64,000 nt of DNA from Candidatus Oleihabitans oleiphilus. GTDB lineage: Bacteria > Atribacterota > Phoenicimicrobiia > Phoenicimicrobiales > Stramentimicrobiaceae. Positions 1-64,000 of the stretch are shown one piece after another. The translations under genes and the position numbers were made by a program. How positions within the stretch are numbered: the first letter of the stretch is position 1; each line of letters begins with the position of its first letter. The notes under the pieces were generated by a model, which saw only the letters and a program-made list of their open reading frames with translations, did no database searches and had not been told where the DNA came from. The stretch spans positions 27,147 through 91,146 of the forward strand of contig JAGPKD010000001.1 of assembly GCA_018054125.1 (NCBI GenBank). The letters are read 5' to 3'.

Positions 1-915
1 AATTACGGTGTTCCTTTTCCAGTTAGAGAGAACAATCTTCTGAAGTATTTTGAATCAGAGAAAATACAGGTTAAAGCTCTGGTTGTTACAGAATATAGTG
101 AAAATTATTATCATTGGAATGCAGAGCAGTCTCTCTCAGAGTGGCTTAAGGAAAATCAGATACCCGCTCTATCTGGAATAGATACTCGGAAGTTAACTAA
201 AATATTAAGAGAGAAGGGTACCATGTTAGGAAAAATTATTACCCACCTTCCCAACGATGAGGAAAAGATAACAGAATTTCAGGAACCTAATAATATTAAT
301 AATACCAATAATAACAATTTGGTGGCGGAGGAAAGTATTGAAGAGCCGATTGTTTATGAAAAAGGTAAGAAACGAATCATTCTGGTTGATTGTGGAGTTA
401 AAAATAGTATTCTACAAGCATTTCTAAGAAGAGATATTACTGTTATTAGAGTTCCCTGGGATTATGATTTGTTATCTGAAAAAGCAGATGGTATTCTTAT
501 TTCTAATGGTCCTGGTGATCCTGAAAAATGTGAGTTGACCATAAATAATATTAGAAGAGCTATGGCCAAGAATATCCCAATTTTGGGTGTTTGCCTTGGT
601 TGTCAGTTATTAGGTCTGGCTGCTGGGGCAGAGACTTATAAATTAAAATATGGCCATCGAGGTCAGAATCAACCCTGCTTAGAGGTGGGGACCAATCGTT
701 GTTATATTACTTCGCAAAACCATGGCTATAGTATTGATTCAAATACTCTGAAAGAGGATTGGAGGGAATGGTTTTTTAATGTGAATGATCAAACCAATGA
801 AGGGATTATCCATATCTCCAGGCCTTTTTTTGGAGCACAATTTCATCCGGAAGCCTCCCCCGGTCCGGATGATACAGAATTTATCTTTAATATGTTTTTG
901 AGAGTGATATCATGA
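1..915 (+). CDS. carA: carbamoyl-phosphate synthase small (glutamine amidotransferase) subunit, 5'-partial (frame open from base 1)
   Basis: Frame 1 is open from position 1. Translation includes GIDTRKLTKILREKG and the class I GATase motifs GVCLGCQLL and H..E. A 4-bp ATGA overlap with carB is typical of carAB. Confidence 0.9.
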   Translation, partial: NYGVPFPVRENNLLKYFESEKIQVKALVVTEYSENYYHWNAEQSLSEWLKENQIPALSGIDTRKLTKILREKGTMLGKIITHLPNDEEKITEFQEPNNINNTNNNNLVAEESIEEPIVYEKGKKRIILVDCGVKNSILQAFLRRDITVIRVPWDYDLLSEKADGILISNGPGDPEKCELTINNIRRAMAKNIPILGVCLGCQLLGLAAGAETYKLKYGHRGQNQPCLEVGTNRCYITSQNHGYSIDSNTLKEDWREWFFNVNDQTNEGIIHISRPFFGAQFHPEASPGPDDTEFIFNMFLRVIS

Positions 916-3900
916 TTAGAAAAAGAAAGAAGTTTAAAAAAGTCCTGATATTGGGTTCAGGAGCAATAAAGATTGGTGAGGCAGGTGAATTTGATTACTG
1001 TGGAAGTCAGGCTATTAAGGCCTTAAAGGAAGAGAAAATTCAGGTCATCCTGGTTAATCCAAATATTGCTACCGTGCAAACATCAGAGGATATGGCGGAC
1101 AAAGTGTACCTTCTTCCAGTTAATGACTATTTTGTGGAGAAGATAATAGAAAAAGAGAGACCTGATGGAATTCTGTTGGGATTTGGCGGACAAACTGCCT
1201 TAAATGTGGGGATTGAACTATTTAAAAAGGGAATCTTCCAAAAATATGAGGTAAATGTTTTAGGAACTTCGGTAGAGGCAATTAGGGATACCGAGGACCG
1301 TAAATTATTTAGTAAAAGGTTGCAGGAGATTAATCTGGAAATACCGAAAAGTAATGCGGTAACCAGCGTAGAAGAGGCTCTTGATACCGCAAAAGAATTG
1401 GGTTATCCAGTAATGTGTAGAATTGCCTATGCCTTAGGCGGTTTGGGCTCCGGTATTGCTTATAATAGCAGTCAATTAAAGAGTATTGCCGAGAAGGCCT
1501 TTGCCTATACCGAACAGATTTTGATTGAGGAATGTCTTGCTGGCTGGAAGGAAATTGAATACGAGATAGTGCGAGATAGTTATGATAATTGTATTGCAGT
1601 CTGTTCTATGGAAAATGTTGATCCTATGGGCATCCATACCGGGGAGAGCATAGTAGTGGCACCGGTGCAGACTATCAGCGCTTCGGAAAACTTTAAATTA
1701 AGGTCCTATGCCATTAAATTAATCAGGCATTTAGGGATTGTAGGTGAATGTAATATACAATTTGCCCTTGATCCAAATTCTGAAGATTATAGGGTAATTG
1801 AAGTTAATGCCCGTTTAAGCCGAAGTTCAGCCCTGGCCTCCAAAGCAACCGGCTATCCCCTGGCCTTTATAGCAGCCAAACTTGCTTTAGGATATGGACT
1901 TACTGAATTAAAGAATATTATTACCCAGGTTACTTCAGCCTGTTTTGAGCCAGCTTTAGATTATATTGTGCTTAAATATCCCCGTTGGGATTTAGAGAAA
2001 TTTAAAAAAGTAAATACCGATATTGGCTCTGAGATGAAGTCAGTGGGGGAAATTATGGCTATTGGCAGAAGTTTTGAAGAGGTTTTGCAAAAGGCAATTC
2101 GTATGCTGGATATCGGTATGCATGGATTGGTTGGTAATAAAGTAGAATTTGAAGATTTAGAAAAAGAGTTAAAAAGCCCTACTGACAAGAGAATGTTGGC
2201 CATTGCCAGAGCAATTGAAGACGGGTATCCCTTAGCAGAAATTTACCGGCTTTCTGGAGTAAATCCCTGGTTTTTACATAAAATAAAAAACATTATTGCT
2301 ACTAAAGAGAAGTTAGAACAACTTTCCTGTTCAGAATTATCTCCCTCTTTATTGCAAGAGGCTAAAAAACAGGGATTTTCTGACTATCAGATTGCTTTAT
2401 TAACAGGTAGTGATGAGTTAACGATAAGAAAGAAAAGGAAAGAATCAGGAATAATACCTTATGTAAAACAGATAGATACCTTAGCTGCTGAATATCCAGC
2501 AAAGACTAATTATCTCTATCTTACTTATCATGGCCAGGAAGATGATCTGACCTTTCATGAGAAAAATCAGGTGATTGTTCTGGGAGGAGGGCCTTATCGG
2601 GTTGGTTCATCGGTAGAATTTGATTGGTGCTGTGTTAATGCCGTAAAAACTTTGAAGAAATTAAACTATTCTACCATTATGATTAATTACAATCCAGAAA
2701 CAGTAAGCACCGATTATGATATCTGCGATAAACTCTATTTCGAGGAACTTACCCTGGAAAGAATATTGGATATCTATGAAAAGGAAAGACCTTTAGGAAT
2801 TATTATTTCAATGGGAGGTCAAATTCCCAACAATTTAGCCTTGAGATTCAGCCAGACCAATATTAAAGTGTTGGGGACAGCTCCCTTAAATATTGATACC
2901 GCTGAAGATCGCCATAAATTTTCCTCTTTACTGGATAAGCTACAGATTGACCAGCCGGCCTGGGAGGAATTGACCAGCATTGAGGAAGCGGAAAAATTTG
3001 CCGAACAAGTGGGATATCCTGTGCTAATTCGTCCCAGTTATATTCTTAGTGGGGCAGCCATGAGTATTGCTTTAAATAAAAGAGAATTAACTAAGTATCT
3101 TAAAAAGGCTTCCAATGTCAGTAAGGATTATCCAGTAGTAGTTAGCAAGTTTATTGTGAACGGAAAAGAAATTGAAGTAGATGCGGTAGCTAAGAATGGG
3201 AAACTAATCTGTTATGCCATTTCCGAACATATTGAAAATGCTGGAGTTCATTCTGGAGATGCGACTATTGTTTTACCACCACAAAGGACTTATCTGGAAA
3301 CTCTGCGTAAAATCAAAATAGTTACCAGAAAAATAGCCCAGTCGCTACAGATTAGTGGACCATTTAATATTCAATTTATTGCTAAGGATAACAAGATTAA
3401 GGTCATTGAGTGTAACTTGAGGTCTTCTCGAAGTTTTCCTTTTGTTTCTAAAGTGGTTAAATTGAATTTTATTGACCTGGCCACTCGAATTATTATGGGG
3501 GAAGAAGTACTGGAGAATAATTATTCCTTCTTTGATTTAGATTTTGTGGGAGTAAAGGCACCTCAGTTTTCTTTCTCCAGATTAAAAGGTTCTGACCCGG
3601 TACTGGGAGTGGAGATGGTATCTACCGGAGAGGTGGCCTGTTTAGGAGATGATTTTAATGAGGCCTTTCTGAAGAGTCTTATTTCCGTTGGATTTAGGTT
3701 GCCTAAAAAGAATATCTTGTTATCTACTGGTCCTCTGGAAAGTAAGGTTGAATTTTTAGAAAGCACCAGAATATTAAAACAGATGAATTATAAATTTTAT
3801 GCTACCAGAGGGACCGCCAATTTCATGAAGGAAAATGGTATAGAGGCGGAAGTGCTTTATTGGCCTTCCGAAGAGCAAGAACCAAATGTGATTACCTATC

Positions 3901-4112
3901 TTGTTAATAGAAAGATTGATTTGGTTATAAATATACCCAAAAATACCGAAACGTTGGAATTGGATAACGATTATATTATCAGAAGGAAGGCTGTTGACTT
4001 TAATATTCCTTTAATTACTAATATTACCTTTGCCAAAAGATTTGTGGAAGCCTTAAGAGAGGTTAAACTGGAAGATTTGAAAGTGGAAAGTTGGGACTAT
4101 TATAAAGTATAA
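912..4112 (+). CDS. carB: carbamoyl-phosphate synthase large subunit (1066 aa, two ATP-grasp halves plus MGS-like domain)
   Basis: Length and the duplicated ATP-grasp motifs (LILGSGAIKIGEAGEFDY; VIVLGGGPYRVGSSVEFDWC) match CarB. It lies directly downstream of carA. Confidence 0.95.
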   Translation: MIRKRKKFKKVLILGSGAIKIGEAGEFDYCGSQAIKALKEEKIQVILVNPNIATVQTSEDMADKVYLLPVNDYFVEKIIEKERPDGILLGFGGQTALNVGIELFKKGIFQKYEVNVLGTSVEAIRDTEDRKLFSKRLQEINLEIPKSNAVTSVEEALDTAKELGYPVMCRIAYALGGLGSGIAYNSSQLKSIAEKAFAYTEQILIEECLAGWKEIEYEIVRDSYDNCIAVCSMENVDPMGIHTGESIVVAPVQTISASENFKLRSYAIKLIRHLGIVGECNIQFALDPNSEDYRVIEVNARLSRSSALASKATGYPLAFIAAKLALGYGLTELKNIITQVTSACFEPALDYIVLKYPRWDLEKFKKVNTDIGSEMKSVGEIMAIGRSFEEVLQKAIRMLDIGMHGLVGNKVEFEDLEKELKSPTDKRMLAIARAIEDGYPLAEIYRLSGVNPWFLHKIKNIIATKEKLEQLSCSELSPSLLQEAKKQGFSDYQIALLTGSDELTIRKKRKESGIIPYVKQIDTLAAEYPAKTNYLYLTYHGQEDDLTFHEKNQVIVLGGGPYRVGSSVEFDWCCVNAVKTLKKLNYSTIMINYNPETVSTDYDICDKLYFEELTLERILDIYEKERPLGIIISMGGQIPNNLALRFSQTNIKVLGTAPLNIDTAEDRHKFSSLLDKLQIDQPAWEELTSIEEAEKFAEQVGYPVLIRPSYILSGAAMSIALNKRELTKYLKKASNVSKDYPVVVSKFIVNGKEIEVDAVAKNGKLICYAISEHIENAGVHSGDATIVLPPQRTYLETLRKIKIVTRKIAQSLQISGPFNIQFIAKDNKIKVIECNLRSSRSFPFVSKVVKLNFIDLATRIIMGEEVLENNYSFFDLDFVGVKAPQFSFSRLKGSDPVLGVEMVSTGEVACLGDDFNEAFLKSLISVGFRLPKKNILLSTGPLESKVEFLESTRILKQMNYKFYATRGTANFMKENGIEAEVLYWPSEEQEPNVITYLVNRKIDLVINIPKNTETLELDNDYIIRRKAVDFNIPLITNITFAKRFVEALREVKLEDLKVESWDYYKV

Positions 4113-4207
4113 AAAGTTATTCTGGTTAGCAGGTCAGGGGTAATAGAAAGTTAATTTTTAAAATGCTTTAATGATTTAAAGATTATTAAAAAGAGAGGGG
4201 TAAAGAG

Positions 4208-5311
4208 ATGGAGAAAATAAGAGTTAGTATTGTTGGGGCAACTGGTTATTCAGGGAAAGAACTAATTAGAATATTGTTAAAACATCCTCAGGTGGAACTA
4301 ACCCATTTAGTCTCAGCCAGCTATGTTGGTCAGAATATTGCTGCAATTTTCCCGGAGTTTAAAAATCAATTAGATAAAGAGCTTATATCCCTTGATTTAG
4401 AGCTAATAACGAATGATTCAGAGTTGATATTTACGGCCTTACCTCATACTGTTTCCCTCGAGGTTGTCCCTGATTTGTTAGCCCGGAAAAAGAGAAGAGT
4501 AATTGATCTAAGCGCCGATTTTAGACTTAGGAGTGCCGATAATTATACTTGTTGGTATCAAAAGGAACATACTGAAAAAAGTAGAATACTGTTAAAAGAG
4601 GCAGTTTATGGTCTGCCAGAGTTATACAAAAAAGAGATAAAAAATGCCTCTTTAGTAGCTAATCCAGGATGCTATCCTACCAGTGTCCTATTGGGGATTG
4701 CTCCCTTGTTAGCCTATCATCTGGTAGAAGCAAAGGATATTATTATTGATTCCAAATCAGGTACCAGTGGTGCCGGCCGAAAACTATCTTTAGACCTTCA
4801 TTTTACAGAATGTCATGACAACTTTAAAGCCTATAAATGTCTGAAACACAATCATATCCCGGAAATGGAACAGGAGTTATCCTTCTTCTATAATCTATAT
4901 AATAGAAGTGACAGCAGTGACCGAAATGATAGCCATAGAGACCTTAAACCAGGTAAATATGAAGAAATTAAAATTTCCTTTACTCCCCATCTACTGCCTT
5001 TAAGCAGGGGAATTTTATCTACCTGTTATCTAACTTTGATTGATAATTATGAGGAGGATAAAATTGTAGAGTTGTATCACCAATTTTACCAGGAGGCCCC
5101 TTTTATTAGAATATTTAATCCACCTGCTCTACCAGAGATACGCTTTGTCTCTCAAACAAATTATTGTGATATTGGTTTTGCGATAGATAGGCGAGTAGGT
5201 AAAATAAAGATAATTTCTGTTCTGGATAATTTAACTAAAGGAGCAGCAGGACAAGCGGTGCAGAATATGAATATCATGTTTAATTTCCCGGAAGAGTTGG
5301 GTCTCATTTAA
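4208..5311 (+). CDS. argC: N-acetyl-gamma-glutamyl-phosphate reductase
   Basis: Starts with an N-terminal Rossmann fold (VSIVGATGYSGKELIRIL) and contains the catalytic-Cys region (ANPGCYPT). A ~25-aa Ser/Asp-rich insertion is present. Context is the arg operon. Confidence 0.9.
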   Translation: MEKIRVSIVGATGYSGKELIRILLKHPQVELTHLVSASYVGQNIAAIFPEFKNQLDKELISLDLELITNDSELIFTALPHTVSLEVVPDLLARKKRRVIDLSADFRLRSADNYTCWYQKEHTEKSRILLKEAVYGLPELYKKEIKNASLVANPGCYPTSVLLGIAPLLAYHLVEAKDIIIDSKSGTSGAGRKLSLDLHFTECHDNFKAYKCLKHNHIPEMEQELSFFYNLYNRSDSSDRNDSHRDLKPGKYEEIKISFTPHLLPLSRGILSTCYLTLIDNYEEDKIVELYHQFYQEAPFIRIFNPPALPEIRFVSQTNYCDIGFAIDRRVGKIKIISVLDNLTKGAAGQAVQNMNIMFNFPEELGLI

Positions 5312-5393
5312 TAAATGGGGGAAAATATATTAAAATATTTTAGCCATTATGGCAAGATTAATTTAAATTAAGACCAGGAAAGGAGTCATTGAA

Positions 5394-6626
5394 ATGGCCA
5401 ATTCTTTTCATACCACTAATCTTAAAATAGGGGAGGGAGAAGGTATAACTTATCCTGAGGGATTTACCGCTTCGGGATTAAATTGTGGCATTAGGCCAAA
5501 GAGAAAAGACCTGGCTTTAATTTATTCCCAAGAAATTGCCAATGCCTGCGGAGTATATACCCAAAATCAATTTAAGGCAGCTCCCTTATGGGTAACTGAA
5601 GAAAACCTGACCCGTTCCCAGGGAAAACTACAGGCTATTTTGATAAATAGTGGTATTGCCAATGCCTGTACTGGAGAGAGAGGACTACAGGAGGCCTGGG
5701 AGACAGTTAACTATGTAGCTGAAGGTCTACAAATTGATAAAGAATATATAGCCGTAGCCTCTACCGGCAAAATTGGAGAATTTCTTCCCCTGGAGAAAAT
5801 AGAAAAAGGAGTTAAAGAAGCAGTAACTAAATTAAGTAAGGCTGGGGGGACTGAGGCAGCTGAAGCAATATTAACTACAGATACCAGAAAGAAGGAAATA
5901 GCGGTGAGCTTCGATTTAAATGGCCAGGAGATTAGAATAGGAGGTATGGCTAAAGGTTCTGGCATGATTCAACCCAATATGGCTACTATGCTGGGTTTTA
6001 TTACTACCGATTTAGCTATTAAAAGTGCTCTTTTAAAAGAGGCGTTGCAGGAGGTTATTGGCAAGACCTTTAATATGATTAGTGTTGATGGTGATACCAG
6101 TACTAACGATATGGTTTTGCTCTTAGCTAATGGCTTAGCTAAAAATCCATTAATTACCGAAAAAGACGAAGATTATATCAAATTCAGAGAGGCACTCTAC
6201 CTGGTGGCGGAATATCTGGCTAAGGCTATTGTTAGTGATGGAGAGGGAGCCACTAAGCTCATTGAGGTGGAGGTACAACATGCTCAGTCTGATAATGATG
6301 CAGTGAAAGCAGCTAAAGCGGTTATAAATTCACTTCTGGTAAAGACGGCCATCTTCGGACAGGATCCTAATTGGGGCAGAATTCTGGCCGCAGTTGGTTA
6401 CTCGGGAGCCCGGATAGAGGCCCAAAAAGTAGACCTTTATTTAAAAGAAAAAATTGTCTCTGATGGTCAGCCTCTTCCCTTTTCCCGAGAAAGGGTAAGA
6501 GATTATCTGAAAAATTCTAAAGAGATTAAGATAATTATTGATTTAAAGATTGGTAAGGGTCAGGCCAGGGCCTGGGGATGCGACCTGACTTATGAATATG
6601 TAAAGATTAATACCAAATATAGTTAA
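5394..6626 (+). CDS. argJ: bifunctional ornithine acetyltransferase / glutamate N-acetyltransferase
   Basis: Contains the ArgJ self-cleavage region (ATMLGFITTD) and is 410 aa long. Context is the arg operon. Confidence 0.9.
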   Translation: MANSFHTTNLKIGEGEGITYPEGFTASGLNCGIRPKRKDLALIYSQEIANACGVYTQNQFKAAPLWVTEENLTRSQGKLQAILINSGIANACTGERGLQEAWETVNYVAEGLQIDKEYIAVASTGKIGEFLPLEKIEKGVKEAVTKLSKAGGTEAAEAILTTDTRKKEIAVSFDLNGQEIRIGGMAKGSGMIQPNMATMLGFITTDLAIKSALLKEALQEVIGKTFNMISVDGDTSTNDMVLLLANGLAKNPLITEKDEDYIKFREALYLVAEYLAKAIVSDGEGATKLIEVEVQHAQSDNDAVKAAKAVINSLLVKTAIFGQDPNWGRILAAVGYSGARIEAQKVDLYLKEKIVSDGQPLPFSRERVRDYLKNSKEIKIIIDLKIGKGQARAWGCDLTYEYVKINTKYS

Positions 6627-6635
6627 ATATATATT

Positions 6636-6671
6636 AGTATCGAAATTTTTCTTTTTTAAAATCTCGATACT
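6636..6671. repeat. family D-like palindrome just after the argJ stop
   Basis: agtatcgaaatttttcttttttaaaatctcgatact. Confidence 0.6.
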
Positions 6672-6698
6672 GAAATATAATTTATATCCAAATCTATT

Positions 6699-6728
6699 TC
6701 TGAAAACTGAAAACTAACGACTGAAAAC
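6699..6728 (+). repeat. family E direct repeats (ctgaaaac x3) between argJ and argB
   Basis: tctgaaaactgaaaactaacgactgaaaac. Similar arrays occur at 12975-13002, 28630-28656 and 40762-40795. Confidence 0.6.
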
Positions 6729-6768
6729 TTTTTAGTTGTGCATTACCATAGTTATTAAGGAGGGGGAT

Positions 6769-7668
6769 ATGTTAAAAAATGGAGCTTTACGGGCGGAAGT
6801 TTTGGTGGAAGCATTGCCCTATATCAAGAAGTTCTGGAATAAGATAGTAGTAATCAAATATGGCGGTAGTGCCATGGAAGATAGACAATTAGAAAAACAA
6901 ATTATAAAAGATATAATTTTACTGCGCTACATAGGGATGAGACCGGTTATTGTTCATGGTGGAGGACCTGAAATTTCCCAAGAAATGAAAAAACAGAATA
7001 AAATTCCGCAATTTATTAATGGACTGAGAGTAACTGATCGTGACACCATGGAGATTACCGAGATGGTGTTAACCGGTAAGATTAATACTCGTTTGGTGGC
7101 TGAGATTAATTTATGTATCACAGAAGACCAGGGAAATGGAATAAAGGGTATTGGGTTAAGCGGAGAAGATGCCCAGCTGATTATGGTAAAAAAGTATGAT
7201 ACCTTAGATTTAGGATTTGTTGGTGAGATTGAAAAAATTAATCCAGAAATATTATTTTTACTTTTAGAAAGAGATTATATTCCGGTTATTGCTACTATTG
7301 GAGTTGATACCAATGGCGAGAGGTTTAATATTAATGCCGATACCGTAGCAGGGGAGTTGGCAATTGCCTTAAAGGCAGAAAAACTAATTTACTTAACCGA
7401 TGTAGATGGAATATTAAGGGAAATAGAAGATGCTAATTCTCTAATCAGCAGTATAAATAGTGAAGAAGCGCACTTATTACTGGAGGCAGGTCAAATCCAG
7501 AAAGGTATGATTCCCAAGGTAAAATCAGCTCTAAAGGCATTAGCAGGAGGAGTGAAGAAGGTTCATTTTCTTAATGGTAAACATACCCACTCTATCTTGT
7601 TAGAGTTATTTACTGATAAGGGAATTGGTACTGAATTTGTATCTGATGACCAGCGCAGTAAATTATAA
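6769..7668 (+). CDS. argB: acetylglutamate kinase (the tracked ORF starts at 6736; the ATG at 6769 sits behind an aaggaggggg RBS)
   Basis: Amino-acid kinase family motifs (VIKYGGSAMED, VHGGGPEI). An RBS is correctly spaced before the ATG at 6769. Confidence 0.85.
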   Translation: MLKNGALRAEVLVEALPYIKKFWNKIVVIKYGGSAMEDRQLEKQIIKDIILLRYIGMRPVIVHGGGPEISQEMKKQNKIPQFINGLRVTDRDTMEITEMVLTGKINTRLVAEINLCITEDQGNGIKGIGLSGEDAQLIMVKKYDTLDLGFVGEIEKINPEILFLLLERDYIPVIATIGVDTNGERFNINADTVAGELAIALKAEKLIYLTDVDGILREIEDANSLISSINSEEAHLLLEAGQIQKGMIPKVKSALKALAGGVKKVHFLNGKHTHSILLELFTDKGIGTEFVSDDQRSKL

Positions 7669-7691
7669 ATATTCAAATAAGGAGGAGCTAA

Positions 7692-8885
7692 ATGAAGACT
7701 CATGAGTTGATTGAAGATGAGAAAAAGTATTTAATCCAGACCTACCAGCGGCCGCCAATGATAATAGATCGGGGTGAAGGGATAAAAGTTTGGGATTTAG
7801 AGGGGAGAGAGTATTATGATTTTATTGGAGGTATTGCCGTAAATAGTCTTGGTTATAGTCATCCGAAAATTGTGGAGGCTATTGGTCAGCAGGCTGCTAA
7901 ACTCATTCATTGTTCCAATCTTTTTTATAATGTCCCTCAAATCAGGTTAGCTAAGGAGCTGGTCAAAATATCCGACGGGGATAGAGCCTTTTTTGCCAAC
8001 AGTGGAGCAGAGGTAAACGAGGCAGCATTAAAGCTGTTGGTAAAGTATTTTAAAGAACAAAATAAAGAAAAATACAAGGTAATTTATATGAAAAATTCCT
8101 TTCACGGTAGAACCATTGCTACCCTGGCTGCTACCGGGAAATACAAGTATCAGAAAGATTATCTCCATCTTTTGCCGGCTTTTAAACAGGCCTATTTTAA
8201 TGATTTAGCTTCGGTAGAGGAAGCCTATGAGGAAGAAGTTGCGGCAGTAATAGTAGAACCGGTACAGGGAGAAGGTGGAATTCATATTGCTACTACCGAT
8301 TTTATAGAGGGGTTAAGAAAGTTTTGTGATGAAAAAAACCTGCTTTTAATCTTTGATGAGATTCAGTGTGGCCTGGGTAGAACGGGCAAGATGTTTGCCT
8401 ATCAACATTATAAGGTAAAACCTGATATTATGACTCTTGCTAAACCATTAGGGGGAGGATTACCTCTGGGGGCCTTAATTGCCAAGGAAGAGGTAGCCTC
8501 AGTGTTTAAACCTGGTGACCATGGTACCACTTTTGGAGGAAATCCGGTGGCCTGTGCGGCGGCCCTGGCTTTTTTAGAAGTATTACAGAAGGATAATCTG
8601 GTGGCAGAATGTGCGCGAAAGGGTGACTATTTCCGGGAGAAATTAGAGACGCTAAGATTAAAATACCCGAATTTAATCAGTGAAGTGAGGGTAATTGGGC
8701 TGATGGTCGGTTTAGAAGTGGTAAAAGATGGTCCAAAGATAGTTCAGAAGATGCTTGAAGAGGGTATCCTGATTAACTGCACTGCCGAAAACGTGCTTCG
8801 CTTTTTGCCTCCCTTGATTGTAAAAGAACAAGAGATTGATTTATTCATATCTTGCCTGGATAAAGTAATGACAGAAATAAAGTAA
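7692..8885 (+). CDS. argD: acetylornithine aminotransferase (class III PLP aminotransferase)
   Basis: Class III aminotransferase motifs (LIFDEIQCGLGRTGK, DIMTLAKPLGGG). Context is the arg operon. Confidence 0.85.
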   Translation: MKTHELIEDEKKYLIQTYQRPPMIIDRGEGIKVWDLEGREYYDFIGGIAVNSLGYSHPKIVEAIGQQAAKLIHCSNLFYNVPQIRLAKELVKISDGDRAFFANSGAEVNEAALKLLVKYFKEQNKEKYKVIYMKNSFHGRTIATLAATGKYKYQKDYLHLLPAFKQAYFNDLASVEEAYEEEVAAVIVEPVQGEGGIHIATTDFIEGLRKFCDEKNLLLIFDEIQCGLGRTGKMFAYQHYKVKPDIMTLAKPLGGGLPLGALIAKEEVASVFKPGDHGTTFGGNPVACAAALAFLEVLQKDNLVAECARKGDYFREKLETLRLKYPNLISEVRVIGLMVGLEVVKDGPKIVQKMLEEGILINCTAENVLRFLPPLIVKEQEIDLFISCLDKVMTEIK

Positions 8886-9000
8886 AGGGAGAGGAAAATA
8901 GGCTGGGATTTTTGTGAATTATAGTAGGCTAGAAATAATAAAATAAATCAAAAATAGAAAAATTTATTTATCAAGTAACAAGGTAATAAGGAGAGAAAAT

Positions 9001-10206
9001 ATGGCCAAAATTAAAAAGATAGTATTAGCTTATTCAGGAGGTTTGGATACCTCCATTGCCATAAAATGGTTAAAAGAGAACTATTGTGAAGAAGTAGTGG
9101 CAGTAACTATTGATGTGGGGCAAGAAAGTAATCTGGAATTTGTAAAAGAGAAAGCCTTAAAAATTGGGGCAAGTAAATCCTATATTGTGGATGCCAGAGA
9201 AGAGTTTGCTCGTGAATATGTCTTACCAGGCTTGCAAGCTGGGGCAGTATATGAAGGGCATTACCCACTGGCGACGGCCTATTCCCGCCCGTTAATAACT
9301 AAGATTCTGGTTGATTTGGCAGCAAAAGAAGAAGCCCAGGCTATAGCTCATGGTAGCACTGGTAAGGGTAATGACCAGGTGCGATTTGAGGTATCAACTG
9401 CTGCTTTAAATCCGGAACTGGAGGTTATTGCCCCGGCCAGAGAATGGGGATTTACCAGAGAAGAGGAAATCCAGTATGCCAGGCGATATGGTATTCCCAT
9501 TCCCGTTGACACTGGTAGCCCTTACAGTATTGACCAGAATCTATGGGGTAGGTCCTGTGAATGTGGAGTGCTGGAAGACCCCTGGGTGGAGCCGCCGGAA
9601 GAGGTATATGAATGGACTGTAAAACCAGAAGAGGCCCCTGCTAAACCTGCTTATCTGGAGATATATTTTGAAAAAGGAGTTCCTTTAAGGATTAATGGTG
9701 AGCAAAAATCACTGGCTACTCTTATCTCCCAATTGAATAGGATAGGTGGAGAAAACGGGGTTGGCCGGGTGGATATGGTGGAAAACAGACTTATTGGTAT
9801 CAAATCCAGAGAAATATATGAATGTCCAGGAGCAGCTATACTTTTGACCGCTTATCAGGATTTGGAAAGCCTGGTCTTACCTGGTGATTTACTCCATTTT
9901 AAGCAAATAATTTCCCAAAAATATGCCGAATTAACTTATAATGGTTTGTGGTTTTCCCCTTTGAAAGAGTCATTAGATGGATTTGTTGGGGTTACTAAAG
10001 AAAGAGTGAGTGGTTTAGTGAGAATAAAATTAATTAAGGGGCAATGTTTGGTGGTAGGGAGAAAATCAGAGAATTCCCTCTACGATTTTAAGCTGGCTAC
10101 CTATGAGGAAGGGGATACTTTTAATCAGGGCTATGCCCCCGGATTTATCAAACTGTGGGGTTTACCGAGTAAGGTCTATGCCTCAGTCAGCAGGAAAAGT
10201 AAATAA
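9001..10206 (+). CDS. argG: argininosuccinate synthase
   Basis: PP-loop (AYSGGLDTS) and overall ArgG architecture, 401 aa. Confidence 0.9.
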
Positions 10207-10233
10207 AAAAGCGGAAATAAAAAAGGATTAGAA

Positions 10234-11610
10234 ATGGATAAATTATGGGGTGGTAGATTTAAAAAAGAGATAAATAGTAAGATGAAGTTCTTCATTTCTT
10301 CTCTTTACTTTGATAAAAAACTGGTGAGCTATGATATCAAAGGTAGTATTACCCATGCTCTGATGCTGGGTAAATGCAAGATTATCAAAGAAGAGGAATC
10401 TGATAAGATAGTAAGGGGATTAACAGAACTACTGGCAGAAATAGAGGGAGGAAGCTTAGTTGTAGAAGGGGAAGCGGAGGATGTTCATACCTGGGTAGAA
10501 TACCAATTAAAGAAAAAAATAGGAAAAGTTGCGGAAAAACTTCATACTGCTCGTAGCCGTAATGACCAGGTTGCCCTCGATGAAAGGATGTATCTCAAAG
10601 AGGAACTGACTAATATTCAGGAAGTTCTAAGCGATTTATTGAAGACTATTTTGACTTCTGCCCGTAATTACTTAGGGGTCATTATGCCTGGTTATACTCA
10701 TCTTCAACATGCCCAGCCAGTTCTTTTTTCTCATCATTTACTGGCTTATTTCTTTAAATTTAAACGAGATCGAGAAAGGCTTAAGGATTTATATAAAAGG
10801 GTGGATGTGCTACCCTTAGGCTCTGCCGCTCTGGCTGGAACATCATATCCTATTGACCGGGAATTTTTGGCAAAAGAGCTTAACTTCCGTAAGATTTCGG
10901 AAAACAGTCTGGATGCAGTGAGTGATCGGGATTTTATAATTGAATTTTTAGCTGCGGCGGCCTTAGTGATGTCTCATCTCAGTAGTTTAAGTGAGGAGTT
11001 GATTTTGTGGTCCTCTCGAGAATTTGACTTTGTGGAACTGGATGAATCTTTTTCAACGGGAAGTAGTATCATGCCCCAGAAAAAAAATCCTGATGCGGCA
11101 GAGCTTATCAGAGGAAAGACCGGGAGAATTTATGGCCATTTGCTATCATTACTTACGGTGGTGAAAGCTTTACCCCTGGCTTATAATCATGATTTACAGG
11201 AAGATAAAGAACCACTCTTTGACTCTGTAGAGGTGCTAAAGGATTCTATTATCATTATGACTGGTATGATTCAAACATTACAGATTAAAGCTGATAATAT
11301 GAGGCGCAGCGTAGAAGGTGATTTTTCCAATGCCACTGAACTGGCTGATTATCTGGTGCGTAAGGGATTATCTTTTCGGGAAGCCCATCAGGTGGTTGGC
11401 AAAATAGTATTATATAGTATTTCCCAGAAAAAGAGTTTAGAACAGCTTACTTTAGAAGAGTTGCAACAGTTTCACAGTCTTTTTGCTGCAGATGTTTTCC
11501 CTTTATTAACTCCGGAAGCAGTTGTTAATGCCAAAAAATCTTATGGCGGCACTGCCTTAGAAAGAGTAAAAGAAACCATAGAAGATGAAGAAAAGAAATT
11601 AAATTACTGA
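10234..11610 (+). CDS. argH: argininosuccinate lyase
   Basis: Fumarase/lyase class I signature region (GSSIMPQKKNPD), 458 aa. Confidence 0.9.
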   Translation: MDKLWGGRFKKEINSKMKFFISSLYFDKKLVSYDIKGSITHALMLGKCKIIKEEESDKIVRGLTELLAEIEGGSLVVEGEAEDVHTWVEYQLKKKIGKVAEKLHTARSRNDQVALDERMYLKEELTNIQEVLSDLLKTILTSARNYLGVIMPGYTHLQHAQPVLFSHHLLAYFFKFKRDRERLKDLYKRVDVLPLGSAALAGTSYPIDREFLAKELNFRKISENSLDAVSDRDFIIEFLAAAALVMSHLSSLSEELILWSSREFDFVELDESFSTGSSIMPQKKNPDAAELIRGKTGRIYGHLLSLLTVVKALPLAYNHDLQEDKEPLFDSVEVLKDSIIIMTGMIQTLQIKADNMRRSVEGDFSNATELADYLVRKGLSFREAHQVVGKIVLYSISQKKSLEQLTLEELQQFHSLFAADVFPLLTPEAVVNAKKSYGGTALERVKETIEDEEKKLNY

Positions 11611-11730
11611 AAGTTAAACAAGAATACCCTCACTATTCTTACTTATTCACTTATACAGTTGTTTTTTATTTGACTTTCTTCCTATCAGTTCGTATTATTG
11701 AAATTACGACATTCGTAATATATAGGGTAG

Positions 11731-11904
11731 GTATATCGTATTACGTATAACGTATACCGTTAAAATTAGTCGTTGGTCGTTAGTATCTGGTATTTAGTTT
11801 ACCTATTACTTATTACCGGTTACTTATTACTGAATTGGCTCCTCGCAATGACAAAAATCGTATACCGTTAAAATACAGTCGCTAGTCGGAAGTTATTTCA
11901 GGGA
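11731..11904 (+). repeat. family A composite element, copy A1 (lacks left arm), upstream of the MarR gene
   Basis: Carries cgtattacgtataacgtataccgttaaaattagtcgttggtcgttagtatctggtatttagtt...ctcctcgcaatgacaaaa...agtcggaagttatttcaggg, which is shared with A2-A5. Confidence 0.8.
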
Positions 11905-11915
11905 TTCTCAAAAAG

Positions 11916-12398
11916 ATGAGTAAAAAAAGTAAGCAATCAAATGAAATTGCCTCTGAAATAGATAAGTTTTTTCTTCAGGCAACTGAAATGCTATGGCAAC
12001 ATGTTACCCAATGTTATGGAAGCACTAAAGGTAATGAGAAAAAATCTTTAACTATTACGGAGCATTTTATTATTGAATTTTTAGGGGAAGAATCTTTTGC
12101 TTCTATGAGCAGGCTTTCTCAAGTAATTCATGTTGCCCCTACTACCATGACCAGTATTGTAGACCGTTTGATAAAGCGTGGTCTTTTAGAAAGACATCGT
12201 GCCAAGCAGGATCGCAGAAAGGTTTTGGTCAGTCTATCAGAAAAAGGCAAACAACTCTATGAGATTCATTACCAGGAATCACTCAAACTCTATTCCTATT
12301 ATTTAAATAAATTCCCGGATAAAGGAAAGCAGTTTCGTCAAAATATCAATGAGCTTAGAAAAAATATTGATTATCTCAAGGGGAAGGATTCCCCTTGA
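11916..12398 (+). CDS. MarR-family transcriptional regulator. The C-terminal codons and stop are encoded by a family B hairpin repeat.
   Basis: Winged-HTH MarR core (SMSRLSQVIHVAPTTMTSIVDRLIKRGLLERHRAKQDRRKVLVSLSEKG). Confidence 0.7.
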   Translation: MSKKSKQSNEIASEIDKFFLQATEMLWQHVTQCYGSTKGNEKKSLTITEHFIIEFLGEESFASMSRLSQVIHVAPTTMTSIVDRLIKRGLLERHRAKQDRRKVLVSLSEKGKQLYEIHYQESLKLYSYYLNKFPDKGKQFRQNINELRKNIDYLKGKDSP

Positions 12399-12404
12399 AT
12401 ATTG
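12376..12404 (+). repeat. family B hairpin (caaggggaaggattccccttg), forming the 3' end of the MarR ORF
   Basis: 9-bp perfect inverted repeat with a 3-4 nt loop. Confidence 0.8.
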
Positions 12405-12486
12405 GAATTGCCAAGCAATTTCGATATTCTTAAATATACTAAGATATGATATTATAGATAGCTATTAAATAGAACAATAGCTATTC

Positions 12487-12540
12487 TATCACCCTCACCC
12501 TCTCCCCTCAAGGGAGAGGAGAGAGGAGAGGGTGATAAAT
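12487..12540. repeat. family C long palindrome (tatcaccctc...cccctcaagggagagg...gagggtgata)
   Basis: A ~50-bp near-perfect palindrome. Confidence 0.8.
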
Positions 12541-12551
12541 ATAGTACCATA

Positions 12552-12605
12552 TTCCTCTCCCTTAGAAGGGAGAGGAAAGGTGAGGGTGATAAATATTACC
12601 TTAAG
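12552..12605. repeat. family C unit (cctctcccttagaagggagagg plus aaggtgagggtgataaatattaccttaag)
   Basis: Also found at 16147, 28949, 40873 and 44687. Confidence 0.8.
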
Positions 12606-12622
12606 CTTAATTCCAGGGGAAA

Positions 12623-12815
12623 CCTCCTGATGACAAAATTGTATATTGTATTACGTATAACGTATACCGTTAAAATTAGTTGTTGGTCGTTAGTATCTGG
12701 TATTTAGTTTGCCTATTACTTATTACCGGTTACTTATTACTGAATTGGCTCCTCGCAATGACAAAAATCGTATACCGTTAAAATACAGTCGTTAGTCGGA
12801 AGTTATTTCAGGGAG
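12623..12815 (+). repeat. family A element, copy A2, upstream of the P-type ATPase
   Basis: Over 90% identical to A1 across ~190 bp. Confidence 0.8.
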
Positions 12816-13017
12816 TTTCAGGAGAAACACCCTGTCCCTGCGGGACACCCCTCTAAAGAGAGGAAGGATTCTAAGATAAACAACTAAGGACAAAATGTCA
12901 TTACCAGTCCTACCCCCTAAACTAATGTTTAGAGGCAGGGCGTGGCATACCATTATTGCTCTTATCTTTGGTCTAAAAACTGAGAACTGATAACTGAAAA
13001 CCATCTTGATTTTAATT

Positions 13018-13063
13018 GAGGGGTTTCAGGGGATACTTCCCCTGAATTCCCCTGAATATCTTG
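13018..13063 (+). repeat. family B hairpin (ttcaggggatacttcccctgaa plus duplicated tail)
   Basis: Perfect 9-bp stem. The ATPase start lies 100 nt downstream. Confidence 0.8.
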
Positions 13064-13163
13064 TAGCTTAATAGCTAAATGATGGCACTGCTATTTATTT
13101 AGCCCAACCTACTATTATTATAAGTATAAGTATCTATTGGGCAGATTATTAAGGAGAAAAAAC

Positions 13164-15905
<2,742 letters not shown>

Positions 15906-15971
15906 TGTTGACTATTAAGAATTATTCCAGTGCTAATCATCTATTTATACCGGGAATATGATATACTAATA

Positions 15972-16001
15972 TTATCGGAATTGCTGTGAAATTCCGATAG
16001 T
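15972..16001. repeat. family D palindrome after the P-type ATPase gene
   Basis: ttatcggaattgctgtgaaattccgatag. Confidence 0.7.
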
Positions 16002-16042
16002 AGAACATAGATTTTTTAAAATGATTAACTAACAATACATTC

Positions 16043-16103
16043 TATCACCCTCACCCTCACCCTCTCCCCTCGAGGGAGAGGTGAGAAGAGAGGGTGATAA
16101 ATA
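16043..16103. repeat. family C long palindrome
   Basis: tatcaccctcaccctcaccctctcccctcgagggagaggtgagaagagagggtgata. Confidence 0.8.
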
Positions 16104-16146
16104 TTCTTTTAGAAAAGCCTTCCAGTAAGTGGGTAACATTCCCTCA

Positions 16147-16200
16147 TTCCTCTCCCTTAGAAGGGAGAGGAAAGGTGAGGGTGATAACTATTACCTTAAG
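16147..16200. repeat. family C unit
   Basis: cctctcccttagaagggagaggaaaggtgagggtgataactattaccttaag. Confidence 0.8.
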
Positions 16201-16206
16201 GTTATT

Positions 16207-16236
16207 TGAGGAGTTTCAGGGGATACCTCCCCTGAT
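16207..16236 (+). repeat. family B hairpin
   Basis: ttcaggggatacctcccctga. Confidence 0.8.
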
Positions 16237-16343
16237 TAAATTATGTAAATAATTTAATGAATTTCTGATTTATACAAACTAAGGTCTTTATTTTTTAATT
16301 AGAATTTACTATATACGTAATACATAATACGGTATACTAATTT

Positions 16344-16380
16344 GAGGGGTTTCAGGGGATACCTCCCCTGAATATCTTGC
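16344..16380 (+). repeat. family B hairpin with conserved gaggggttt lead and aatatcttg tail
   Basis: gaggggtttcaggggatacctcccctgaatatcttg. Confidence 0.8.
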
Positions 16381-16410
16381 AGTATCGGAATTTCAATAAT
16401 TTAGATACTG
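16381..16410. repeat. family D palindrome (right arm degenerate)
   Basis: agtatcggaatttcaataatttagatact. Confidence 0.6.
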
Positions 16411-16459
16411 CAAGATAATATTAAGTATTATTTTTTCAATAAGGAACAATATATTCTGA

Positions 16460-16509
16460 CCCCCTCACCCTAACCCTCTCCCTCGAGGCGAGAGGAGAAG
16501 AAGAGGAAG
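16460..16509. repeat. family C unit (degenerate)
   Basis: ccccctcaccctaaccctctccctcgaggcgagaggagaag. Confidence 0.6.
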
Positions 16510-16582
16510 TAAGATATTTTTTCTTTATTTCTTAACTGTATTTTACTATATACTCAATACTTTATACTCAATACTATTCTTT

Positions 16583-16622
16583 AAGGGGTTCTCAAGGGGA
16601 AGGATTCCCCTTGAATATCTTG
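16583..16622 (+). repeat. family B hairpin, 30 nt upstream of the helicase start codon
   Basis: aaggggttctcaaggggaaggattccccttgaatatcttg. Confidence 0.8.
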
Positions 16623-16651
16623 TTTTAATTTTATTTTAAGGGAGTGACAGC

Positions 16652-18940
16652 ATGGGTTGTGATGTTAAGGAAATTATTCAGGAATTAGAGAATGATTACA
16701 CCATTCGTCCTTATTTAACGGCATTAGAGCATCTACCAGCACAGGAAGCCCGTTTAGCTGATTTTCCTGATTGGTTGGATAAAGCATTGGTTAATCAATT
16801 AAAACAAGATGGTATTACCAGTCTCTATACTCATCAAGCCAGTGCCCTGAAGGCAGTTAATGATGGTCAGAACATAGTGGTAGTTACCCCTACTGCCTCG
16901 GGCAAAACTCTCTGTTACAATTTACCAGTTTTAGATAAAATTATGAAGGAGCCGGAAAGCCGAGCACTTTATCTTTTTCCCACCAAAGCCCTTTCTCAGG
17001 ATCAGTTAAGAGAACTTTACCGTCTGATAGAGGCATTAGATAAACCAATAAATACTTTCACTTATGATGGAGATACCCCGGTCTCAGCACGTTCTGCTAT
17101 CCGCAACCAGGGTCATATTATAGTTACCAATCCGGATATGTTACATACTGGAATATTGCCCCATCATACCAAGTGGTATAGATTATTTCAGAATTTAAAA
17201 TATGTGGTCATGGATGAAATTCATATTTATCGTGGTGTATTCGGAAGTCATATTGCTAATGTCCTACGCCGACTAAGGCGGATTTGTGAATTTTATGGGG
17301 CAAAACCGCAGTTTATCTGTTGTTCTGCTACTATTGCCAATCCTCTGGAATTGGCAGAAAAGATCACAGAGGAGAAATTCACCTTAATTAATAATAATGG
17401 TGCACCCAGCGGGGAGAAGTATTTTCTGTTCTACAATCCGCCGGTGGTAAACAGACCACTGGGTATTCGTAAAAGCCTGATTAAAGAGACCGCTCGGCTG
17501 GTGAGTAAATTTTTAAATCACGATATCCAAACCATTGTTTTTGCTCGCAGTCGCCTGACCACTGAACTATTAACCAGTTATCTCAAGGATTATTTAACCA
17601 AAATTGGGCAGGACCGGGATTTAGTTAGAGGGTATCGCGGAGGTTATCTACCCAATTTACGTCGAGAAATTGAAAAAGGACTCAAAGAAGGACTTATAAA
17701 AGGGGTAATCAGCACCAATGCCCTGGAATTAGGGGTGGATATCGGGCAGCTGGATGCCTGTTTTATTGCTGGTTATCCAGGCACCATTGCCAGTACCTGG
17801 CAACAGGCTGGTAGAGCTGGTAGACGTACTCATTCCTCAGTTGCTGTTCTGGTGGCTTCCAGTATTCCCCTGGATCAATACATTATCAATTCCCCTGATT
17901 ACTTTTTTAAAGAGACACCGGAGAACGCCGTAATTGATGCCAACAATTTAAGTATTTTAATCAGTCACATCAAATGCGCTGCTTTTGAACTTCCTTTTCG
18001 AGATGGCGAAAAATTTGGTTCAGAAGAGCTGGAAGAAATATTACAATTTCTGGAGGAAAAAGGTTTCATTCATTTCACCCAGCATAAATGGCACTGGATG
18101 AGTGAGGCTTATCCTGCTGATGAAATCAGTTTACGCAGTGCTTCTCCTGAAAATTTTGCTATTATTGATTTAGAAAAAGGTGAAAACAAGGTTATCGGAG
18201 AGATAGATCGGGAAAGTGCTCCCACTACCATCTACGAAGGTGCCATTTATATTCATGAAGGTGAACAATATACTATTACCAAACTGGATTATGATGATTA
18301 TAAGGCTTATGCCAAAAAGGTAGATGTTAACTATTACACTGATGCCCAGGTGGAAAGTCATATCAAGGTTCTGGATGTCTTTGAGGGAAAAGAGGAAGAA
18401 AATATTAAACACCAGTATGGGGAGATAGCTATTACTACTATCTCCACCAGGTATAAAAAGGTAAAATTCTATACCCATGAAAATCTGGGTTATGGGAAAA
18501 TTAATTTACCGGCCGAAGATATGCATACCACTGCTTACTGGCTGATTCTCTCAGAGGCATTTTCAAATCTGGCGGGAGGGAAGATGTCTTCTGGATTTAC
18601 CTTTGATTTAGGGGGAGGTTTATTAGCCCTCTCTAATATCATGGTTAATGTCACTCCCTTATTTATTATGTGTGACCCTAAAGATATCAGGGCGGTAGCT
18701 CAAGTCCGTTCTCCTTTTACTGATTTACCAACCCTTTTTATTTATGATAATTATCCCGGGGGAGTGGGTTTTAGTGAGAAAATTTTCGAGTTTCGGGATA
18801 AAATTTTGAGGGCTGCTCGAGATTTGATTGAAAATTGTGGTTGTGAGGAAGGTTGTCCCTCCTGTGTTGGCCCTATTAATCAGGTAGGAAATAACGGTAA
18901 ACAGAGTGCCCTTTTTATTCTGAAGGAGGCAATTCACTGA
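16652..18940 (+). CDS. DEXH-box helicase with a C-terminal DUF1998 four-Cys domain (MrfA/YprA-like)
   Basis: Walker A (TPTASGKT), DEIH box and helicase C motifs are present. The C-terminus carries ENCGCEEGCPSCVGP. Size and architecture match B. subtilis MrfA. Confidence 0.8.
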   Translation: MGCDVKEIIQELENDYTIRPYLTALEHLPAQEARLADFPDWLDKALVNQLKQDGITSLYTHQASALKAVNDGQNIVVVTPTASGKTLCYNLPVLDKIMKEPESRALYLFPTKALSQDQLRELYRLIEALDKPINTFTYDGDTPVSARSAIRNQGHIIVTNPDMLHTGILPHHTKWYRLFQNLKYVVMDEIHIYRGVFGSHIANVLRRLRRICEFYGAKPQFICCSATIANPLELAEKITEEKFTLINNNGAPSGEKYFLFYNPPVVNRPLGIRKSLIKETARLVSKFLNHDIQTIVFARSRLTTELLTSYLKDYLTKIGQDRDLVRGYRGGYLPNLRREIEKGLKEGLIKGVISTNALELGVDIGQLDACFIAGYPGTIASTWQQAGRAGRRTHSSVAVLVASSIPLDQYIINSPDYFFKETPENAVIDANNLSILISHIKCAAFELPFRDGEKFGSEELEEILQFLEEKGFIHFTQHKWHWMSEAYPADEISLRSASPENFAIIDLEKGENKVIGEIDRESAPTTIYEGAIYIHEGEQYTITKLDYDDYKAYAKKVDVNYYTDAQVESHIKVLDVFEGKEEENIKHQYGEIAITTISTRYKKVKFYTHENLGYGKINLPAEDMHTTAYWLILSEAFSNLAGGKMSSGFTFDLGGGLLALSNIMVNVTPLFIMCDPKDIRAVAQVRSPFTDLPTLFIYDNYPGGVGFSEKIFEFRDKILRAARDLIENCGCEEGCPSCVGPINQVGNNGKQSALFILKEAIH

Positions 18941-18942
18941 CT

Positions 18943-20238
18943 ATGGATTTAAAGGATCGGCTGGAGAAGATTGAGAGTTTAAAAAGAAAGGTTCAGCAAG
19001 TTAATAATAATCACCAAAAGAGCAGCTTTTCTTATTGGAAAGCCAGAACGCCTCTTTCCATTTCTGAGGTTATCACAGGGAATCTTATGGCTACCCCCTA
19101 TGGTTCCTGTTTTTTTACCGAAAAGTGTATTCCGTTAGATAGTTATTTTGGTGAACTTTCTCTCTTAGATATGGTGAATTATTTTCCTTCAGGATTGGAT
19201 TTATTGATACCAAAATTTAAAGGGGAAAATAGTAATATTCAATTAGAAGATCTACTATTTTTTGATACCGAGACTACTGGATTGGCAGGAGGTTCTGGAA
19301 CTTACATTTTTTTATTAGGGCTGGGTTATTTTAAGGGAGACTCCTTTTGGGTTAGACAATATTTTATGTCAGACTACCATGAAGAAGAGGCCTTATTATG
19401 GGCAGTAAACCAGTTTTTTGCTCAGGGTTTTAAATTACTGGTTTCTTATAATGGGAAAAGTTATGATTATCCCTTACTGGAGACCCGTTATATTATGATG
19501 CGTCTCCCTTTACAATTAAACACTACTTATCATCTTGATTTATTATTCCCCACCAGAAGATTATGGAAGAGAAGATTACAAGACTGTTCTTTACCTCATA
19601 TAGAAAAGAAGATACTCAATATTTTTAGAGAGGAAGACCTCCCGGGCTACCTTATTCCTCAGGTCTATTTCCGTTATCTACAGGATAAGGATGCTCGTCC
19701 TCTCAAAACAGTCTTTGCCCATAATTTACAGGATATTGTTTCTCTGGCTATTTTGACTGCCCGGATTGGACAGATTTTTCAGGACCAGGACCCATTACGC
19801 AGGGTAAGATCGGGGTTGGATCTCTTTAGTATGGGCAAGATTTATGAGGGAAACAAAGATTTTCAATATAGCAGTAGATGTTATGAAGAGGCTTTAAATG
19901 GTAACTTATCAGAGGAAGAATCACTGGAAGCATTAAAATTATGTTCCTTTGCCTATAAAAAACAGGGGGAATGGAAGAAGGCCGAGCAAGCCTGGTATGA
20001 CCTTATTTCCTTGAGCCGGGGGAATAGGGAATTTATTTTTTATCCCTATGAAGAATTAGCTAAATATTATGAGCATATCCTGAAAGACTATTGGCAGGCA
20101 GAGAGGATAGTAGAGGAGGCTCTGTCCAGATTGGAACAGGAAAGTAGGAAAGAGGAAAATATGAAACAATGGCAACAGGCTCTATATCACCGTCTGGAAA
20201 GAATAAAAAGAAAACAGAAAACAAGAAGGAGTATTTGA
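18943..20238 (+). CDS. DEDDh 3'-5' exonuclease with C-terminal TPR-like region (MrfB/YprB-like)
   Basis: Exo I motif (FFDTETTGL), Exo II-like (YNGKSYDYPLL) and H..D (AHNLQD) are present. It starts 3 bp after the helicase stop. Confidence 0.7.
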   Translation: MDLKDRLEKIESLKRKVQQVNNNHQKSSFSYWKARTPLSISEVITGNLMATPYGSCFFTEKCIPLDSYFGELSLLDMVNYFPSGLDLLIPKFKGENSNIQLEDLLFFDTETTGLAGGSGTYIFLLGLGYFKGDSFWVRQYFMSDYHEEEALLWAVNQFFAQGFKLLVSYNGKSYDYPLLETRYIMMRLPLQLNTTYHLDLLFPTRRLWKRRLQDCSLPHIEKKILNIFREEDLPGYLIPQVYFRYLQDKDARPLKTVFAHNLQDIVSLAILTARIGQIFQDQDPLRRVRSGLDLFSMGKIYEGNKDFQYSSRCYEEALNGNLSEEESLEALKLCSFAYKKQGEWKKAEQAWYDLISLSRGNREFIFYPYEELAKYYEHILKDYWQAERIVEEALSRLEQESRKEENMKQWQQALYHRLERIKRKQKTRRSI

Positions 20239-20774
20239 TGAAAAGAGTTGATTTAAAGTATTGTACCAAATGTGGTTATCAACTACAAAGTAAAATTATA
20301 GATGGTAAAGAGCAAAGGTATTGTCAGAATTGCGATACCATCTACTACGAGAACCCTATTCCCAGTGTAGCGGTAATAGCCCGGAATGAAAAAGGTCAAT
20401 TACTCTTAGTAAAAAGGAAAGAGGAACCTAAAAGAGGTTTCTGGGCTTTACCGGGAGGTTTTATTGATAATGGAGAATCGGCCATTCAAGCTGCCTTGAG
20501 GGAGCTACAAGAAGAAACCGGTTTGGAAGGTATTGTTAAGAGATTTATTAAGATCTACAATCATGAAAGTAAAAAATATGGTTATGTCATAATTATTGTC
20601 TATGAAGTTACTATCACTAAAGGGCAATTAAGAGCCGGAGATGATGCTGAATGTGCTGATTTTTTTGACCTGGAGGAATTACCTTCCCTGGCTTTTCCTT
20701 ATCAGGAAGAAGCAGTGGCAGAGGTGGCTGGACTTACCCAGCTTCCCAGAAGCAGCAGAGTCCATACTCATTGA
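20238..20774 (+). CDS. Nudix hydrolase with N-terminal zinc ribbon (NudC-like NADH pyrophosphatase / NAD-cap decapping type). The tracked ORF at 20169 appears over-extended.
   Basis: CxxC...CxxC ribbon (CTKCG...CQNCD) followed by a Nudix box (GFWALPGGFIDNGESAIQAALRELQEETG). An aaggag RBS precedes the ATG at 20238. Confidence 0.7.
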   Translation: MKRVDLKYCTKCGYQLQSKIIDGKEQRYCQNCDTIYYENPIPSVAVIARNEKGQLLLVKRKEEPKRGFWALPGGFIDNGESAIQAALRELQEETGLEGIVKRFIKIYNHESKKYGYVIIIVYEVTITKGQLRAGDDAECADFFDLEELPSLAFPYQEEAVAEVAGLTQLPRSSRVHTH

Positions 20775-20817
20775 TAAATTCTGAATAAATAAGATATATG
20801 GAAAGAGGTAGAGAAAG

Positions 20818-21156
20818 ATGGCAGAGGTTAAATTTTTTAGAAAGAATGATTTAAAAGTAAAACCAGTATTGAAAAGCTCTCAATTAAGAGCGGTAGCAAA
20901 TGAGCACGTAATGATGACTTTATTTGATTTTGGTCCTCATGATCCAGTTATGCCCAATCATCATCATCCTCATGAGCAAATCAGCTATATTCTGAAAGGC
21001 TCGGTAAAGATGACTGCTGGTGGGAAGAGCCAGATACTCAAGAGTGGAGAAGGAGCAGTGATACCATCGGAGGTAGAACATGAGGTTGTTGCTCTGGAAA
21101 AAGACACTCAGGTATTAGATATTTTTTATCCTTTGAGAGAAGATTATTTATCCTGA
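20818..21156 (+). CDS. cupin-domain protein
   Basis: Small beta-barrel cupin with conserved His residues (HHHPHEQISYILKG...H). Confidence 0.55.
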   Translation: MAEVKFFRKNDLKVKPVLKSSQLRAVANEHVMMTLFDFGPHDPVMPNHHHPHEQISYILKGSVKMTAGGKSQILKSGEGAVIPSEVEHEVVALEKDTQVLDIFYPLREDYLS

Positions 21157-21257
21157 GATATAAAGCTAAAAAAGGAATTTTGGTGATTGAGAAAGACGAT
21201 GAATTTTATCCCAAAATAAAAGAAATGGTGATTAAAAATCAATAGGAGGAACAGTCT

Positions 21258-21593
21258 ATGAAAGTTATAGATTATCATCAGGTACCATTAGAGGAGGTTA
21301 CTGAAGAAGCAAAAGGGGTAAAAGTACGCTGGCTTATTTCCAATAGGGATAATGCTAAAAATTTTGCTATGAGATTATTTGAAGTAGAACCCGGAGGATT
21401 TACCCCTTCTCATACCCATGATTGGGAACATGAGGTTTTTATCCTGGAAGGTGAGGGAGAGGCTGAGATAGAGGAGATGGTTTATCCTATCAAAAAAGAT
21501 AGTGTAGTATTTATAGAGCCTTGTCAGAAGCATACCTTTAAGAACACCGGGGGAAGTATGTTAAAATTTCTCTGTCTGATACCTTACAAATAA
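21258..21593 (+). CDS. cupin-domain protein
   Basis: Cupin_2-like motif (GGFTPSHTHDWEHEVFILEG...H). Confidence 0.55.
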   Translation: MKVIDYHQVPLEEVTEEAKGVKVRWLISNRDNAKNFAMRLFEVEPGGFTPSHTHDWEHEVFILEGEGEAEIEEMVYPIKKDSVVFIEPCQKHTFKNTGGSMLKFLCLIPYK

Positions 21594-21627
21594 ACACTAA
21601 CTAAAAATTGGAAAGTAGTAAGAATTT

Positions 21628-22461
21628 GTGGTAAGAAAGTTAGTCATGAAAATATTAGCAGTAGATTTTGATGGAGTAATCAGTGATAGTGCGCTAAAGT
21701 CTTTATTTGTCAGTCATAATGCCTATTGTCGTCATTTTGGACCAGAAGTTAAAAAGAATTTTGGTGGTCAATTATTTACTTTTGAAAATTGGGAACAAAT
21801 GAAAAAAGAGTATAGCCGGGAAATGGAAAAATACAGGAAATTACGTGCCTATGTAGAGTTACCTGCTGATTTTTTAGTTATGATCAGGATTATTGAGGAG
21901 CAATTAGAAGTAAATAATCAGGAGGAATTTATTAAAATTCGTAATCAACTGGATTGTGATTACCATTTTTTTCATGAACTATTTTTTCAGGAAAAAGAAA
22001 GATGGCAAAAGAAAGATTTTGCCAGCTGGTTTTCCTTATCTCCTGTTTATGAGGAGGTGGTAGCCGGAATTAAACAATTCTTAGCTCAGGGAGTAAAAGT
22101 AGTTATTGCTACCTCGAACTTGGGTAAGGCCATTTATCCAGCTTTCCATCCCGATTATCTTGGCTTTCAGATAGCAAAGCAGGATATTTTTGATAAGAAT
22201 TGTGGTCCCAGAAAATCAGACCATATGAAGGCTATTGTAGACAGATATAAAGTTAGCTTTGATAAGATCTATTTTGTAGATGACCAGCTGAGTTACCTGG
22301 AAGAAGCCCAGGCTTTAGGGGTAAACGTTTTTTTAGCTGGCTGGGGATATTGCACCGAAGAACAAAAAAAGGTAGCCCGTAAAAAGGGAATTACGGTAAT
22401 TGAAAAAGAAAAAGATTTTTATCCTACCATGAAACAGTTTTTTGATCAGGTAGGATATTAA
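21628..22461 (+). CDS. HAD-superfamily hydrolase
   Basis: HAD motif I (AVDFDGVISDS), motif II (IATSN) and motif IV (YFVDDQ). Confidence 0.55.
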   Translation: MVRKLVMKILAVDFDGVISDSALKSLFVSHNAYCRHFGPEVKKNFGGQLFTFENWEQMKKEYSREMEKYRKLRAYVELPADFLVMIRIIEEQLEVNNQEEFIKIRNQLDCDYHFFHELFFQEKERWQKKDFASWFSLSPVYEEVVAGIKQFLAQGVKVVIATSNLGKAIYPAFHPDYLGFQIAKQDIFDKNCGPRKSDHMKAIVDRYKVSFDKIYFVDDQLSYLEEAQALGVNVFLAGWGYCTEEQKKVARKKGITVIEKEKDFYPTMKQFFDQVGY

Positions 22462-22515
22462 AAAATATTAAAATTAAGAAATATAAAAATAAAACTTCAG
22501 GAGGAGGAATATCAA

Positions 22516-23700
22516 ATGAAAAATTACAGCGATTTAAACCCGGGCAAAAGAATTTTACTGGGACCCGGTCCCAGTGATGTTCATCCCCGGGTATTAAAGG
22601 CGATGTCTACCCCTCTGGTGGGACATCTTGACCCTGATTTTCTGGAAATTATGAATGAAACCAGAGAAATGTTAAAAGAGGTATTTCAAACCAAAAATGA
22701 ATTGACTATTGCCCTTTCCGGGACCGGAAGTGCCGGCATGGAAGCCTCTTTGATAAACCTTTTAGAGCCTGATGATAAGGCCGTGGTCTGTATTGCTGGC
22801 TTGTTTGCGGAGAGAATGGCTGATATTGTGAAACGCTGCGGGGCAGAACCCATCATCATAGAGGCAGAATGGGGAAATATTATTGAACCAGAGAAGGTTA
22901 GAAAGGTCTTAAAGGAAAACAAAAAGATTAAATTACTGGCTATTGTCCATGCCGAGACCTCCACCGGGGTAAGACAACCCTTAGAAGAGATTTCCCAGCT
23001 GGTAAAGGAGGTCGGTGCCCTCCTGGTGGTGGATGCAGTAACCTCTTTAGCTGGCATACCGGTGGAGCCTGATAAGTGGCAAGTAGATGCCATCTACAGC
23101 GGTAGCCAAAAATGTTTAAGTTGTCCTCCTGGTTTGGCTCCCATCTCTTTCAGTGAGAATGCTATTCAATCTATTGCCAAAAGAACTACCCCCATCCAGA
23201 GCTGGTACCTGGATATTCAGATGCTGCAGAGTTATTGGGGTAAAGAACGATTTTACCATCATACCGCACCCATCAGTATGATCTATGCCTTAAGAGAAGC
23301 CTTACGACTGGTGCTGGAGGAGGGATTAGAAAAACGTTTTCAGAGACATCAACTTCATTCTCGAGCACTGGTAGCAGGGTTAGAAGCAATGGGTTTAGAG
23401 ATGGTAGCTCTCCCCCAATACCGTTTACCGGAGTTAAATGCCGTTTATATTCCAGAGGGAATTGATGATCTTACGGTAAGAAGAGCACTGTTGAATGATT
23501 ATGGCATCGAAATTGGAGGAGGACTGGGTAAATTTAAAGGTAAAGCCTGGCGTATTGGACTGATGGGCTATTCCTGCTCCCGTAGTAATGTGATGCTCTT
23601 TTTATCAGCACTGGAGAATATCTTACAGAACGAGGGATATTCCATAGCAGAACATGGTATTTCAGCTGCCCAGGAAATATACAACCAAGAAAAGCTATAG
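22516..23700 (+). CDS. class V PLP aminotransferase (serine-pyruvate / alanine-glyoxylate type)
   Basis: PLP-lysine region SGSQKCLSCPPGLAP, 394 aa. Confidence 0.75.
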   Translation: MKNYSDLNPGKRILLGPGPSDVHPRVLKAMSTPLVGHLDPDFLEIMNETREMLKEVFQTKNELTIALSGTGSAGMEASLINLLEPDDKAVVCIAGLFAERMADIVKRCGAEPIIIEAEWGNIIEPEKVRKVLKENKKIKLLAIVHAETSTGVRQPLEEISQLVKEVGALLVVDAVTSLAGIPVEPDKWQVDAIYSGSQKCLSCPPGLAPISFSENAIQSIAKRTTPIQSWYLDIQMLQSYWGKERFYHHTAPISMIYALREALRLVLEEGLEKRFQRHQLHSRALVAGLEAMGLEMVALPQYRLPELNAVYIPEGIDDLTVRRALLNDYGIEIGGGLGKFKGKAWRIGLMGYSCSRSNVMLFLSALENILQNEGYSIAEHGISAAQEIYNQEKL

Positions 23701-23782
23701 CTATTTAGAATAGATATAGCTTTTCTATTTTTATCCTTAATTATCCTTGTTATTAAAAACAAAAGATTTTAAAGTAATCTAA

Positions 23783-23820
23783 TAAAAAAGAGAGGAATAT
23801 CAATTCCTCTCTTTTTTTAT
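23783..23820. terminator. bidirectional rho-independent terminator between convergent genes
   Basis: Hairpin aagagaggaat-atca-attcctctctt followed by ttttttta. It lies between the + aminotransferase and the - symporter. Confidence 0.7.
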
Positions 23821-23873
23821 TTAAGAGATACCAATTAATGAAAACTTATTGACCCATTGACTAATTATTTATT

Positions 23874-25079
23874 TTATTTCATTTCAGCCAGTTCACCCTC
23901 TGTTTTAGCTACCACTACAGCACAGGCACCATCTCCGGTTACATTTATAGCAGTTCTGGCCATATCTAATATTCGGTCAATTCCGGCTATTAAGGCCACC
24001 CCTTCTAAAGGTAATCCAACCGAGGTAAGTACCATTGATAACATGACCAGACCTGCACCTGGAACACCGGCTGTTCCTATAGAGGCTAATAAGGCGGTTA
24101 GCAATATTGTTAATTGCCCGCCTAATCCCAGATGAATTCCGTAAGCCTGAGCTACAAATAAGGCGCAGATGCCCTGATAAAGGGCAGTACCGTCCATATT
24201 TACTGTGGCTCCTAAAGGAAGTACAAAACTGGAAATAGTGGGTGATACTCCTAAATTTTCCTGGGCAGCACGCATAGAGACGGGAAGCGTACCTGAACTG
24301 CTACAGGTGGTGAAAGCAAGTAAAGTTGCCTCGGCAAAACCTTTGAAAAATTTTAAGGGACTCATCTTAGCAACAAGAGATACCATTCCTGAATAGACAA
24401 CAACAGCATGAATTATGACTCCCAGATAGACCGCGAGAATAAGTTTGGCAAAAGGTACTAACACAGATAGACCATGTTTACCAACTGTAACGGCAATGAG
24501 GGCTAAAACACCATAAGGTGCGAATTCCATTACAATACCAGTCAGTTTATACATGGTCTCGGCAAAACCTTCGAAAAATGTTAAGACTGCTTTCCCCTTT
24601 TCCCCGGCTCTGGTCATGGCATAACCAAAAAAGAGTGCGAAGACAATGACCTGAAGTATAGTTCCCTGCGCCATGGCACCAATAGGATTGGTGGGAATTA
24701 GATTTATTAGAGTATCAATCAAGGAAGGGGCTTTGGCTGCTTCTTGAGCAGTACCCTCTAATACTAAATTCATACCTGCCCCAGGTTGGAGAATATTGCC
24801 TATCAATAAACCGATAATGATGGCAACAGCCGTAGTGACTAAATAATAAGCAATTGTTTTACCAGCTACTCTCCCTAACTTTTTAGGCTCGGCAATACTC
24901 GATACACCAACTACCAGACTGGAAAAAATTAAAGGCACAATGAGCATTTTCAATAAATTGAGAAAAATGGTACCAATCGGTTGAATCCAGCTAATCCCGG
25001 GTCCCCATATTGCACCTAAAATTATTCCTATGATAAAACCAATGAGAATTTTTTGAAATAATTTCATTTTGACCTCCAT
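23874..25079 (-). CDS. dicarboxylate/amino acid:cation symporter (DAACS / GltP family)
   Basis: 401 aa with multiple TM segments and the SSSGTLP and NMDGTALY motifs of the glutamate/aspartate transporter family. Confidence 0.8.
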   Translation of the reverse strand: MEVKMKLFQKILIGFIIGIILGAIWGPGISWIQPIGTIFLNLLKMLIVPLIFSSLVVGVSSIAEPKKLGRVAGKTIAYYLVTTAVAIIIGLLIGNILQPGAGMNLVLEGTAQEAAKAPSLIDTLINLIPTNPIGAMAQGTILQVIVFALFFGYAMTRAGEKGKAVLTFFEGFAETMYKLTGIVMEFAPYGVLALIAVTVGKHGLSVLVPFAKLILAVYLGVIIHAVVVYSGMVSLVAKMSPLKFFKGFAEATLLAFTTCSSSGTLPVSMRAAQENLGVSPTISSFVLPLGATVNMDGTALYQGICALFVAQAYGIHLGLGGQLTILLTALLASIGTAGVPGAGLVMLSMVLTSVGLPLEGVALIAGIDRILDMARTAINVTGDGACAVVVAKTEGELAEMK

Positions 25080-25321
25080 TTAAAAAACAATAAAACATAG
25101 AATAATCTAATCAATTTTATTTGGTTATTATATTTTCTACCCTTATCACCCCCAGTAGGATTAAATTTTTTTACTAGCTTTAATATTATTCCAGGTCTAT
25201 GTGCTAAAAATTAACAGAAACAACTTCAGAATATTAGAAAAACTTTATTAAATTCTAAGTTAGTATTTTGCCTGGTTAACATCAGGGCTTTCTCTATTTC
25301 TTAATTTCTTAATATAAAAAT

Positions 25322-25870
25322 TTAAGGCAGTCGGGCTCTGGTAATCGGCCAGAAGACCACCGAAGCCTTACCAATTATATTTTCTCGGGGCACAAATCCC
25401 CAGAAACGACTATCACTGCTGTTTATCCGATTATCACCAAGGACAAAATAGGAATCTGCTGGCACTGTTATTTCGGGCATTGTTTCAAATGAGCGGTGTG
25501 TAACGTAATCTTCTTCTAATCTTTCTCCATTGAGATAGACAATTCCATCCACTATTTTTACTTTATCCCCCTCCATAGCAATCACTCTTTTAATATAATT
25601 ATGATTCTGGTCAATAGGGGGCTTAAAAATGACAATATCACCATGTTTCGGTTCAGATAATCTATAGGCAATCTTGTTACAAATTAACCTTTCTCGGTCA
25701 AAGAGGGTATCTTCCATGGAAGCACCCTTTACAACAGTTACCTGTCCTATGAAAGTGATAATAATGAAGGCAATAATACCAGCACTTACCACTGTTTCGA
25801 TTAATTCACGCCACATAGGTTTTACCTTTTTTCCATTTTTCTTATCAAGAACCTTATTACTTTTTTTCAT
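25322..25870 (-). CDS. lepB: signal peptidase I
   Basis: S26 peptidase motifs (GASMEDTL; GDNRINSSDSRFWGFVP). Confidence 0.8.
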   Translation of the reverse strand: MKKSNKVLDKKNGKKVKPMWRELIETVVSAGIIAFIIITFIGQVTVVKGASMEDTLFDRERLICNKIAYRLSEPKHGDIVIFKPPIDQNHNYIKRVIAMEGDKVKIVDGIVYLNGERLEEDYVTHRSFETMPEITVPADSYFVLGDNRINSSDSRFWGFVPRENIIGKASVVFWPITRARLP

Positions 25871-25972
25871 TACTTCCCTTTCTATTTCCTATTTTATTGG
25901 TTATATTCATCTTTATCAAAAATTATATCACATTTCCATATTTTTTAACAAAATAGTTCTATTTCAAAATAT

Positions 25973-28018
25973 CTATAAAATGTAGCTAAAAGAGTCATTT
26001 CCTCTAAGCTTAAGCACTTTTTCCAGGTCTTTTTTTCCTATTACTCCCATTTCTAGTAATATTTGACCCAAAGGCTTAGGGTAAAACTTTTGAGCCCTTA
26101 AAGCCTCTATCAGCTGTTCCTCCTGGATTAAACCGAGACTTAAAAGTTTTTCTCCTAAGCGAGGGAGAGAAGAAACGTATTGTTCGTTAAAACGTTCCAG
26201 CGCTTCCTTAATAAGGGAAGGATTGGCTAAGACTGTCGATAATTCGTCCACTTGCAGCTCTTTTTTAATTTCTTCTCTAACTTCTGTAGAAAGAGGGGCT
26301 CCAACGGCTAAAATCACTAACTTTTCAGTTATAACTACCGGTACAGTGTGATATTTTTTAAAAATTTCGAGCATATTCGGGGTTATGTTTTCTATTCTAA
26401 CCAGGTAATCGTCTAACTCTATATGACCGATTTTTAAGGCTTCTCCTAAAACTTGAGTCAATTCTTCCTGGGAAATAATCCCCTCTTTAAGTAAAAACTC
26501 TCCTATTTTTTCTCCCCTTTCTTTTGCCTCTTTCAAGCTTTTAGCTAAAGTCTCTGGCTCTATAATTTGTTTTTCTAACATCAAATCACCTAACTTTCGT
26601 TGATAACGAAACAATACTTCCGGCGGAAGATAGGTGTGTTTAGTTTTCTGCCAACGAGGACGAGTTTGGGGAAAACCAAAAAGGGCTATTCTCCAGGCGC
26701 TAAGAGTAGCTAAAAAATTTATTACATTTCCCCAGATAGTGCGTAAGGGTAAAAGAGGAGGAACAAGACAACCAGCTACCGCTGACCGCCATCCATAAAC
26801 TTTTTTTAGAGCAATACCCCGCATAATTTGGCGTTCCAGCATGAAAAAAGTTAACCCTACACTTACTCCCCAAGAAAGCGACCCTTTAGGATAAACAGGA
26901 GGAACATCATAGAGTAAAGAAAGAATAAAATAGGCGAAAATTACATATCCGGGAACGGTAAGAAGATTACCATATTTGGCTTTCCAATCACGGAAAAGCC
27001 CATATTTGGCCATAAAACTAAAATTTTTACTTTTAATAACTTTCCAGAAAGAAAAGCTCTGGAAAGAAATACCATAGATCCAGCGCGATTTCTGTTTGAC
27101 TGCCTCGTGTAGAGTGTTGGGGAAAATCTCTCTGGTAGCTATGTATTCGGTAATTATTCTACCATCATCCAGTATCCTCTGGACACCTTCTAGAAAAAAG
27201 TGGGTAAAAATCCCCAATTCAGCAAGATGGTAGGATAATTTATAATCCTCAGTTATACTGCCTTCTTCGAAGAGCTCATATTTTCCTAATTTATCCAAAA
27301 CGGAATGGGAGAAAACAAAACCAGTCCCAGCAGAGGGAACCATAGCGCCACTTGCCTCTCGGGCTAAGAGACCTCGATAATGGTTCTCCGCAAATTCGTC
27401 AGCATAAGTAGAAGAAGTAATAAACTTAAAGAAAGTACGCCAGGTAGGATAGGGTTGAAGAGGAAAGACTGGTAGCTGTACCACTTCATATTGAAAGCTC
27501 AGGTAATTGGCTAACTTAAAAGAGGTAGGATGGATCACATCTTCGGCATCGTGCACGATAAAAGAAGCAAAACGAAGGTGTTTTTCTTTTTCCAAATTTA
27601 GAATAGAACTGAGCAGTTGATTAAGATTCTGACCTTTACTGGTTGGTCCCGGTTTAGAATTGACTACCGCATGCACATTGGGGTATTTTTTTGCTAAGAT
27701 TTGCACTTCTTCGCAGGTAGATGGGTCATTAGGATAAACCCCGATAAAAACATGGAAAAGGGAGAGAGGGTAATTCACCGAGTGAATTAAGTTATCAATC
27801 ATCGGGCCAATTACTTCTGCCTCATTCCAGGCGGGAATTAAAATCGCCAGCAGGCGTCGGGGGACACTATCTAAGTCTTTCATCTGGAGGCGATTTTTAA
27901 CTTTTTTCCGCCCACCACCATAGTAATAGATGTCCCAGAAGAGGTCGTCCAGGCTAAAGACAATAAAGAGAAAAGCAATAATAAACCCCAGGTAGTAGAG
28001 ACATTCTTCTATAAACAT
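25973..28018 (-). CDS. NfrB-like family 2 glycosyltransferase with TM region and two tandem C-terminal MshEN (GspE-N-like, c-di-GMP-binding) domains
   Basis: GT2 catalytic core (ILIPAWNEAEVIG; HDAED) and several TM segments. The C-terminal 24-residue MshEN motifs include RLGEKLLSLGLIQEEQLIEALRAQ and KIGEFLLKEGIISQEELTQVLGEAL. Confidence 0.7.
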   Translation of the reverse strand: MFIEECLYYLGFIIAFLFIVFSLDDLFWDIYYYGGGRKKVKNRLQMKDLDSVPRRLLAILIPAWNEAEVIGPMIDNLIHSVNYPLSLFHVFIGVYPNDPSTCEEVQILAKKYPNVHAVVNSKPGPTSKGQNLNQLLSSILNLEKEKHLRFASFIVHDAEDVIHPTSFKLANYLSFQYEVVQLPVFPLQPYPTWRTFFKFITSSTYADEFAENHYRGLLAREASGAMVPSAGTGFVFSHSVLDKLGKYELFEEGSITEDYKLSYHLAELGIFTHFFLEGVQRILDDGRIITEYIATREIFPNTLHEAVKQKSRWIYGISFQSFSFWKVIKSKNFSFMAKYGLFRDWKAKYGNLLTVPGYVIFAYFILSLLYDVPPVYPKGSLSWGVSVGLTFFMLERQIMRGIALKKVYGWRSAVAGCLVPPLLPLRTIWGNVINFLATLSAWRIALFGFPQTRPRWQKTKHTYLPPEVLFRYQRKLGDLMLEKQIIEPETLAKSLKEAKERGEKIGEFLLKEGIISQEELTQVLGEALKIGHIELDDYLVRIENITPNMLEIFKKYHTVPVVITEKLVILAVGAPLSTEVREEIKKELQVDELSTVLANPSLIKEALERFNEQYVSSLPRLGEKLLSLGLIQEEQLIEALRAQKFYPKPLGQILLEMGVIGKKDLEKVLKLRGNDSFSYIL

Positions 28019-28462
28019 AGCTAGATTAGTTTTTTACTCCGTTTCTGTTTTCAGTTTAGAAAATATTATTCAGCTTGTGCTAAAGGCTTAAACGATTATC
28101 TCTTTTACACCTTTGTTATAACTTATTTTTACAAGCTTGGATATATTATCAATTTTTTTAAAAAAAAGCAAATTATTGAGTTAATTAAATTTTAAACTAA
28201 CAGTTAACTAGACCTTATAAACAGACCAGACTATCGATTTTGGTAAATTTTTCCAATATGCGCATCTAAAGAGAAGAATTGTTTATGACTTAAATAGCTC
28301 CTTCCTAGCATTTTTGTTAAAAAATGTTTTACCAGAAAGAGGAAACAAGATATAATTATAAAATATATTTTATAATAATTTTATAATACTGGGATTTTAA
28401 AAAAATCCTGTATTCTTATTTCATATAAACAAGATAGCATTTTCTTGAATTGTATTTTCTTT

Positions 28463-28497
28463 GAGGGGCTTCAGAGGATACCTCCCCTGAATATACT
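28463..28497 (+). repeat. family B hairpin (variant)
   Basis: gaggggcttcagaggatacctcccctgaatatac. Confidence 0.7.
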
Positions 28498-28666
28498 AAT
28501 TGTCTAGCAATTTCGATACTATATAAGATAAACTACCAGAGTAAAAGGTCATTGCGAGGGAAGCACTCAACATTATTTGAGTGCTTCCCGTGGCAATCTC
28601 ATACTATTATACCGGTATCTTTGGTCTTATAACTGAGAATCAATAACTGACTACTTTCCATTAATA

Positions 28667-28895
28667 CTGCGGGCGTAAGTGAATGAGATTGCTTCGTCGC
28701 TATGCTCCTCGCAATGACAAAATAGTATATCGTATTACGTATAACGTATATCGTTAAAATTAGTCGCTGGTCATTAATAGCTGGCATTTAGTTTCCTATT
28801 GCTCATTACTTATTACTAGTTACTTATTACTGATTAGTCTCCTTGCAATGGCTAAAAGATTATATCGTATTACGTATATAAGATATATCGAATTT
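28667..28895 (+). repeat. family A element, copy A3 (diverged), upstream of the HAD/radical SAM operon
   Basis: Shares gtgaatgagattgcttcgtcgct.tgctcctcgcaatgacaaaa and the tacgtata/ttagtcg/ttacttattac blocks. Confidence 0.7.
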
Positions 28896-28948
28896 TATGT
28901 TATGTCTTTTATCTAATGAAACCGAATACAGTTATGCTCACCATCATA

Positions 28949-29003
28949 ATCCTCTCCCTTAGAAGGGAGAGGTAAGGTGAGGGGGATAAATTATTACCTT
29001 ATT
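28949..29003. repeat. family C unit abutting the HAD gene start
   Basis: cctctcccttagaagggagaggtaaggtgagggggataaattattacctt. Confidence 0.8.
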
Positions 29004-29008
29004 ACTTT

Positions 29009-29707
29009 ATGGGGAGGAATAATGCCATTCGTACCATTATCTTTGACCTTGATGATACCTTAATACAAACCTCTAAAATTTACCATCAAGCCCGGGATGA
29101 ATTTGCCCGGATTATGTCTAGCCTGGGATTTCCCAGGGAGGAAGTTCTGGAAAAGCTTGATGAAATTGATATCAAGCATATCCAGGAACAGGGTTTTGCC
29201 AAAGAAAGGTATCCTTTAAGCCTGATTAAGACCTATCATTATTACTGTGAGTGTTCTGGTGAGAAAATTGACCTTCAAACAGAAAAGGAAATTGCTGCCA
29301 TAGGCTGGAAAGTTTTTCAGCAAATTCCAGAGCAGGTAGAGGGGGCTGATTTAGTATTAAATAATCTAAAAGGACGTTATCTCTTAATACTGGCAACTCT
29401 GGGAGATCCGGAAATACAACACCAGAAGATAAGGTATTCTGGATTACAGTCTTATTTTTCGGCTATCTATGTCTTAAATTATAAAACTGCTGAGGAATAT
29501 CTCCAAATTATTAAACAACATAATCTCAAGAAAGAAAAAACCTGGATTATTGGTAATAGTATTCGCTCTGATTTAAATCCTGGATTAGAACTGGGATTAA
29601 ATTGTATTTTAATACCTGCTCCTACCTGGAAATTTGAGGAAGAAAAACCAATTTCCAATCATTATTTACAATTAAAGTCTCTGGTAGAAGTATTGAATTA
29701 TCTATGA
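29009..29707 (+). CDS. HAD-superfamily hydrolase
   Basis: Motif I IIFDLDDTL and motif IV IIGNSIRSD. Confidence 0.6.
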   Translation: MGRNNAIRTIIFDLDDTLIQTSKIYHQARDEFARIMSSLGFPREEVLEKLDEIDIKHIQEQGFAKERYPLSLIKTYHYYCECSGEKIDLQTEKEIAAIGWKVFQQIPEQVEGADLVLNNLKGRYLLILATLGDPEIQHQKIRYSGLQSYFSAIYVLNYKTAEEYLQIIKQHNLKKEKTWIIGNSIRSDLNPGLELGLNCILIPAPTWKFEEEKPISNHYLQLKSLVEVLNYL

Positions 29708-30621
29708 AAAAATATCCTTCTTATCTCAATCTAAGCAAAGTTCAATTTCAAAGACGGATTAGAGAAGCCTATCATGGTCTTCAGTCCTGCTGTCTCTGTC
29801 CTCATCATTGTGGGGTAAATCGCATTGCCGGTCAAAAAGGCCTATGTCGCTCTACTGCTCAACTCACAGTAGCCAGCTACAATGCCCATTTTGGTGAGGA
29901 ACCCCCTATTTCGGGTAGCCGTGGTTCAGGGACCATCTTTTTTAGCAATTGTACTTTACATTGTCTATTTTGCCAGAATTATCCTATCAGCCAGCTGGGG
30001 CATGGTAATCCCGTTTCCATTTCAGAATTATCCAAAATGATGCTTGATTTACAAAAACAGGGGTGTCATAATATTAATCTGGTAACACCAACTCATTTTG
30101 TAGCCCAAATTATAGCGGCAATAGGAGAGGCCAAATCGAAGGGACTTTCTATACCCATCGTGTATAATACCAGTGGATATGAATCCTTGACTACCTTAAA
30201 GTTATTAGAGGGAATTATCGATATTTATCTTCCTGATGCCAAGTATGCTGATAACCTTATTGCTAAAAAGTATTCTCAGGCAGAGAATTATTTTTCGGTC
30301 ATGAAAGAAGCACTGCGCGAGATGTATCGCCAGGTAGGTGATTTAAAAGTAGATCAGAATGGTATTGCCATTTCCGGCTTGATTATACGCCATTTAGTGT
30401 TACCAAATAATCTATCAGGTAGTGATAAGATATTACCGTGGATTGCTCAGAATATATCTCCAGAAACTTATCTTAGTTTGATGTCTCAATATTTTCCTGC
30501 CTTTCAGGCGGATAAATATCCCGAACTTTCTCGCCGCATTACTCGTGCCGAATATAGTAAGGCTAAGCTGGCCTTTGAGCAATGTGGATTAAAAAACGGT
30601 TGGTTGCAACAAAATGAATAG
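29704..30621 (+). CDS. radical SAM protein, PflX / pyruvate formate-lyase activase-related family with an extra N-terminal Cys cluster
   Basis: CLCPHHCGVN...GLC cluster followed by radical SAM CTLHCLFCQNY. It overlaps the HAD gene by 4 bp. Confidence 0.65.
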   Translation: MKKYPSYLNLSKVQFQRRIREAYHGLQSCCLCPHHCGVNRIAGQKGLCRSTAQLTVASYNAHFGEEPPISGSRGSGTIFFSNCTLHCLFCQNYPISQLGHGNPVSISELSKMMLDLQKQGCHNINLVTPTHFVAQIIAAIGEAKSKGLSIPIVYNTSGYESLTTLKLLEGIIDIYLPDAKYADNLIAKKYSQAENYFSVMKEALREMYRQVGDLKVDQNGIAISGLIIRHLVLPNNLSGSDKILPWIAQNISPETYLSLMSQYFPAFQADKYPELSRRITRAEYSKAKLAFEQCGLKNGWLQQNE

Positions 30622-31501
30622 CATTAGTGATATGAATAGAAAAAAATCCAGTCTTAAAGCAGAAATAATCCTGTTAGGGGTAGTGGTGATCTGGGGTTAT
30701 ACCTTCCCGGTAATCAAAAAGGTACTGCTGGAGATTCCCCCTTTTACTTTTCTAAGCTACCGTTTTTTACTGGCTTTTGCGGTCATTTATTTAATCTTTT
30801 CCAAGCAGCTAAGAAGAATTGAATTAAAGACTATTAAGGATGGATTTCTGGTCGGATTATTTCTTTTTATTGGTTATTTTGGACAGACTGTAGGGACCCA
30901 ATTTACCACCGCTACCAAAACTGCTTTTATTACTGGCACCTCGGTAGTTCTGGTTCCTATTTTTTACTTTTGCTGGCTCAAAGAGAAAATTAAGCTTAAT
31001 TCAGTTATGGGGGTATTTCTGGCTATGATTGGTCTGTGGCTTATGAATTCTAACGGCACCCTGTATCACATCAATTTAGGTGATTCTCTGGTTTTCCTGG
31101 GGGCGGTTGGTTTTGCCTTCTATATTATTGCTGTTCATATTTATACCCAAAAACATGATTATGTCCAGCTGGTCTTTATCCAGTTAGTTACCGTTGCTCT
31201 TCTCTCTTTTTTGATGGCTATCATAACGGAAAGGGAGGCCTTACATTTTTCCTATGGTTTTTCGGTATACTGGGCAATTGTGGTTACTGGAATATTTGCT
31301 ACCGCTCTTGCCTTTTATCTCCAAAATCGTTATCAACGTTATTCCAGCCCTACTAAGATTGCCCTTATTTTTGCAGCCGAGCCAGTCTTCGGTGCTCTTT
31401 TTTCTTACCTAATTTTAGGGGAAACTATTGGTGTTTTCGGTATTATCGGTGGGTTGGCGATTTTTGCTGGCATGTTTATTGCTCAGGTGGAAAAGACTTA
31501 A
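30614..31501 (+). CDS. EamA/DMT-family transporter
   Basis: 10-TM protein with duplicated EamA-like halves. Confidence 0.65.
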   Translation: MNSISDMNRKKSSLKAEIILLGVVVIWGYTFPVIKKVLLEIPPFTFLSYRFLLAFAVIYLIFSKQLRRIELKTIKDGFLVGLFLFIGYFGQTVGTQFTTATKTAFITGTSVVLVPIFYFCWLKEKIKLNSVMGVFLAMIGLWLMNSNGTLYHINLGDSLVFLGAVGFAFYIIAVHIYTQKHDYVQLVFIQLVTVALLSFLMAIITEREALHFSYGFSVYWAIVVTGIFATALAFYLQNRYQRYSSPTKIALIFAAEPVFGALFSYLILGETIGVFGIIGGLAIFAGMFIAQVEKT

Positions 31502-31514
31502 AAAGAGTATTTAA

Positions 31515-31547
31515 TAGTATCAGAATTTTTTTGAAATTCCGATACTA
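31515..31547. repeat. family D palindrome just after the EamA gene stop
   Basis: tagtatcagaatttttttgaaattccgatacta. Confidence 0.8.
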
Positions 31548-31573
31548 TAAAATAAGGATAAATATTATTAACT

Positions 31574-32386
31574 ATGTTAAATATATTAAGCACTCTTCAC
31601 CCGCTAATACAGGCTTTAATGGCCGGGATTTTCACCTGGGGCATGACTGCCTTAGGTGCAAGTATGGTCTTTTTAACCAGGGAAGTGAATCGTAAGTTAC
31701 TCGATACTATGTTAGGATTTGCAGCCGGTGTTATGATAGCGGCCAGTTACTGGTCACTTTTGGCACCAGCCATCGCTATGGCGGAAGAAGGGCCACTGCC
31801 AGCCTGGGTTCCGGCAGCTGTTGGTTTTTTGCTGGGAGGGATTTTCTTAAGAGGAATTGATGCCGTATTACCTCACCTCCATGTTGGTTTACCTACCAGA
31901 GAAGTAGAAGGAGTTCCTACTAGCTGGCAGAGAAGCACGCTGCTTATCCTGGCAGTCACTTTACACAATATTCCAGAAGGTCTGGCAGTGGGGGTAGCTT
32001 TCGGCGCAGTAGCTGCCGATTTACCCACTTCCTCTCTTTCTGCAGCCATGGCCTTAGCCATCGGTATTGGCCTACAAAATTTTCCAGAAGGGACGGCTAT
32101 CTCTATGCCCTTAAGAGGAGAGGGTATGTCTGCTAAGAAAAGTTTCTACTATGGACAACTTTCAGGGATTGTAGAACCTATCTTCTGTATGATTGGTGTT
32201 TCAGCCGTTTTAATTGCCCGCTCTATTCTGCCCTATGCCCTGGCTTTTGCCGCCGGTGCTATGATATTTGTGGTGGTAGAAGAATTAATACCTGAATCAC
32301 AGCAGAGAGGTCATTCCGACCTGGCTACTATGGGGGTAATGGTTGGCTTTACCATCATGATGATTCTGGATGTATCCTTAGGCTAA
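31574..32386 (+). CDS. ZIP-family metal (zinc) transporter, ZupT-like
   Basis: [10 protein letters not shown] and NFPEGTA signature motifs, 8 TM segments. Confidence 0.75.
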
Positions 32387-32620
32387 AATTATTTATTACT
32401 CCCTATAAGCAGCATTTTGCCCTTAACATTAATTTATTTTTCTTTTTCCCACCTATGACGCATAAAGCACCTTTAAGATTTGATTTTCAATATTTAGTGT
32501 GCTAAAATTATGCACTACAGCAAAAATATATAAAATAGTGCTTTTAAAAATAGAACATAATTTTTTAAATAAGGAATAATATAGTTATCAGTTTGCAGTT
32601 AACTGTTTTCAGATAAAAGA

Positions 32621-32878
32621 TGCCGGTATAAGTGAATGAGATTGCTTCGTCGCTTTGCTCCTCGCAATGACAAAAAGAATATATCGTTTAACGTATAAGG
32701 TATATCGTTAAAATTAGTCGCTGGTTGTTAGTCGTTAGTATCTGGCATTTAGTTTGCCTATTACTTATTACTGGTTACTTATTACTGGATTGGCTCTTCG
32801 CAATGACAAAATGGTATACCGTATAACGTATAACGTATATCGTTTAAATTCAGTTGCTAGTCAGAAGTTATTTCAGGG
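32621..32878 (+). repeat. family A element, copy A4 (full length), upstream of the GGDEF gene
   Basis: Near-identical to A5, starting tgccggtataagtgaatgagattgcttcgtcgctttgctcctcgcaatgacaaaa. Confidence 0.85.
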
Positions 32879-32913
32879 GTTATCAAGGGGAAGGATTCCC
32901 CTTGAACATCTTG
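32872..32913 (+). repeat. family B hairpin fused to the 3' end of A4
   Basis: ttcaggggttatcaaggggaaggattccccttgaacatcttg. Confidence 0.8.
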
Positions 32914-32946
32914 TAGTATAGGAATTTCAAAAAATTTCGATACTGC
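32914..32946. repeat. family D palindrome
   Basis: tagtataggaatttcaaaaaatttcgatactg. Confidence 0.8.
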
Positions 32947-32998
32947 AAGATAATATAAATATTATCTACTAAATAAGTAACAATATATTTTGTTTTTA

Positions 32999-33043
32999 AT
33001 TCAGGGGATTTCAAGGGGAAGGATTCCCCTTGAACATCTTGTA
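32999..33043 (+). repeat. family B hairpin, 27 nt upstream of the GGDEF gene start
   Basis: ttcaggggatttcaaggggaaggattccccttgaacatcttg. Confidence 0.8.
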
Positions 33044-33073
33044 GTATCTTGTTGTATTTTGGAGGGCTAAATT

Positions 33074-35650
33074 ATGAATATTTGGCATTTACTCCCTTTT
33101 TTGCACTTTAATGACCCTATAGAAGAAGTAGAAATTAAGAAGAAAGAAGAACTCTTTCCAAAGACTCAGGAAGAAGCTACCAATTTATTTCAAAACAGCC
33201 CCCTGGCCGGAATATATCATGATGAAAAGGGAATTATTCTGAATATAAATAAAAAGTTCACTGAATTATTTGGTTACACTTTGGATGAGCTTAAAGGAAA
33301 AAATATCAATGAAGGAATGATTTTTCCTGAAAAAGAAACGGTTAGGGAAAGTAAACAGCTGACTAAAATGGCTCTTGCTGGAGAAGAAATTAAATATAAA
33401 ACCATTCGCAAAAAGAAAGATGGAACACTCCTACCCGTTATTATTACCGTTGCTGCAGTTATTAAAGAAGGTGAAAATAAAACCATTGTAGCCTTTTACC
33501 AGGATATTAGCCAAGAGCAAGCAATGTTAGAAAGATTAGCGGAAAGTGAAAGAAAATACCACAGGCTTTTTAATGATATGCCCGCCACTTATTATCAAGC
33601 AGATAGGGATGGAAATATTATAGCAATGAATCCCTACGGGGTTAAACTATTAGAATACCAATCGGAAGAAGAGATTATCGGAAAAAACATTGCTCGAGAT
33701 CTCTACTATAAACCTGAGGATAGAACAAAGTTTTTAGCAGCCTTAAAAAATAAGGGAGGGATAATCAAAGATTATGAGGTTATTTTAAAAAATAAAGAGG
33801 GAGTTCCTATCATTGTTTCCACTAATAGCCAATATTATTACCATGAATCTGGAGAATTGTTAGGGGTAGAAGGTATTTTTGTAGATATAACAGAACGGAA
33901 AAAACAAGAAGAGACTTTACGTAAGAGTCAGCAAGAATTTAGGAGTCTATTTAAAAGTAGTTCGGAGGCTTTAGATTATCTGGACAGAAATGGCAAGATT
34001 ATAGATATAAATCCTCGTTTTAGCGAGCTTTTTGGTTATACTTTAGAAGAAATTAAAGGAAGATATATTGATGACGGGATGATTCATCCACCTGATAAAA
34101 TAGAAGAAGGGAGAAAATTAGTAAGCAAGGCCTTATCCAGTGGTTATCGAAATTATGAGACCATAAGGAAGAAAAAAGATGGAACTTTATTTCCAGTTTC
34201 TATTTCCGGCTCCCCGGTTATTGTTAATGGAGAAGTAATAGGTACCTTGGGAAATTATATAGACATTTCGGAACGTAAGCGTAATGAATTAATACAACAA
34301 GTTTTGTATAATATTTCTAAAGCTACCAATTCTACAATTTCCCTGAACTCTCTTTACCGTATTATTCACCAAGAGTTAAGTAAACTAATTGATACCACTA
34401 ATTTTTATATAGCCCTATTAGATAAGGAGAAAGGGGGAATTTATTTTCCATACAATGTGGATGAATTCCAGCGAATTCATCATTCCCGACCACTTGACCA
34501 CCATTCTCTCATAGCCTATCTATTTAAAACTGGGAAACCTATTCTTGTTAATCAGAAAATTATCCACAAGAACCCTGTATTTAAAAAATATGAGGAATGG
34601 TTTGGTAGCCAGCGCCAGTCCTGGCTTGGTGTTCCTCTTAAAATTGAAGGAGAAACCATAGGGGCTCTGGTGGTTCAAAGTTATAAAAAGTCTGCCCAAT
34701 ATAATGAGGAAGATATTAAGATAATGGAGATAGTTTCCTCCCAGGTTTCCATCGCTATTAAGCGAAAACAGGATGAAGAAGCCTTACAAAAAAGCCAGCA
34801 GGAATTTGCCAGTCTCTTCCAGAGCCATTCTGAAGCCTTGCTTTATGTTGATGAGAAAGGGACCATTTTAGATATCAACAAACGTTTTAGCGAGCTTTTT
34901 GGCTATAACTTAGAAGAGATCAAAGGGAAAAATATTAATTGTGGAATTATCCATCCCCCTGAGAAAATAGAGGAAGGAAAAGAGATTGACCAAAAAGCAC
35001 TTTCTTCAGGTTATGTGCAATTGGAGACCATCCGAAAAAAGAAAGATGGTACCATATTTCCAGTCTTGATATCGGGTTCCACGGTCTTTATTGATGGAAA
35101 AGCCTGTGGAATTATTTGTACTTATATAGATATTAGCGAAAGAAAAAAATTTGAAGAACAATTAGAGAAATTATCACGCGTCGATAGTTTGACCGGCTGT
35201 TACAATCGTAGATATGGTTTGGAATTGCTAGAACAGCAAATAAAATTAGCCCAGCGTCTTAAGTCACCCCTATTAATAGCTTTTTTAGATATCGATAACT
35301 TTAAAGCAATTAATGATAATTTTGGACATCAGGAGGGAGACAAAATCTTAATAGAAGTCGGCAATCTATTAAAATCCACCTTAAGGGAGGTTGATGTCAT
35401 CTGCCGTATAGGAGGAGATGAGTTCCTGCTTGCCTTCCCGGATACCTCTATCCAGGAGGCTCCCCTGATCAGAAGTAGACTGGAGGAAAAATTAGTTCCC
35501 TTAAACCGTAAAATAAGCAAAGGCTATCAAATTCAATTCAGCATGGGCTTTGTGGAACATTTACCAGGAGCAGCAAAGCCTCTGGATAAACTGATAACTA
35601 TAGCTGACCAGAGGATGTATGAGGATAAGAAGAAAAAGAAAAAACTATGA
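33074..35650 (+). CDS. diguanylate cyclase with three PAS domains, a GAF domain and a C-terminal GGDEF domain
   Basis: GGDEF active site RIGGDEFLLAF with an upstream I-site RxxD. Three paralogous PAS modules each carry FSELFGY.LEEIKG. A GAF domain lies between them and the GGDEF domain. Confidence 0.85.
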   Translation: MNIWHLLPFLHFNDPIEEVEIKKKEELFPKTQEEATNLFQNSPLAGIYHDEKGIILNINKKFTELFGYTLDELKGKNINEGMIFPEKETVRESKQLTKMALAGEEIKYKTIRKKKDGTLLPVIITVAAVIKEGENKTIVAFYQDISQEQAMLERLAESERKYHRLFNDMPATYYQADRDGNIIAMNPYGVKLLEYQSEEEIIGKNIARDLYYKPEDRTKFLAALKNKGGIIKDYEVILKNKEGVPIIVSTNSQYYYHESGELLGVEGIFVDITERKKQEETLRKSQQEFRSLFKSSSEALDYLDRNGKIIDINPRFSELFGYTLEEIKGRYIDDGMIHPPDKIEEGRKLVSKALSSGYRNYETIRKKKDGTLFPVSISGSPVIVNGEVIGTLGNYIDISERKRNELIQQVLYNISKATNSTISLNSLYRIIHQELSKLIDTTNFYIALLDKEKGGIYFPYNVDEFQRIHHSRPLDHHSLIAYLFKTGKPILVNQKIIHKNPVFKKYEEWFGSQRQSWLGVPLKIEGETIGALVVQSYKKSAQYNEEDIKIMEIVSSQVSIAIKRKQDEEALQKSQQEFASLFQSHSEALLYVDEKGTILDINKRFSELFGYNLEEIKGKNINCGIIHPPEKIEEGKEIDQKALSSGYVQLETIRKKKDGTIFPVLISGSTVFIDGKACGIICTYIDISERKKFEEQLEKLSRVDSLTGCYNRRYGLELLEQQIKLAQRLKSPLLIAFLDIDNFKAINDNFGHQEGDKILIEVGNLLKSTLREVDVICRIGGDEFLLAFPDTSIQEAPLIRSRLEEKLVPLNRKISKGYQIQFSMGFVEHLPGAAKPLDKLITIADQRMYEDKKKKKKL

Positions 35651-35677
35651 ACCAATAACTTAAAACTTTTTATAATA

Positions 35678-35920
35678 CTGCCGGTATAAGTGAATGAGAT
35701 TGCTTCGTCGCTTTGCTCCTCGCAATGACAAAAAGAATATATCGTTTAACGTATAAGGTATCTCGTTAAAATTAGTCGTTGGTCGTTAGTATCTGGCATT
35801 TAGTTTGCTTATTACTGGTTACTTATTACTGAATTGGCTCCTCGCAATGACAAAATGGTATATCGTATTACGTATAACGTATATCGTTTAAATACAGTTG
35901 CTAGCCGGAAGTTATTTCAG
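35678..35920 (+). repeat. family A element, copy A5 (full length), upstream of the HD-GYP gene
   Basis: Near-identical to A4. Confidence 0.85.
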
Positions 35921-35950
35921 GGGTTTCAGGGGAATCTTCCCCTGAATATT
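35916..35950 (+). repeat. family B hairpin, 30 nt upstream of the HD-GYP gene start
   Basis: ttcaggggtttcaggggaatcttcccctgaatattc. Confidence 0.8.
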
Positions 35951-35979
35951 CTATTTTCTATTGGAGATGTAATAATCAG

Positions 35980-37470
35980 ATGGAAAAAATTTTAACAAAA
36001 GAGAAAGAATTTCAATATAGTCTACTGGAAGAAGCACCAGTGTATTTTGTGGCTATTAACACCGATGGCAGCACCCGTTTTATGAATAAAACTATGCTTA
36101 AGGCCTTAGGATACCAGAGAGAGGAAGTGTTAAATAAAGATTATCTGAAACAGTTTGTCCCTCTCAGGCAACGCAATATGGTACAAAATATATTTTCCAG
36201 ACTACAGAAAAATAATTCCCCTACCCAGAATGAGAATATAGTTCTTACTAAAGAAGGAAAAGAATTATTAGTTAGGTGGTATGGGAAGCAGATTTATAAT
36301 GAATCCGGGGATTTTCACTACCTTATTGGTGTGGGTATTGATGTAACTGAGCAAAAAGCAAAGGAAAAGAAAATAGAGATGTTTCATATCAAGGAAAGAG
36401 AATGGAATAATCTGATTTCTATGGAACAGGAAATGGTGCTCAATTTGATCTCCGAAAAGGATTTCACCTCGAAATTAAGGCGAGTATTAGAATTTATCTC
36501 CAAAATTATACCTCATGATGGCTCTGACATTTCTTTGCTGGAAAATAACCAGTTACGGGTAATTGCTATTCATGGTTATAAAGAACCATCTGGCCAGAGT
36601 ATTGTTCAGAATCTAAGGCAAAATCTGGATAAGTTTCCGATAGATAAAGAGGTCATTGAAAATAAAAAGACAATAATAATTTCTGAGGTACTTAAAGATT
36701 CTCGCTGGATCATAATTCCAGGGTTGGAATGGATTCGTTCTGGTATGAAAATCCCCTTTATTTTTGAAGGGAAGGTGCTGGGTACCTTAGGTATCGTAAG
36801 TGAAAAACCTTGTGCCTTTAACGAGAAAAGTATAAAAAAGATAGAGAGTTTTGTGTCTGGTCTCGCCATTGCTATTCATAATTACCAGGATTATTGCCAG
36901 TTACATAAGAACAAGAATGATATTATTTATGCTATAACTAAATTAGTGGAAATTAGAGACCCTTATACTGCCGGTCATCAGGAAGGGGTAGCCAATCTTG
37001 CCACTGCCATTGCCCGGGAGATAGGACTGGCCAAAGAGGTTATTGAATCGATCAGAATTGCCTCCTTGGTTCATGATATTGGGAAAATCAATGTGCCTTC
37101 TGAAATATTGAACAAACCCAGCCATTTAAATGAGGTGGAGTATAACCTGGTTAAAAATCACCCACAATTGGGTTATGATATTCTAAAGGAGATATCTTTT
37201 GACTTTCCTATTGCTGAGATTGTCCATCAACATCATGAAAAAATTAATGGTAGTGGTTATCCTCAGGGTTTAAAGGGGGAGCAAATTTTGTTAGAAGCTC
37301 GCATAATCTGTGTAGCGGATGTCTTCAATGCCATGGCTTCACATCGTCCTTATCGGGCGGCGCTGGGTATTGAGGTAGCAAAAGAGGAATTATTAAAAAA
37401 CAGAGGCGTCCTCTATGACCCTCAAGTTGTTGATGCTTGCCTGAAAGTTCTCGAGAAAGGGCAAGGGTGA
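35980..37470 (+). CDS. PAS-GAF-HD-GYP c-di-GMP phosphodiesterase
   Basis: HD motif (LVHDIGK) and HHEKINGSGYP (GYP). Confidence 0.8.
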   Translation: MEKILTKEKEFQYSLLEEAPVYFVAINTDGSTRFMNKTMLKALGYQREEVLNKDYLKQFVPLRQRNMVQNIFSRLQKNNSPTQNENIVLTKEGKELLVRWYGKQIYNESGDFHYLIGVGIDVTEQKAKEKKIEMFHIKEREWNNLISMEQEMVLNLISEKDFTSKLRRVLEFISKIIPHDGSDISLLENNQLRVIAIHGYKEPSGQSIVQNLRQNLDKFPIDKEVIENKKTIIISEVLKDSRWIIIPGLEWIRSGMKIPFIFEGKVLGTLGIVSEKPCAFNEKSIKKIESFVSGLAIAIHNYQDYCQLHKNKNDIIYAITKLVEIRDPYTAGHQEGVANLATAIAREIGLAKEVIESIRIASLVHDIGKINVPSEILNKPSHLNEVEYNLVKNHPQLGYDILKEISFDFPIAEIVHQHHEKINGSGYPQGLKGEQILLEARIICVADVFNAMASHRPYRAALGIEVAKEELLKNRGVLYDPQVVDACLKVLEKGQG

Positions 37471-37505
37471 GGGAGTGGTGAGGGTGATAAATTATTACTT
37501 TAAGG
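37463..37505. repeat. family C half-unit, overlapping the stop of the HD-GYP gene
   Basis: aagggtgagggagtggtgagggtgataaattattactttaagg. Confidence 0.6.
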
Positions 37506-37517
37506 TTTTATATAGAG

Positions 37518-38654
37518 ATGAAAAAATTCCTGAAAAAATCAGCAGTATTACCCCAAAAAAATAAGGCTGACCAGGTCCTAATTAATAATAAAAAGAATAA
37601 AAAGAAGAATAAGGCTCAAAGTAAGATAAGCACTCAGAACTTTTCATCAGAAGAACGGCTAAGAAAGTTGGAAGAGAGGTTTCTGCAGGGACGCCAGGAG
37701 TATCTCAATCTTTTTAGAGAAAGCCCGGTAGCACTTGTTTACACTGATATTGATGGAATTGTTCGGTATGCAAACCGTTGTTTTGAAGAGCTTACTGGCT
37801 TTTTGGAAGAGGAGCTAAAAGGCCAGTCCCTGGCTTATTGTTTAAAACCTGAAGACCATACTTTTTTGAAAACAAACAATAATACCTCTTTTGAAACAGT
37901 AGTCTCTCGAAGTGATAATACCCGTCTGCTGGCACTGATTAATAGAACTTACAATCAAGTTGATAACCGCCTGGCCGGTATGATATTTTCTTTCCAGGAT
38001 ATCTCCTTTCTGAAGAAAGAGCGAAGAATAAGGCAAACATTGTACCAGATATCTCAATTAACTCATTCGGACTTACCACTACCAGAAATATATCCCCTGG
38101 TCCATGAACAGCTAAAGAAGATTATAGTAGCCACCAATTTCTATATTGCACTCTGGGATAGTAAACAGCAACAATTTAACTTTCCGTACTATACTGATGA
38201 GGCTTCCGGGAATGATGAATTGTTTATCCAAAATTATAGTACTACTCAGAGTATCTTCCATTATGTTTTGAAAATTGGGAAACCAGTACTTATGGATTTC
38301 CAGCGCTATCGTAAGATGTTATCTTTTGGATATATCCAGCCCTGGGATGTGATGACCAATACTCACCTCTGGCTGGCGGTACCATTAAAACTGGAGCATA
38401 AAATTAGGGGGGTGCTGGCTTTACAGAGTTATAATAATGCCCGACTATATAGCGAAAGGGATATTGACTTACTGGAATTTGTAGCCCAGCAACTGTCTGG
38501 AGCAATATACCGCAAAGAAAAAGAGGAAGAGTTAGCAAGTATTGATCAAAAAATTGATCAAAAAAAAGAATATATTAGTAATCCGGAAAGGGTTTCAAAA
38601 AGGCAATTTTACCCAACTGAGCACAAGGATTTTTATAATCCGGGCGCAAGATAA
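37518..38654 (+). CDS. PAS-GAF sensor protein without recognisable output domain, with a K/N-rich N-terminus
   Basis: The PAS region is similar to those of the neighbouring DGC. The GAF-like region is IALWDSKQQQFNFPYY...LWLAVPL. Confidence 0.55.
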   Translation: MKKFLKKSAVLPQKNKADQVLINNKKNKKKNKAQSKISTQNFSSEERLRKLEERFLQGRQEYLNLFRESPVALVYTDIDGIVRYANRCFEELTGFLEEELKGQSLAYCLKPEDHTFLKTNNNTSFETVVSRSDNTRLLALINRTYNQVDNRLAGMIFSFQDISFLKKERRIRQTLYQISQLTHSDLPLPEIYPLVHEQLKKIIVATNFYIALWDSKQQQFNFPYYTDEASGNDELFIQNYSTTQSIFHYVLKIGKPVLMDFQRYRKMLSFGYIQPWDVMTNTHLWLAVPLKLEHKIRGVLALQSYNNARLYSERDIDLLEFVAQQLSGAIYRKEKEEELASIDQKIDQKKEYISNPERVSKRQFYPTEHKDFYNPGAR

Positions 38655-38755
38655 AGAAAATAGAGAGGATATAGCCAATATAACTAATAAGATAAATAGG
38701 TAAAAATAGATAGGTAACAATAGAAGTGGTACTAGATAGCAGTCCTTTAAGTAGA

Positions 38756-38792
38756 AGAGAAGCTTCTTAGCTATTAGTGCTAAGAAGCTTCT
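38756..38792. other. 15-bp-stem perfect hairpin between convergent genes (terminator-like, no clear U-tract)
   Basis: gagaagcttcttagc-tattagt-gctaagaagcttctc. Confidence 0.5.
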
Positions 38793-39055
38793 CTCAGGTG
38801 GGCCTGGGCTTTGATGCTGGTTAGTTCTCTCTGGATTTCAGTGCAGTATAGAGAATAATAATCACGATTTTGTTGGTTTAGCTCAGTTAAAGTTTTCTGC
38901 ACCATTGCTACCTGTTTAAAAATTTGCTCATAACCTTCTTTCTGAGTAGAAACCAGCTGTTGCATAAATCGGTCAATACGGAAAATCAAAAAGATAGACA
39001 GGGCAATGGGAAAGCCTTGATTGGCAATAATTTCTGATAAATTTGCTAAATCCAT
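38780..39055 (-). CDS. BhlA/UviB-like small holin-like protein (tracked ORF 38780..39178 is N-terminally over-extended; an aaaggaggagaa RBS precedes the Met at 39055)
   Basis: ~90 aa with an N-terminal TM segment (FPIALSIFLIFRI) followed by a coiled-coil tail, as in BhlA/UviB. Confidence 0.45.
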   Translation of the reverse strand: MDLANLSEIIANQGFPIALSIFLIFRIDRFMQQLVSTQKEGYEQIFKQVAMVQKTLTELNQQNRDYYSLYCTEIQRELTSIKAQAHLREAS

Positions 39056-39089
39056 ATCTTTTCTCCTCCTTTCAGTCCGGTATTTATTA

Positions 39090-39473
39090 TTAGCCCTGCC
39101 AGCGGGCAGGTCCGGCAGGGCGGATATCCAGATGCAAAAAATTGCGTTGGGGATAAAACCCAATTCCCGAAAAATCAATCTCCTCAGCTACTTTTAATAA
39201 ATCAACCAGGTTAATTCCTGGCACATAAATATCTGCGGCCATACCCAGGAGATGATAACTATTTTTTACTCCACCTACTTTTAGATTGTATTCTGGACAG
39301 CGGTAACCAGAGGTAATGATTACTGGCTTTTGAATTTTATACCTCAATCCTTTCACTTTTTGTAAAAGAAGCGAATGTAACATTACTTGTTTACAACAGG
39401 GACATTGAAATTCATCAAGATAGAAATGTTCGGCAATTCTAATATGGTTAATGGTATTTTGAATCAACATCAA
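39090..39473 (-). CDS. peptidase M15 (VanY/L-Ala-D-Glu peptidase-like) cell-wall hydrolase, endolysin-like
   Basis: SGYRCPEYN...SYHLLGMAADIYVPG zinc-binding signature of the M15 family. Confidence 0.7.
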   Translation of the reverse strand: MMLIQNTINHIRIAEHFYLDEFQCPCCKQVMLHSLLLQKVKGLRYKIQKPVIITSGYRCPEYNLKVGGVKNSYHLLGMAADIYVPGINLVDLLKVAEEIDFSGIGFYPQRNFLHLDIRPAGPARWQG

Positions 39474-39853
39474 TTATTTTCCTCTATGTTTTGTCTGATA
39501 GCTGCTTCTTTTTGGTAAAAGGCTTTCTTTTTTAACAGGGAATCATAATATTCCCGATTGACCCGATTAATATTGGCTTTCATCATAGCCTGTAATTCTC
39601 TTGTTTCCTGTGCCTTTAAGGTTATCTTCTTATCTTGCAGAATCTCCAGCAGTTTTTTCCAGGCCTCTTCCCATTTCTTATCACCTTGACCGATACCAAA
39701 TTCCTCCTCTGCCCAGAGCATTGCTGTTATTAAGGCCTCTTTGATAGTTTCTGCCCGATCATTGCCTAATTTATTTTTCAGGAAGCCAAATCCAATAGAG
39801 ACTGCAAAAAGTAGTAAACCGTCCAGTAGAAATTTACTGAATAAGCTCTGCAT
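39470..39853 (-). CDS. phage holin, LL-H-like (single N-terminal TM)
   Basis: N-terminal TM segment (LLDGLLLFAVSIGFGF) followed by a charged amphipathic region typical of the Holin_LLH family. It overlaps the M15 gene by 4 bp. Confidence 0.5.
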   Translation of the reverse strand: MQSLFSKFLLDGLLLFAVSIGFGFLKNKLGNDRAETIKEALITAMLWAEEEFGIGQGDKKWEEAWKKLLEILQDKKITLKAQETRELQAMMKANINRVNREYYDSLLKKKAFYQKEAAIRQNIEENN

Positions 39854-40016
39854 TGTCCTTTCTCCTTTCTTTTGTTTAAATGTTTTCCATATTTATTTTT
39901 CATTTTTTAATCTTCTGATTTTTCAGAAAAGACCGGCCGGAACCCCGAAAGGGGGCCCGGCGGTAAAGACATCACATCACCTTTCTGTTTTTTAGAACAG
40001 TGTGCAATTGAAATTA

Positions 40017-40292
40017 TTATGAGACATCCATAACATCAGTAGATTGGTAATCCAGGATGCGGGCATTGACCTTTTCCACCAGGTTATTTCCTTTGTTATG
40101 GAAAATGTTTTTGGCAATAATGGTATCCATCACTGCCTCAATGGCGGCATCCTGAGCCTCAAGGTCAGCATAATCTCCCTCAGCCAGACTTTTAGGATTA
40201 TCCAGGGTTAGATTAACTAAATTACCTTCACTATCTCTGAATTGCATATAGAGTCTCTTATAGCTGGTAACCTCACCAATTGTGGTAGCCAT
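40017..40292 (-). CDS. small protein, DUF2922-like
   Basis: Pattern RLYMQFRDSEGNLVNLTLDNP...IEAVMDTIIAKNIF resembles the DUF2922 family, which is usually paired with DUF1659 in Firmicutes. An aaaggagaaga RBS is present. Confidence 0.4.
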   Translation of the reverse strand: MATTIGEVTSYKRLYMQFRDSEGNLVNLTLDNPKSLAEGDYADLEAQDAAIEAVMDTIIAKNIFHNKGNNLVEKVNARILDYQSTDVMDVS

Positions 40293-40346
40293 AGTCTTCT
40301 CCTTTCTTTATTTTTTAATTTCCAGATTTGATTTTATCAATTTTTA

Positions 40347-40571
40347 CTAAGATGTGAGCTGGTATGATTGATTCAGTCTTATTTCATCCAGGCTGTATTT
40401 CTGTAAGCTAACCAGTTGATTGGCCACATCAAAGATATCCTGCTCGGCTGCCGTATCTTTCACCCGGTTAAAGCTCTTGGTCCGGATAATAGGCTTACTT
40501 GATTCAGGATCAGTACCGGTGACCAATCTTAGTTGTAAAACCGAATCATAAGGGATTACTACTACTGGCAT
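40347..40571 (-). CDS. small protein, DUF1659-like (tracked ORF extends to 40616; an aaggaggtg RBS precedes the Met at 40571)
   Basis: Pattern LQLRLVTGTD...KSFNRVKDTAAEQDIFDVANQLVSLQKY resembles DUF1659. Confidence 0.4.
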   Translation of the reverse strand: MPVVVIPYDSVLQLRLVTGTDPESSKPIIRTKSFNRVKDTAAEQDIFDVANQLVSLQKYSLDEIRLNQSYQLTS

Positions 40572-40872
40572 TTTTGCACCTCCTTTCTTTTTTGATTGCG
40601 TGCTTGCGGGTAACAATTGCTAGAATAGGTTTATAGTTTATAGTTTTTGGTTTTTAGTTTATCGTTTATTTTTTTAGTTATTAATATTAATAAATAGTTA
40701 TCAGTAAAAATGATGGAAGGTGTTTATAAGCGTTAAGCCTAAATACCTACTTTCATTTTTTAAACTGAGAAGTAAAAACAGAAAACTGAGAACTGTTCTT
40801 CTACTTGTAAAAGCAAAAAAGGGGATAAAATACAAAAAGGGAATTAAAAATAACTGTTATACTCATCATCAT

Positions 40873-40928
40873 ATTCCTCTCCCTTAGAAGGGAGAGGTAA
40901 GGTGAGGGTGATAAATATTACCTTAAGG
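40873..40928. repeat. family C unit immediately 3' of the large helicase gene
   Basis: cctctcccttagaagggagaggtaaggtgagggtgataaatattaccttaag. Confidence 0.8.
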
Positions 40929-43900
40929 GTAATTCAGGGGTTTCAGGGGAATTTCCCCTGACCGTTGGAATTTCAACTGAAACCGTTTCCGCCAGCATTA
41001 ATCCTCTGCCAGGAATTACTCTTAACAACTTTTCTTTAAGATAATTATCAGATAAATCAGCTAAATCAGATAAACCCGAATTATGGTTATTTTTATCCTG
41101 CTCCTGCATAATTTTCTGCATACTTTTTCTCAGTTTTCCGAGATGATACCAGAGACGATGGTAGGTGGCATCCTCATCATCTGGCCAGAGAGTATCGATA
41201 AGCTGCTCATAGGGTATTACCTTCCCCTTATTTTGAGCCAGAAAAAGAATCAATTGATAGCCTATTTTGTTTACTGCTATCTCTTTACCCAGAAAGAGAA
41301 TCTGATCAGGTCGATGAGGGTTAATGGTTATTACTGCCTTTATTTCGTTTTTTATTTCACCTTTTGTTTCACCTTTTATTTCGCTTTTTAAAGGCAGTGG
41401 GAAATTTTTGTTCAGCTGTGCTTCAGGGTTTTGATTATGTTTATAATCTGAAAGGAGATTTGATTTGTTTAATTTATTTCTATGTATCTTATTATTTTTA
41501 TTACTATTTATATTATTTTTATTACTCTTGCTATAGGAGCTTGAATTAAGCCACTCCTTTATTTTCTTAATCAATAAATCAGGCAGTAATGGTTGCAGCT
41601 GTTTTTCCGATAATTCCCTGAGGCATTGTTCATCCTGGTATCCTTCCTGCACCAGTCTCTGGAGGTAGCCTCGACTCAAGCCAGGGATATGCAATTTTGC
41701 CAGTGGGAGGCCGGCCGGTTCAACACCAGCAATTAATCTGGCGGAAAGTTGTTGAATTTTTTCTAAATCCCCAGCTCTATCTTCTCTCCAGCCGACCCCA
41801 ATAGCAAGAGCGGCTAAGGCATCGGCCAGCCAGGAAAATCCCTCCCCCATTTTCTGAATAGCTCCTCCCAAAAGGCCATAATCTTGCTCTATTTCTTTTA
41901 ATTCCCTGCCAGTAATCCAGTCATACATGAGGAGGGTATTTTTTAGAGCTAGATACTTTTTTAGTTCATTTTTGGATGGTGCCTCTTTTAGTTCAGAGGG
42001 ATTGCTATTGATATTATTGATATTTAAATTATTCTGAAAAATTAGTTTATCCTCTTCCTGCTGTTCAAAAATTAGGTTCAACATACGCAGGCGTAAAAAT
42101 TCTTTCCATTTATGGGTGAGGGACTTTTTATTTTTAATCACTCTGCTTTCCCTTCCTGGATAATCAGTAAAAAATTCTTCCCCATCACTGCTGGTAGCAA
42201 TTAAGAAGAGAATTTCCAGTTCACTGCTATTTTCTTTCTGACTCTCCTTAATCCATTTTAAAAAATGGAGATAGGTTGGAAAAGAGATGCCTTTGGAGGT
42301 TACCAATCGTCCCATTTCGGTAAGCTGGCAGTATTTTCCCTCCTGGATAGTGATAAGTTGTTCACTTTCCAGCTGTTGGAGATAAGCCAGAAGCTCTGCT
42401 TCGCTATAGGTCTGGCTGAATTGATGATGCCAGAAAGTTTGTTTTTTGGTGTCGTTACCTGTTTTTAACAGCTGACAGATATCCTGGAAAGAATCACAGT
42501 CCAGGGCAATACGGTATAACAGAAAGGTCAATATATCTTTTTGGACGATAATGGGTCTTTCTTTCCAGATTTCCAGAAGAGCAGGACCAGGACTAACGGT
42601 GGTAACATTAGTAAGAGCAGCAATATCCTTTTTGGTATATGGTGTTGAAGTTTGGTCCTCATTAAGGGTATTTTCCGAAATTGGAACATCTTTCACATAA
42701 TGCCTTATTGGCTTTTCTTTTTGTTTTTCTTGCTGTTGCTGAAGAGCAGGATAAAAATAGCAAGGCAACCATGTTTCCCCATCTTTAGAGTAGTCCGGGA
42801 AATAGAGCTTCTGATAAGCAGTTAGCTCAATAAGGGAAGGAGCCAGAAAGATAATTCTACCAAAGGAACAAGCAGGATTAAGTCGACCAGCTCGTCCACC
42901 CATATTTTCTACTTCAGAAAAAGTGAGCATACTCTGGTAATAATTTGTCATATATCTATCGTATCTATTATGTTTATCGCTTTTTTGCCCGGAGACAATT
43001 TTTTGTCCGGTTAGAATAACATTGTTTACCGGTAAATTAACTCCCATAGCCAGAGTACCGGTGGCACATACGATTTTCAGTTCACCAATGCGCACTGCTT
43101 CTTCAATAATATGTCGTTCTGGCCAGGAAAGATCGGCACAGTGATAAGCAATTCCCTTCTGGAGAAGATTTATGAGCTCCTCCTTGGAGGTGGAATCCTC
43201 TATTATTAGCATCTGCTCCATAGCTCTTTGGGCGGGATTCAGGGTAAACTGGCTTGCCAGCCAGCTACTCCATAAACGCACTTCTTTCTTGGTGGAAAAG
43301 AAGATCAGGTTTGATTCCTGTTGTTCAATGAGAAATTGCAAGGTAGCTTTAAGATAGCTGGCTAAATTACATTCCTGAACATCTTCTGGAGGAAAGAAAA
43401 ATTCTTTGCCTGTTATTTTGCTATTATGTTCTACATAATGATAAATTCCTTCCCGAACAATTCCCTTGCGTAGCTCTACTGGTCGATAGGAAGACCAGAG
43501 TAGTTTAGCATCAAGCCAGGTAGCCAGTGCTAAGATATGTTCAGTAAGTGCGGAAAGGGCAATAATCCGAATAGCAGGATAGTTAGCTTTAAGATAATTA
43601 AAATTGCTTTCTAAACGTGGCCCGCGTTGGGAGTCATTGATTAACTGAATCTCATCAGCCACAATTAAGGAAACATTATGAAGGCATTGCGGATACTGGA
43701 GAAGAAAATAGTAGAATTTTTCGTAGACCAGAATGGCAATATGAAAATTGCCCTGCCTGATATCCTGGTCATCATGACGGTGATCACGAGAAGAAAGTTT
43801 GATTTTTAAACCGAGTGAGCGGTAAAGATGAACAAAATGCTGATATTTTTCTTCTGCTAAAATTCGCAAGGGGACTAAGTATATTACTTTGTTATGGAAA

Positions 43901-44211
43901 GATATTTCCTGCAGAGCAGCCATTTCACCTACCAAAGTCTTACCTGAAGAGCTGGGAGAGACAACTAAAAGATTTTCTGGCTTTTCTCGGGATAGGGGAG
44001 TTGCTTCATATAGATTAGCTTCATATAGATTAGAAAAAAAATTAGGATGAGAAGAGCGGAGAAGATTAAACTGGCGTACTGCCTTTTCTTGCACTGGCAG
44101 AAGGAAGTCAGAGTAATGCTCCTTCCAGACCTTAATAATATAATGGGGAATACCAAAGTATTCCAGTTGCTCCATCTTCATATTTTCCAGCATTGTTACT
44201 AAATACCTCAA
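40918..44211 (-). CDS. Ski2/Hel308-like SF2 DNA helicase (1097 aa) with an N/K-rich low-complexity linker and a C-terminal OmpR/PhoB-type winged-helix DNA-binding domain
   Basis: Hel308-like N-terminus (LLPVQEKAV...LLVVSPSSSGKTL), DEIQ box and motif VI (MGGRAGR). The C-terminal trans_reg_C-like segment is GYQLILFLAQNKGKVIPYEQLIDTLWPDDEDATYHRLWYHLGKLRKSM. Confidence 0.75.
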   Translation of the reverse strand: MRYLVTMLENMKMEQLEYFGIPHYIIKVWKEHYSDFLLPVQEKAVRQFNLLRSSHPNFFSNLYEANLYEATPLSREKPENLLVVSPSSSGKTLVGEMAALQEISFHNKVIYLVPLRILAEEKYQHFVHLYRSLGLKIKLSSRDHRHDDQDIRQGNFHIAILVYEKFYYFLLQYPQCLHNVSLIVADEIQLINDSQRGPRLESNFNYLKANYPAIRIIALSALTEHILALATWLDAKLLWSSYRPVELRKGIVREGIYHYVEHNSKITGKEFFFPPEDVQECNLASYLKATLQFLIEQQESNLIFFSTKKEVRLWSSWLASQFTLNPAQRAMEQMLIIEDSTSKEELINLLQKGIAYHCADLSWPERHIIEEAVRIGELKIVCATGTLAMGVNLPVNNVILTGQKIVSGQKSDKHNRYDRYMTNYYQSMLTFSEVENMGGRAGRLNPACSFGRIIFLAPSLIELTAYQKLYFPDYSKDGETWLPCYFYPALQQQQEKQKEKPIRHYVKDVPISENTLNEDQTSTPYTKKDIAALTNVTTVSPGPALLEIWKERPIIVQKDILTFLLYRIALDCDSFQDICQLLKTGNDTKKQTFWHHQFSQTYSEAELLAYLQQLESEQLITIQEGKYCQLTEMGRLVTSKGISFPTYLHFLKWIKESQKENSSELEILFLIATSSDGEEFFTDYPGRESRVIKNKKSLTHKWKEFLRLRMLNLIFEQQEEDKLIFQNNLNINNINSNPSELKEAPSKNELKKYLALKNTLLMYDWITGRELKEIEQDYGLLGGAIQKMGEGFSWLADALAALAIGVGWREDRAGDLEKIQQLSARLIAGVEPAGLPLAKLHIPGLSRGYLQRLVQEGYQDEQCLRELSEKQLQPLLPDLLIKKIKEWLNSSSYSKSNKNNINSNKNNKIHRNKLNKSNLLSDYKHNQNPEAQLNKNFPLPLKSEIKGETKGEIKNEIKAVITINPHRPDQILFLGKEIAVNKIGYQLILFLAQNKGKVIPYEQLIDTLWPDDEDATYHRLWYHLGKLRKSMQKIMQEQDKNNHNSGLSDLADLSDNYLKEKLLRVIPGRGLMLAETVSVEIPTVRGNSPETPELPLR
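40933..40962 (+). repeat. family B hairpin overlapping the 3' end of the large helicase ORF
   Basis: ttcaggggtttcaggggaatttcccctga. Confidence 0.7.
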
Positions 44212-44270
44212 TCTAAAATTTATGGTATCCTTATTATTTAATTGTTTTCCCCTAAAATTTTCCTTTTCCT

Positions 44271-44322
44271 TTCCTCTCCCTCGAAGGGAGAGGGTTAGTG
44301 TGAGGGTGATATAATATTACCA
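44271..44322. repeat. family C unit immediately 5' of the large helicase gene
   Basis: cctctccctcgaagggagagggttagtgtgagggtgatataatattacc. Confidence 0.8.
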
Positions 44323-44401
44323 TTTCTTAATAAAAGTAAACATATGTTTGCTTATTATAAACTATTTAAATAAAAAAATCAAAAAAATTTTTAAAAACCT
44401 G

Positions 44402-44545
44402 TTGACAATATCTTTTTTCATGTTAAAATAGAAAAAGTTTGAAAATCGAAAAAGCGAACCAACCAACCAACAAATAACTTTTTCATTTTTAGACCTCCTA
44501 ACTAAAGAAAATGCCACCCCAAAAGGGTGGCTTTTTCTTTTTCGT
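44402..44545 (+). ncRNA. candidate small RNA: sigma70-like promoter (ttgaca ... tgttaaaat) followed ~90 nt later by an intrinsic terminator
   Basis: -35 ttgaca at 44402 and an extended -10 tgttaaaat. Terminator gccacccc-aaaag-ggtggc plus tttttcttttt at 44513-44545. No ORF is present. Confidence 0.25.
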
Positions 44546-44587
44546 TTTTAGTAAATGTTTTTTCATTTTTAGCTTCTTCGTTATTTT

Positions 44588-44620
44588 AAGGTATCGGAAT
44601 TTCAATAATTCCAATACCTT
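44588..44620. repeat. family D palindrome
   Basis: aaggtatcggaatttcaataattccaatacctt. Confidence 0.8.
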
Positions 44621-44686
44621 CCCCAGCATCCTGACCAGCATTATTTGCTTTCTGATTTATTGCCTTTATTTATTCCCATCTCTCTA

Positions 44687-44727
44687 ATCCTCTCCCTTAG
44701 AAGGGAGAGGTAAGGTGAGGGTGATGA
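44687..44727. repeat. family C unit
   Basis: cctctcccttagaagggagaggtaaggtgagggtgatga. Confidence 0.8.
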
Positions 44728-44763
44728 TGAGGGGTTGCAGGGGAAACCTCCCCTGAATATCTT
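44728..44763 (+). repeat. family B hairpin
   Basis: gaggggttgcaggggaaacctcccctgaatatcttg. Confidence 0.8.
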
Positions 44764-44857
44764 GCTCCTCTTTGAGATATTGATCTTCTTTTTATTGTTA
44801 TTATTAGGTGGTAAAAAAGTAACTACCCCTACTGTAAAAAAGTAGAACAGGGGACGG

Positions 44858-45017
44858 CAGACTGTGTGAAAACTAATTCTGAAAATTACTTGCCTCCACT
44901 TACACCAATTATTAATTTCATAATTGGGAATAGGTATATAAAAATAGGGTAAAATATAACATTATCCTCCACTTCAACATTATATTTTGCCAAAAAGGCG
45001 ACTTTTCACACAGCCTG
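44858..45017. mobile_element. MITE-like 160-bp insertion with ~16-bp terminal inverted repeats inside a family F hairpin repeat
   Basis: TIRs cagactgtgtgaaaa / ttttcacacagcctg, flanked by duplicated gacgg. The intact F unit elsewhere reads gggacggttctctg without the insert. Confidence 0.5.
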
Positions 45018-45130
45018 ACGGTTCTCTGTTTCATTAAAATAGAATACCTGAGGCAGAGAACCGTCAGAGGTAGAGAAAAGAGATAGGGCAAAGAAAAGGG
45101 AAGAGGCTACTTTTCTTATTGACAGGATTT

Positions 45131-45290
45131 ATGCGGGTATAAGTGGATGAGATTGCCACGCCCTGCTTTCAGCAGGGCTCACAATGACCACCCCCTCTTT
45201 TGTCACTGCGAGGAGCGAAGCGACGAAGCAGTCTCCTTCAATTACACCAGCCGCATTAATTTAATATTCATTTCGCGCGGAGGAAAAAAG
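45131..45290 (-). repeat. inverted, rearranged family A left-arm fragment
   Basis: gtcactgcgaggagcgaagcgacgaagcagtctcc is the reverse complement of the A left arm. It is shared with 48486..48612. Confidence 0.5.
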
Positions 45291-45439
45291 GGGAGAGAAG
45301 AATAATCTTACGGAATTACCCACATTAAAAAGGTATAAATCCCCTGCCAGGCTAAAATAAATATCGTAGACCCTGCTTAAGAGAGCAAGGGACAACAAAG
45401 TCCATTTTGCAAATATTCTAAACCTAAAGTCTTATGTCG

Positions 45440-45886
45440 TTAGCGGGAGGATTTGTGCAAATCTTTGGTAAGTTCCTGAGCCTTTTTAAAAAAATCTCTA
45501 GCCGCTTTTAAAGCGAAACTAGCTCCTTCTTCCGACCATCGGTCATAATAATCGGCGTCCTCTCTTAGTCTTTTACTTTTTCCCAGAGCTTCTATTAAGC
45601 TGCCTGGGAGCAACCTGGTCTCTACATAAAGAGCCCGTATAGCCACAATAAGACAATGGTGGCTGTGCTCTCGGTAGTTCTTGGCAAACAAAAGGGCTCT
45701 GGCGGAATGGAACATAGAGTAATAGGCCTGGATAGTGGCCCATTTGTAATCTTTATCCTCAAAAGTTTTTTCCGCCCTTTCCAGGTCCCGCTGAGCTGTC
45801 CCCAGGGTTTTGGACAAGAGGGCTTTCCCCCGCGGGAATTCCCTTATTTTATTTTTCTTTAAACATTGCTCAAATTCTGGATTCAT
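45440..45886 (-). CDS. HEPN-domain protein (toxin of a HEPN/MNT module)
   Basis: R-x4-H motif (YREHSHH) in a ~148-aa helical protein. It overlaps the upstream nucleotidyltransferase gene. Confidence 0.6.
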   Translation of the reverse strand: MNPEFEQCLKKNKIREFPRGKALLSKTLGTAQRDLERAEKTFEDKDYKWATIQAYYSMFHSARALLFAKNYREHSHHCLIVAIRALYVETRLLPGSLIEALGKSKRLREDADYYDRWSEEGASFALKAARDFFKKAQELTKDLHKSSR

Positions 45887-46427
45887 CTTTAGACTCCCAT
45901 AGGGTTATGCCGTGTTCTATCTCTTCAAAAAATATTGATTCTTCCTTTTCCATCTGGATAAACTGGGTCGAGTTGCGAATAATTGGTTGAAGTTTTTTTC
46001 TGAGGTCGCTTTTCTCTATCTTCTCTTCAATGGCCTTTGGACTATCGGCTAGGATAAAAAGGTCTATATCACTACTGTCTATATCTTCCCCCCGGGCACA
46101 ACTGCCAAACAGGACTATTTTCTTAGAGAGTGGTTTCAATTTATTTACCAGGGGCTGTAAGAGTACAGTAGTCTTGAGGACCTTCAATTGCTTAATAACG
46201 GGATTGTGATAATCAACCGAATAAAGATAGATCTTGGCCTTCTTTTCCCGCAGGACGAGCTTTTCTTTAGCAAGTTTACGAAGAGAGAGATTAACTCCCG
46301 CTCGGCTAATTCTAGTGGCTTTTTCGATTTCCTTAGCCAGAAATTGCTTACCCGGGCTTTGGATAAGAAAGTTTAAGACCTTCTGGGCATTAGTTGATAT
46401 AAGGCTATTGTTCATATAAGGCTCCAT
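45870..46427 (-). CDS. minimal nucleotidyltransferase (MNT) with an N-terminal wHTH, antitoxin-like partner of HEPN
   Basis: GSCARGEDIDSSDIDLFI nucleotidyltransferase signature with an N-terminal winged-helix. Confidence 0.7.
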   Translation of the reverse strand: MEPYMNNSLISTNAQKVLNFLIQSPGKQFLAKEIEKATRISRAGVNLSLRKLAKEKLVLREKKAKIYLYSVDYHNPVIKQLKVLKTTVLLQPLVNKLKPLSKKIVLFGSCARGEDIDSSDIDLFILADSPKAIEEKIEKSDLRKKLQPIIRNSTQFIQMEKEESIFFEEIEHGITLWESKDESRI

Positions 46428-46519
46428 TATATTCTCTAAAAAATTAGATGTACATCTAAAATAATATACGATAATATTATACGATTATCTAATAAATGTC
46501 AAAGAGGCGAATCCTTCTT

Positions 46520-46596
46520 TAGAACAGTATAGAACAGGGGATGATTCTCTGTTTCATAAAATAAAATATCTGAAGTAGGGAACTGTCAGAAGTAGA
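46520..46596. repeat. family F hairpin (gacggttctctg-loop-cagagaaccgtc type), copy in duplicated segment 1
   Basis: aacaggggatgattctctgtttcataaaataaaatatctgaagtagggaactgtcagaagtagagaaaag. Confidence 0.7.
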
Positions 46597-46632
46597 GAAA
46601 AGATGGTGGGGCTCACCATGACTAACCTTACT

Positions 46633-46694
46633 CCCCCCTCACCCTAACCCTCTCCCTCGAAGGGAGAGGGGAGGGAGAGGGTGATAAATTATTT
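46633..46694. repeat. family C unit within duplicated segment copy 1
   Basis: cccctcaccctaaccctctccctcgaagggagaggggagggagagggtgataaattatt. Confidence 0.8.
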
Positions 46695-46762
46695 TCTCAT
46701 GATCTCTAGGGCACTGTATCCAAATTCTACAAAGAGCAAAACAGGAAGGAAGACGGATTAAT

Positions 46763-46972
46763 CTAATCTTGTTTCCTTTGCTCTTTTATCTTTTTTACGA
46801 TACTTTCTACCTCTTCTCCTTGCAGAATAAATTCTCTTTCTTTAGTATAGTCTCCATATCCCAGTTCATATTGCTCGAAGAAACGGATCATACCTACCGG
46901 TCCTAATTCTTTGGTTATAGCTGCTATGCCCAGTTTTCTTATAGCTGTGGGGGTTAATTTTTTAGTATTCAT
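46763..46972 (-). CDS. hypothetical 69-aa protein, copy 1 of an exactly duplicated gene
   Basis: ORF identical at protein level to 49694..49903. Family not recognised. Confidence 0.4.
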   Translation of the reverse strand: MNTKKLTPTAIRKLGIAAITKELGPVGMIRFFEQYELGYGDYTKEREFILQGEEVESIVKKIKEQRKQD

Positions 46973-47199
46973 TCGCTATCACCTCCCATACCCATTCCAT
47001 AGGAGAATTTACTTTTACCTTCAGCATACCTCTAAATAAATTTTATACTTCTACTCTTTCCATCACAATACCTGTCACGTTTATATTTCAAAAAATTGAC
47101 TTATAATATATCTTAGTCTATAATATAAACAACATACCTGCCACGCCTCTCAACGATGCGCACCCTGGCGGGTTTTTCTTTTTAATAAGAGTAGGTTAT

Positions 47200-48078
47200 A
47201 TGAAATATTCCAAGCCACCGACAACATTCCAGGAACAAATCGATATTCTAATAAAACGTGGTTTAAATGTTGAAGATCCTGAAAAGGCTTTATTAAATAT
47301 AAGTATAATAAACTATTATAGATTAAGTTCTTATTTCCCTCCCTTTCAACTCAATGATCATCAGTTTAAAGAGAATACTTCAATTGATAGCATTTTTGAA
47401 TTATATGATTTTGATAAAAAATTAAGAGCTCTTATCTTTAGAGCCCTGGAAAATGTTGAGATTACTTTACGTACCAAAATAGCCTATTATTTCTCTCATA
47501 CCTATAGTCCATCTGCTTACTGTGATCCTTGTAATTTCTCTCCAGGTTTTAATCATGCAGATTGGCTTGCTAAACTAGAAGAAAGTATAAATAGAACTCA
47601 TGAGGATTATGTAAAAGAATTTTTTAAGGAATATGATGAAGAAAAAGTTCTTCCTATTTGGATAGTTATTGAGATAATATCATTTGGCCAGCTTTCCGTT
47701 ATGCTTAGAGGCTTGAAAAGATCTGACCGAAAACGTATTGCAGAAGATTGTTTTGGAATTGATGAAGCAAGACTTTATTCCTGGGTGCATACCTTAGTAT
47801 ATATTAGAAATTTATGTGCTCATTACAGCCGTATATGGAATAGAACATTAGCCATAAAGCCTATGATTACAAAAAGATTGCCTGAATGGAAAGATATTTC
47901 AAATCATAAAATATTCTGTGTTTTTCTGATATTTAAAAAGCTTATGATTATACCAGAACAGTGGGAAGCCTGGAGAAATGATTTAATTAGCCTTTTAGAA
48001 GAATATAAAAATATTAATACAAAAATGATGGGCTTCCCGGATGATTGGCAAGAAAGACTTAATAGCCATAAAATATAG
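47200..48078 (+). CDS. Abi_2 (AbiD/AbiF-like) abortive-infection protein
   Basis: N-terminus FQEQIDILIKRGLNVEDPEKALLNISIINYYRLSSYFPPF matches the Abi_2 family signature. Confidence 0.75.
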   Translation: MKYSKPPTTFQEQIDILIKRGLNVEDPEKALLNISIINYYRLSSYFPPFQLNDHQFKENTSIDSIFELYDFDKKLRALIFRALENVEITLRTKIAYYFSHTYSPSAYCDPCNFSPGFNHADWLAKLEESINRTHEDYVKEFFKEYDEEKVLPIWIVIEIISFGQLSVMLRGLKRSDRKRIAEDCFGIDEARLYSWVHTLVYIRNLCAHYSRIWNRTLAIKPMITKRLPEWKDISNHKIFCVFLIFKKLMIIPEQWEAWRNDLISLLEEYKNINTKMMGFPDDWQERLNSHKI

Positions 48079-48087
48079 ATATTTTTT

Positions 48088-48180
48088 ATTTGACAGGTCA
48101 ACTTCGCCACTTTTTTTGAAATTCCTTTGGTAGTACGGCTTTACGCTACAAAAAAACATTTCACTATATCATCTTTTTTT
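48088..48180. repeat. left copy of a ~90-bp inverted-repeat pair (putative IS terminal repeat)
   Basis: About 90% identical to the reverse complement of 53398..53490. Confidence 0.7.
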
Positions 48181-48485
48181 CTATTCCTTCTAGGAAATTA
48201 TCGGTGGTAAACTCTTCATTGTCTAAGGCCTTTAAAAGAAGCCTTACTTCTTCCGGAATTTCGGTCAGTTTTAACCCTTTCCCGCTAATATTGGTTATCT
48301 CTAATTTCACTGCCCTTATTCTACTGGCCTTTTGATAGAATTCCTGAAGGTAGAATATAGATAGAACATAGAACAGGGTAAAACAGGGGAGGGAGAGAAG
48401 ATAAATTATCTCTTCATCCTAGGTAATAAAGAGGGCAGGCTACTTTTAGCTATCTCTGGATTTGATAACTTAATATATTTTTTAG

Positions 48486-48612
48486 TAACGACTAAATACT
48501 AACGACTAACAACTATATGGTCACTGCGAGAAGCGAAGCGACGAAGCAGTCTCCTACGATTACACCCATCGCCTTAATATTCATTTTGCGCTGGGAAAGA
48601 GAGGGGATAGTT
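48486..48612 (-). repeat. inverted family A fragment, second copy
   Basis: actaaatactaacgactaacaact...gtcactgcgagaagcgaagcgacgaagcagtctcc. Confidence 0.5.
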
Positions 48613-48713
48613 ATCGTCTAACGGTTGGCGGATAGGCAAAACCCAAGCGTAGCGAGGGGTTGGGGTAAAAGCCGAAGGCTGTAGCCCCATATCTGCTGTT
48701 ATACGCTGTGCCC

Positions 48714-48947
48714 CTATTCTCTCCTCCTACTTGCATTGAGTACGGTGATTCCTATGATTTCTCCTTTCTCGTATCTGATTATGAGATCATCATCCGTGAG
48801 CTCGGAATCATCTGCATGGCTTGGCTTCTTGAAATTGAGGTATAAAACATCGGCTTCTTTATCGTAAGAGGTCCAAATCCTTGAATACGGCACTTCCAAT
48901 AATTCAGGCACGAGATCTAATACCTTTTTTACCTCTATGGTTCCCAT
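48714..48947 (-). CDS. DUF2283-like small protein (putative antitoxin)
   Basis: 77 aa with the VLYLNF...DDLIIRYEKGEIIGITVL pattern. It overlaps the upstream DUF4258-like gene. Confidence 0.5.
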   Translation of the reverse strand: MGTIEVKKVLDLVPELLEVPYSRIWTSYDKEADVLYLNFKKPSHADDSELTDDDLIIRYEKGEIIGITVLNASRRRE

Positions 48948-49240
48948 ATCTTTCGCCTCCTTTCCAGTTTTTTCCTCCGCTTCGTTAAGAATGCGGTAAT
49001 TACAAATCCATCCTCTTTACCCAATTCTCTATAGATCACTACCATATATTTATCTTTTTCTATTTCCCTCACTGCTATGCACTCCCCAGCTTTGCCCGCA
49101 TAAATTGCCTCTGGCTCCTCCACCGCTTCGAGAACATCGAAATAATATCCTGCCATCTCCGAATGCTCTTCTGTAATAGGTAACCATCTCTCTTCGGTCA
49201 ATCTGATGGGAACATTGTTTTTGGACCTGATCACATCCAT
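48935..49240 (-). CDS. DUF4258-like small protein (putative toxin)
   Basis: 101 aa with the YFDVLEAVEEPEAIYAGKAGECIAVREI pattern, paired with DUF2283. Confidence 0.5.
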   Translation of the reverse strand: MDVIRSKNNVPIRLTEERWLPITEEHSEMAGYYFDVLEAVEEPEAIYAGKAGECIAVREIEKDKYMVVIYRELGKEDGFVITAFLTKRRKKLERRRKIWEP

Positions 49241-49437
49241 ATTCTATTTTTTCCCCTTTGTAAGTGCTAAAGTTAACAGACCTGGCAGATAACCTTAAAA
49301 TAATCGAACTACTTCGTTGACGTACAACTCAGGGTGAAGTTTTAAAATTAATTATTATTATTTCTCGTGGTGTATCTTTATAGATTCTCATGTTTATTAT
49401 AAACTAATTTTATTAATTCTACAAAATAGTTTTATAC

Positions 49438-49527
49438 ATAGAACATAGAACAGTAGAACAGGGGACGGTTCTCTGTTTCATTAAAGTAGAATACCTGAAG
49501 CAGAGAACTGTCAGAGGTATAGAAAAG
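49438..49527. repeat. family F hairpin, copy in duplicated segment 2, preceded by tagaacatagaacag tandem units
   Basis: aacaggggacggttctctgtttcattaaagtagaatacctgaagcagagaactgtcagaggtatagaaaag. Confidence 0.7.
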
Positions 49528-49567
49528 ATGGCAGGGCTCACCATGACTAACCTCATTTCCCCCTCAC

Positions 49568-49634
49568 CCTCACCCTAACCCTCTCCCTCGAGGGGAGAGG
49601 GGAGGGAGAGGGTGATAAATTATTTTCTCATAAT
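49568..49634. repeat. family C unit within duplicated segment copy 2
   Basis: ccctcaccctcaccctaaccctctccctcgaggggagaggggagggagagggtgataaattatt. Confidence 0.8.
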
Positions 49635-49693
49635 CTCTAAGGCACTGTCTCCAAAGTCTCCAAAGAGCAAAGCAGGAAGGGAGACGGATTAAT

Positions 49694-49903
49694 CTAATCT
49701 TGTTTCCTTTGCTCTTTTATCTTTTTTACGATACTTTCTACCTCTTCTCCTTGCAGAATAAATTCTCTTTCTTTAGTATAGTCTCCATATCCCAGTTCAT
49801 ACTGCTCAAAGAAACGGATCATACCTACCGGTCCTAATTCTTTGGTTATAGCTGCTATGCCCAGTTTTCTTATAGCTGTTGGGGTTAATTTTTTAGTATT
49901 CAT
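49694..49903 (-). CDS. hypothetical 69-aa protein, copy 2 of the duplicated gene
   Basis: Identical to 46763..46972 and embedded in a ~480-bp duplicated segment. Confidence 0.4.
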   Translation of the reverse strand: MNTKKLTPTAIRKLGIAAITKELGPVGMIRFFEQYELGYGDYTKEREFILQGEEVESIVKKIKEQRKQD

Positions 49904-50050
49904 TCGCTATCACCTCCCATACCCATTTTATAGGAGAATTTACTTTTACCTTCAGTCTTATTTCCTTCTTCTTATGAAGAAGTTTATCATCTGTAGGGTA
50001 GATAGTAGGTAGTGTTATTATTGTTACTGTTATTTGCTGTTATTTTGGTA

Positions 50051-50356
50051 CTAACTGGCTTTGGAATAAATCTTTACTTCTGAATCAAGTTTATTTCCAA
50101 GTTTATCTGATTGTATTTCTAGGTCGTAGTGTGCTTGTAAATTAAGCCAGAATTTAGGCGACATCTGGAAATATCGACCCAATCTTAAGGCGGTATCAGC
50201 ACTAATTGCTCTTTTGCCCTGCACGATTTCATTAATACGGCGGGGTGGCACATTGATATCTTTAGCCAGCCGGTACTGGGAAATATGCATGGTATCCAAA
50301 AACTCTTCTTTTAATATTATCCCGGGATGTAGGGGTTCTATTTTTTTATTAGGCAT
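50051..50356 (-). CDS. higA: HigA-family antitoxin (XRE HTH)
   Basis: HPGIILKEEFL...ISQYRLAKDINVPPRRINEIVQGKRAISADTALRLGRYF is the canonical HigA HTH. Confidence 0.75.
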   Translation of the reverse strand: MPNKKIEPLHPGIILKEEFLDTMHISQYRLAKDINVPPRRINEIVQGKRAISADTALRLGRYFQMSPKFWLNLQAHYDLEIQSDKLGNKLDSEVKIYSKAS

Positions 50357-50369
50357 CTCTAATCACCTC

Positions 50370-50666
50370 CTAATGGTAATCAACAATTTCCACATCATAA
50401 GCGTCGTGAGCCTCCCATCTGAAGCAGATCCTCCACTTTTGGTTTATACGTGTGCTGTATTGTCCTTTTCGTTCCCCTCTCAAAATTTCCAAATGATTTG
50501 ACGGTGGAATCTTTAAAGATTGTAAATCAGGAGCTGCATCAATCATCCACAATTTCTTCATCGCCTTTCTCTGTATATCATCGGGAAATTTGAGAGAATA
50601 TTGGCGATGAAATATCTTCCTAGTTTCCTTACCCTTGAATGATTTAATCATGCTTATTATTAACAT
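50370..50666 (-). CDS. higB: HigB-family toxin (RelE/ParE superfamily)
   Basis: MIKSFKGKETRKIF...LKIPPSNHLEILRGERKGQYSTRINQKWRICFRW is the HigB killer-protein signature. It lies upstream of higA. Confidence 0.7.
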   Translation of the reverse strand: MLIISMIKSFKGKETRKIFHRQYSLKFPDDIQRKAMKKLWMIDAAPDLQSLKIPPSNHLEILRGERKGQYSTRINQKWRICFRWEAHDAYDVEIVDYH

Positions 50667-50725
50667 ATTACGTTAATAATGTCAAGCGTTATTATTTTTG
50701 ATTATAAAAACAGGGGAGAACGGGG

Positions 50726-50793
50726 GATAGAACATGGAAAAAAGGGGGACGGTTCTCTGTTTCATTAAAATAAAATATCTGAAGCAGGGAACC
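50726..50793. repeat. family F hairpin upstream of higBA
   Basis: ggggacggttctctgtttcattaaaataaaatatctgaagcagggaaccgtt. Confidence 0.7.
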
Positions 50794-50794
50794 G

Positions 50795-50858
50795 TTACTC
50801 CCCACTTACCCTAACCCTCTCCCTCGAGGGGAGAGGGGATTAGAATTGGGAGAGGAGG
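50795..50858. repeat. family C unit upstream of higBA
   Basis: cttaccctaaccctctccctcgaggggagaggggattagaattgggagagg. Confidence 0.7.
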
Positions 50859-51355
50859 ACCGGGGATGTTCCTTTGACAGGTTCCAAAATAAAATAGACT
50901 AAAGACCGTTCTTAAAAATGTAAAAAAATGGATAGGTTCTACATTTCTTAATTATTCTATAAACTGGCTTATTATTAGAATAAAAATATTCATATTCCAG
51001 TGTAATGGAATAGATAAATATAGGTTAAAAGAAAAGGGAAAAATAGGTCAGCCATTCTCTTTGACCAGCAGTTCTTATTGGATTGTCAAGTTGATGAAGA
51101 CCAGAAAGAAGTTATTTTTATAGCAGCTGGTGGTCATGAAAATTTTTACTGAGATTTAAAAAGATACTTAAAATTATTAGCAGATATAATGTATCATGTC
51201 TTTTTGTTCCTCGTTTTTTGTGTTATCATTGAATTGTTCCAGCCTATACTGTACACCTAAAGAATTAACTTTAAAGAATTAACTTTTTTATATAGTTGAC
51301 TTTATATATGAGTTAATTAAAAATATTAAAATATTTAAAGGAGGACTAAGTTACT

Positions 51356-51661
51356 ATGCCTGATTTTGGGAATGCCTTTTCTGGTTTAAAGAAAGATCGC
51401 AAATTAACCGAAGAAGAATTAATTCGAGCTATAAGATTCATGATTGCCGCTGAGTATGAGGCTATTCAGCTATATATGCAACTGGCTGAATCAACTGAGC
51501 ATAAATTAGCACAAGAGGTGTTAAAAGATATTGCTGATGAAGAACGGGTGCATGCCGGTGAGTTTCTCAGACTATTAAAAGAACTAGCACCTGATGAAGA
51601 AAAATTCTATACTGAGGGGGCTAAAGAGGTAGAGGAAGAAATCAGAAGGCTAAACATTTAA
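51356..51661 (+). CDS. small ferritin-like / rubrerythrin-like helical protein
   Basis: E..H diiron-like helices (AAEYEAIQLY ... EERVHAGEF). Weak call. Confidence 0.35.
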   Translation: MPDFGNAFSGLKKDRKLTEEELIRAIRFMIAAEYEAIQLYMQLAESTEHKLAQEVLKDIADEERVHAGEFLRLLKELAPDEEKFYTEGAKEVEEEIRRLNI

Positions 51662-51750
51662 AGATAAAGAGCTGGAGGTTAATTTAGAAGTTATCAAGGG
51701 AAACTTCCTCTGAATATTTTGCTGAATAAAGAATAAAAATAGGAGGGAAG

Positions 51751-52689
51751 ATGTCTAAACAAATTAAAAAAATAGCTGTTTTTGGAATTGGTGGTGTGGG
51801 CGGGTATTTTGGCGGGCGGATAGCTCACAAGATTAACAAAGATAATCTGGCTAAGGAAATTTATTTTATTGGGCGAGGAGAACATTTACAGACTATTCAA
51901 AAACAAGGCTTAACTTTGGTTACTGACCAGGAAGAGCTTCATTGTGTTCCTAATATCGCTACTGATAACCTAAGACATATTCCCACTCCTGATTTATATT
52001 TACTTTGTGTCAAGGGATATGACTTGGATAACGCAGTTACTTCCCTGGCCAAAAACATAGCTAATGATACTATAATTCTACCCTTACTCAATGGTATTGA
52101 TATCTATGAGCGGATTAGAGCTGGTTTACCCAAGGCGATTATTTCACCTGCTGCGGTATATATTTCCTCCAGTATAGAAAAGCCGGGTACTATCAGACAA
52201 AAGGGTTCAGAAGGGCATCTAGTCTTTGGCAAGGACCCTAAACAGGCCAGTTATGATTATCAGAATCTCCTGGAATTTTTTAAGGAGATGGAAATTAGTG
52301 CTACCTGGTATGAGAATCCCTATCCAGCAATATGGGAAAAGTATATCTTTATTGCTCCATTTAGCCTAACTACTGCTATTTCCGGAAAGTCTATAGGTGA
52401 AGTGCTGGCTGATAGCCACCTAAGAAATATTACCGAAAATATTATAAAAGAAATTGTTTCACTTGCCAGAGCAAAGAATATCGATTTAAGTCAGGATATA
52501 GTTGAGAAAACGATACAAAAAGCGGAAAGATTTCCCTACGAAACTAAAACTTCCTTTCAAAGGGATTACGAAAAAGGAAATAACAGGCATGAAGGAGATA
52601 TATTTGGTGGTACCTTAATTCGTATGGCAGAAGAACAGGGTATTGCTATCCCTACCATTACCGAAATCTATGGAAAATTAACTTCCTAA
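51751..52689 (+). CDS. panE: 2-dehydropantoate 2-reductase (ketopantoate reductase, ApbA/PanE family)
   Basis: N-terminal Rossmann fold (IAVFGIGGVGGYFGG) and an ApbA C-terminal domain. Confidence 0.7.
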   Translation: MSKQIKKIAVFGIGGVGGYFGGRIAHKINKDNLAKEIYFIGRGEHLQTIQKQGLTLVTDQEELHCVPNIATDNLRHIPTPDLYLLCVKGYDLDNAVTSLAKNIANDTIILPLLNGIDIYERIRAGLPKAIISPAAVYISSSIEKPGTIRQKGSEGHLVFGKDPKQASYDYQNLLEFFKEMEISATWYENPYPAIWEKYIFIAPFSLTTAISGKSIGEVLADSHLRNITENIIKEIVSLARAKNIDLSQDIVEKTIQKAERFPYETKTSFQRDYEKGNNRHEGDIFGGTLIRMAEEQGIAIPTITEIYGKLTS

Positions 52690-52819
52690 ACCAATTAATA
52701 GCTTTAGTAAAGATATCTTGGATAGCAAAGAAGTTATTTTTTCCTAGTGAAGGGGATGAATTTTTACCAAGCATTATTTTTTAGAAAATATCCAGGAAAT
52801 ATTAAATAAAGTTTAAGAA

Positions 52820-53412
52820 GTGTTAAAGAGTATTAGAGTTTTTCACAATAATTTTTACTTTTTAAAATACACAGGGGAAACAAAAAGGAAGACGGAGCAT
52901 CTTTTCCTCATAAAATTAATCCCTAAGAGAAAAAGAGTAAAGAAGAGAACCATCACCACCTATCAAATAGATTACCAGATAAAAAAGGAGAAATTAGAAA
53001 GTCTGAAACTCTCCGATGGAATCTACTGTATCCTTTCTAATCTTCCTGAAGAAAAGGACTCTTCCCTTTTAGTCTCCTCTTATAGATAAAAGGATTTATG
53101 GAGATCAGGCCTTTTTATCATCAGAAGGAAGAGAGGGTAAAATCTCATATCCTTATCTGTATCTTAGGCTATCTCTTACAGGTAACGGTAGAGTATCTCT
53201 TAAAAAGGAAGGGCTATCAGCTTACCTTTCAGGAATTCTATCAAAAGGCCAGTAGAATAAGGGCAGTAAAATTAGAGATAACCAATATTAGCAGGAAAGG
53301 ATTAAAACTGACTGAAGTTCCGGAAGAGGTACAGCTTCTTTTAAAGGCCTTAGACAGTGAAGAGTTCACCACCGAGAATTTCCTAGAAGGAATAGAAAAA
53401 AAGATGATATAG
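52820..53412 (+). pseudogene. C-terminal remnant of an IS4/IS1634-family DDE transposase, split over two frames
   Basis: RPFYHQKEERVKSHILICILGYLLQ is the conserved C-terminal block of IS4/IS1634 transposases. The remnant has no N-terminal half and contains a frameshift. It abuts the right inverted repeat. Confidence 0.55.
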
Positions 53413-53490
53413 TGAAATGTTTTTTGTAGCGGAAAGGCGTACTACCAAAGGAATTTCAAAAAAAGTGGCGAAGTTTACTTGACAAAAAAT
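53398..53490. repeat. right copy of the ~90-bp inverted-repeat pair (putative IS terminal repeat)
   Basis: Reverse complement matches 48088..48180. It lies immediately after the transposase remnant. Confidence 0.7.
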
Positions 53491-53973
53491 AATTAATTGT
53501 ATACAATATACAATAAATAAGTGATAAATATTATTATTTATTCCTATATAATAAGATATAATAAAAACACATATAGCTTGCTGAAATTGTTAAGTTGGCT
53601 GTGAAAAAGTTCTTATTGTATAAGTTATTTCTGTCTTATTCTCAACGCATACACACAATTTTATAGTTTTGTATCTCTGAGAGAATTAAATTCTTATTCT
53701 TTAAACAAGATAACCAGGTTGACAATACCTATTAGGTATTAAAAAAATAATTCCCATCTATTACATTAATATGTCTAAGGGGAAGGAATATATATGTCTC
53801 TATCAATCTGGACGTCAGACCACCCACCTTAGTAATATTACTTCAAATTAATTAATTTTATCTAAAATTGATTAATATTATTTATGTTACATGAAGTAGA
53901 ATTAATTCCAAATACTTTTAAAATTAAACAAGGTTAGAAACAACGACAATTTAAATAAGGAGGATATTTTATA

Positions 53974-55443
53974 ATGAAAAAGAAGAGATTAATACCCCAT
54001 ATTGTCTTAAAATGGATTATTTTAATTATAGCCAGTATATGGATACTTAATCCAGCCTTAGCACAAGAGACCCAAACTTTAGAAAATCTTGAATTTGATC
54101 CAGAAAGATATACTCAAGAAACTTTAACGATTGGAGACCTGACTGTAAATTATCGTGCCTATGAAAACATCGTTTATATTGCAAATCCAGTAGATACTCA
54201 CTATCAATCCCTGAATGTCTATATCCCAGAAGAATACTTTAATGGTGGCACTATAAATGGTTACACTGCCAAAACTGCTCCTATCTTCTTTCCCAATCAT
54301 GTAGGTGGTTATAATCCTGGAGACCCAGGAAGCCCTGGTGTAGATAGGGATGGTGAAAGTCCCAATTCTGAATTCCTGGCTTTGACAAAGGGTTATGTAG
54401 TAGTATCTCCTGGTGCTCGAGGAAAGACTAATCAGGACAAAGAAAGTGGACTATATTACGGTAAGGCACCAGCCTGCATCGTGGACCTGAAGGCTGCGGT
54501 CCGTTATGTGCGCTATAACGATGAGGTTATGCCTGGTGATGCCGAGAAGATTATCTCTAATGGTACCAGTGCGGGAGGTGCACTCTCCTCATTGCTTGGT
54601 GCTACCGGTAATCATCCGGATTATGAGCCTTTCTTAGAAACAGTAGGTGCAGCCGATGCACGGGACGATATCTTTGCGGCCTCTTGCTACTGCCCTATTA
54701 CCAACCTGGATAACTCTGATGCTGCCTATGAATGGTTATTTAATAAGGTATATAATTACAAATGGTTTAATGAGGGCGCATTAACTGAAGAGCAGATTGC
54801 CCTTTCCAATGAACTTAAGTCTTTATTCCCACCATATCTAAATAGTTTGGGGCTTAAGAAATCTGATGGCACTCCCTTAACACTGGATGAATATGGTAAT
54901 GGGACCTTCAGAGAATACGTAAAATACTTTGTGATTGACTCAGCACAAAAAGCTTTAGAGGATGGTGTAGATCTTTCTGAATTTGATTGGTTAACTATAA
55001 TAGGTGAAATTGTTGTGGACATTGACTTAGATGCCTTCCTGCAATATGCTACCAGAATGAAGCAACCCCCTGCCTTTGATGCCTTAAATGCCTCAACCTG
55101 GGAAAATATTTTGTTTGGCACTGAGAAAGTAGATACCCAGCATTTCACCCGCTATAGCTATGAGAATAGCACTGCCTATGGTACCCTTGCTGCTGCGAAA
55201 ATTGTGAAGATGTTAAATCCCATGAACTACATTGGTATGGAAGAAAGTACTATAGCTCCATACTGGCGTATCCGACATGGTGCTGTTGATAGAGACACAT
55301 CTCTGGCTATACCGGTAATCCTGGCAACTAAGCTGGAAAATGAAGGATATGACGTGGACTTCTTTGTGCCCTGGGGTCAAGGACATGGTGGAGATTACGA
55401 TTTAGAGGAACTGTTTGCTTGGGTTGATTCAATTTGCAAGTAA
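53974..55443 (+). CDS. secreted alpha/beta-hydrolase-fold esterase/lipase-like protein
   Basis: N-terminal signal peptide (IVLKWIILIIASIWILNPALA) and a GxSxG nucleophile elbow (NGTSAGG). Confidence 0.5.
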   Translation: MKKKRLIPHIVLKWIILIIASIWILNPALAQETQTLENLEFDPERYTQETLTIGDLTVNYRAYENIVYIANPVDTHYQSLNVYIPEEYFNGGTINGYTAKTAPIFFPNHVGGYNPGDPGSPGVDRDGESPNSEFLALTKGYVVVSPGARGKTNQDKESGLYYGKAPACIVDLKAAVRYVRYNDEVMPGDAEKIISNGTSAGGALSSLLGATGNHPDYEPFLETVGAADARDDIFAASCYCPITNLDNSDAAYEWLFNKVYNYKWFNEGALTEEQIALSNELKSLFPPYLNSLGLKKSDGTPLTLDEYGNGTFREYVKYFVIDSAQKALEDGVDLSEFDWLTIIGEIVVDIDLDAFLQYATRMKQPPAFDALNASTWENILFGTEKVDTQHFTRYSYENSTAYGTLAAAKIVKMLNPMNYIGMEESTIAPYWRIRHGAVDRDTSLAIPVILATKLENEGYDVDFFVPWGQGHGGDYDLEELFAWVDSICK

Positions 55444-55638
55444 TTTGTAAGAAATAAACATTTGGTAATAGAGGTAATGGTTATTATAGAACAAGAAGAG
55501 AAGTAGAGGTAGGCCCCTGGTTTTTTCCAGGGGCTTTTATTATGTCAGGGGACGGTCCTTTGGCAGATTTGAAAAGTAAATAATACTACCTTAAAGCATG
55601 CTATAGTAATAGGAATGTTTTTTTGATAAAATAAAAAA

Positions 55639-56652
55639 ATGAAAAAGAAGTTACCATTAGGAAAATTAGATTTTTCCCATCTTGAACAACTACTAAAAAA
55701 ATATTCCAGCCAGCCTGATTCCAGAGTGATAATTGGTCCCCGACTGGGGGAAGATGCAGCAGTTATTGACTATCCGGATCGCTACCTGGTGGCCAAAACA
55801 GATCCTGTTACCTTTGCTACCGAGCAGATTGGCTGGTATGCGGTGCAAGTTAATGCCAATGATATTGCTACCAGAGGAGCGGTACCAAAGTGGTTTCAAG
55901 CCACTATCCTCTTACCAGAAAACAAAACAACGGAAGAACTTGTGGATAATATCTTTTCTCAAATACACCAGGCCTGTACGGAATTGAACATAACCGTAAT
56001 TGGAGGTCATACTGAGATCAGTTATCATTTAGAAAGACCTATTATTGTTGGCGGTATGCTAGGTGAGGTGGAAAAGAATAAGCTGGTTTCTACCTCAGGA
56101 GCAAGGCCTGGCGATCTCCTTATCTTAACCAAAGGGATAGTCATCGAAGGAACCGCTATCATAGCCAGAGAGAAGAAGGAAGAATTAGAAAAAAGAGGGT
56201 ATCAGAAAAGCTTTATCCAGAAATGTCAGGACTTTATTTATAATCCCGGTCTTTCTGTAGTAAAGGAGGCTTTGCTGGCAAATAAGAGAGAGGTTCATGC
56301 CATGCATGATCCCACAGAAGGAGGTTTAGCCTGTGCCCTTTATGAGATTGCTCTGGCTTCCCGGGTTGGTCTTTTGGTAAAGAGAGAAAAAATACCCATC
56401 TTAAAAGAGGCTCAGCTACTTTGTAAGGAATACCATCTAGATCCTTTAAAGACTATTACTTCAGGAACTCTGCTCATTGCTACCTCACCAAACAATGCTA
56501 AGGAAATTACGACTGTTTTAAAAGAACATAGAATAAACTCTGCTGTGATAGGAGAAATAAAAGAAGAAAGTTTTGGCTTGAAAATAATAACCGATGGGAT
56601 TTTAGAAGACTTACCCTTTTCTGCCCAAGACGAGATTACCAAAATTTTTTGA
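55639..56652 (+). CDS. AIR synthase-related (PurM-like superfamily) protein
   Basis: PurM N-domain pattern GEDAAVIDYP...TDPVT...NDIATRGAVP. Confidence 0.55.
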   Translation: MKKKLPLGKLDFSHLEQLLKKYSSQPDSRVIIGPRLGEDAAVIDYPDRYLVAKTDPVTFATEQIGWYAVQVNANDIATRGAVPKWFQATILLPENKTTEELVDNIFSQIHQACTELNITVIGGHTEISYHLERPIIVGGMLGEVEKNKLVSTSGARPGDLLILTKGIVIEGTAIIAREKKEELEKRGYQKSFIQKCQDFIYNPGLSVVKEALLANKREVHAMHDPTEGGLACALYEIALASRVGLLVKREKIPILKEAQLLCKEYHLDPLKTITSGTLLIATSPNNAKEITTVLKEHRINSAVIGEIKEESFGLKIITDGILEDLPFSAQDEITKIF

Positions 56653-56743
56653 AAAAATTTTAATAATTTTGAGGAGGATAGTTTATAGTTGAAATTAATG
56701 GTAAAATTTATCAGTAATACAGAGTTAACGAGCAATATATTTT

Positions 56744-56778
56744 ATAGTATCGGAATTTCGAAAAAATTCTGATACTAT
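56744..56778. repeat. family D palindrome after the PurM-like gene
   Basis: atagtatcggaatttcgaaaaaattctgatactat. Confidence 0.8.
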
Positions 56779-56812
56779 AAAATACTCTTTTTAGATAAGA
56801 AACAATATATTT

Positions 56813-56844
56813 AGGTATCGGCATTTCAATAATTCCGATACCTA
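56813..56844. repeat. family D palindrome (near-perfect 14-bp arms)
   Basis: aggtatcggcatttcaataattccgataccta. Confidence 0.8.
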
Positions 56845-56983
56845 AATATAAAGGATTGATTTGTTATAAAAAATTTAGCAAAACAAGATATGCATTTCTT
56901 GAAAAGGAATTTTTCTTTATTTTTTAACTAACATTTAAACTAAATACTATATACTAAATACTAGATACTCAATACTGATAATT

Positions 56984-57020
56984 GAGGGGTTTCAGGGGAT
57001 ACCTCCCCTGAATATCTTGT
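56984..57020 (+). repeat. family B hairpin, 34 nt upstream of the MFS gene start
   Basis: gaggggtttcaggggatacctcccctgaatatcttg. Confidence 0.8.
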
Positions 57021-57053
57021 TTATACTATTCCTGAAATAAGATATCAATAGAA

Positions 57054-58322
57054 ATGAACATCAGTAACAATAAAGATAGAGAAGAAAAGTATTTTAATTG
57101 GCAGGTATTATTAGTTATATCACTTTCATCTATAGCTATGGGTATTTATCGGGATGGTGTTTCTTCTCTTTTCCCTTTTTTGCAAGCTGAATTCGAATTA
57201 AGCAGGGTTCAGGTAGCCTTTTATAGCACTTGCCTTTATCTTACCTCTTCAATTTTCAGCATATTTGGCGGAAGATTGGTGGACCTCAAAGGCACAAAAT
57301 GGGGGATGATTTCCGGGATTATTTTGGTAGGATTTTTTCTTATTCTCCATTCTATGGCATCTAATTTTACTTTTTTACTCATATTAGCTGCTTTTTCTGG
57401 TGTGGGAATGAGTATCAATCCTTCTGCGGCTAACAAAGGCATTACAGAATGGTTTTCTCCAAAATGGAGAAGCACGGCTACTGGAATTTGGAGTACTTCT
57501 TTCCCCATCGGTGGAGCTCTGGCGGCCAGTCTCTTACCTGTTTTGGGGATCTTGACTGGTTGGCGTAAATCTATTCTCATTCCTGGTTTTTTCATTTTAT
57601 TCTGTGGATTACTTATTTTTTTACTCTATAAGGATAGAGAAAAAGCACAGAATAACCTTAAAGAAAAAAGTGAACAGGAAATATCTTTTTGGAGGGGGTT
57701 TCGTGATTTAATTAAAAATAGAAATTTATTAACTATTTCAGTTTTTGGATTTTTTCTGGGGTCTACAGAGGGGGCAATTCTTACTCATTTTACCTTATTT
57801 TTATATCTAGATTATAGTTTGGTAGAGACTATAGCAGGTGCTGGATTTGCATTTGTTCAATTCGGAAGCATCTTTGGAAGGTTATTTTGGGGCGCGTTTT
57901 GCGATAAATTTCTGAATGCTGACCGTAAGAAAACTTTTTTAATTTTGAGTTTTATATTTCTTCTCACAACCTTATTCTTTGGTCTATTTTTAAAGAGAAT
58001 TATTTTCTCTCTTCCAATTTTGTTTTCTTTAGCATTTTTAACTGGATTTTCTGGCAGAGGTTGGGACGGCATTTTTTTTCCATCTGTTTCAGAAATGGTG
58101 AGAGAAGAACAAGTTGGAGCTGCTATAGGTATGTCTTTGTTGTTTACTCGAACTGGTATACTGGTATCACCTCTAATATTTGGTTTTATTGCTGATTTTA
58201 GAGGAGCGTACGATCTTAGCTGGATTCTGTTGGGTTTAATGTTATTTTTTAGTTCTATTATCTTTTACCTCAGAAGTTTTAATAAAGATGGGAATTTCAA
58301 TAATTCCTATACCTCAAGATAA
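57054..58322 (+). CDS. MFS transporter. The C-terminal codons run through a family D palindrome.
   Basis: 12 predicted TM segments and an MFS motif-A-like region (GGRLVDLKGTKW). Confidence 0.7.
   Translation: MNISNNKDREEKYFNWQVLLVISLSSIAMGIYRDGVSSLFPFLQAEFELSRVQVAFYSTCLYLTSSIFSIFGGRLVDLKGTKWGMISGIILVGFFLILHSMASNFTFLLILAAFSGVGMSINPSAANKGITEWFSPKWRSTATGIWSTSFPIGGALAASLLPVLGILTGWRKSILIPGFFILFCGLLIFLLYKDREKAQNNLKEKSEQEISFWRGFRDLIKNRNLLTISVFGFFLGSTEGAILTHFTLFLYLDYSLVETIAGAGFAFVQFGSIFGRLFWGAFCDKFLNADRKKTFLILSFIFLLTTLFFGLFLKRIIFSLPILFSLAFLTGFSGRGWDGIFFPSVSEMVREEQVGAAIGMSLLFTRTGILVSPLIFGFIADFRGAYDLSWILLGLMLFFSSIIFYLRSFNKDGNFNNSYTSR
58288..58316. repeat. family D palindrome (degenerate) inside the MFS gene 3' end
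   Basis: gatgggaatttcaataattcctatacctc. Confidence 0.6.
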
Positions 58323-58414
58323 GGAATGATTTGTTATAAAAGATTTTGAAAGACAAGAGAAAAGGTAATATATTATTATTACTTAGTGAGTATGATAAGA
58401 TTGATATAGAGATA

Positions 58415-58452
58415 AAGGGGTTCTCAAGGGGAAGTATTCCCCTTGAATATCC
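58415..58452 (+). repeat. family B hairpin, ~30 nt upstream of the proposed ThrC-like start
   Basis: aaggggttctcaaggggaagtattccccttgaatatcc. Confidence 0.8.
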
Positions 58453-58483
58453 CTGTTTTATAGAAAGGACGGAAAAATTAAAA

Positions 58484-59662
58484 ATGTTTTATTGCAGTCA
58501 TTGTCAGAAATATTATCCAGAAGATACCCATCTATGGAGATGTAATTGTGGAACTCCTTTTAGTTATCTTTATTCTGAGCAGCTTAGTTTTCCCAAAGAA
58601 AAAATTAAGGTTAGAGATAATACCATGTGGAGATATTGGGAAGCCTTACCGGGAGTAAATAAAGAGAATATTACCTCACTCGGTGAAGGCATGACCCCTC
58701 TTATTCCGGCATTACTTGAAGGACGTAAAATCTTATTTAAATTAGAATTTATCTCTCCTACCGGCTCCTTTAAGGATAGGGGTACTTCTTTTTTTATTAG
58801 CAAATTAAAGGACAGGAAGGTAACCAGAGTAATAGAAGATTCATCGGGTAATGCAGGGGCCTCCCTCGCTGCTTACTGTGCTTACTCTGGAATAAAGTGT
58901 GAAATTTATGTTCCGGAATATACTTCTGCGGGTAAGCTACTTCAGATTGAAATGTATGGAGCTAAAATAAAAAAAATATCAGGTAGTAGGGAAGATACAG
59001 CCATCGCTGCCATACAAGCAGCTCGTGAACATTACTATGCCAGTCATAATTGGAATCCTTATTTTCTGCAGGGAATTAAGACCATTGCTTTTGAAATCTG
59101 GGAACAATTGCTCTGGCAAGTGCCAGATAATATTATTGTACCTGCCGGCCAGGGTAGTTTGGTATTGGGATGCCACTTAGGTTTCAATGAACTAAAAGCT
59201 GCCGGGGAAATTAAAAAAGTACCCCGTATTTTTGCTGTGCAGGCTGCTAACTGTGCACCACTTTATCAGGCATTTTACCACGGATTATCAGATCCAGTAA
59301 AAATTGAGAAGAAAGAAACTATGGCGGAAGGGATTAGCTCCGCTTTCCCCATCCGTGGTAGAGAAGTTCTTTCTGTAATTAGAGATAGCAAGGGAGCAGT
59401 AATTGCAGTTGAGGAAAAGGAAATTGTGAATAGCTTACCCAAAGTAATTAAATTAGGTTTTTATATTGAGCCCACCAGTGCGGTAGCTACTGCCGGGTTA
59501 GCTCAATTATTTAGTAAAAATATTATCAAAGAGACCGAATCTACTGTAGTTATCCTTACCGGTTCAGGGCTGAAAGCAACTGATAAGATAGGAAAATTGA
59601 CACAGGCTCAAACAGGGAATAAGGATGATTCTTTATTCGACAACACCTCATTAAAAATGTAA
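58484..59662 (+). CDS. threonine synthase-like PLP enzyme with N-terminal zinc ribbon (tracked ORF from 58346 is over-extended through a family B hairpin; the true start is probably the ATG at 58484)
   Basis: Zinc ribbon CSHCQ...CNCG, PLP-lysine motif SFKDRGT, and the fold-type II motif ESSGNAGAS. Confidence 0.7.
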   Translation: MFYCSHCQKYYPEDTHLWRCNCGTPFSYLYSEQLSFPKEKIKVRDNTMWRYWEALPGVNKENITSLGEGMTPLIPALLEGRKILFKLEFISPTGSFKDRGTSFFISKLKDRKVTRVIEDSSGNAGASLAAYCAYSGIKCEIYVPEYTSAGKLLQIEMYGAKIKKISGSREDTAIAAIQAAREHYYASHNWNPYFLQGIKTIAFEIWEQLLWQVPDNIIVPAGQGSLVLGCHLGFNELKAAGEIKKVPRIFAVQAANCAPLYQAFYHGLSDPVKIEKKETMAEGISSAFPIRGREVLSVIRDSKGAVIAVEEKEIVNSLPKVIKLGFYIEPTSAVATAGLAQLFSKNIIKETESTVVILTGSGLKATDKIGKLTQAQTGNKDDSLFDNTSLKM

Positions 59663-59783
59663 AATAACTATTACAGAGCTGTTTTTATATTTATTCTTAG
59701 AGGAGCAGAGGAGCAAGAATAAAAAGTTAGCTTAACATTCCCTTGTTTTGGACCTTGTTTTGTTTTTGTGAGAGGGATTTAAT

Positions 59784-60512
59784 ATGAGAAGATATTTGGT
59801 TGGGACCTCAGGGTGGAATTATGATAGCTGGAAAGGTGTTTTCTATCCTGAAGAGCTACCCAGAAAGAAGTGGCTTAACTATTACAGTCAAAAATTTCCA
59901 ACTGTGGAGGTCAATGCGACTTTTTATAGAGAGTTTAGGGATAGCACCTATCTAAAATGGCGAGATACTGTATTGGAGGATTTCTATTTTGTACTCAAGG
60001 CACCAAAAGTTGTTACCCATAGAAACTATCTGAAAAACTCATCTGAAATTATTAAGAGATTCTCCAAAGCCACCTCCAACCTTGGTAATAAATTTGGGTT
60101 AATTTTACTGCAACTTGCTCCCAATACCCCATATAATATTGAACTTCTTGCTGAAGCTCTCTTATCCTTTGCTAAACCGAAAAAAGTAGCAGTTGAATTT
60201 AGAAATGAGAAATGGGAAACAGATGAGGTTAAAAAGCTATTGAGAGAAATAGGTGCTATTTATTGCATGGTCGATTCACCAAAAACCAGACTGGTACCCT
60301 GTTTTACTTCAGAAATTGGCTATATACGTCTCCATGGTAAAAAGAGGTGGTACAATTATGACTATTCCGATAGAGAGCTGGAGGAGATTGCTGAAGTTGC
60401 TAAGAGTGGAATAGATTATGGCTGTAAGCAGGTATTTATCTTCTTTAATAATGATGTTAATGCTTATGCTCCTAGAAATGCAAACAGGATTTTAGAGATG
60501 TTTGGGAAATAG
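59784..60512 (+). CDS. DUF72 (YecE-like) family protein
   Basis: N-terminal YLVGTSGWNYDSWKGVFYP signature of DUF72. Confidence 0.7.
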   Translation: MRRYLVGTSGWNYDSWKGVFYPEELPRKKWLNYYSQKFPTVEVNATFYREFRDSTYLKWRDTVLEDFYFVLKAPKVVTHRNYLKNSSEIIKRFSKATSNLGNKFGLILLQLAPNTPYNIELLAEALLSFAKPKKVAVEFRNEKWETDEVKKLLREIGAIYCMVDSPKTRLVPCFTSEIGYIRLHGKKRWYNYDYSDRELEEIAEVAKSGIDYGCKQVFIFFNNDVNAYAPRNANRILEMFGK

Positions 60513-60523
60513 AGAAGAGTATT

Positions 60524-61066
60524 TTAGTATTTATTATAAGTTCTAATTTGTTCTATTTCTTTGCGTTTCTTTGCACGAATTTCACTGGAGGCAGGATAAC
60601 CCATCGTGATAATAAGTTCAACTCTTTTTGATGGAGGGATGTGAAGTAAATTTTTTACTCCAACCTCATCAAACCATCCTAAAATGCAGGTACCTAATCC
60701 TTCTTCAGTTGCCTGAAGACAGATATTTGCAGTAGCCAGGCCAATATCGATTAAGTTAAATGGTTTTTTCTTAATTGCCTGTGCGGTTCTATTGAGAATA
60801 TTCGGTCTTTCTGAAATTACTAGAATTAGAACTGGTGCTTGAAGAGCAAAGCGGTTAAAAGAAACTATATTGTTAAAAGTTTTTCTGGCTACTGCTTCCT
60901 TTAATGCTGGGTCATCAATTACTATAAATTTCCAGGGTTGAATATTGCTGGCAGAAGGAGCCAGACGAGCTGCTTCAAGGCATCGTTCAATCTTTTCACG
61001 TTCGACAGGTCGATTTTGGTATTCCCGAACACTTTGTCTTGTTTTTACCAGCTCTAAGAAATTCAT
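60524..61066 (-). CDS. nitroreductase-family protein
   Basis: FMN-binding motif RQSVREY and the PSASNIQPWKFIVI signature. Confidence 0.75.
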   Translation of the reverse strand: MNFLELVKTRQSVREYQNRPVEREKIERCLEAARLAPSASNIQPWKFIVIDDPALKEAVARKTFNNIVSFNRFALQAPVLILVISERPNILNRTAQAIKKKPFNLIDIGLATANICLQATEEGLGTCILGWFDEVGVKNLLHIPPSKRVELIITMGYPASSEIRAKKRKEIEQIRTYNKY

Positions 61067-61408
61067 TTTTTCACCTTTATGAGAATTCTTTTTAAAAAAT
61101 CTATCTTATTTATAATATTTTTATAATAAATTTTATTTTTGTCTAAATGGGAACTATGCTCTATCTTAAAAGCTACTCAGAATTATTTACTTATTTAAAT
61201 AAAGAATGTTTCCTAGTATTGGCTCGAAATTTTTAAATATTTCAATATTAAAATATAGCATAACTTATCTATTAAGAGTAGTCAAATTAGTTTTTTAGGC
61301 CAGAATATTTGACAGAATAGCAATATACTATAAGATGAAAGTATGAAAACAGAAAAATTTGATGCCCTTATTTCCCAGTAATATTTTTAGGTGAGGATAA
61401 ATAACGAA

Positions 61409-63508
61409 ATGAAAAGAATAATTTTTTTAAAATTGTTAATAATACTGTTAATAACATTCATCATGCCCCTTATTAGCTTAACCTCATTTTCCTCATCCAT
61501 AAAGGTAAGGGAATATATTGAGGGTAAATTTCCCTCAATCTTTATCTTTTATCTTGCCTCTCTGGAGGAGTTGGATGAAAACGAGATGGAATTTATTGAT
61601 TTATTGGAAGAGCTACCAGGCGATGAACAGAGAGTTTTAGCCAGGGAAGTATATGAAAGAGGATTTTCCCTGGAACTTTTAGAAAAGATAAGAAACTGGC
61701 AGAAAAAAGTGGAAAAGCCCTTCTTAAAGGTAGCCTATCCTCGCCAAACTGGACAGAGAATAAGGGGTAACCCTATCTTTGTCTTTGGCTCTACCACTCC
61801 TGCTCAGGAAGTGAAGGTTACTGTTAATGAGGTGGAGGTAGAAAAATTTGATCATCGAACAGGAAATTTCCTTACCCTGGTAGAAGTGCCCACTGGCAGA
61901 GAATTTCCCATTAAAGTTACCGCTACTAGAAAGGGAGAGGAAACTTCCGTAGAAAGGAAAGTTATCTATGAACCAGTATGGCAGGAAATGCCAGTCCATC
62001 CTCTAGCCATTCATGCTACCAATGTAGTACCAAAACAGGATCAAGTACTCGGAGAAGGTGATTGGTTGAGGGTAATTGTGCAGGGAAGTCCGGAGGCGGA
62101 AGCAGTATTTCGTATTGGTCATAATTCTCAGGAAATAACAATGGTGGAATTAGATGCCTTACCATCACCTTTAGAGGGGAAAGGGGTGTATATGGGTAGT
62201 TACTTAGTAAAGAAGGAAGATGTTCCTTTACTGGGTGAGAGTGCCCCTCAATCTATTACCGTCACTCTGCGTAGAGCAAATAACCAGGTCAGCCGGGAAT
62301 TGCCCGGAAGGGTAATTTTTACCTCTGGAATACCGCCCCGTATTGTGGAGGTTACCGGCAGTAGAACCAGAATGTACCAGGTTAGGGAAGTTAGAGCAGA
62401 TTCATTTAATCTGCTTGGTTTTACTCTGGGTGGCGATGGTGCGCTTACCCAGGTAATGAATTTTGATTTGTTACCTAAAACACGCTTTGTAATTTCTGGT
62501 AGGGCTGGAGAATACCTACGGGTGAAATTAGGAGAAGAAAACTATTTAATTCACCAAAACGATGTGCAAGAAGTGGAAGGAGAATTAAAAAACCCATTTA
62601 CTACTCTTTCTAAAATATCCTTAAAAGAGATGGAAACAGAAACAGAAATTCGTCTTAATAGCCAGGAGCAAATCCCATTTTTAATAGAAGATGAATCTCA
62701 AGGACTGAGGTTAATTCTCTATGGTGCGCAAAAAAGTGAGAATATTATCTTTGAAGGACAGTCCTCTTCAGTTAAGACGATAGAGGTAAGCACTCTATCC
62801 CCAGAAGACTCTAGTGAAGCGGTGCTCATCAATATTGAGTTATATCATTTCTTAGCAGGATTTAATTACTACTGGGATGGTACTGAGCTGGTAATTAGTA
62901 TCAGAAAATTACCAGATATTTCAGAATATAATCCTCTGCAGGGGAAAGTAATAGTGCTTGATCCAGGACATGGCGGTGAATCTATAGGAGCTATTGGTCC
63001 CGGTGATATTCATGAAAAAGAGGTGGTACTGGAAATTGCTAAATTCCTGCAAGGCTTATTAATAGAAAAGGGAGCCCAGGTTATTATGACTCGTAGCCAG
63101 GATATAAATGTTAATGTCCAAAAACGTATAGATATGGCCGTAGAAAATAAAGCTGATCTTTTTATTAGTATCCATGCCAATTCCCATGCCGAAGGTGCTG
63201 ATGCCATTAATTATCACGGACCTATGACCCTTTATAATTATCATTATAACGAAAAGCTGGCCGAAATTATGCTGGCTAATTTAGTAAAAAGGACTGGACT
63301 TCCTCCGGCCAGGGTATGGCAAAGGGCTGACCTTACTGTACTAAGGTGCCCTCAGCTGCCCAGTGTGCTGGTGGAAACAGCTTTTCTAATGCATCCTGAT
63401 GATAACTGGTACCTTCTCCAACCCGAGTATCAGTATGAAATTGCTAAGGCAATTGCCGATGGTATTGTTGATTATTTTCTCTATTTGAAATCATCTAAAG
63501 CAGTCTAA
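61409..63508 (+). CDS. N-acetylmuramoyl-L-alanine amidase (Amidase_3, AmiC-like) with a large N-terminal non-catalytic region and signal/TM anchor (alternative GTG start at 61391)
   Basis: C-terminal amidase_3 motifs (VLDPGHGG, SIHANS, ETAFL). The N-terminal hydrophobic segment is LKLLIILLITFIMPLI. Confidence 0.7.
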   Translation: MKRIIFLKLLIILLITFIMPLISLTSFSSSIKVREYIEGKFPSIFIFYLASLEELDENEMEFIDLLEELPGDEQRVLAREVYERGFSLELLEKIRNWQKKVEKPFLKVAYPRQTGQRIRGNPIFVFGSTTPAQEVKVTVNEVEVEKFDHRTGNFLTLVEVPTGREFPIKVTATRKGEETSVERKVIYEPVWQEMPVHPLAIHATNVVPKQDQVLGEGDWLRVIVQGSPEAEAVFRIGHNSQEITMVELDALPSPLEGKGVYMGSYLVKKEDVPLLGESAPQSITVTLRRANNQVSRELPGRVIFTSGIPPRIVEVTGSRTRMYQVREVRADSFNLLGFTLGGDGALTQVMNFDLLPKTRFVISGRAGEYLRVKLGEENYLIHQNDVQEVEGELKNPFTTLSKISLKEMETETEIRLNSQEQIPFLIEDESQGLRLILYGAQKSENIIFEGQSSSVKTIEVSTLSPEDSSEAVLINIELYHFLAGFNYYWDGTELVISIRKLPDISEYNPLQGKVIVLDPGHGGESIGAIGPGDIHEKEVVLEIAKFLQGLLIEKGAQVIMTRSQDINVNVQKRIDMAVENKADLFISIHANSHAEGADAINYHGPMTLYNYHYNEKLAEIMLANLVKRTGLPPARVWQRADLTVLRCPQLPSVLVETAFLMHPDDNWYLLQPEYQYEIAKAIADGIVDYFLYLKSSKAV

Positions 63509-63724
63509 TAGATTTATTAGAATAGCATTTAGCGAAAAAAAGATTTATAATAAAAAGGTAATAGTGCTGCTTTTATGCTTTTAGGGATATCATTTCAATT
63601 TATTTACTTTATAATATAGATTGAGTGGCAAATAAATAAGGGGGTGATTTAATAAAAATATTTTTTGAAAAGTTTTAGTTTTGATATGAACTGATTTAAA
63701 ATATTTAAGGAGGTATCTAATAAT

Positions 63725-64000
63725 ATGTTTAATATGTTTAGAATCAAAATTAGCAGAGGATTAATGATTTCCGTACTGACCTGCTTAATTGTAGTGAGCT
63801 CAATGGTCTTTGTTTTTGGGGCAGAAAAAGAAATTGTAGTGTTGTCTTTTAATGATTTTCATGGTAGCCTGGCTCCTTCCGGGAAAAACGTGGGGGCAGC
63901 AAAGTTGGCCGATGCCTTAAAGACTGAGCAGGCAAAGAATCCTGAAGGAACGATTATCGTCTCAGCCGGGGATAATTATCAGGGAAGTGCCATGTCTAAT
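63725..64000 (+). CDS. 5'-nucleotidase / calcineurin-like metallophosphoesterase, 3'-partial
   Basis: Signal peptide followed by VLSFNDFHGSL ... AGDNYQGS metallophosphatase motifs. The frame is open to the window end. Confidence 0.6.
   Translation, partial: MFNMFRIKISRGLMISVLTCLIVVSSMVFVFGAEKEIVVLSFNDFHGSLAPSGKNVGAAKLADALKTEQAKNPEGTIIVSAGDNYQGSAMSN

Follow-up and report, generated by a model that had tools for sequence, protein, structure and literature searches.

Family A, a probable modular interspersed repeat of seven-nucleotide units in uncultured Atribacteria

The repeated element described here as family A occurs five times in the window (the whole stretch of 64,000 nucleotides that was analysed) and, with about three chances in four by our estimate, is an interspersed repeat of modular build, multi-copy and specific to a lineage of uncultured Atribacteria (UBA6794 and relatives), and not a dedicated regulatory element. 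We read it as an undescribed mosaic interspersed repeat resembling BIMEs, BOX elements and the STRR of cyanobacteria, and it has probably spread by homology-assisted copying and slippage. Two readings had been offered in the first-pass annotation, of which the dispersed or mobile repeat came close to the truth and the shared leader of a regulon did not.

The five homologous copies were recovered on the plus strand by an nhmmer profile, a repeat search and alignment, just where the first-pass annotation had placed them (Table 1). The genes named downstream were also right according to Pfam, namely MarR (A1), a P-type cation ATPase (A2), a HAD/radical SAM operon that also has EamA and ZIP (A3), a PAS-GAF-GGDEF protein (A4) and a PAS-GAF-HD-GYP (HD_5) protein (A5). 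A4 and A5 are indeed near-identical (97% over 112 nt) and have a unique left-part signature in common. However, the supposedly uniform length of about 250 bp gives way to measured lengths of 174–259 nt, and the full architecture thought to be conserved is found only in A4 and A5. A1 starts without a left arm: three CGTATNA heptads make up its H1, M and a partial left arm come next, and H2 is a single unit ahead of R1; its right end lies 12 nt before the marR ATG. A2, in the spacer that separates marR from the P-type ATPase gene, is of the A1 sub-type and keeps only the last ~15 nt of the left arm. A3 runs through left arm, H1, M and H2 to an alternative right end, R2, which leads to a GGGAGAGG-type (C) hairpin and is common to L011, L014, L020, L024, and L025 in the flank alignment; the element had been said to run straight into a family B hairpin, and A3 has none. 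A5 begins 29 nt past the GGDEF stop and finishes 57 nt ahead of the HD-GYP ATG.

Table 1. Family A copies, the modules of A4, and flanking features in the window.
Feature	Position	Strand	Remarks
A1	11731..11904	+	nhmmer E 3.9e-58, profile positions 58-245
A2	12623..12814	+	nhmmer E 1.8e-62
A3	28668..28894	+	nhmmer E 4.3e-67
A4, long form	32621..32879	+	nhmmer E 2.4e-80
A5, long form	35679..35923	+	nhmmer E 2.1e-79
A4 left arm	~32632-32675	+	approximate
A4 H1	~32677-32707	+	approximate
A4 M	~32708-32812	+	approximate
A4 H2	~32813-32843	+	approximate
A4 R1	~32844-32879	+	approximate
Sigma-70-like promoter TTGACT-17-TATTAT, upstream of A1	11670..11698	+	10/12 consensus matches; outside element
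Palindrome ATTACGA-CAT-TCGTAAT	11703..11719	.	read from sequence; ancestral, outside element
Inverted left-arm-type module, GTCATTGCGAG-[hairpin]-CGTGGCAATCTC	28548..28602	-	13-bp perfect apical hairpin
Promoter-like site TTGATT-17-TAAAAT (TG-extended), upstream of A4	32480..32508	+	identical in L032-35
Family B2 hairpin (TCAAGGGGAAGGATTCCCCTTGA), abuts A4 right end	32883..32905	+	separate repeat family
Family B hairpin, abuts A5 right end	35925..35946	+	

The main regularity of these sequences, overlooked at first, is a 7-nt periodicity spanning the whole element. The core of ~200 nt is composed throughout of degenerate 7-nt units in one register, which is kept from the first CGTATA block through the right end (in A4, continuously from 32675 to 32879). 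The autocorrelation z scores were 5.0–6.9 at lag 7 and 4.4–5.3 at lag 14 in 5/5 copies, and multiples of 7 account for 71% of the indels of at least 5 nt. CGTATNA blocks are followed by TTRGTNN and NNNTTAC blocks and by half of a left-arm motif; a CGTATNA block then recurs, and the right end is homologous to the first half. The long form amounts to a short unit that has been duplicated in tandem and has diverged. At its left junction the core is joined to either a 34-nt left-arm module (this 34-mer is present in other phyla too) or a GGGAGAGG hairpin, and at its right junction it continues either as R1 followed by a CAGGGG/CAAGGGG hairpin or as R2 followed by a GGGAGAGG hairpin; the alternative ends are seen both in the flank alignment and in module counts. 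The inverted left-arm-type module, which precedes the left arm of A3 by 76 nt, has a DNA fold of -17.4 kcal/mol (z -7.8).

Beyond the window, a search of 185,579 species representatives with an exact 24-nt pattern gave 24 stretches in the MAG UBA6794 and one in another Atribacteria MAG, with a further 22 matches in metagenomes, where many such contigs end in the interior of the element. The nhmmer search gave 61 segments across the window and about 200 kb of other loci. The window itself belongs to an Atribacteria MAG close to UBA6794, which has at least 25 further copies, although both copy number and orientation are counted incompletely because the genome is represented by fragmented MAGs. 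The uniform orientation and 5' placement noted at first hold inside the window but are not general, since in UBA6794 there are 21 sense and eight antisense copies (about 72% sense, while the other 28% run antisense or lie at the ends of convergent genes). This sense bias is significant though incomplete, with a two-sided binomial probability of about 0.02 by our own arithmetic, and the copies are not independent. The antisense copies stand between genuine co-directional genes (prepilin peptidase, RecX, SLH protein, DUF6982). The genes downstream of copies elsewhere include Ile/Val-type and Ala tRNA synthetases, PfkB kinases, an ABC ATPase, TetR, RpoN, PPDK, CobA, HSP20, and HcyBio, which are functionally unrelated and have no common theme.

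Copies have been gained or lost among strains 92–98% identical. A5 is strain-specific and missing in the 171-bp spacer of L032-35, four assemblies of a 94%-identity relative, in which the site already holds AACTGAN heptads on the left and a B hairpin on the right. A2, also strain-specific, is missing in the orthologous spacer of L006, L027, L030, and L031; it is 97% identical to A1, and its closest relatives are A1 and the A1 orthologues (97.6–98.4%). The orthologue of A3 in L015 has no left arm and begins at a C hairpin instead, and the A4 site in L015 and L032-35 is occupied by a short form (left arm, one H block and R1) that is 130 nt shorter. Long and short forms interchange at one site, and heptad blocks change by whole 7-nt units.

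At the marR site, A1 is retained in L006, L027-29, L031, and L037 with indels of 7, 14 or 21 nt, the CGTATAA units before marR numbering three or five depending on the strain, and it is missing in the 58-bp marR spacer of L079 and L080 (60%-identity orthologues). In these two distant orthologues, both without a family A copy, the marR promoter is conserved as TTGACT-17-TAATAT and the palindrome, a likely MarR operator, as ATTGCGA-TAT-TCGTAAT at the same position. The ancestral spacer is 58 bp long, with promoter and operator present and the element absent. The sigma-70-like promoter upstream of A1 places the copy within the marR 5' UTR. Between the window and L031, identity is 96.6% in the 3' part of A1 against 82% at marR third codon positions. 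The contrast is weak, given the 94% identity of the neighbouring ATPase gene, and selection would fit the A1 value as well as homogenisation among copies would.

Several known repeat systems resemble family A in part. BIMEs of Escherichia coli and other enterobacteria are extragenic multi-copy patchworks of a few short motifs in alternative arrangements that vary between strains, often co-transcribed with the flanking genes. Family A is likewise an extragenic multi-copy patchwork of strain-variable arrangement (for the REP/REPIN context see PMC3116915). However, BIMEs are built on the palindromic REP, while the core of family A is non-palindromic, has no excess folding, shows a 7-nt phasing without BIME counterpart and belongs to hosts of the phylum Atribacteria. 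The BOX elements of Streptococcus pneumoniae (boxA - boxB(n) - boxC) combine defined end modules with a variable number of internal units, are intergenic, number dozens to hundreds, encode no protein and have orientation effects relative to genes. Family A shares these traits, but it has no sequence similarity to BOX, whose RNA folds stably while that of family A does not, and its variable unit is 7 nt plus a ~130-nt half-element instead of the ~45-nt boxB. One unit of the STRR (short tandemly repeated repetitive) sequences, TTGGTCA, is close to the family A units TTGGTCG and TTAGTCG. In heterocystous cyanobacteria, STRR form intergenic arrays of a 7-bp unit, of unknown function, some of which fall within promoters or leaders (PMC2670836). 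Family A is also intergenic and made of 7-nt units; nevertheless, STRR are simple one-unit arrays, whereas in family A several different degenerate heptad blocks follow one another in a fixed order over ~200 nt and are copied as a whole, in Atribacteria and not in cyanobacteria. With MITEs (Correia/NEMIS, Nezha) and REPINs it has in common that it is small, non-coding, multi-copy, intergenic and polymorphic in insertion, but it differs in having no terminal inverted repeats, fixed ends, target-site duplication or inverted REP doublet, and a cognate transposase was not found.

Among other explanations, a shared cis-regulatory leader (structured 5' UTR RNA or operator array) forming a regulon for c-di-GMP turnover, cation export (Ca2+ in the first-pass annotation) and MarR would agree with the 5/5 sense copies upstream of genes in the window, with A1 inside the marR 5' UTR and A4 downstream of a promoter-like site, and with the few substitutions of A1 in the 82%-identity orthologue. 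However, A5 and A2 are absent in close relatives that retain the same genes, copies elsewhere adjoin unrelated housekeeping genes or are antisense or at 3' ends (28%), and the distance to the start codon, checked for constancy, varies from 12 to 550 nt. The element had also been called structured, but without the B hairpin its RNA folding was not above that of shuffled sequence (z +1.05 for A1, -0.04 for A5), and the core DNA fold had no excess over chance (z -0.17). The covariation check, run with RNAalifold, gave a consensus energy of -2.9 kcal/mol, to which covariation contributed +0.38, that is, no conserved RNA structure or covariation, and Rfam had no match to the element. The structured leader finds no support. 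We consider the regulon highly improbable, and largely refuted by present evidence. The idea of a promoter-carrying MITE fared better in one half: the element is multi-copy and variable in presence between strains, but a sigma-70-like promoter was found inside none of the copies, and it is not a classical MITE because neither terminal inverted repeats nor target-site duplications were found to recur consistently.

A non-autonomous transposon (MITE or REPIN-like), moved by a transposase encoded elsewhere, e.g., of Y1/RAYT or IS200/IS605 type acting on the flanking hairpins, is very unlikely. In its favour, the element is multi-copy, intergenic and variably present, hairpin modules (B, B2, C and left-arm variants) flank most copies, Y1 transposases recognise hairpins (PMC3116915), and a 10-bp direct repeat, GGAAGGATTC, borders a ~480-bp segment containing A2 in comparison with L027. 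Yet this repeat encloses a composite of several repeat families and not A2 itself and, as it belongs to the B2 hairpin, has the look of a point of recombination. The element lacks fixed ends, as different modules can stand at the left and at the right, none of the 30 window ORFs scanned with Pfam was a transposase, and new copies sit within pre-existing homologous modules. It is also unlikely that the phased CGTATNA, TTRGTNN and NNNTTAC blocks serve as cooperative platforms on which an oligomerising protein binds DNA or RNA, with the repeat carrying them to new places in the genome and unit gain and loss tuning neighbour expression like an SSR rheostat. Omega/RHH repressors bind 7-bp heptads, HutP binds UAG-N4 repeats, and IHF sites occur in BIME-1. 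Consistent with such platforms are the strict register that every copy keeps for about 200 nt, the unit polymorphism at one site before marR and the indels in multiples of 7, UAG/UGG at 7-nt spacing in the TTRGTNN block, the sense bias and the resemblance of the H block TACGT-ATA-ACGTA to the ancestral marR palindrome TACGA-CAT-TCGTA. This last likeness, however, covers 10/14 positions and is near-automatic from a repeated ACGT-containing unit; copies lie in both orientations beside all gene classes and are dispensable at orthologous sites, and a candidate binding protein was not identified. Heptanucleotide SSRs in the 5' UTR do control expression of the hmw genes of Haemophilus influenzae (PMC12721329, PMC8262952), and the hmw1A/hmw2A units resemble those of family A in length, location and strain-variable number. 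Those tracts, however, are long and perfect at one or two contingency loci, whereas family A has 1–5 imperfect units, short for high-rate slippage, within a dispersed repeat at dozens of loci.

Against the interspersed repeat that we prefer, the sense bias could reflect a transcript-level function and not only counter-selection of harmful orientations, the identity in the 3' part of A1 would fit selection too, and no transposase or recombinase is tied to the element. Judging from the junctions at just two new copies, the repeat would multiply when gene conversion or template switching, assisted by homology, copies it into intergenic clusters already bearing its usual flanking modules. The donor would often be nearby, at 910 nt for A2 (from A1) and 3058 nt for A5 (from A4). 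The short forms and the variants in unit number would then come from replication slippage and from recombination of one internal direct repeat with the other. As the repeat sits between genes of all kinds and turns over among strains, it is not a dedicated switch linking c-di-GMP, calcium export and MarR. The commoner sense copies would be co-transcribed as unstructured AT-rich 5' UTR or intercistronic RNA, and their effect on expression, if any, may be incidental, through leader length, spacing or appended hairpins.

A profile built from the five copies places family A, the repeat under study, at five sites of the window (A1 to A5, listed in the table below), with E values from 3.9e-58 to 2.4e-80, and both the direct-repeat families (D1, D2, D5, D14, and D16) and the alignment concur with this placement. 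The five copies reported in the first-pass annotation are therefore real, as are the genes that it placed downstream of them, namely those for MarR, a P-type ATPase, a HAD/radical SAM operon, a GGDEF protein, and an HD-GYP protein, all of them recovered with Pfam. A4 and A5, described there as nearly identical, share a unique left-part signature (CGTTTAACGTATAAGGTAT) and 97% identity over 112 nt, and lie 3058 nt apart. The common architecture attributed to all copies holds only in part: A3, A4, and A5 carry the left arm, but A1 has none, A2 keeps only its last ~15 nt, and A3 has a different right end, without the hairpin of the separate repeat family B. The marR ATG comes almost directly after the end of A1.

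Window coordinates (nt) of family A, its downstream genes, associated repeats, and the defence island
Feature	Position	Strand	Remarks
Family A copy A1	11731-11904	+	
Family A copy A2	12623-12814	+	
Family A copy A3	28668-28894	+	
Family A copy A4	32621-32879	+	
Family A copy A5	35679-35923	+	
MarR	11916-12398		Downstream of A1; Pfam
P-type cation ATPase	13137-15905		Downstream of A2; Pfam
HAD / radical SAM / EamA / ZIP operon	29009-32386		Downstream of A3; Pfam
PAS-GAF-GGDEF protein	33074-35650		Downstream of A4; Pfam
PAS-GAF-HD-GYP protein	35980-37470		Downstream of A5; Pfam
Left-arm 34-mer	28686-28719, 32639-32672, 35697-35730		GAGATTGCTTCGTCGCTT(T/C)GCTCCTCGCAATGAC
Left-arm variants	28548-28602(-), 45133-45190, 45200-45240(-), 48512-48566(-)		
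Other repeat families	12376-16620, 28436-28990, 32880-33040, 40857-40965, 44670-44765, 56957-58460		B TTTCAGGGGATACCTCCCCTGAATATCTTG; B2 TCAAGGGGAAGGATTCCCCTTGAATATCTTG; C CCTCTCCCTTAGAAGGGAGAGG..GGTGAGGGTGAT; fourth, GGAATTTC..GAAATTCC hairpin
(AACTGAN)n arrays	28615-28660, 12965-13000, 32585-32616		Also at 4330-4380 of L032 (94%-identity relative)
HEPN/nucleotidyltransferase pair	45440-46427	-	Defence island
abiF RNA	47137-47173		Rfam, 50.4 bits; directly upstream of Abi_2 protein
Abi_2 protein	47200-48078		Defence island
DUF2283 + PBECR2-like nuclease	48714-49240	-	Defence island
HigB/HTH	50051-50666	-	Defence island

The anatomy of the element was derived from an alignment of 37 copies with their flanks and from a module census by blastn-short. 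The left end of family A is formed by the left arm or, alternatively, by a C hairpin. Two CGTATNA blocks, H1 and H2, follow, with the M module (TTAAAATTAGTCG...TTACTTATTAC x2...GGCTCCTCGCAATGACAAAA) between them, and the element finishes either in R1 (AAATACAGTTGCTAGTCGGAAGTTATTTCAGGGG), which abuts a B or B2 hairpin, or in R2, which runs into a C hairpin. Next to this long form, whose two halves are homologous by direct-repeat comparison, there is a short form made of the left arm, H, and R1, which may have arisen by recombination between those halves. The first-pass description lacked one feature of the whole element, its 7-nt periodicity: lag-7 autocorrelation reaches z 5.0–6.9 in all five window copies (4.4–5.3 at lag 14 and 1.8–3.4 at lag 21), A4 stays in one heptad register throughout 32675–32879, and 71% of the pairwise indels ≥5 nt among 20 copies are multiples of 7. 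The gain and loss of heptads is consistent with replication slippage.

At least four further repeat families occupy most intergenic spacers of the window; B, B2, C, and the fourth hairpin have 35–37 matches each in the sequence examined (window plus retrieved loci), and all 16 window copies of B, B2, and C are on the + strand, even beside the - strand genes at 40.9 and 44.7 kb. Another array of 7-nt units, (AACTGAN)n or (CAGTTNN)n on the complementary strand, is regularly found beside left-arm modules in both orientations, so 7-nt phasing is not confined to family A. The window also holds a toxin-antitoxin and defence island (45440–50666), interleaved with 300-nt direct repeats (46636–46935 and 49567–49866, 2931 nt apart, 97%).

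The invariant 24-mer CTTATTACYRGTTACTTATTACTG was looked for as an exact match in one genome per species, and 26 stretches contained it: 24 in 'Candidatus Atribacteria bacterium UBA6794', one in a second Atribacteria MAG, and one in a Patescibacteria MAG (L007), the last being taken as a chance match because it has no profile (nhmmer) match. The window comes from a close relative of UBA6794, two loci of the latter, L006 and L015, matching it at 91.7–98.1% in alignments; the HD-GYP protein of the window is 100% identical to one from an NCBI 'Candidatus Atribacteria' MAG. A metagenome scan added 22 stretches, many of them on contigs that terminate within family A, as expected since the repeat breaks assemblies, and the profile delimits 61 segments in the window and roughly 200 kb of other retrieved loci taken together.

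Comparison of the marR locus with six other assemblies indicates how unstable these copies are. A1 is retained in UBA6794 and in the strains with 98 and 82% MarR identity, with five CGTATAA units before marR in the 98% strain versus three in the window, and one versus four units in the second CGTATNA block between strains. The 94% strain (L030) has another gene upstream of marR and short forms only, and A2 is present in the window alone among the marR loci compared. The ASS-ASL-marR-ATPase synteny extends to two distant Atribacteria (60% MarR identity), whose ASL-marR spacer of 58 bp (L079 1442–1501) has no family A copy and contains a TTGACT-17-TAATAT promoter as in the window and a common palindrome, ATTGCGATATTCGTAAT, which is ancestral and independent of family A and is followed ~17 nt later by the marR start codon. 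A1 is thus a lineage-specific insertion between the ancestral promoter/operator and the start codon, and so within the marR 5' UTR. In the more distant Atribacteria only 22 bp separate marR from the P-type ATPase gene (L077 1989–2011), and the two short spacers point to MarR and the cation ATPase as an ancestral unit, probably autoregulated, that repeat insertions have stretched in this lineage.

The other sites vary in a similar manner. The GGDEF-to-HD-GYP spacer is 171 bp, without A5, in four assemblies of the 94%-identity relative, whose A4 site, like that of L015, has a short form with about 130 nt missing, and A3 in L015 lacks the left arm and begins from the GGGAGAGG hairpin. Since A2 and A5 are absent from the relatives, two of the five window copies are strain-specific, and one of these, A5, separates the c-di-GMP genes. 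The repeats also reach into coding sequence: the marR stop codon is inside a B2 hairpin (…CAAGGGGAAGGATTCCCCTTGA, 12373–12402), so that the final MarR residues are repeat-encoded. In the 98% strain (L027) the spacer is ~480 bp shorter, joined at the 10-bp GGAAGGATTC, and MarR (163 aa) has a different C-terminus, 3 residues longer. Elsewhere, ~2.8 kb of the window (25955–28725), comprising the gene of a 681-aa family-2 glycosyltransferase with an MshEN domain (25973–28018, - strand) and repeat modules, corresponds to ~240 bp in UBA6794 (L015).

Two of the copies give an indication of how they arose. The nearest relatives of A2 among 49 copies are A1 and its orthologues (97.6–98.4%), A1 being located 910 nt upstream in the same orientation, and the left junction of A2 is half a B hairpin fused to a CTCC...GATGACAAAA motif. 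At the A5 site, the strains without A5 already have both the AACTGAN heptad module, normally found ahead of the left arm, and a B hairpin with a 5' extension (GAGGGGTT) matching the R1 end; the A5 junctions fall inside these pre-existing homologous modules. From the junctions of these two events we infer that copies would be made by gene conversion or template switching between mosaic clusters, assisted by homology or microhomology, rather than by cut-and-paste transposition.

The first-pass annotation had offered two readings, a promoter-carrying MITE or a shared leader defining a regulon that links c-di-GMP turnover, Ca2+ export, and MarR. The second, suggested by the genes that follow the five + strand copies, is not supported. 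The genes downstream of the copies in UBA6794 are functionally unrelated (NFACT/ThiI-like protein, DUF2148, two PfkB kinases, ABC ATPase, TetR, Ile/Val-type and alanyl-tRNA synthetases, homocysteine-synthesis enzyme, solute-binding protein, BadF/BcrA ATPase, RpoN, PPDK, CobA, and HSP20), and with A2 and A5 missing from close relatives there are neither the coherent targets nor the sites kept at orthologous promoters that regulon operators would have. Orientation is biased, not constant, with about 21 of 29 copies sense to neighbour genes and eight antisense between real co-directional genes (prepilin peptidase, RecX, SLH protein, and DUF6982) or at convergent gene ends. GC skew, tried as a proxy for replication-oriented insertion, merely follows gene strand (21:8), so replication bias is not separable from transcription bias. 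The fixed distance to the start codon that a regulatory element might keep is replaced by a range of 12 to about 550 nt, and neither orientation nor register is that of an RNA leader. Rfam gave nothing relevant in the whole window at the gathering threshold or in 32400–36000 at E ≤ 10, and RNAalifold on 20 copies found no consensus structure (-2.9 kcal/mol, covariation term +0.38, one of 14 pairs compensatory), hence no conserved fold backed by covariation. A4 with its B2 hairpin folds with mild significance (z -2.6 and -2.7 on the two strands) only because of that appended hairpin; without it, A1 (z +1.05) and A5 (z -0.04) fold no better than shuffles, and as DNA the family A core and the canonical left arm have z of -0.17 and -0.1. 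Family A is not a structured RNA leader.

The MITE proposal survives only loosely, in that family A is dispersed and unstable, multi-copy and polymorphic for presence, but not in the strict sense. A3, A4, and A5 with their flanks gave no shared terminal inverted repeats, only weak pairs that differ per copy; the left and right ends are alternative, without a fixed-length target-site duplication at fixed ends, and the sole flanking direct repeat is the 10-bp GGAAGGATTC, itself part of the B2 hairpin, around a ~480-bp composite of several repeat families. Lacking both hallmarks, family A differs from MITEs; the 30 window ORFs scanned with Pfam included no transposase and no Y1_Tnp domain. Nor did the promoter scans of all five copies detect + strand sigma-70-like sites inside them, good ones being located upstream (11670–11698 and 32480–32508). 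Closer parallels are the enterobacterial BIMEs and pneumococcal BOX elements, family A being likewise an extragenic modular mosaic of a few motifs in alternative combinations, with variable internal units. BIMEs are defined by REP palindromes as core unit and by binding of IHF, gyrase, or Pol I, whereas the core of family A is non-palindromic. It is not a REPIN either (PMC3116915), lacking an inverted REP doublet with a long hairpin, the only hairpins being the adjoining B, B2, and C modules. Its heptad phasing, in a single register over ~200 nt, resembles that of the cyanobacterial STRR sequences, 'usually made up of 7 bp repeats' and of function not known (PMC2670836), although the host belongs to the Atribacteria and the array comprises several different degenerate units in fixed order instead of a single one. 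Unit number varies between strains as in contingency SSRs, in tracts of five or fewer imperfect units. Among bacterial mosaic interspersed repeats, a known class, family A is a new kind specific to this lineage, unusual for the heptad register that spans the whole element; our literature search found no paper on intergenic repeats of Atribacteria.

In Haemophilus, heptanucleotide SSRs in 5' UTRs can be expression rheostats (PMC8262952, PMC12721329), and for this reason we keep, as a long shot, a mobile platform in which the strictly phased 7-nt blocks would be read by an Atribacteria protein that oligomerises and binds DNA or RNA, with copying into leaders and gain or loss of heptads rewiring and tuning the expression of many unrelated genes; the 34-nt left arm could then recruit the copying machinery. 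Binding of MarR itself to the CGTATA blocks would be an improbable lead, since the marR palindrome resembles them at only 10 of 14 positions.

The left arm has a different distribution from the rest of family A. Its 34-mer is found exactly in 18 IMG/VR viral contigs (L059–L076) of 36–65% GC and unrelated flanks, often beside an inverted copy or tandem CTCGCAATGAC units; a Methylosinus trichosporium plasmid has a 32-nt exact match, and a close variant, GTCATTGCGAGCGAAGCGAAGCAATC, is multi-copy, with ≥40 places on the megaplasmid of a Novosphingobium resinovorum strain and further ones on plasmids of Methylobacterium and Nostocales, unannotated every time. Window forms are also inverted, with variable apical hairpins (28548–28602 and 45133–45240), the general form being GTCATTGCGAG-(variable hairpin)-CG(T/A)(G/A)GCAATCTC. 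The left arm is therefore an independent cross-phylum micro-repeat, merely captured by family A at one end, and it may be a horizontally spreading micro-element. No description of it was found in the searchable literature, string and peptide-translation searches giving unrelated primers only.

These results remove the attractive inference of a c-di-GMP/Ca2+/MarR regulon defined by a shared leader, and leave a repeat family that had not been described before, from a phylum in which there has been hardly any genetics. Most intergenic spacers of this lineage are patchworks of a few repeat modules that turn over between strains 92–98% identical. As a consequence MAG assemblies are broken by these repeats, 5' UTRs are lengthened (that of marR from about 25 nt to some 200 nt, one strain having >600 nt), and such repeats can pass for regulatory motifs. 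The heptad register, in parallel with STRR, hints at a general, unexplained origin of 7-nt-phased bacterial DNA, and the cross-phylum left arm is a more curious lead than family A itself.

Follow-up and report, generated by a model that had tools for sequence, protein, structure and literature searches.

A family of short hairpins that precedes many genes in the 64-kb window (the whole stretch of DNA analyzed) is probably a lineage-restricted, non-autonomous palindromic repeat module that colonizes and reshuffles gene leaders, rather than a conserved gene-specific switch. The repeat is one of a larger set of intergenic modules of one Atribacterota lineage, which also includes heptamer arrays, other palindromes, and a 69–84-nt form with terminal inverted repeats.

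The unit is 42–47 nt long and consists of a lead, NAGGGG(T/A)T, a perfect 9–10-bp G4/C4 palindrome with a 3–4-nt loop, and a tail, (A)TATCTTG; the lead is a partial duplicate of the 5' arm of the palindrome. The list of copies in the window, built from a hairpin scan and an nhmmer profile, has 13 clear and two to three degenerate members (table), where ∼0 are expected by chance. The type A pattern TTCAGGGGA-N4-TCCCCTGAA with two or fewer mismatches matches seven sites in the window versus 0.00 in shuffled sequences, and the type B pattern CAAGGGGAAGGATTCCCCTTG matches five versus 0.01. Further stem subtypes, C and D, are perfectly complementary like A and B. The predicted family, with its two loop and stem types and preserved pairing, is therefore real. 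The palindrome alone matches both strands, and strand is fixed by the asymmetric lead, [G/C/A]AGGGG[T/A]T, and tail, ATATCTTG. By these, all copies in the window are on the + strand (chance ∼1e-4), in line with the at least 15 + strand copies of the original prediction. The lead and tail had both been described as conserved; this holds for the tail only as far as ATATCTTG, since the 'TAGTAT' stretch is part of an adjoining palindromic module present at some copies only.

Table. Copies of the palindromic repeat in the window and their surroundings.
Position	Strand	Stem	Feature	Context	Basis
12376..12410	+	12377	Type B copy TCAAGGGGAAGGATTCCCCTTGA, without G-rich lead	Codes the last 7 codons and TGA stop (12396-12398) of MarR-family gene 11916-12398; intact in L052, degenerate in L077; 3' end of MarR gene differs in repeat-free L080	Pattern, hairpin scan, nhmmer, Pfam
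12611..12630	+		Left half TTCCAGGGGAAACCTCC of split type A copy	Interrupted by ∼430-nt block of other repeat modules; right half at 13048-13066	Three-way alignment with L052 and L077 (hairpin intact there)
12802..12832	+		Degenerate copy: lead TTTCAGGGAGTT and eroded stem TCAGGAGAAACACCCTG		nhmmer score 11.6
13012..13066	+	13026	Type A copy, loop TACT, then duplicated 3' arm TTCCCCTGAA and tail	Right half of split copy formed by duplicated arm and tail; unit ∼117 nt 5' of P-type ATPase ATG	Pattern, hairpin scan, nhmmer
16201..16244	+	16216	Type A copy, lead GAGGAG, divergent tail	First of three copies in 746-nt spacer 5' of helicase gene	Pattern, hairpin scan, nhmmer
16338..16384	+	16352	Type A copy after heptamer array; tail runs into palindrome CTTGCAGTATCGGAATTTCAATAATTTAGATACTGCAAG		Pattern, hairpin scan, nhmmer
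16578..16627	+	16593	Type B copy after NATACTN heptamer array	Stem end 37 nt before helicase ATG (16652); type A copy at this position in L077	Pattern, hairpin scan, nhmmer
28457..28502	+	28471	Type A copy, one stem mismatch (A.C)	Divergent 990-nt spacer, after AACAAGATAG..TTTCTTGAA left arm	Pattern, nhmmer
32868..32917	+	32884	Type B copy	3' end of ∼250-nt composite module (ACGTATA heptamers ... AGTTGCTAGTCAGAAGTTATTT)	Pattern, nhmmer
32996..33046	+	33012	Type B copy	Stem end 40 nt before ATG (33074) of PAS-GAF-GGDEF gene	Pattern, nhmmer, Pfam
35911..35958	+	35926	Type A copy, loop ATCT	Stem end 33 nt before ATG (35980) of HD-GYP gene	Pattern, nhmmer, Pfam
40929..40974	+	40943	Type A copy, 3-nt loop	Antisense within last codons of minus-strand helicase-like ORF 40918-44211	Hairpin scan, nhmmer, Pfam
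44727..44766	+	44737	Type A copy TGCAGGGGA, loop AACC	Between two minus-strand genes, therefore antisense to both	Pattern, nhmmer
51678..51724	+		Degenerate copy TATCAAGGGAAACTTCCTCTGAATATTTTG	∼27 nt 5' of ketopantoate-reductase-family gene (51751)	nhmmer score 19.8
56978..57023	+	56992	Type A copy after NATACTN heptamer array ending ..ACTGATAATTGAGGGG	Stem end 41 nt before MFS ATG (57054); site kept in L069 (locus 98.9% identical)	Pattern, nhmmer, Pfam
58412..58458	+	58425	Type B copy, loop GTA, tail ATATCCCTG	5' of PALP (ThrC-like) gene; stem ends ∼36 nt before likely ATG (58483)	Pattern, nhmmer, Pfam

Several features of the unit are consistent with a mobile repeat. Per site, stems have ∼0.02 mismatches; loops are freely variable and include the flipped sequences GGTA and TACC. 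Conservation ends sharply beyond the lead and tail, and the unit is found after at least four different upstream contexts, as for an independent module. The 84-nt form in CG2_30_33_13 has 15-bp perfect terminal inverted repeats and is transposon-like, and locus L018 has a symmetric form with 18-bp arms. The matches listed in an exact-pattern scan are almost exclusively from Atribacteria MAGs, and no Rfam family matches the repeat. The differences between stem types were originally taken as compensatory changes reflecting selection on pairing. They separate a few subfamilies of near-identical copies and therefore represent few events, which are compatible with any process that requires a palindrome. 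Against a mobile repeat, mismatches in stems are more often G.T than A.C on the sense strand (23 vs. 11; p = 0.06), and the lead and tail can pair through G.U in the sense RNA only.

Across the window and 76 related loci, the nhmmer profile identified 187 copies. The genome of the window is ∼92% identical to the Atribacterota MAG UBA6794. With 14–16 copies in the 64-kb window and at least 158 in the sampled loci of UBA6794, the density is such that a genome would hold hundreds of them. Copies are in the same direction as flanking genes in 102 cases and opposite in 8, are nearer to the downstream start than to the upstream stop (83 vs. 19), and are more common in divergent than in convergent spacers (20 vs. 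5); in divergent spacers, 16 of 20 are nearer the co-oriented gene. They form head-to-tail arrays of 2–5 on the coding strand, close to the downstream start. The minimum distance to a start is ∼20 nt and 28 of 95 copies are within 20–60 nt. Positional bias relative to start codons, whose absence had been named as refuting the original prediction, is thus present. Likewise, the 24- to 35-nt gap claimed between hairpin and ATG at five genes was reproduced with the tail included (stems end 33–41 nt before the ATG), and Pfam agrees with the identities of these genes (helicase, GGDEF, HD-GYP, MFS, and ThrC-like, or PALP). The biases in orientation, proximity to starts, and position in divergent spacers are stronger than predicted for a purely selfish, randomly inserting element and fit an RNA-level role or transcription-linked insertion.

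These biases speak for the idea behind the original prediction, that the hairpin, once transcribed, is a functional 5'-UTR RNA element affecting its downstream mRNA in cis. Possible functions are protection of the 5' end from 5'-end-dependent decay, trimming of long leaders at a processing site, binding of a global RNA-binding protein, or modulation of translation through mimicry of the anti-Shine-Dalgarno sequence by the C-rich 3' arm or the ACCUCC loop. The excess of G.T mismatches is in its favor, as is a predicted fold of the copy at 16338..16384 that is more stable in sense (−18.9 kcal/mol) than in antisense (−15.7 kcal/mol). Degenerate copies are also rarer near starts (12% vs. 28%; p = 0.03), but median profile scores of proximal and distal copies are alike. 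Furthermore, degenerate copies share the bias in orientation (39:5), and the bias therefore arises at or before insertion and is not upheld only on intact hairpins. Approximately 70% of co-oriented copies are >60 nt from the start, with distances reaching ∼1 kb; most copies are 100–1000 nt away and in arrays. The downstream genes are unrelated in function according to Pfam. In the window, one copy supplies a stop codon and two are antisense, one of them in the 3' end of a gene; a mobile repeat accommodates such locations.

Comparisons among relatives weigh further against a dedicated, conserved control element. Close relatives differ by gains and losses of the repeat, by exchange of type A for type B, and by interruption of copies. 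Upstream of the MarR gene, L052 (92% identical DNA) has three copies and the window none. The ∼430-nt block in the window splits a hairpin that L052 and L077 both have in intact form, with microhomology at the junctions of the block. L077, whose helicase is 98% identical, has a rebuilt spacer in which a type A copy takes the position of the type B copy of the window, showing the two types to be interchangeable at one site. Relatives with a 61–87% identical helicase have no intact copy in the ∼115 kb examined, and their spacers 5' of that gene are 16–220 nt and without repeats. Proteins of UBA4082 and UBA6794 are mostly 55–66% identical; hairpins of UBA4082 are identical to those of the family, yet are placed in other spacers of a syntenic cluster. 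Orthologous genes therefore lack a conserved hairpin upstream, and we consider a dedicated 5'-UTR element unlikely. The comparisons also hold points against a mobile repeat: at two loci an intact hairpin is kept beside the proximal leader despite rearrangement, and no clean case of filled and empty sites with a target duplication was seen. On the basis of the alignments, the rearrangements look like recombination or deletion rather than precise transposition.

The location of hairpins relative to promoters differs among loci. At the MarR locus, repeats are between the ATG and a promoter that the repeat-free relative also has; being downstream of a conserved promoter, they are probably transcribed there. 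Conversely, the copy in L032 is upstream of a conserved TTGACA-17-TGATAAAAT promoter. Strong promoter-like sites often occur 50–120 nt into a spacer, before all hairpins, as expected of a 5'-UTR element, but the density of such sites is alike upstream and downstream of hairpins.

Alternatively, the repeat could be a portable cassette, similar to Correia elements, in which a promoter in the NATACTN array starts transcription at the G-rich lead and the hairpin forms a 5'-terminal stem-loop on the mRNA. The arrays have repeated −10-like boxes (TATACT, AATACT, and GATAAT), often with TTTACA 17 nt upstream, and a scan flagged TTTACA-17-TATACT four times within them. NATACTN arrays precede 40 of 185 copies, with the junction fixed at ..ACTGATAATTGAGGGG. 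At five copies in the window, the space before the gene suffices only for a short leader and its ribosome-binding site, and transcription must therefore begin no later than the hairpin. Correia elements have sigma-70-like promoters and map just 5' of genes (PMC10969869). Nevertheless, such arrays account for only about one-fifth of copies, and elsewhere the unit comes after ACGTATA arrays, G-rich modules, or the AACAAGATA arm. The spacers are AT-rich, and shuffled sequence yields promoter-like matches at least as often; TTATTT or TAATT before the lead is a poor −10 box. We regard a promoter cassette as quite improbable.

Replication could also generate an orientation bias. The repeat might be of the REP/REPIN type and mobilized by a RAYT, or be a palindrome-associated remnant of an IS200/IS605 element. 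A Y1 (HUH) transposase would then act on the hairpin folded from single-stranded DNA and place it in the lagging-strand template, so that orientation would track the direction of replication, and that of genes only indirectly. The short, perfect, GC-cored palindrome, high copy number, and asymmetric flanks are as expected, and RAYTs cleave single-stranded REP DNA (PMC3733652). All 14 of 14 window copies are on one strand, even beside minus-strand genes (40943 and 44737). Of 411 adjacent gene pairs, 347 are co-oriented, and with gene orientation this uniform a replication bias would mimic a gene bias. But where local genes oppose the majority of a locus, the element sides with local genes (5 vs. 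2), and replication leaves the position bias in divergent spacers unexplained. The stem has no GTAG/CGTC tag beside it, arrays are head-to-tail rather than inverted doublets, and, unlike REPs, copies are 5'-proximal and depleted between convergent genes. No HUH/Y1 motif was found in 479 ORFs, by a crude test of a partial sample. There is little reason to expect that this is the origin of the repeat. The search for an enzyme also bears against mobility in general, as no transposase or recombinase was found in the 64-kb window or as a multi-copy ORF.

A perfect inverted repeat could, in addition, serve a dimeric regulator as its DNA operator, or act as an insulator or intrinsic terminator. Arms of 9–10 bp that are perfect, a 3–4-nt spacer, arrays, fast turnover, and unrelated targets are a poor fit to an operator. 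The T-rich tail lets two copies through a loose terminator filter, but UAUCUUG is a poor U-tract and canonical terminators in the window look otherwise (44508-44545). Copies are also far from upstream stops (median of 444 nt), and termination 20–60 nt from starts would silence the downstream gene. All of these roles are very improbable.

We therefore favor a dispersed mobile repeat. Multiplication and reshuffling of the unit would take place in DNA through a process requiring a palindrome, most likely via a trans-acting transposase or recombinase that recognizes a folded single strand or inverted ends, and homologous and microhomology recombination between copies may have contributed. A copy in a leader would be transcribed and form a stem-loop with a predicted energy of −16 to −19 kcal/mol. 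Effects on mRNA stability or translation may be generic or secondarily acquired, and would not be why each copy exists.

Correia elements, MITEs of Neisseria, are similarly small, non-autonomous, high-copy, and strain-variable, have inverted repeats (as does the 84-nt form here, with its 15-bp terminal ones), and are mostly immediately 5' of genes; they are transcribed into structured RNA and can alter expression (PMC10969869). The core unit here is much smaller (∼45 nt), is essentially one hairpin, forms head-to-tail arrays, and is from another phylum with no sequence similarity, whereas the TA-type target duplication, promoter, IHF site, and RNase III cleavage are on the Correia side. In pneumococci, BOX, RUP, and SPRITE elements occur in clusters, inserted into each other or side by side (PMC10969869), and these and the BIMEs of Escherichia coli resemble the modular short repeats and long mosaic spacers described here (PMC10969869; PMC3733652). 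Their module sequences are unrelated, and the palindromes here are direct rather than alternating and strongly co-oriented with the downstream gene.

REPs and REPINs are 20–40-nt GC-rich extragenic palindromes with hundreds of copies and lineage-specific sequence types, and their folding, in mRNA or single-stranded DNA, has been proposed (PMC3116915; PMC3733652). In contrast to the repeat here, which lacks the tag and inverted doublets, has no RAYT found, and is more frequent in divergent than convergent spacers, REPs are mostly 3' of genes, between unidirectional and convergent ORFs. Small dispersed repeats (SDRs) of cyanobacteria with heptamer tandem repeats were reportedly described by Elhai et al. 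2008 (Genome Res 18:1484). By description, they are alike in being dispersed, <50 nt long, and without a linked transposase, and in lying nested between tandem arrays of heptamers and further small elements. SDRs are reported from Nostocaceae only (PMC5861425), whereas the repeat here is of Atribacterota.

Across the window and 76 loci fetched from related MAGs (named L plus a number), a hairpin module is dispersed in 187 copies (profile score ≥25; ∼0.6 Mb of sampled DNA), nearly all of them intergenic. Conservation is limited to ∼42–47 nt comprising a lead, a hairpin, and a tail; flanking sequence is not conserved. The core is a perfect palindrome of 22–23 nt that is identical on both strands, and its flanks are asymmetric, with a 5′ G-rich lead ([G/C/A]AGGGG[T/A]T) and a 3′ ATATCTTG. 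Scanning for hairpins and searching with an nhmmer profile made from window copies located 13 clear copies in the window, two that are degenerate, and one split by an insertion. Sites matching the type A pattern TTCAGGGGA-N4-TCCCCTGAA with up to two mismatches number seven (0.00 expected by chance) and those matching the type B pattern CAAGGGGAAGGATTCCCCTTG number five (0.01 expected). The original prediction described a 5′-UTR stem-loop on the + strand and, judged by the asymmetric flanks, every window copy does lie on that strand. At the five genes it named, stems end 33–41 nt ahead of the starts and Pfam agrees with the identities (DEAD/MrfA-type helicase, PAS-GAF-GGDEF, PAS-GAF-HD-GYP, MFS, and PALP enzyme). 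The tail was drawn too long: ATATCTTG belongs to the module, but "TAGTAT" is part of an adjacent palindromic module present at some copies only. We think it probable that the hairpin is a non-autonomous palindromic repeat module, restricted to one lineage, which multiplies, recombines, and nests among other modules to build long mosaic leaders.

The palindrome is preserved across versions of the stem. Types A and B, which differ in stem sequence, are about equally frequent and stems are nearly invariant (∼0.02 mismatches per site). Loops of type A are TACC, TACT, AACC, AACT, ATCT, and a flipped GGTA; those of type B are GGA, GAA, and GTA. Two further types, C (TCAGGGGGC-GAA-GCCCCCTGA) and D (a double hairpin, ACCCCTCTTAAGAGGGGAA-N3-TTCCCCTTGA), have the lead and tail of A and B. 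Stem pairing was tallied by structure-anchored counts; MAFFT does not keep the structures of types A and B in register. Because complementarity is kept in types A to D, at least three or four versions of the stem have retained pairing. The types are subfamilies of near-identical copies and thus amount to few independent events.

Location and orientation of copies relative to genes, counted on our own ORF calls, are biased. Between genes that run in the same direction, 102 copies are sense and eight are antisense (p ∼1e-21 against 0.5; p = 0.01 against 0.85); degenerate copies are also mostly sense (39 vs. 5). The bias toward start codons, which the original prediction had set as its own test, is real, with 83 copies closer to the downstream start versus 19 closer to the upstream stop. 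Median distances are 115 nt to the start and 444 nt from the upstream stop, and spacers carrying copies have a median length of 652 nt. Divergent spacers hold 20 copies and convergent spacers five (background of 28 vs. 36; p = 0.002), and in divergent spacers the copy is closer to the co-oriented gene in 16 of 20 cases (9 of 13 spacers). Six of nine copies that appear to be inside ORFs are in fact start-proximal and sense. Cases in which local genes oppose the locus majority are too few to separate replication-linked from gene-linked orientation; the hairpin follows the local genes in five and the locus majority in two. With starts picked by a Shine-Dalgarno test, the nearest stem end is at least 20 nt from the start; stems end within 20–60 nt in 28 of 95 cases and the remainder extend out to 600 nt. 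The distance has a floor and no fixed spacing.

These biases bear on the main rival to the repeat module, a role at the RNA level as a functional leader hairpin. Strong sense bias, closeness to starts, and the position bias inside divergent spacers favor this role. So does the outer pairing of lead and tail, which forms only in sense RNA: predicted folds reach −18.5 to −18.9 kcal/mol in sense and −15.7 kcal/mol in antisense because the lead GGGG pairs with the tail UCUU via G·U. Stem mismatches of the G·T kind exceed those of the A·C kind (23:11; p = 0.06), and an intact hairpin is kept beside the proximal leader at two rearranged loci. Start-proximal copies equal the others in median profile score, and only the degenerate fraction differs. 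On balance, we regard a functional leader hairpin as rather unlikely. If the hairpin is a repeat module, transcribed copies would act on mRNA in a generic manner only.

Predicted promoters do not keep a constant relation to the hairpin. Site counts from a promoter predictor are no higher than shuffle expectation. A stricter scan often places a strong site 50–120 nt into the spacer, 5′ of all hairpins, which is only suggestive because site density per length is similar on both sides; scans of this kind do not pinpoint transcription starts. In L032, a hairpin is 5′ of a TTGACA-17-TGATAAAAT promoter that is kept in L034, which has no hairpin there. At the MarR locus, the promoter and the first bases of the leader are the same in repeat-free L080, where they stand immediately before the ATG; in the window and in L052 (a UBA6794 locus), repeats are located between that promoter and the ATG and therefore should be transcribed. 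This inconsistent placement counts against a conserved control element. A cassette that combines promoter and hairpin seems improbable.

The hairpin module is the shared 3′ end of several distinct composites. Upstream of it are NATACTN heptamer arrays ending ..ACTGATAAT-TGAGGGG in 22% of copies and ACGTATA arrays, with AGTTGCTAGTCGGAAGTTATTT after them, in 10%; a G-rich module (CCTCTCCCTTAGAAGGGAGAGG..GGTGAGGGTGAT) is another context. A left arm, CAAGATAGCATTTTCTTGAATTGTATTTTCTTT, occurs 5′ of the hairpin in ∼28% of copies and forms with it a 69–74-nt unit that is repeated head to tail, carries an A or B hairpin on one scaffold, and has terminal inverted repeats (CAAGATA...TATCTTG). In an 84-nt form, the terminal inverted repeats are 15 bp long and perfect, CAAGATATTCAAGGG...CCCTTGAATATCTTG (L013, L043, and L075; CG2_30_33_13), and the L018 hairpin is palindromic and symmetric, with arms of 18 bp. 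Conserved repeat sequence flanks the forms with terminal inverted repeats and masks any target-site duplication. In these 69–84-nt forms and in its insertion polymorphism between strains and species, the module is like a MITE. It may be moved by an enzyme that depends on the hairpin or on the terminal repeats, and recombination between copies could account for much of the shuffling. An autonomous IS whose ends match those of the module was seen neither in the window nor in 83 loci, and a phage or provirus origin is rejected, with 0 viral-contig matches. Movement as a single-strand element of the RAYT/IS200 type is a poor prospect. In searches that covered part of any genome, a regular expression for the HUH...Y motif of RAYT/Y1, a crude test, matched 0 of 479 ORFs, clustering of ORFs from the sampled loci revealed no multi-copy ORF beside the repeats, and Pfam scans of 20 window ORFs revealed no transposase.

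The module turns over between relatives. We fetched the contigs of helicase homologues forming a ladder of 98, 87, 84, 68, 65, and 61% identity. L077, the locus at 98%, has eight hairpin copies in 10.9 kb; the six other ladder loci, which together span ∼115 kb, lack intact copies, and of these L078 has one degenerate B-like remnant. In ladder relatives without hairpins, spacers upstream of the helicase are 16–220 nt and repeat-free. The hairpin is absent at the helicase, MarR, and ATPase orthologues in L078–L083, which argues against a conserved leader element, and copies in a four-gene syntenic cluster of L032 and L034 are in different spacers; a riboswitch- or attenuator-like cis-regulatory leader is rejected. 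Structure, orientation, and 5′ position survive from the original prediction, but a dedicated conserved regulator does not. Proteins of UBA4082 and UBA6794 are mostly 55–66% identical, and their hairpins are nonetheless identical.

Orthologous spacers among the window, L052, L077, and L034/L032 vary in presence, number, and type of hairpin. Upstream of the helicase, the window and L077 share both ends of the spacer and have different modules in the middle; the last hairpin before the gene has the same position in both, as a type B copy in the window and a type A copy in L077. Upstream of MarR, L052 has three copies and the window retains a lead remnant only. The MarR–ATPase spacer has one intact hairpin in both L052 and L077; in the window it is split by a ∼430-nt block made up of other modules and, at its end, a new hairpin. 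The junctions of this block have microhomology (CCTCC, duplicated TTCCCCTGAA). Comparisons of the window, L052, and L077 yielded no clean pair of filled and empty sites.

Taxonomic distribution of the module is patchy. When one genome per species was scanned for the exact pattern, almost all of the matches listed were in Candidatus Atribacteria/Atribacterota MAGs, led by UBA6794 and followed by UBA4082, CG2_30_33_13, and others. Window positions 7253–15361 are 92–93% identical to UBA6794 contig_1414 (L052), positions 56789–58288 are 98.9% identical to L069, and the nearest homologues of the window helicase are labeled Atribacterota or Caldatribacteriota. A cyanobacterial (Nostocales) SDR/STRR origin, suggested by heptamer arrays and G-rich palindromes, is ruled out by occurrence of the pattern in Atribacteria MAGs. 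Related hairpin forms occur in MAGs binned as Aerophobetes (45% GC) and as Clostridia (L018 4391–4429; L061 3995–4092), together with a common flanking repeat of ∼150 nt that is 89% identical; the repeat set could have spread horizontally, or the contigs could be mis-binned. Separately, genes common to L038 and L063 (UBA4082 and UBA6794 contigs) have 98–100% protein identity, compared with mostly 55–66% for other orthologues of these MAGs, which suggests recent transfer or binning error.

Other repeats share the window. A second abundant family consists of G/C-strand-asymmetric palindromes (CCTCTCCCTTAGAAGGGAGAGG then AAGGTGAGGGTGATAA, and TCACCCTCACCCTCTCCC..GGGAGAGG..GGGTGA), all on one strand and often directly 5′ of the hairpin module. 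A module with GAGATTGC...TCGCTTCGCTCCTCGCAATGAC is found in the window, L078, and L032 and is common to relatives lacking the hairpin family, so it is older or spreading independently. Tandem heptamers (ACGTATA, TTAGTCG/TTGGTCG, TTACTNA) with an internal duplication make up a composite repeat of ∼180–250 nt, and tandem heptamer arrays are a general trait of the repeat-bearing spacers. A 65-nt hairpin repeat, GACGGTTCTCTG...CAGAGAACCGTC, has four direct copies bounding small defence or toxin–antitoxin cassettes, a layout that may represent a separate mobile or recombination system. One cassette has an abiF RNA motif (Rfam RF03085; 50.4 bits vs. a gathering score of 37) directly 5′ of Abi_2, an AbiF/AbiD-like abortive-infection gene. 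Between two minus-strand genes, a promoter-like TTGACA-17-TAAAAT is followed ∼110 nt on by a canonical terminator (GCCACCC-AAAA-GGGTGGC and a T run); the predicted transcript, a candidate small RNA, includes a CCTCC stretch.

Features of the window, with positions in window coordinates
Feature	Position	Strand	Remarks
Hairpin module, type B	12377	+	Supplies final seven codons and stop of MarR-family gene
Hairpin module, degenerate	12802	+	
Hairpin module	40943, 44737	+	Antisense to neighboring genes
Hairpin module, degenerate	51678	+	Start-proximal; decayed
Second palindrome family	12489–12600, 16051–16191, 28932–28987, 40857–40912	+	
Second palindrome family, further copies	44273–44320, 44670–44725, 46630–46695, 49565–49626	+	
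GAGATTGC...TCGCTTCGCTCCTCGCAATGAC module	28662–28722, 32615–32675, 35673–35733, 45130–45250		Either orientation
Heptamer composite repeat	11731–11910, 12641–12820, 32686–32865, 35737–35916		Two copies 97% identical
65-nt hairpin repeat	45017–45081, 46539–46603, 49464–49528, 50748–50812		
∼400-nt direct repeat	46539–46935, 49464–49866		97% identical; contains two 65-nt repeat copies
Bounded cassette, HEPN + nucleotidyltransferase	45440–46427		
Bounded cassette, abiF RNA + Abi_2	47137–48078		
Bounded cassette, PBECR2-like nuclease	48935–49240		
Bounded cassette, HTH + HigB-like toxin	50051–50666		
Candidate small RNA	44401–44545	+	

Atribacterota abound in subsurface and anaerobic habitats and are known almost solely from MAGs; to our knowledge, their non-coding DNA is without prior description. 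A hairpin repeat at such density accounts for the long, hypervariable spacers of these MAGs and for likely breaks in their assembly, and binning and strain typing can use it to mark the lineage. It can also yield artificial ORF extensions and changed C-termini. The MarR-family gene ends ...LKGKDSP-stop, coded by a type B hairpin (12377–12398), and in repeat-free L080 the 3′ end of the gene differs. Likewise, at 40918–40974 the final codons of the minus-strand ORF 40918–44211 run through an antisense type A hairpin. Sense orientation and 5′ location provide a tractable case for separating insertion mechanism, tolerance, and recruited RNA function in elements of the REP/BOX/Correia type. More speculatively, and with the odds against it, hairpin and heptamer arrays could together form an undescribed leader-specific system. 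In one variant, insertion would be transcription-coupled and strand-specific, with one conceivable target being the non-template strand where it is displaced in active 5′ regions; in the other, the hairpin would act across the genome as an RNA signal recognized by a global RNA-binding or processing factor of this Atribacterota lineage. If so, the 93% sense orientation, closeness to starts, and retained proximal hairpins would reflect mechanism or function, not tolerance.

Several known classes were weighed against the hairpin module. No curated Rfam covariance model matches it: a gathering-threshold scan of the window found only the abiF RNA, away from hairpin copies, and a permissive scan of 11600–16700 found only sub-threshold chance matches, to other modules. 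An intrinsic terminator is rejected, with a tail of UAUCUUG and just two window copies passing a loose filter; copies are also far from upstream stops and near downstream starts. The originally suggested binding site of a dimeric regulator, like an integron attC site, is rejected on position, spacing, and sequence, and we give an operator or terminator hardly any credence. A CRISPR array is rejected, as spacing is irregular (∼75–85, 128–147, and more) and what lies between copies is itself made of repeated modules. The link with heptamer arrays is reminiscent of what has reportedly been seen for cyanobacterial SDR/STRR.

As a short extragenic palindrome in high copy number, within the 20–40-nt size range, the module is similar to REPs and REPINs. 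REPs have a conserved GTAG (or CGTC) tetranucleotide at one stem end (PMC3733652), whereas the stem here is flanked by ..GGGGTT and ATATCTTG without such a tag; GTAG is in few copies only, 7–8 nt past the stem, and belongs to a neighboring module. REPIN/BIME units are mostly inverted pairs, in contrast to the head-to-tail copies within a spacer, and only L067, in a divergent spacer, has opposite-strand copies within 1 kb. REPs are mainly downstream of genes (unidirectional or convergent ORFs), whereas the module is 5′-proximal and favors divergent spacers. Lacking tag and inverted doublets and located 5′ instead of 3′ or convergently, it does not fit the definition of a REP. Dispersed small intergenic repeats of a palindromic or MITE-like kind are a known class, and what is new is their occurrence in Atribacterota, for which we found no paper describing such repeats. 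REP/BIME, BOX/RUP/SPRITE, and Correia elements multiply, recombine, and nest into mosaics (PMC3116915, PMC3733652, PMC10969869). In its behavior, the hairpin module is most like Correia elements and the mosaic repeats of pneumococci.

Follow-up and report, generated by a model that had tools for sequence, protein, structure and literature searches.

The minus-strand gene described here, which lies in a 64,000-nucleotide stretch of Atribacterota DNA (hereafter the window), is best explained, with a probability of roughly three in four, as encoding an NfrB-family, c-di-GMP-activated exopolysaccharide synthase with one MshEN domain, a second MshEN_N module and no NfrA or YbcH partner. The NfrB family is understood here as the GT2 + MshEN synthases activated by c-di-GMP that are represented by the NCBIfam models NF008411, NF012033 and NF01130x. 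In the proposed mechanism, a BcsA/HAS-like processive GT2 enzyme in the cytoplasmic membrane would convert a nucleotide sugar into exopolysaccharide, and c-di-GMP would activate it allosterically through the cytosolic C-terminus, which is predicted to consist of a full MshEN (module 1 and MshEN_C) followed by a stand-alone MshEN_N four-helix module. The synthase would act without the NfrA/YbcH outer-membrane export pair, and its c-di-GMP would be supplied by the cyclases of the cell, among which the PAS-GAF-GGDEF protein encoded nearby is a candidate that is not singled out by gene position. The features are collected in Table 1.

Table 1. Features of the NfrB-family gene and of the c-di-GMP-related genes in its surroundings (window coordinates).
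Feature	Coordinates	Strand	Evidence
NfrB-family gene (681 aa; GT2 synthase with TM helices, MshEN and additional MshEN_N)	25973..28018	minus	ORF list and translation, Pfam, NCBIfam
N-terminal hydrophobic helix, residues ~1-31, putative membrane anchor	27926..28018	minus	hydropathy and AF2
GT2 catalytic domain, residues 54-316	27071..27859	minus	PF13641 (Glyco_tranf_2_3) E 2.6e-43; PF13632 E 6.2e-24
Post-GT helical membrane region, residues ~335-447	26678..27016	minus	AF2 helices and hydropathy
MshEN_N module 1, residues 475-527	26438..26596	minus	NF053729 50.2 bits, E 1.6e-13
MshEN_C alpha/beta subdomain, residues 534-611, single copy	26186..26419	minus	PF05157 25.4 bits vs 23.1-bit cut-off
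MshEN_N module 2, residues 620-672, canonical c-di-GMP motif pair	26003..26161	minus	NF053729 52.5 bits, E 3.1e-14
PAS x4-GAF-GGDEF diguanylate cyclase, 858 aa (context)	33074..35650	plus	Pfam
PAS-GAF-HD-GYP phosphodiesterase (context)	35980..37470	plus	PF13487 HD_5 E 3.7e-39
PAS-GAF protein without output domain (context)	37518..38654	plus	Pfam

Judged by homology, the gene product is an unremarkable member of NfrB, a known family of sugar-polymer synthases in the membrane that c-di-GMP switches on. Its best NCBIfam matches are NfrB-family models (E 1e-110 to 1e-116), and BLASTP aligns it with E. coli NfrB at 31% identity (E 2e-89; residues 6–671 against 14–713), collinear from end to end. 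The scores remain below every equivalog cut-off (369.7 against 1170 for NF008411, 386.2 against 537 for NF012033, and 388.6 against 409 for NF011305), and they thus indicate a member of the family, while functional equivalence to NfrB is not demonstrated. An identical protein from a Candidatus Atribacteria MAG is already present at NCBI as "phage adsorption protein NrfB". The query for AF2, the phmmer search of the PDB, BLASTP and the alignment of 71 homologues was 25973–28015 on the minus strand, with Met1 dropped, so that numbering in these analyses is one below the true one. No solved NfrB structure was found in the PDB by sequence (phmmer) or by fold (Foldseek), and an Rfam scan of the 990 bp upstream of the gene returned no riboswitch or other RNA at gathering score or at E values up to 5.

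The N-terminal GT2 domain with a DAED motif and the membrane helices that were originally proposed are borne out by PF13641, the motif positions, hydropathy and AF2. The catalytic motifs DAED (157–160), TED (256–258) and QKSRW (309–313), the last of which sits at the C-terminal edge of the GT2 domain, are invariant in 71 of 71 homologues. The N-terminal segment reaches a Kyte-Doolittle 19-mer mean of up to 2.16 and forms a long helix in the AF2 model (model residues 2–39); after the GT domain, helices are modeled at residues 334–368, 380–407, 409–417 and 424–446 of the model, and hydropathy reveals a hydrophobic stretch at residues 350–375 of the protein. Using the AF2 model of the full-length protein (pLDDT 93.5, pTM 0.93), Foldseek retrieved BcsA, hyaluronan synthase and CesA as the best PDB matches. 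The top structural match, BcsA cellulose synthase (PDB 4HG6, 4P00, 5EJ1), is a processive membrane GT2 enzyme activated by c-di-GMP via a C-terminal receptor domain, as is proposed here; however, the BcsA receptor is a PilZ domain rather than MshEN, the enzyme contains 8 TM helices and pairs with BcsB, and identity is only about 14%. Each protomer has only about four to five membrane helices, and it is therefore an assumption that the translocation channel is self-sufficient.

The C-terminal part consists of one complete MshEN and one MshEN_N-only module. Fragments were scanned alone with NF053729, the 53-residue 'c-di-GMP_motif' profile of NCBIfam (cut-off 38 bits), and compared with the MshEN consensus of Wang et al. 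2016, in which two 24-residue motifs, RLGxx(L/V/I)(L/V/I)xxG(L/V/I)(L/V/I)xxxxLxxxLxxQ, are joined by a 5-residue linker. Module 1 (KLGDLMLEKQIIEPETLAKSLKEA, spacer KERGE, KIGEFLLKEGIISQEELTQVLGEA) scores 74.4 bits with an HMM built in the present analysis and aligns with residues 488–540 of E. coli NfrB, which is the experimentally validated site (PMC8669469, PMC8669472). It departs from the consensus at Q484 (for Gly18), A498 (for Q32) and A527 (for Q61), and the relaxed regular expression does not match it. The MshEN_C subdomain that follows reaches 28.7 bits with PF05157 on the fragment alone, matches PilB and PilF structures in phmmer and displays an alpha/beta pattern in the AF2 model. 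In module 2 (RLGEKLLSLGLIQEEQLIEALRAQ, spacer KFYPK, PLGQILLEMGVIGKKDLEKVLKLR), the relaxed expression of Wang et al. 2016 matches both halves, and a stricter pattern that we wrote from their consensus matches the first half as well.

A profile of module 2 built from 26 homologues matches residues 7–61 of V. cholerae MshE with an E value of 1.1e-14, as well as all three MshEN domains of PilF. AF2 predicts the four-helix pattern in both MshEN_N modules; the model of module 2 superimposes on c-di-GMP-bound MshE (5HTL) at 0.7 Å over 56 residues (TMq 0.76, 34% identity), and the 14 best Foldseek matches with this module are all of the MshEN type. A complete MshEN comprises about 145 residues, and the second copy lacks MshEN_C, as the chain stops 9 residues past module 2, at residue 681. 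All four 24-residue motifs quoted in the original prediction are present in the translation, and the MshEN profile search that it recommended succeeded with NF053729 (twice above cut-off), whereas PF05157, which covers the MshEN_C part, matched only once (534–611). The claim of two complete MshEN domains is therefore an overstatement, given that only the 53-residue MshEN_N is present in the second copy.

Consecutive MshEN-type modules within one chain are also found in Thermus thermophilus PilF, a type IV pilus ATPase in which three MshEN/GSPII domains are arranged in tandem (PDB 6F8L, 8PDK). PilF is the best PDB sequence match of the protein, with residues 470–671 aligned across the second of its MshEN domains and the beginning of the third; however, its output is a secretion ATPase rather than a glycosyltransferase, and its copies are full MshEN domains with C-subdomains. 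The N-terminal domain of V. cholerae MshE (PDB 5HTL), the defining c-di-GMP-binding MshEN, shares the 53-residue motif pair, the 5-residue spacer and the four-helix fold, but is a single copy located N-terminal to a fused ATPase.

The closest comparison is with E. coli K-12 NfrB (b0569), the glycosyltransferase that c-di-GMP activates in the NfrBA-YbcH exopolysaccharide system. Both proteins contain the DxD, TED and QxxRW motifs, an N-terminal TM helix, post-GT helices and the order MshEN_N, MshEN_C, second MshEN_N, and both carry Q at the Gly18-equivalent position of module 1, with which the E. coli protein nevertheless works. In contrast, the present protein is 64 residues shorter, its module 2 is fully canonical whereas that of E. 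coli has a degenerate first half-motif, and neither nfrA, encoding the outer-membrane TPR/beta-barrel protein, nor ybcH, encoding the periplasmic protein, lies downstream. An E. coli NfrB fragment comprising residues 414–745 binds c-di-GMP with a Kd of about 1 µM, and function is abolished by G491L in module 1 or by mutations of the GT active site (PMC8669469, PMC8669472). In the NfrB publications consulted here, the fragment, which spans both modules, is described as a single domain, and a second module is not mentioned.

The duplication had been presented as a contrast to a single MshEN in E. coli NfrB; this contrast does not hold, as NF053729 likewise matches E. coli NfrB twice (54.0 and 47.3 bits, both above cut-off) and E. 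coli NfrB is collinear with the present protein through module 2, which in E. coli is half degenerate. NfrB homologues with two modules, and a few with three, occur in about ten phyla. By these sequence comparisons, the second module is a widespread feature of the NfrB family rather than a local novelty, and the MshEN_N-MshEN_C-MshEN_N layout is ancestral to the family.

The absence of an NfrA-like partner at the locus, as originally noted, is upheld within the window by phmmer. No NfrA- or YbcH-like ORF was detected in the window or at any Atribacterota locus with single-sequence phmmer searches, which are weakly sensitive for TPR and beta-barrel proteins. Matches to NfrA or YbcH at loci of the family are confined to Acidobacteriota, Victivallales, Verrucomicrobia and Proteobacteria; relatives outside the classical diderms have no such partner, as has already been reported for Gram-positives, and the stand-alone context of NfrB-like genes recurs in five lineages. 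Conserved operon partners were not found, the neighborhoods of six homologues being wholly different and a downstream lepB being common to contigs of the same species only; nor does the window contain a sugar-precursor gene such as wecB, the epimerase to which the UDP-ManNAc substrate expected of the family is linked. The cultured representative of the Atribacterota stains Gram-negative and exhibits three membrane-like layers (PMC7736352); no route across outer layers is evident at this locus.

From the conserved contact residues and the experiments with the E. coli protein (PMC8669469), we infer that the present protein would bind c-di-GMP. In module 2, the contact residues (V. cholerae MshE numbering) are kept among 29 members of the Atribacterota-type subfamily, which are 81% to about 43% identical to the present protein, as follows: R9 in 27, G11 in 29, G18 in 25, Q32 in 27 and G40 in 29. 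In this subfamily, they are better kept in module 2 than in module 1, which makes two binding sites plausible. Since both modules of the subfamily keep contact residues, each protomer of the enzyme probably binds two molecules of c-di-GMP. The further reading, in which the terminal MshEN_N provides a second, possibly the principal, c-di-GMP site of a cooperative or two-threshold receptor, in combination with export without an NfrA-type porin, is advanced only tentatively and at less than even odds.

Alternatively, c-di-GMP might be bound by a single module, the second MshEN_N serving as a structural, docking or oligomerization element. Such a non-binding role appears to have been acquired in the Clostridia-type homologues and, in part, in E. 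coli NfrB: in 42 Clostridia-type homologues, the equivalents of R9, G11, Q32 and G40 in module 2 are lost while a helical remnant (G.I.WEQAVLA...DIL.YMGL) stays, which implies a ligand-independent role for the module, and the first half-motif of the E. coli module 2 lacks RLG (LFAEILTTLGHI). Moreover, G491L in module 1 alone of E. coli NfrB abolishes infection by phage N4, and Wang et al. 2016 mention (MshEN_N)2 dimers. However, a purely structural role would not predict the better conservation of module 2 contacts relative to module 1, which extends down to about 43% identity, and in V. cholerae MshE, MshEN_N alone suffices for c-di-GMP binding, with a Kd of 0.35 µM (PMC5013675). We regard the one-site alternative as rather doubtful.

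A different question is whether the cyclase, the HD-GYP phosphodiesterase and the PAS-GAF protein, encoded about 5–10 kb away, make up a dedicated local circuit together with the synthase. Pfam domains and coordinates confirm that PAS-GAF-GGDEF, PAS-GAF-HD-GYP and PAS-GAF genes lie about 5 kb downstream, as had been described, and the cyclase and phosphodiesterase, at 5–9.5 kb from the synthase gene, look catalytically intact from their motifs: the GGDEF motif is preserved and preceded, five residues upstream, by an RxxD I-site (REVD; LREVDVICRIGGDEF), and the phosphodiesterase contains the HD and GYP motifs (HDIGK, NGSGYPQG). In E. coli, one particular cyclase, DgcJ, supplies NfrB via protein contact (PMC8669469). 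A GGDEF gene adjoins a few loci of the family, such as L040, where it is immediately downstream, and the cyclase keeps its position in contig L002 (97% DNA identity, identical NfrB-like protein).

However, the circuit that had been deduced from proximity is not supported, as between synthase and cyclase lie four genes (HAD, radical SAM, EamA, ZIP) that are unrelated and transcribed divergently, and orthologues do not preserve the linkage. No GGDEF or HD-GYP gene is located near the orthologues at 82%, 72% and 64% identity (up to 10 kb per side where the contig allows) or near the NfrB-like gene at the other Atribacterota loci examined; at other family loci, GGDEF occurs within about 6 kb in only 6 of about 80 and HD-GYP in none. 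In contig L002, synteny breaks inside a dispersed repeat just past the cyclase, so that neither the HD-GYP nor the PAS-GAF gene is present at that position. Furthermore, the cyclase matches only soluble PAS, GAF and GGDEF domains and reveals no hydrophobic membrane segment on inspection of its sequence, unlike DgcJ. As local signaling in E. coli is independent of gene adjacency, proximity is uninformative either way, and a dedicated local circuit is considered unlikely. A dispersed repeat in the intergenic DNA upstream of the genes for synthase, cyclase and phosphodiesterase was entertained as a shared regulatory element but rejected as evidence of co-regulation, since copies that are just as similar flank an unrelated MarR gene and the repeat, which marks the synteny breakpoint, is missing at the orthologous loci in other Atribacterota.

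That the product might serve mainly as a phage receptor or barrier, by analogy with E. coli NfrB in the N4 system (PMC8669469, PMC8669472), is highly improbable, given that the gene is surrounded by housekeeping genes with no phage or defense linkage seen and that NfrA, the protein receptor of N4, was not found in the window by phmmer.

The locus itself matters little, being a recognizable homologue whose identical protein is already so named in GenBank. The more useful by-product concerns the family, which generally possesses a second MshEN_N beyond the known MshEN that is canonical in many lineages. In addition, NfrB-family proteins outside Proteobacteria and without NfrA are far commoner than the 'rare cases' noted in 2021. 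If both modules bind c-di-GMP, NfrB-type synthases would be two-site c-di-GMP sensors, which would change the reading of their activation thresholds.

The region in which the original prediction had placed an NfrB-like glycosyltransferase corresponds to one minus-strand ORF of 681 aa (25973..28018); GenBank already lists the identical protein, as "phage adsorption protein NrfB", which is present on contigs of several MAGs, e.g., JAXGYG010000006.1. The GT2 domain with its DAED motif and membrane helices was borne out, and DAED, TED, and QKSRW show no variation across 71 aligned homologues. The full-length AF2 model (pLDDT 93.5, pTM 0.93) finds its best PDB matches, with Foldseek, in BcsA, hyaluronan synthases, plant CesA, and chitin synthases, while sequence and fold searches of the PDB returned no NfrB structure.

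Features of the NfrB-like protein (residues) and of the window (nucleotides)
Feature	Position	Description
GT2 domain	residues 54-316	Pfam family-2 glycosyltransferase, E 2.6e-43
Processive-synthase signatures	DAED 157-160, TED 256-258, QKSRW 309-313	motif search
Membrane helices	N-terminal; ~335-447	hydrophobic N-terminal helix; helix block after GT domain (hydropathy, AF2)
Module 1 (MshEN_N motif pair)	residues 475-527	KLGDLMLEKQIIEPETLAKSLKEA, spacer KERGE, KIGEFLLKEGIISQEELTQVLGEA
MshEN_C alpha/beta subdomain	residues 534-611	only stretch with Pfam PF05157 match
Module 2 (MshEN_N motif pair)	residues 620-672	RLGEKLLSLGLIQEEQLIEALRAQ, spacer KFYPK, PLGQILLEMGVIGKKDLEKVLKLR
GGDEF protein, 858 aa		four PAS, GAF, GGDEF; GGDEF intact, RxxD I-site five residues upstream (LREVDVICRIGGDEF)
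HD-GYP protein, 496 aa		PAS-GAF-HD-GYP with HDIGK and GSGYPQG
PAS-GAF protein, 378 aa		PAS-GAF only
Upstream side of NfrB-like ORF (window coordinates)		arginine-biosynthesis operon, MarR, P-type ATPase, helicase, NUDIX, cupins, aminotransferase, SDF symporter, LepB
Other side of NfrB-like ORF		HAD, radical SAM, EamA, ZIP genes, then three PAS/GAF signalling genes
Dispersed repeat, five copies, same orientation	11700-11870, 12630-12780, 28600-28900, 32620-32910, 35680-35950	minus strand

The C-terminal receptor part had been read as two complete MshEN domains. NF053729, the 53-residue NCBIfam profile "c-di-GMP_motif" with a cut-off of 38 bits, matches both isolated motif pairs, at 50.2 bits for module 1 and 52.5 bits for module 2 (E about 1e-13 to 1e-14), so that both are real and far above chance expectation. 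The completeness of the second copy did not hold, as PF05157 matches only once, and module 2 is preceded by a 9-residue linker and followed by 9 residues and the stop codon. The receptor part consists of one complete MshEN and one MshEN_N-only module.

Three independent lines, namely sequence, fold, and motif, identify module 2 as a genuine MshEN_N. A module-2 profile built from 26 homologues matches residues 7-61 of V. cholerae MshE (PDB 5HTL) with E 1.1e-14, as well as each of the three MshEN domains in T. thermophilus PilF. In a superposition over 56 residues, the AF2 model of residues 611-681, with pLDDT above 90 across four helices, deviates by 0.7 A from c-di-GMP-bound MshE. Its best 14 Foldseek matches are all MshEN-type domains; their weak E-values (0.02 or higher) reflect the short domain. 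Each half of module 2 conforms to the relaxed motif of Wang et al. 2016, and the first half conforms as well to a stricter pattern that we derived from their consensus. Neither pattern is matched by module 1, owing to Q484, A498, and A527.

Among 29 two-module sequences with 81% to about 43% identity to the NfrB-like protein, these residues of V. cholerae MshE have their counterpart in module 2: R9 (27/29), G11 (29/29), G18 (25/29), L25 (26/29), Q32 (27/29), L39 (27/29), G40 (29/29), and L54 (26/29). Module 1 is more variable, with K, R, or H at R9, E, G, Q, R, and others at G18, and A, M, or a gap at Q32. This conservation argues for a functional module 2 in the subfamily; in the Clostridia-type branch, these residues have been lost from module 2. 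The one mildly new point is that, in this clade, the terminal module would be no worse as a c-di-GMP site than the validated module.

The original prediction had contrasted this duplicated receptor with a single MshEN in E. coli NfrB, a statement that accords with the literature and not with the sequence. NfrB of E. coli MG1655 is collinear with the protein (BLASTP; residues 14-713 versus 6-671, 31% identity) and also has two NF053729 matches, of 54.0 bits at 488-539 and 47.3 bits in a C-terminal fragment. Its second module (the nfrB gene lies at 4942-7179 of L001), which aligns with module 2 at residues ~661-713, comes after the known MshEN domain; it has lost R-L-G from the first half-motif (LFAEILTTLGHI...), while its second half is canonical (PLGKFLVTEGVISQETLDRVLTIQ). 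Three NfrB papers describe one MshEN domain and restrict mutations to residues 490-537 (PMC8669469, PMC8669472, PMC10211494), and the second module goes unmentioned in PMC8669469 and PMC8669472. The fragment used in the E. coli binding assay, 414-745 (PMC8669469), contains both modules.

Modules were counted in 120 database homologues and E. coli NfrB with a purpose-built MshEN_N HMM (at least 12 bits). Two modules were found in 46, comprising all the closest relatives (P0001-P0044 and P0047) and E. coli NfrB; the other 74, for the most part Clostridia-type and equal in length, retain a degenerate remnant, G.I.WEQAVLA....DIL.YMGL, at the same place. Across 80 species-representative genome loci, two modules occur in Atribacterota, Aquicultor, Chloroflexia, Chitinophagales, Acidobacteriota, Victivallales, Verrucomicrobia, Vulcanimicrobiota, and Rickettsiales, and three in one Longimicrobiales and one proteobacterial protein. 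The two-module layout is thus an ancestral trait of the NfrB family, not something that arose locally. PilF likewise has tandem MshEN units, and (MshEN_N)2 arrangements were mentioned by Wang et al. 2016 (PMC5013675). Some NfrB-family proteins string together at least three MshEN_N-like modules, as in MAGs of Longimicrobiales (L069), Proteobacteria (L084), and Acidiferrales (L076, a 982-aa ORF).

As predicted, an NfrA-like partner is lacking: phmmer found no NfrA/YbcH match among the ORFs of the window or of any Atribacterota locus. Such matches, together with downstream genes of 1150-1340 aa, occur only beside homologues from classical diderm phyla, and the neighbourhoods of homologues at 82%, 72%, 64%, 46%, and 43% identity share nothing with one another or with the window. 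Stand-alone NfrB homologues, earlier noted as "rare cases in Gram-positives" (PMC8669469), are numerous; of 8,000 candidates scored, more than 2,500 proteins had E-values no higher than 0.001, and at least 596 genome matches were confirmed from two peptide patterns alone. Three membrane-like layers and a Gram-negative stain are reported for the cultured Atribacterota representative (PMC7736352).

The PAS-GAF-GGDEF, PAS-GAF-HD-GYP, and PAS-GAF genes near the synthase are all real; however, nothing specific ties them to it, and the local c-di-GMP circuit proposed from their proximity found no support in the comparison of loci. Four unrelated genes on the opposite strand separate synthase and cyclase. 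Neither GGDEF nor HD-GYP lies near the orthologous synthase in the flanking DNA of any Atribacterota locus examined, and, among about 80 other family loci, GGDEF occurs within about 6 kb in only 6 and HD-GYP in 0. On L002, a contig encoding the identical NfrB-like protein, the DNA is 97.3% identical across 14 kb, but collinearity ends at window 35949, just past the cyclase; where the window has HD-GYP and PAS-GAF, L002 has methyltransferase, HTH, and sigma-factor-fragment genes. Since the specific E. coli cyclase, DgcJ, works by protein contact (PMC8669469) and the fetched flanking DNA of nfrB contains no cyclase gene, gene proximity is weak evidence either way.

The L002 break (L002 1-2057), between the GGDEF and HD-GYP genes, falls exactly inside one copy of a dispersed repeat, which suggests rearrangement at the repeat. 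Each copy spans about 250 nt with an internal duplication, TATACGTAATACGATATA...TTTTGTCATTGCGAGGAGC, spaced about 120-135 nt; one 18-mer occurs 9 times versus 0 expected, and a partial match lies at 45198-45216 (+). Copies are located upstream of the NfrB-like, cyclase, and HD-GYP genes, and others flank a MarR gene on either side. Loci of other Atribacterota lack the repeat. Rfam, run at a permissive threshold on one copy (27900-29100) and at gathering score on the whole window, matched none of the copies; the repeat resembles a lineage-specific MITE/REP-like element.

The window is low in GC (about 37-38%), and the NfrB-like ORF has housekeeping neighbours. An unusually long, AT-rich intergenic region of 990 bp (28019-29008) separates the divergent NfrB-like and HAD genes; the sole ORF called there by others (62 aa, 28599-28787) overlaps the dispersed repeat and is therefore probably not a real gene. 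Elsewhere, a 762-aa helicase with Hrq1-type WHD and MZB is followed at once by a 431-aa RNase_H_2-like protein (16652-20238, +), and the two appear to form a gene pair. A 1097-aa protein (40918-44211, -) is an unusual fusion of a DEAD-box helicase core, archaeal helicase domain 4, and a C-terminal OmpR-type Trans_reg_C DNA-binding domain. A nucleotidyltransferase gene lies at 45870-46427, and an abiF RNA motif (47137-47173, +; Rfam RF03085, 50.4 bits versus a 37-bit gathering score) directly precedes an Abi_2 (abortive-infection-like) gene (47200-48078, +).

Mechanistically, the protein most likely resembles E. coli NfrB and, as an analogue, BcsA: a membrane-embedded processive GT2 would stay inactive until the cytosolic receptor region binds c-di-GMP, in the present protein probably at two sites per protomer; we infer c-di-GMP binding, activation, polymer identity, and self-sufficient translocation alike. 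The original observation is largely right, except for its headline novelty, a duplicated receptor unlike that of E. coli, and the locus is a further member of the known NfrB family. The insight is modest and lies at the family level: the second MshEN_N module of NfrB has been overlooked.

Follow-up and report, generated by a model that had tools for sequence, protein, structure and literature searches.

The Neisseria concept of minimal mobile elements describes homology-anchored exchange of genes at hotspots between conserved genes. Class C group II introns sit in attC sites, the recombination sites of integrons. Sedentary chromosomal integrons and CALIN arrays are rich in toxin-antitoxin (TA) cassettes (PMC4889954, PMC13108822). 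REP and REPIN elements and the BIME mosaics are described from E. coli and Pseudomonas (PMC3116915, PMC3337134), and the AbiF/abiF-RNA systems are type III-like TA systems (PMC12373285).

The locus analysed here is a real strain-variable TA/abortive-infection gene cluster in an uncultured Atribacteria genome, and it was studied within a window, meaning the whole 64-kb stretch of DNA that was analysed. Its modules are separated by hairpin repeats of an ordinary kind, dispersed palindromes which recombine with each other, rather than by parts of an integron or of some novel cassette system. The locus as a whole is a TA hotspot that is rich in repeats and has been remodelled by generic recombination. 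The best explanation, which we consider probable when taken as a whole, is a variable TA/Abi island with BIME-like mosaic spacers and repeat-driven remodelling. The island occupies a hotspot of accessory genes that lies upstream of conserved genes of rubrerythrin-like and ketopantoate-reductase (ApbA/PanE-family) type. A first-pass annotation of the DNA had put the island immediately downstream of a giant helicase; the helicase gene is on the - strand and the island lies upstream of it.

The island holds five kinds of module: HigBA, a decayed PIN/orf69 pair (twice), a RelE-like toxin with DUF2283, AbiF with abiF RNA, and MNT/HEPN. Each has its own promoter-like site. Gene calls were confirmed with Pfam, NCBIfam and PADLOC, which bore out the first reading of the locus as a TA/abortive-infection island. 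The HEPN gene (45440-45886, - strand) overlaps the gene for an MNT/Polbeta nucleotidyltransferase with an N-terminal wHTH (45870-46427, -), and their promoter-like site is at 46502-46474. HigA (50051-50356, -; TIGR02607, E 2.7e-30) and HigB (50370-50666, -) have a promoter-like site at 50685-50656 (-). The DUF2283 gene (48714-48947, -) overlaps a 101-aa gene (48935-49240, -), a RelE/barnase-like toxin candidate whose sole match is PBECR2 (RelE/barnase-like nuclease) at 25.8 bits, slightly below the cut-off. The 101-aa protein had been labelled DUF4258, and that label was not reproduced; the rest of the earlier gene list (HEPN/MNT, Abi_2, DUF2283, HigBA and two identical 69-aa genes) stood.

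The Abi_2 / AbiD-AbiF family gene (47200-48078, +; Abi_2 E 3.8e-53, AbiD E 3.4e-84) is coded on the strand opposite to the other modules. Its predicted arrangement is like that of the AbiF/abiF-RNA systems: an abiF RNA motif (RF03085, 47137-47173, +; 50.4 bits, gathering score 37) precedes the gene, with a promoter-like site upstream (47096-47124, +). Unlike those systems, the island has a single detected RNA copy.

The two identical 69-aa ORFs, called orf69, are at 46763-46972 (copy a, -) and 49694-49903 (copy b, -). In two lineages (L042-L051), homologues (88% and 61% identical) overlap a PIN gene at its 3' end. Beside copy a is a PIN remnant (46973-47058, -) in which the gene's first ~32 nt are joined to its last 52 nt by an internal deletion of ~362 nt; beside copy b are the last ~93 nt of the lost gene (49904-49996, -). 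Since homologues overlap the PIN 3' end and PIN remnants adjoin both window copies, orf69 is an orphan antitoxin-like partner of a PIN toxin.

Several separate repeat families lie between these modules. The first, F, is a hairpin built from a ~25-nt REP-like sequence paired with its inverted copy and preceded by TAGAACAG repeats, the tags. A covariance model found four copies, all on the + strand with E from 1e-15 to 1e-18: 45017-45065 (79.3 bits, E 1e-18; stem 17 bp, loop 15 nt), 46540-46587 (degenerate), 49464-49512 and 50748-50796. The same search over the 64-kb window, with filters off, found no F outside these island copies, and the REP-like unit was likewise absent from the rest of the window. 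Both occur again beside TA modules in a related species (L064). This association with TA modules is tighter than a passive dispersed repeat predicts, and it runs against the preferred reading, as does the single orientation of the four island copies. Elsewhere the REP-like unit forms eight singlets in both orientations within 16 kb (L062) and one symmetric doublet (L035).

The second family, C, is a GC-rich palindrome dispersed through the window, and its core, TCACCCT(C/A)ACCCTAACCCTCTCCCTCNAGGGNAGAGGGGA, almost matches a repeat that lies between genes in E. coli, for example in the hrpB-mrcB spacer, and that we take to be the one named BoxC. BoxC is about 50-56 bp long with 22-32 copies in E. 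coli, in a source that gives no consensus (PMC2267715). C-like palindromes are present in 5405 of 5426 E. coli genomes (median 12 per genome) and also on alphaproteobacterial plasmids. The repeats are genuine, and chance falls far short of explaining them: as DNA, F folds at -12.5 kcal/mol (z -4.3) and C at -23.3 kcal/mol (z -5.9). The A element, ~170 nt, is likewise dispersed, with further copies at 28.7, 32.6 and 35.7 kb. The island's two A copies had been called inverted fragments; they are direct repeats of one another, and inverted only with respect to those other copies.

Structured repeats do bound the modules, as first proposed. The same unit had been claimed between every module; the full four-part unit, tags-F-link-C, occurs only twice, with partial or decayed versions at the three other junctions. 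The full copies are at 46520-46700 (+; two tags, F 46540-46587, link 46596-46628, C 46636-46699) and 49433-49630 (+; three tags, F 49464-49512, link 49520-49556, C 49553-49630). They are two copies of one ~505-bp duplication which also carries orf69 (46520-47024 against 49446-49955, 93% over 512 columns). The unit is itself a mosaic of separate repeat families. No unit lies between HigA and orf69 copy b, or between orf69 copy a and Abi_2.

The outermost unit, 44835-45300, reads tags-[MITE]-F-tail-A, with link and C absent. A 162-bp IS-derived MITE (44855-45016; inverted ends CAGACTGTGTGAAAA, 4-bp target duplication ACGG) has split off the unit's outer end, a TAGAACAG tag plus GGGGACGG (44835-44854, +), and after F comes a tail (..GGCTACTTTT..) with A at 45131-45300 (together 45066-45300, +). 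In the decayed unit (48356-48713, +) the tags are fused to the right end of C, followed by the tail and A (48486-48610) with an extension; F, link and the left half of C were deleted at GGGGA microhomology. The boundary unit (50700-50839, +) has degenerate tags, F (50748-50796) and C (50797-50839) without link, and it lies beside the conserved right flank, a position kept in the related species (L064).

Read on the - strand, each unit ends in tags and then comes the next module's promoter-like site, ~20-35 bp away for MNT and HigB and ~190 bp for the DUF pair, with three successive hairpins (C, link, F) between modules. One could suppose from this that tags-F is mainly regulatory, as a terminator/insulator or a +-strand antisense RNA acting on TA promoters, and is kept by selection. 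The link has a weak terminator-like form and a weak U-tract, the only one approaching a canonical U-tract in these hairpins, and F is more stable on the + strand, where 96% of cells pair with G-T allowed and 8 of 10 stem transitions are wobble-compatible, against 2 on the - strand. This asymmetry falls short of significance (binomial p about 0.1). The F stem does not covary (among 17 pairs there is a single double change, and shuffles score equally), copy 46540 fails to fold as F and yet the neighbouring MNT/HEPN module is intact, the position of F relative to genes varies (L003, L007, L064), and the tags-F unit has no match in Rfam. We regard a mainly regulatory F as quite improbable. Under the preferred reading of mosaic spacers, hairpin stability and position suggest that the stacked C, link and F may also terminate transcription between the separately transcribed modules or insulate them from one another.

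Presence and absence of modules in related assemblies, the check proposed with the first-pass annotation, gave at least five locus arrangements. Two assemblies (L013, L015) read HigBA-orf69-C-F-MNT/HEPN without a 2931-bp block; two (L023, L026) have an extra antitoxin+PemK module; and in one (L027) the DUF pair directly adjoins MNT. The Abi_2-orf69 block is found at two other genomic loci (L062, L063, L016, L014). At the same locus in the related species (L064) there is a different TA set, three HicAB modules and Fic, whose modules are separated by F, C and A units.

The comparison sequences are mostly short metagenomic contigs ending in these repeats, and the mosaics or joins in L017, L034 and L019 could be assembly chimeras. 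It might then be argued that the repeats are passive debris without a role in rearrangement, and that much of the turnover is collapsed or chimeric metagenome assembly. Many contigs start or stop in F or C (L003, L007, L008, L014, L024), Logan/MEGAHIT contigs can jump between copies with more than k identical bases in common, the a/b duplication has about 150 identical bases inside orf69, and C and A are generic dispersed repeats. Against this, the short haplotype carries a unit variant absent from the window (without link, and with 37 extra bp upstream of MNT) which recurs in NCBI assemblies (L013, L015), a JGI contig (L036) and SRA-derived Logan contigs (L039, L040); the PemK haplotype is found in two independent assemblies; a 25-kb contig carries the Abi_2 block at a different locus; and repeats bound every indel. 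Module turnover is real, and the passive account is unlikely.

Strain differences fall at these repeats and at longer duplications containing them. The ~2.9-kb (2931-bp) presence/absence block is flanked by the 0.5-kb direct duplication, and its crossover falls inside the orf69 coding sequence, away from any hairpin. Two assemblies (L017, L019) are of copy-b type through orf69 and of copy-a type from the orf69 3' flank on, and two more are further mosaics (L036, L008). What remains of a DDE_Tnp_1 insertion sequence, a 273-bp terminal piece (48080-48352, -), meets the tags at CTATC microhomology; the full element adjoins Abi_2 in L014. A 48-aa ORF inside this remnant was rejected as spurious. 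A second remnant is at 52883-53502. A 70-bp indel is flanked by CTACT. The MITE site is empty in L036 and holds a full IS with the MITE's ends in L013, at the identical position, while L003 and L007 carry the MITE in opposite orientation: in three contexts, and in both orientations, the same F site took up a MITE or an IS and shows a 4-bp duplication. In L013, L015 and L034 a group II intron, which begins with GTGCG, sits after GGTTCTCTG in F. All resolvable junctions are thus long homology, microhomology, transposition with a 4-bp duplication, or group II intron insertion, and no attC boxes, integrase or fixed crossover point were found.

These junctions bear on the suggestion that tags (TAGAACAG) plus F are recognised by a dedicated enzyme, a recombinase or a single-strand transposase (RAYT/IS200-like or integron-like) encoded elsewhere in the genome, that cuts out and inserts the TA modules as cassettes. 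Such an enzyme would suit an F limited to the island in the window, in one orientation, and flanking TA modules in another species; the better pairing of F on the + strand would suit a single-strand substrate; F copies are chimeric at fine scale (in L030 a left arm of one type is joined to the loop and right arm of a second type, and L036 mixes types); and the HEPN-A-F-HigB junction in L034 is expected of an island circle or tandem copy, although that contig could be a chimera and its path crosses an intron present in multiple copies. Neither recombinase nor transposase gene was found among the ORFs at 13-44 kb of the window or the annotated flanking genes of L013. F has no attC R''/R' boxes because its arms read GTTCTCT...AGAGAAC, and the sole precisely mappable indel crosses over within coding sequence. 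The modules have their own promoter-like sites, with Abi_2 on the opposite strand. In L064 F faces the other way with respect to the TA genes, and F also follows unrelated genes (L003, L007) and abuts a CRISPR array (L035). Dedicated movement of cassettes is therefore very unlikely, and the earlier idea of integron-like or undescribed cassette shuffling is not supported: the 2.9-kb block did not cross over at a hairpin, the other junctions are microhomology, IS truncation, transposition with target-site duplication and intron insertion, C and A are dispersed, and C resembles a common E. coli repeat. The caveat given with that idea, that attC cores and intI are lacking, holds. The other option offered then, simply a MITE hotspot, came closest to the truth, except that F is island-confined in the window and the repeats join in rearrangements.

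With generic recombination preferred, the spacers would be BIME-like mosaics of independent palindromic repeat families. The events that can be resolved comprise recombination of homologous direct repeats, deletions at microhomologies, and insertion into F of an IS or MITE by transposition and of a group II intron. Incoming modules may owe their capture to bringing the same repeats along on their flanks, as a homology-anchored exchange.

The island also shares features with other described systems. Like sedentary integrons and CALIN arrays, it is an array of small TA/defence modules between similar structured palindromic repeats, its module content varies among strains, and a group II intron sits in its repeat, as in attC. 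Unlike them, it is without attC R''/R' cores and IntI, its modules each have a promoter-like site with genes in mixed orientation, and its spacers are mosaics of unrelated repeat families with crossovers outside the hairpin. Like REP/REPIN elements, F derives from a short imperfect palindrome occurring as singlets and as hairpin-forming inverted doublets; like REP and BIME, it is extragenic, combined with other motifs in a recurring order, targeted by IS, and a substrate for duplications and deletions. Unlike REP/REPIN, F was seen in low copy number and clustered in accessory regions rather than in all extragenic space, it has tandem TAGAACAG tags on one side, and Atribacterota are outside the lineages with described REPINs. 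Like minimal mobile elements, the island has alternative gene sets at one site between conserved flanks, and homologous recombination exchanges them with no dedicated recombinase involved. Unlike them, its internal repeats also supply homology, beyond the conserved flanking genes, and because of this its individual modules turn over.

Profile searches confirmed all of the MNT/HEPN, Abi_2, DUF2283 and HigBA genes that the first-pass annotation had named in the toxin-antitoxin (TA) and abortive-infection island. The window around them has a G+C content of ~37%, genes mostly on the + strand and a positive GC skew on that strand. The overlapping MNT/HEPN pair (45440-46427, - strand; 17-nt gene overlap) has the gene arrangement of a type VII TA system, with membership at domain level only: it matches PF18765/PF01909 (MNT) and PF05168 (HEPN), and the MntA NCBIfam profile scored 35.6, below its cut-off of 60. 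HigB/HigA (50051-50666, - strand) is a type II TA system, in which a HigB-like RelE-fold toxin gene is followed after 13 nt by an HTH HigA gene (PF05015, E 4e-17; TIGR02607, E 2.7e-30). The DUF2283 gene (48714-48947, - strand) overlaps a gene for a 101-aa protein, which had been labelled DUF4258. That label was not reproduced; the protein's sole match was to the RelE/barnase-like PBECR2 family, just under the cut-off.

The Abi_2/AbiD gene (47200-48078, + strand) is accompanied by an RNA that was absent from the first-pass annotation. The abiF RNA motif (RF03085; 47137-47173, + strand; 50.4 bits in Rfam against a gathering score of 37) ends 27 nt 5' of the Abi_2 start, and a near-consensus promoter-like site, TTGACT-17-TATAAT, lies upstream of it at 47096-47124. 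Because the motif stands directly upstream of Abi_2, the module is an RNA-plus-protein (type III-like) system, and 47137-48078 has the composition of an AbiF/abiF RNA system. The same RNA-plus-protein order has been studied in C. difficile (PMC12373285), and the window supplies an Atribacteria instance of AbiF with its RNA. Promoter-like sites were also found upstream of MNT and HigB. A 48-aa ORF at 48164-48310 was rejected as a gene, since it lies inside a 273-bp terminal remnant of a DDE_Tnp_1 insertion sequence (IS), a full-length copy of which adjoins Abi_2 in the comparison contig L014. Two such remnants (48080-48352 and 52883-53502), ~4.5 kb apart and oppositely oriented, bracket the greater part of the right half of the island; fragments of the transposase make up the ORFs at 52820-53412.

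The two identical 69-aa genes, orf69a and orf69b, received no family assignment in Pfam, NCBIfam or PADLOC searches, so their role was deduced from gene context. In two separate lineages (contigs L042-L049 and L050-L051), homologues with 88% and 61% identity lie directly 3' of, and overlap, a gene for a 148-151-aa protein whose PIN domain scores above the Pfam cut-off, which makes a two-gene PIN (VapC-like) TA unit. The window holds only remnants of the PIN gene: orf69b is preceded by its last ~93 nt (49904-49996), and at orf69a its first ~32 nt are joined to its last 52 nt (46973-47058). Together, the pairing of the homologues and these remnants mark orf69a and orf69b as orphan, antitoxin-like remains of a PIN-type module that has lost its toxin gene by deletion. 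Judged by this context, orf69 likely functions as an antitoxin, and a 69-aa family without annotation gains a likely role as a PIN-associated antitoxin. The L042-L049 contigs (e.g. L042 4600-11800) carry a longer TA array of a related lineage, with HicAB, TumE, PIN-orf69, MNT, MazE-PIN and AF2212-PIN. The array ends with a 262-aa tyrosine recombinase, CBASS-like SMODS/SLATT genes adjoin it, and 11-12-bp tandem repeats (GACTAATCC-type) occur both between its genes and at their 5' ends. F, C and A repeats (the hairpin, GC-rich palindrome and ~170-nt element of the island) are all missing from these arrays, which were dropped as an uninformative guide to the island's mechanism.

It had been proposed that the same structured unit separates each module of the island from the next. 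The full unit, short tandem tags followed by F, a link and C, was found exactly twice, and both copies lie inside one duplication (46520-47024 and 49446-49955; 93% identity over 512 columns) that takes in orf69 and 52 bp upstream of it. The other three junctions are variants: tags-[MITE]-F-tail-A at 44835-45300, tags that pass through a GGGGA microhomology into C's right end, with tail and A behind it, at 48356-48610, and degenerate tags-F-C at 50700-50839. The link is itself a short fragment akin to a section of the A element. The order tags-F-(link)-C-tail-(A) is seen again 3' of unrelated genes, both in L003 (Ca. Atribacteria UBA6794) and in the metagenome contig L007, and as a composite it acts in the manner of a BIME-type mosaic.

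The stem of F is 17 bp long and its loop 15 nt, with arms GGTTCTCTG...CAGAGAACC. A covariance model places it at 45017, 46540, 49464 and 50748, all on the + strand (E 1e-15 to 1e-18), and with filters off it found no F elsewhere in the 64-kb window; a match at 38759 was rejected as an ordinary terminator hairpin. As single-stranded DNA, F folds at -12.5 kcal/mol (z -4.3), a fold that the decayed copy at 46540 has lost. Over 14 distinct copies the stem is well kept (96% paired on the + strand, G-T allowed). No covariation beyond shuffles was found among them, as the 14 copies are too similar. Wobble-compatible stem transitions number 8 on the + strand vs 2 on the - strand, an asymmetry that is not significant and is suggestive only.

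The hairpin is built from a ~25-nt REP-like sequence, AGAACAGGGGACGGTTCTCTGTTT. This sequence occurs mostly as singlets in both orientations in the related contig L062, as a singlet plus tail in L064, a contig of a related species, and as a symmetric doublet beside a CRISPR array in L035. In that last contig the symmetric tag-F-tag unit (1983-2179) abuts the array, whose repeat is GTTTCAATCCTTGTTTTAATGGATGTCTCTCTTCAAC. REP singlets and REPIN doublets of this pattern have been described for Pseudomonas and E. coli (PMC3116915), and F shares with them a short imperfect palindrome that occurs as inverted, hairpin-forming doublets plus decayed singlets. REP/REPIN families have tens to hundreds of extragenic copies per genome; the counts here, 4-5 in the window of 64 kb, where every copy belongs to the island, and 8 in 16 kb of L062, come from genome fragments only. 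No RAYT (Y1 transposase) gene was found among the window ORFs scanned (13-44 kb). Exact F-pattern scans of sequence collections gave genuine hits in two metagenome contigs and, among GTDB species genomes, in Ca. Atribacteria UBA6794 alone; matches in viral contigs were set aside as chance, since the second arm was missing. F had no match in E. coli, plasmid, phage (BLAST) or IMG/VR collections, and Rfam at gathering and E<=1 thresholds returned nothing for F, C or A, abiF RNA being its sole match. The analysis defines F as a REP-like repeat family, and as one that an IS/MITE and a group II intron prefer as a target.

The C palindrome folds better than F as single-stranded DNA (-23.3 kcal/mol, z -5.9), and it is not lineage-specific. 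Near-identical C-like palindromes were found in 5405 of 5426 complete E. coli genomes (median 12 per genome), and many on Azospirillum, Sinorhizobium and Rhizobium plasmids. An E. coli example from the hrpB-mrcB spacer is TCACCCTCACCCTCACCCTAACCCTCTCCCTCAAGGGAGAGGGGA (L069 300-346), and we take the E. coli palindrome to be of the BoxC class. BoxC is an E. coli repeat class listed in PMC2267715. The window copies compared with the E. coli palindrome were those at 49553-49630, 46636-46699 and 50797-50839 plus the dispersed copies, and the ~45-nt palindrome spans phyla: a BoxC-like palindrome stands nearly unchanged between E. coli and Atribacteria. Repeat searches of the window found further copies outside the island, of C at ~12.5, 16.05, 16.47, 40.87, 44.27 and 44.69 kb and of A at ~12.7, 28.7, 32.65 and 35.7 kb. 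Neither terminal inverted repeats (TIR) nor target-site duplications (TSD) were seen for F, C or A.

Several other genes of the window were characterized. The 1097-aa helicase next to the island (40918-44211, - strand) is Hel308/Ski2-like with a C-terminal OmpR-type winged-helix domain. It has HamB (Hachiman) matches in PADLOC, and no HamA partner was noticed; C palindromes lie on either side of it (40870 and 44272), and it is present in both long and short island haplotypes. An MrfAB-like repair pair lies at 16652-20238 (+ strand); it consists of a DEAD-box helicase that has an MrfA Zn-binding domain and, 3' of it, an exonuclease-like gene of the RNase_H_2 family, and has C palindromes just upstream (16060 and 16474). 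A small lysis-type cluster of YvrJ-like, Peptidase_M15 and holin-like genes, followed by two small ORFs, occupies 38780-40580 (- strand). A similar cluster occurs with DUF2922/DUF1659 genes in L042, so the one in the window could be either left over from a prophage or a conserved cell-wall module.

Mobile elements were found inserted within F itself. Between the tag and left arm of the first F copy lies a 162-bp element (44855-45016) with inverted ends CAGACTGTGTGAAAA and the 4-bp TSD ACGG. It alone has the TIR, TSD and end-sharing autonomous IS of a MITE. L036 carries the empty site, and the 186-kb contig L013 carries a full IS with the same ends in the same F site (~13950-15639; DUF772 plus DDE_Tnp_1, a 486-aa DDE transposase). 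In L003 (~300-460) and L007 the MITE occupies this site in the opposite orientation. Finding the MITE or its parent IS at the same ACGG in three contexts and both orientations indicates that the repeat is targeted by its sequence or structure. In L013 (11947-~13950), L015 (~2230 onward) and L034 (1594-3606), GGTTCTCTG of F is followed directly by a group II intron in + orientation, with RVT_1 and maturase matches and GTGCG at its 5' end; the insertion point lies directly 3' of the small stem-loop formed by tag and left arm. Class C introns target terminators and attC sites, and the intron in the F hairpin resembles their targeting.

The same locus was recovered from other assemblies via exact-protein look-ups and mapped with a library of window segments; the comparison contigs are mostly short and end in F/C/A-type repeats. 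Read in the direction of the TA genes, the window runs rbr, C-F, HigBA, orf69b, C-link-F, toxin/DUF2283, A-tail-tags and IS remnant, and continues with Abi_2 (reverse), orf69a, C-link-F, MNT/HEPN, A-F[MITE] and helicase. L013, whose flanks are ~99% identical to the window, and L015 run HigBA, orf69, C-F, MNT/HEPN, without a 2931-bp block. The unit in these two contigs is a variant that lacks the link and is longer by 37 bp; it is absent from the window and recurs in L036, L039 and L040. In L023 and L026 two units enclose an additional antitoxin+PemK module, in L027 the DUF pair is connected to MNT by an unrelated 275 bp, and in L035 MNT/HEPN is followed by a different three-gene module, another F and the CRISPR array. 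Window positions 48701-46633, a block that starts with the A extension, spans Abi_2 and orf69 and finishes with C, have their counterpart at a different locus in L062, L063 and L016, and beside rplL, with the full IS, in L014. Module presence or absence thus varies between related strains, as the cassette-like picture of the locus had anticipated.

Some of these contigs could be assembly chimeras, namely L017, L019 and especially L034, whose circle-like or tandem-like junction HEPN-A-F[intron]-HigB runs through the multi-copy intron. Chimerism cannot account for the sequence variants, or the independent assemblies, that support the main haplotypes. L028, which continues into high-GC DNA, was treated as a chimeric contig. 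In L019 (1-60) a piece from within the HEPN gene (nt 86-134) runs straight into C at its left end, ahead of F-HigB, as a further rearrangement or an assembly chimera.

The turnover extends beyond the species. In L064 (ApbA 90% identical) Fic and three HicAB modules (1-8600) occupy the site upstream of rbr, with F, C and A units between TA modules and the F unit beside the conserved flank kept. The corresponding rbr/apbA-upstream site of more distant relatives is taken up by Fic and a DNA methyltransferase, with no F. Contig L067 (6375-9261) has Fic and an N6/N4 DNA methyltransferase at this site. The site is an accessory-gene hotspot across Atribacteria species.

The earlier observation was largely right, and the island does turn over; its junctions bear on how. 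In a multiple alignment of the orf69-to-MNT segment, L017 and L019 are of copy-b type through the HigA downstream region and orf69 and switch to copy-a type from the orf69 3' flank onward, which places the crossover in ~150 identical bases inside the orf69 coding sequence, not in the hairpin. This is the product that would be expected of homologous recombination between the 0.5-kb direct repeats. L036 and L008 are further mosaics. Other junctions show microhomology: GGGGA within the unit at 48356, CTATC where the truncated IS is joined, and CTACT at an indel of 70 bp. The remaining resolvable ones are the 4-bp-duplication transposition and the intron insertion, and no fixed position in F or C was found among them. 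The spacers are a mosaic of ordinary palindromic repeats, made up of a REPIN-like family, a BoxC-like palindrome, a longer element and a MITE, and the resolvable changes require only homologous and illegitimate recombination, IS activity and an intron.

A mobile origin of the whole island, as a prophage or integrative element, was rejected: no integrase was found among the window ORFs scanned (13-44 kb) or the flanking genes annotated for L013, the island ends have no att-like direct repeats, and both flanks are conserved. A tRNA scan found none, so there is no tRNA-linked boundary. The tight linkage of F to TA modules in two species leaves a slim chance of a dedicated F-specific enzyme, and we regard it as quite improbable that a recombinase not yet seen, single-strand (HUH/RAYT-like) or otherwise site-specific, acts on TAGAACAG-tagged F and moves promoter-bearing TA/defence modules as cassettes in Atribacterota. 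Neither the scanned ORFs (window 13-44 kb) nor the annotated flanks include a recombinase gene. If it were true, an F-specific recombinase would make this an integron-analogous system with a different site and enzyme.

The likeness to an integron cassette array, which the first-pass annotation had raised, was not borne out. The cores of attC, R'' RYYYAAC and R' GTTRRRY, flank an imperfect palindrome. No such pair was found in any unit when both strands were read against these consensus strings; the F arms carry GTT first and AAC second with the wrong purine/pyrimidine pattern, and C and the link hold no core match. A CALIN is defined by at least two bona fide attC sites (PMC4889954), and no Phage_integrase (IntI) match was found among the window ORFs scanned (13-44 kb) or the annotated flanks of L013. 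The integron/CALIN reading was rejected on its sites, on its cassettes and on the lack of an IntI among the genes scanned. The locus illustrates, for an uncultured and little-studied phylum, how a TA/defence region can come to behave like a cassette array through ordinary palindromic repeats, with no dedicated recombinase involved, and such look-alikes need separating from true integrons and CALINs in metagenome mining. Integron cassettes are mostly promoterless and co-oriented, each an ORF plus attC with a fixed boundary in the site, whereas the island modules have promoter-like sites before them, include Abi_2 on the opposite strand, recombine inside orf69, and in L064 lie on the same strand as F, the reverse of their orientation in the window.
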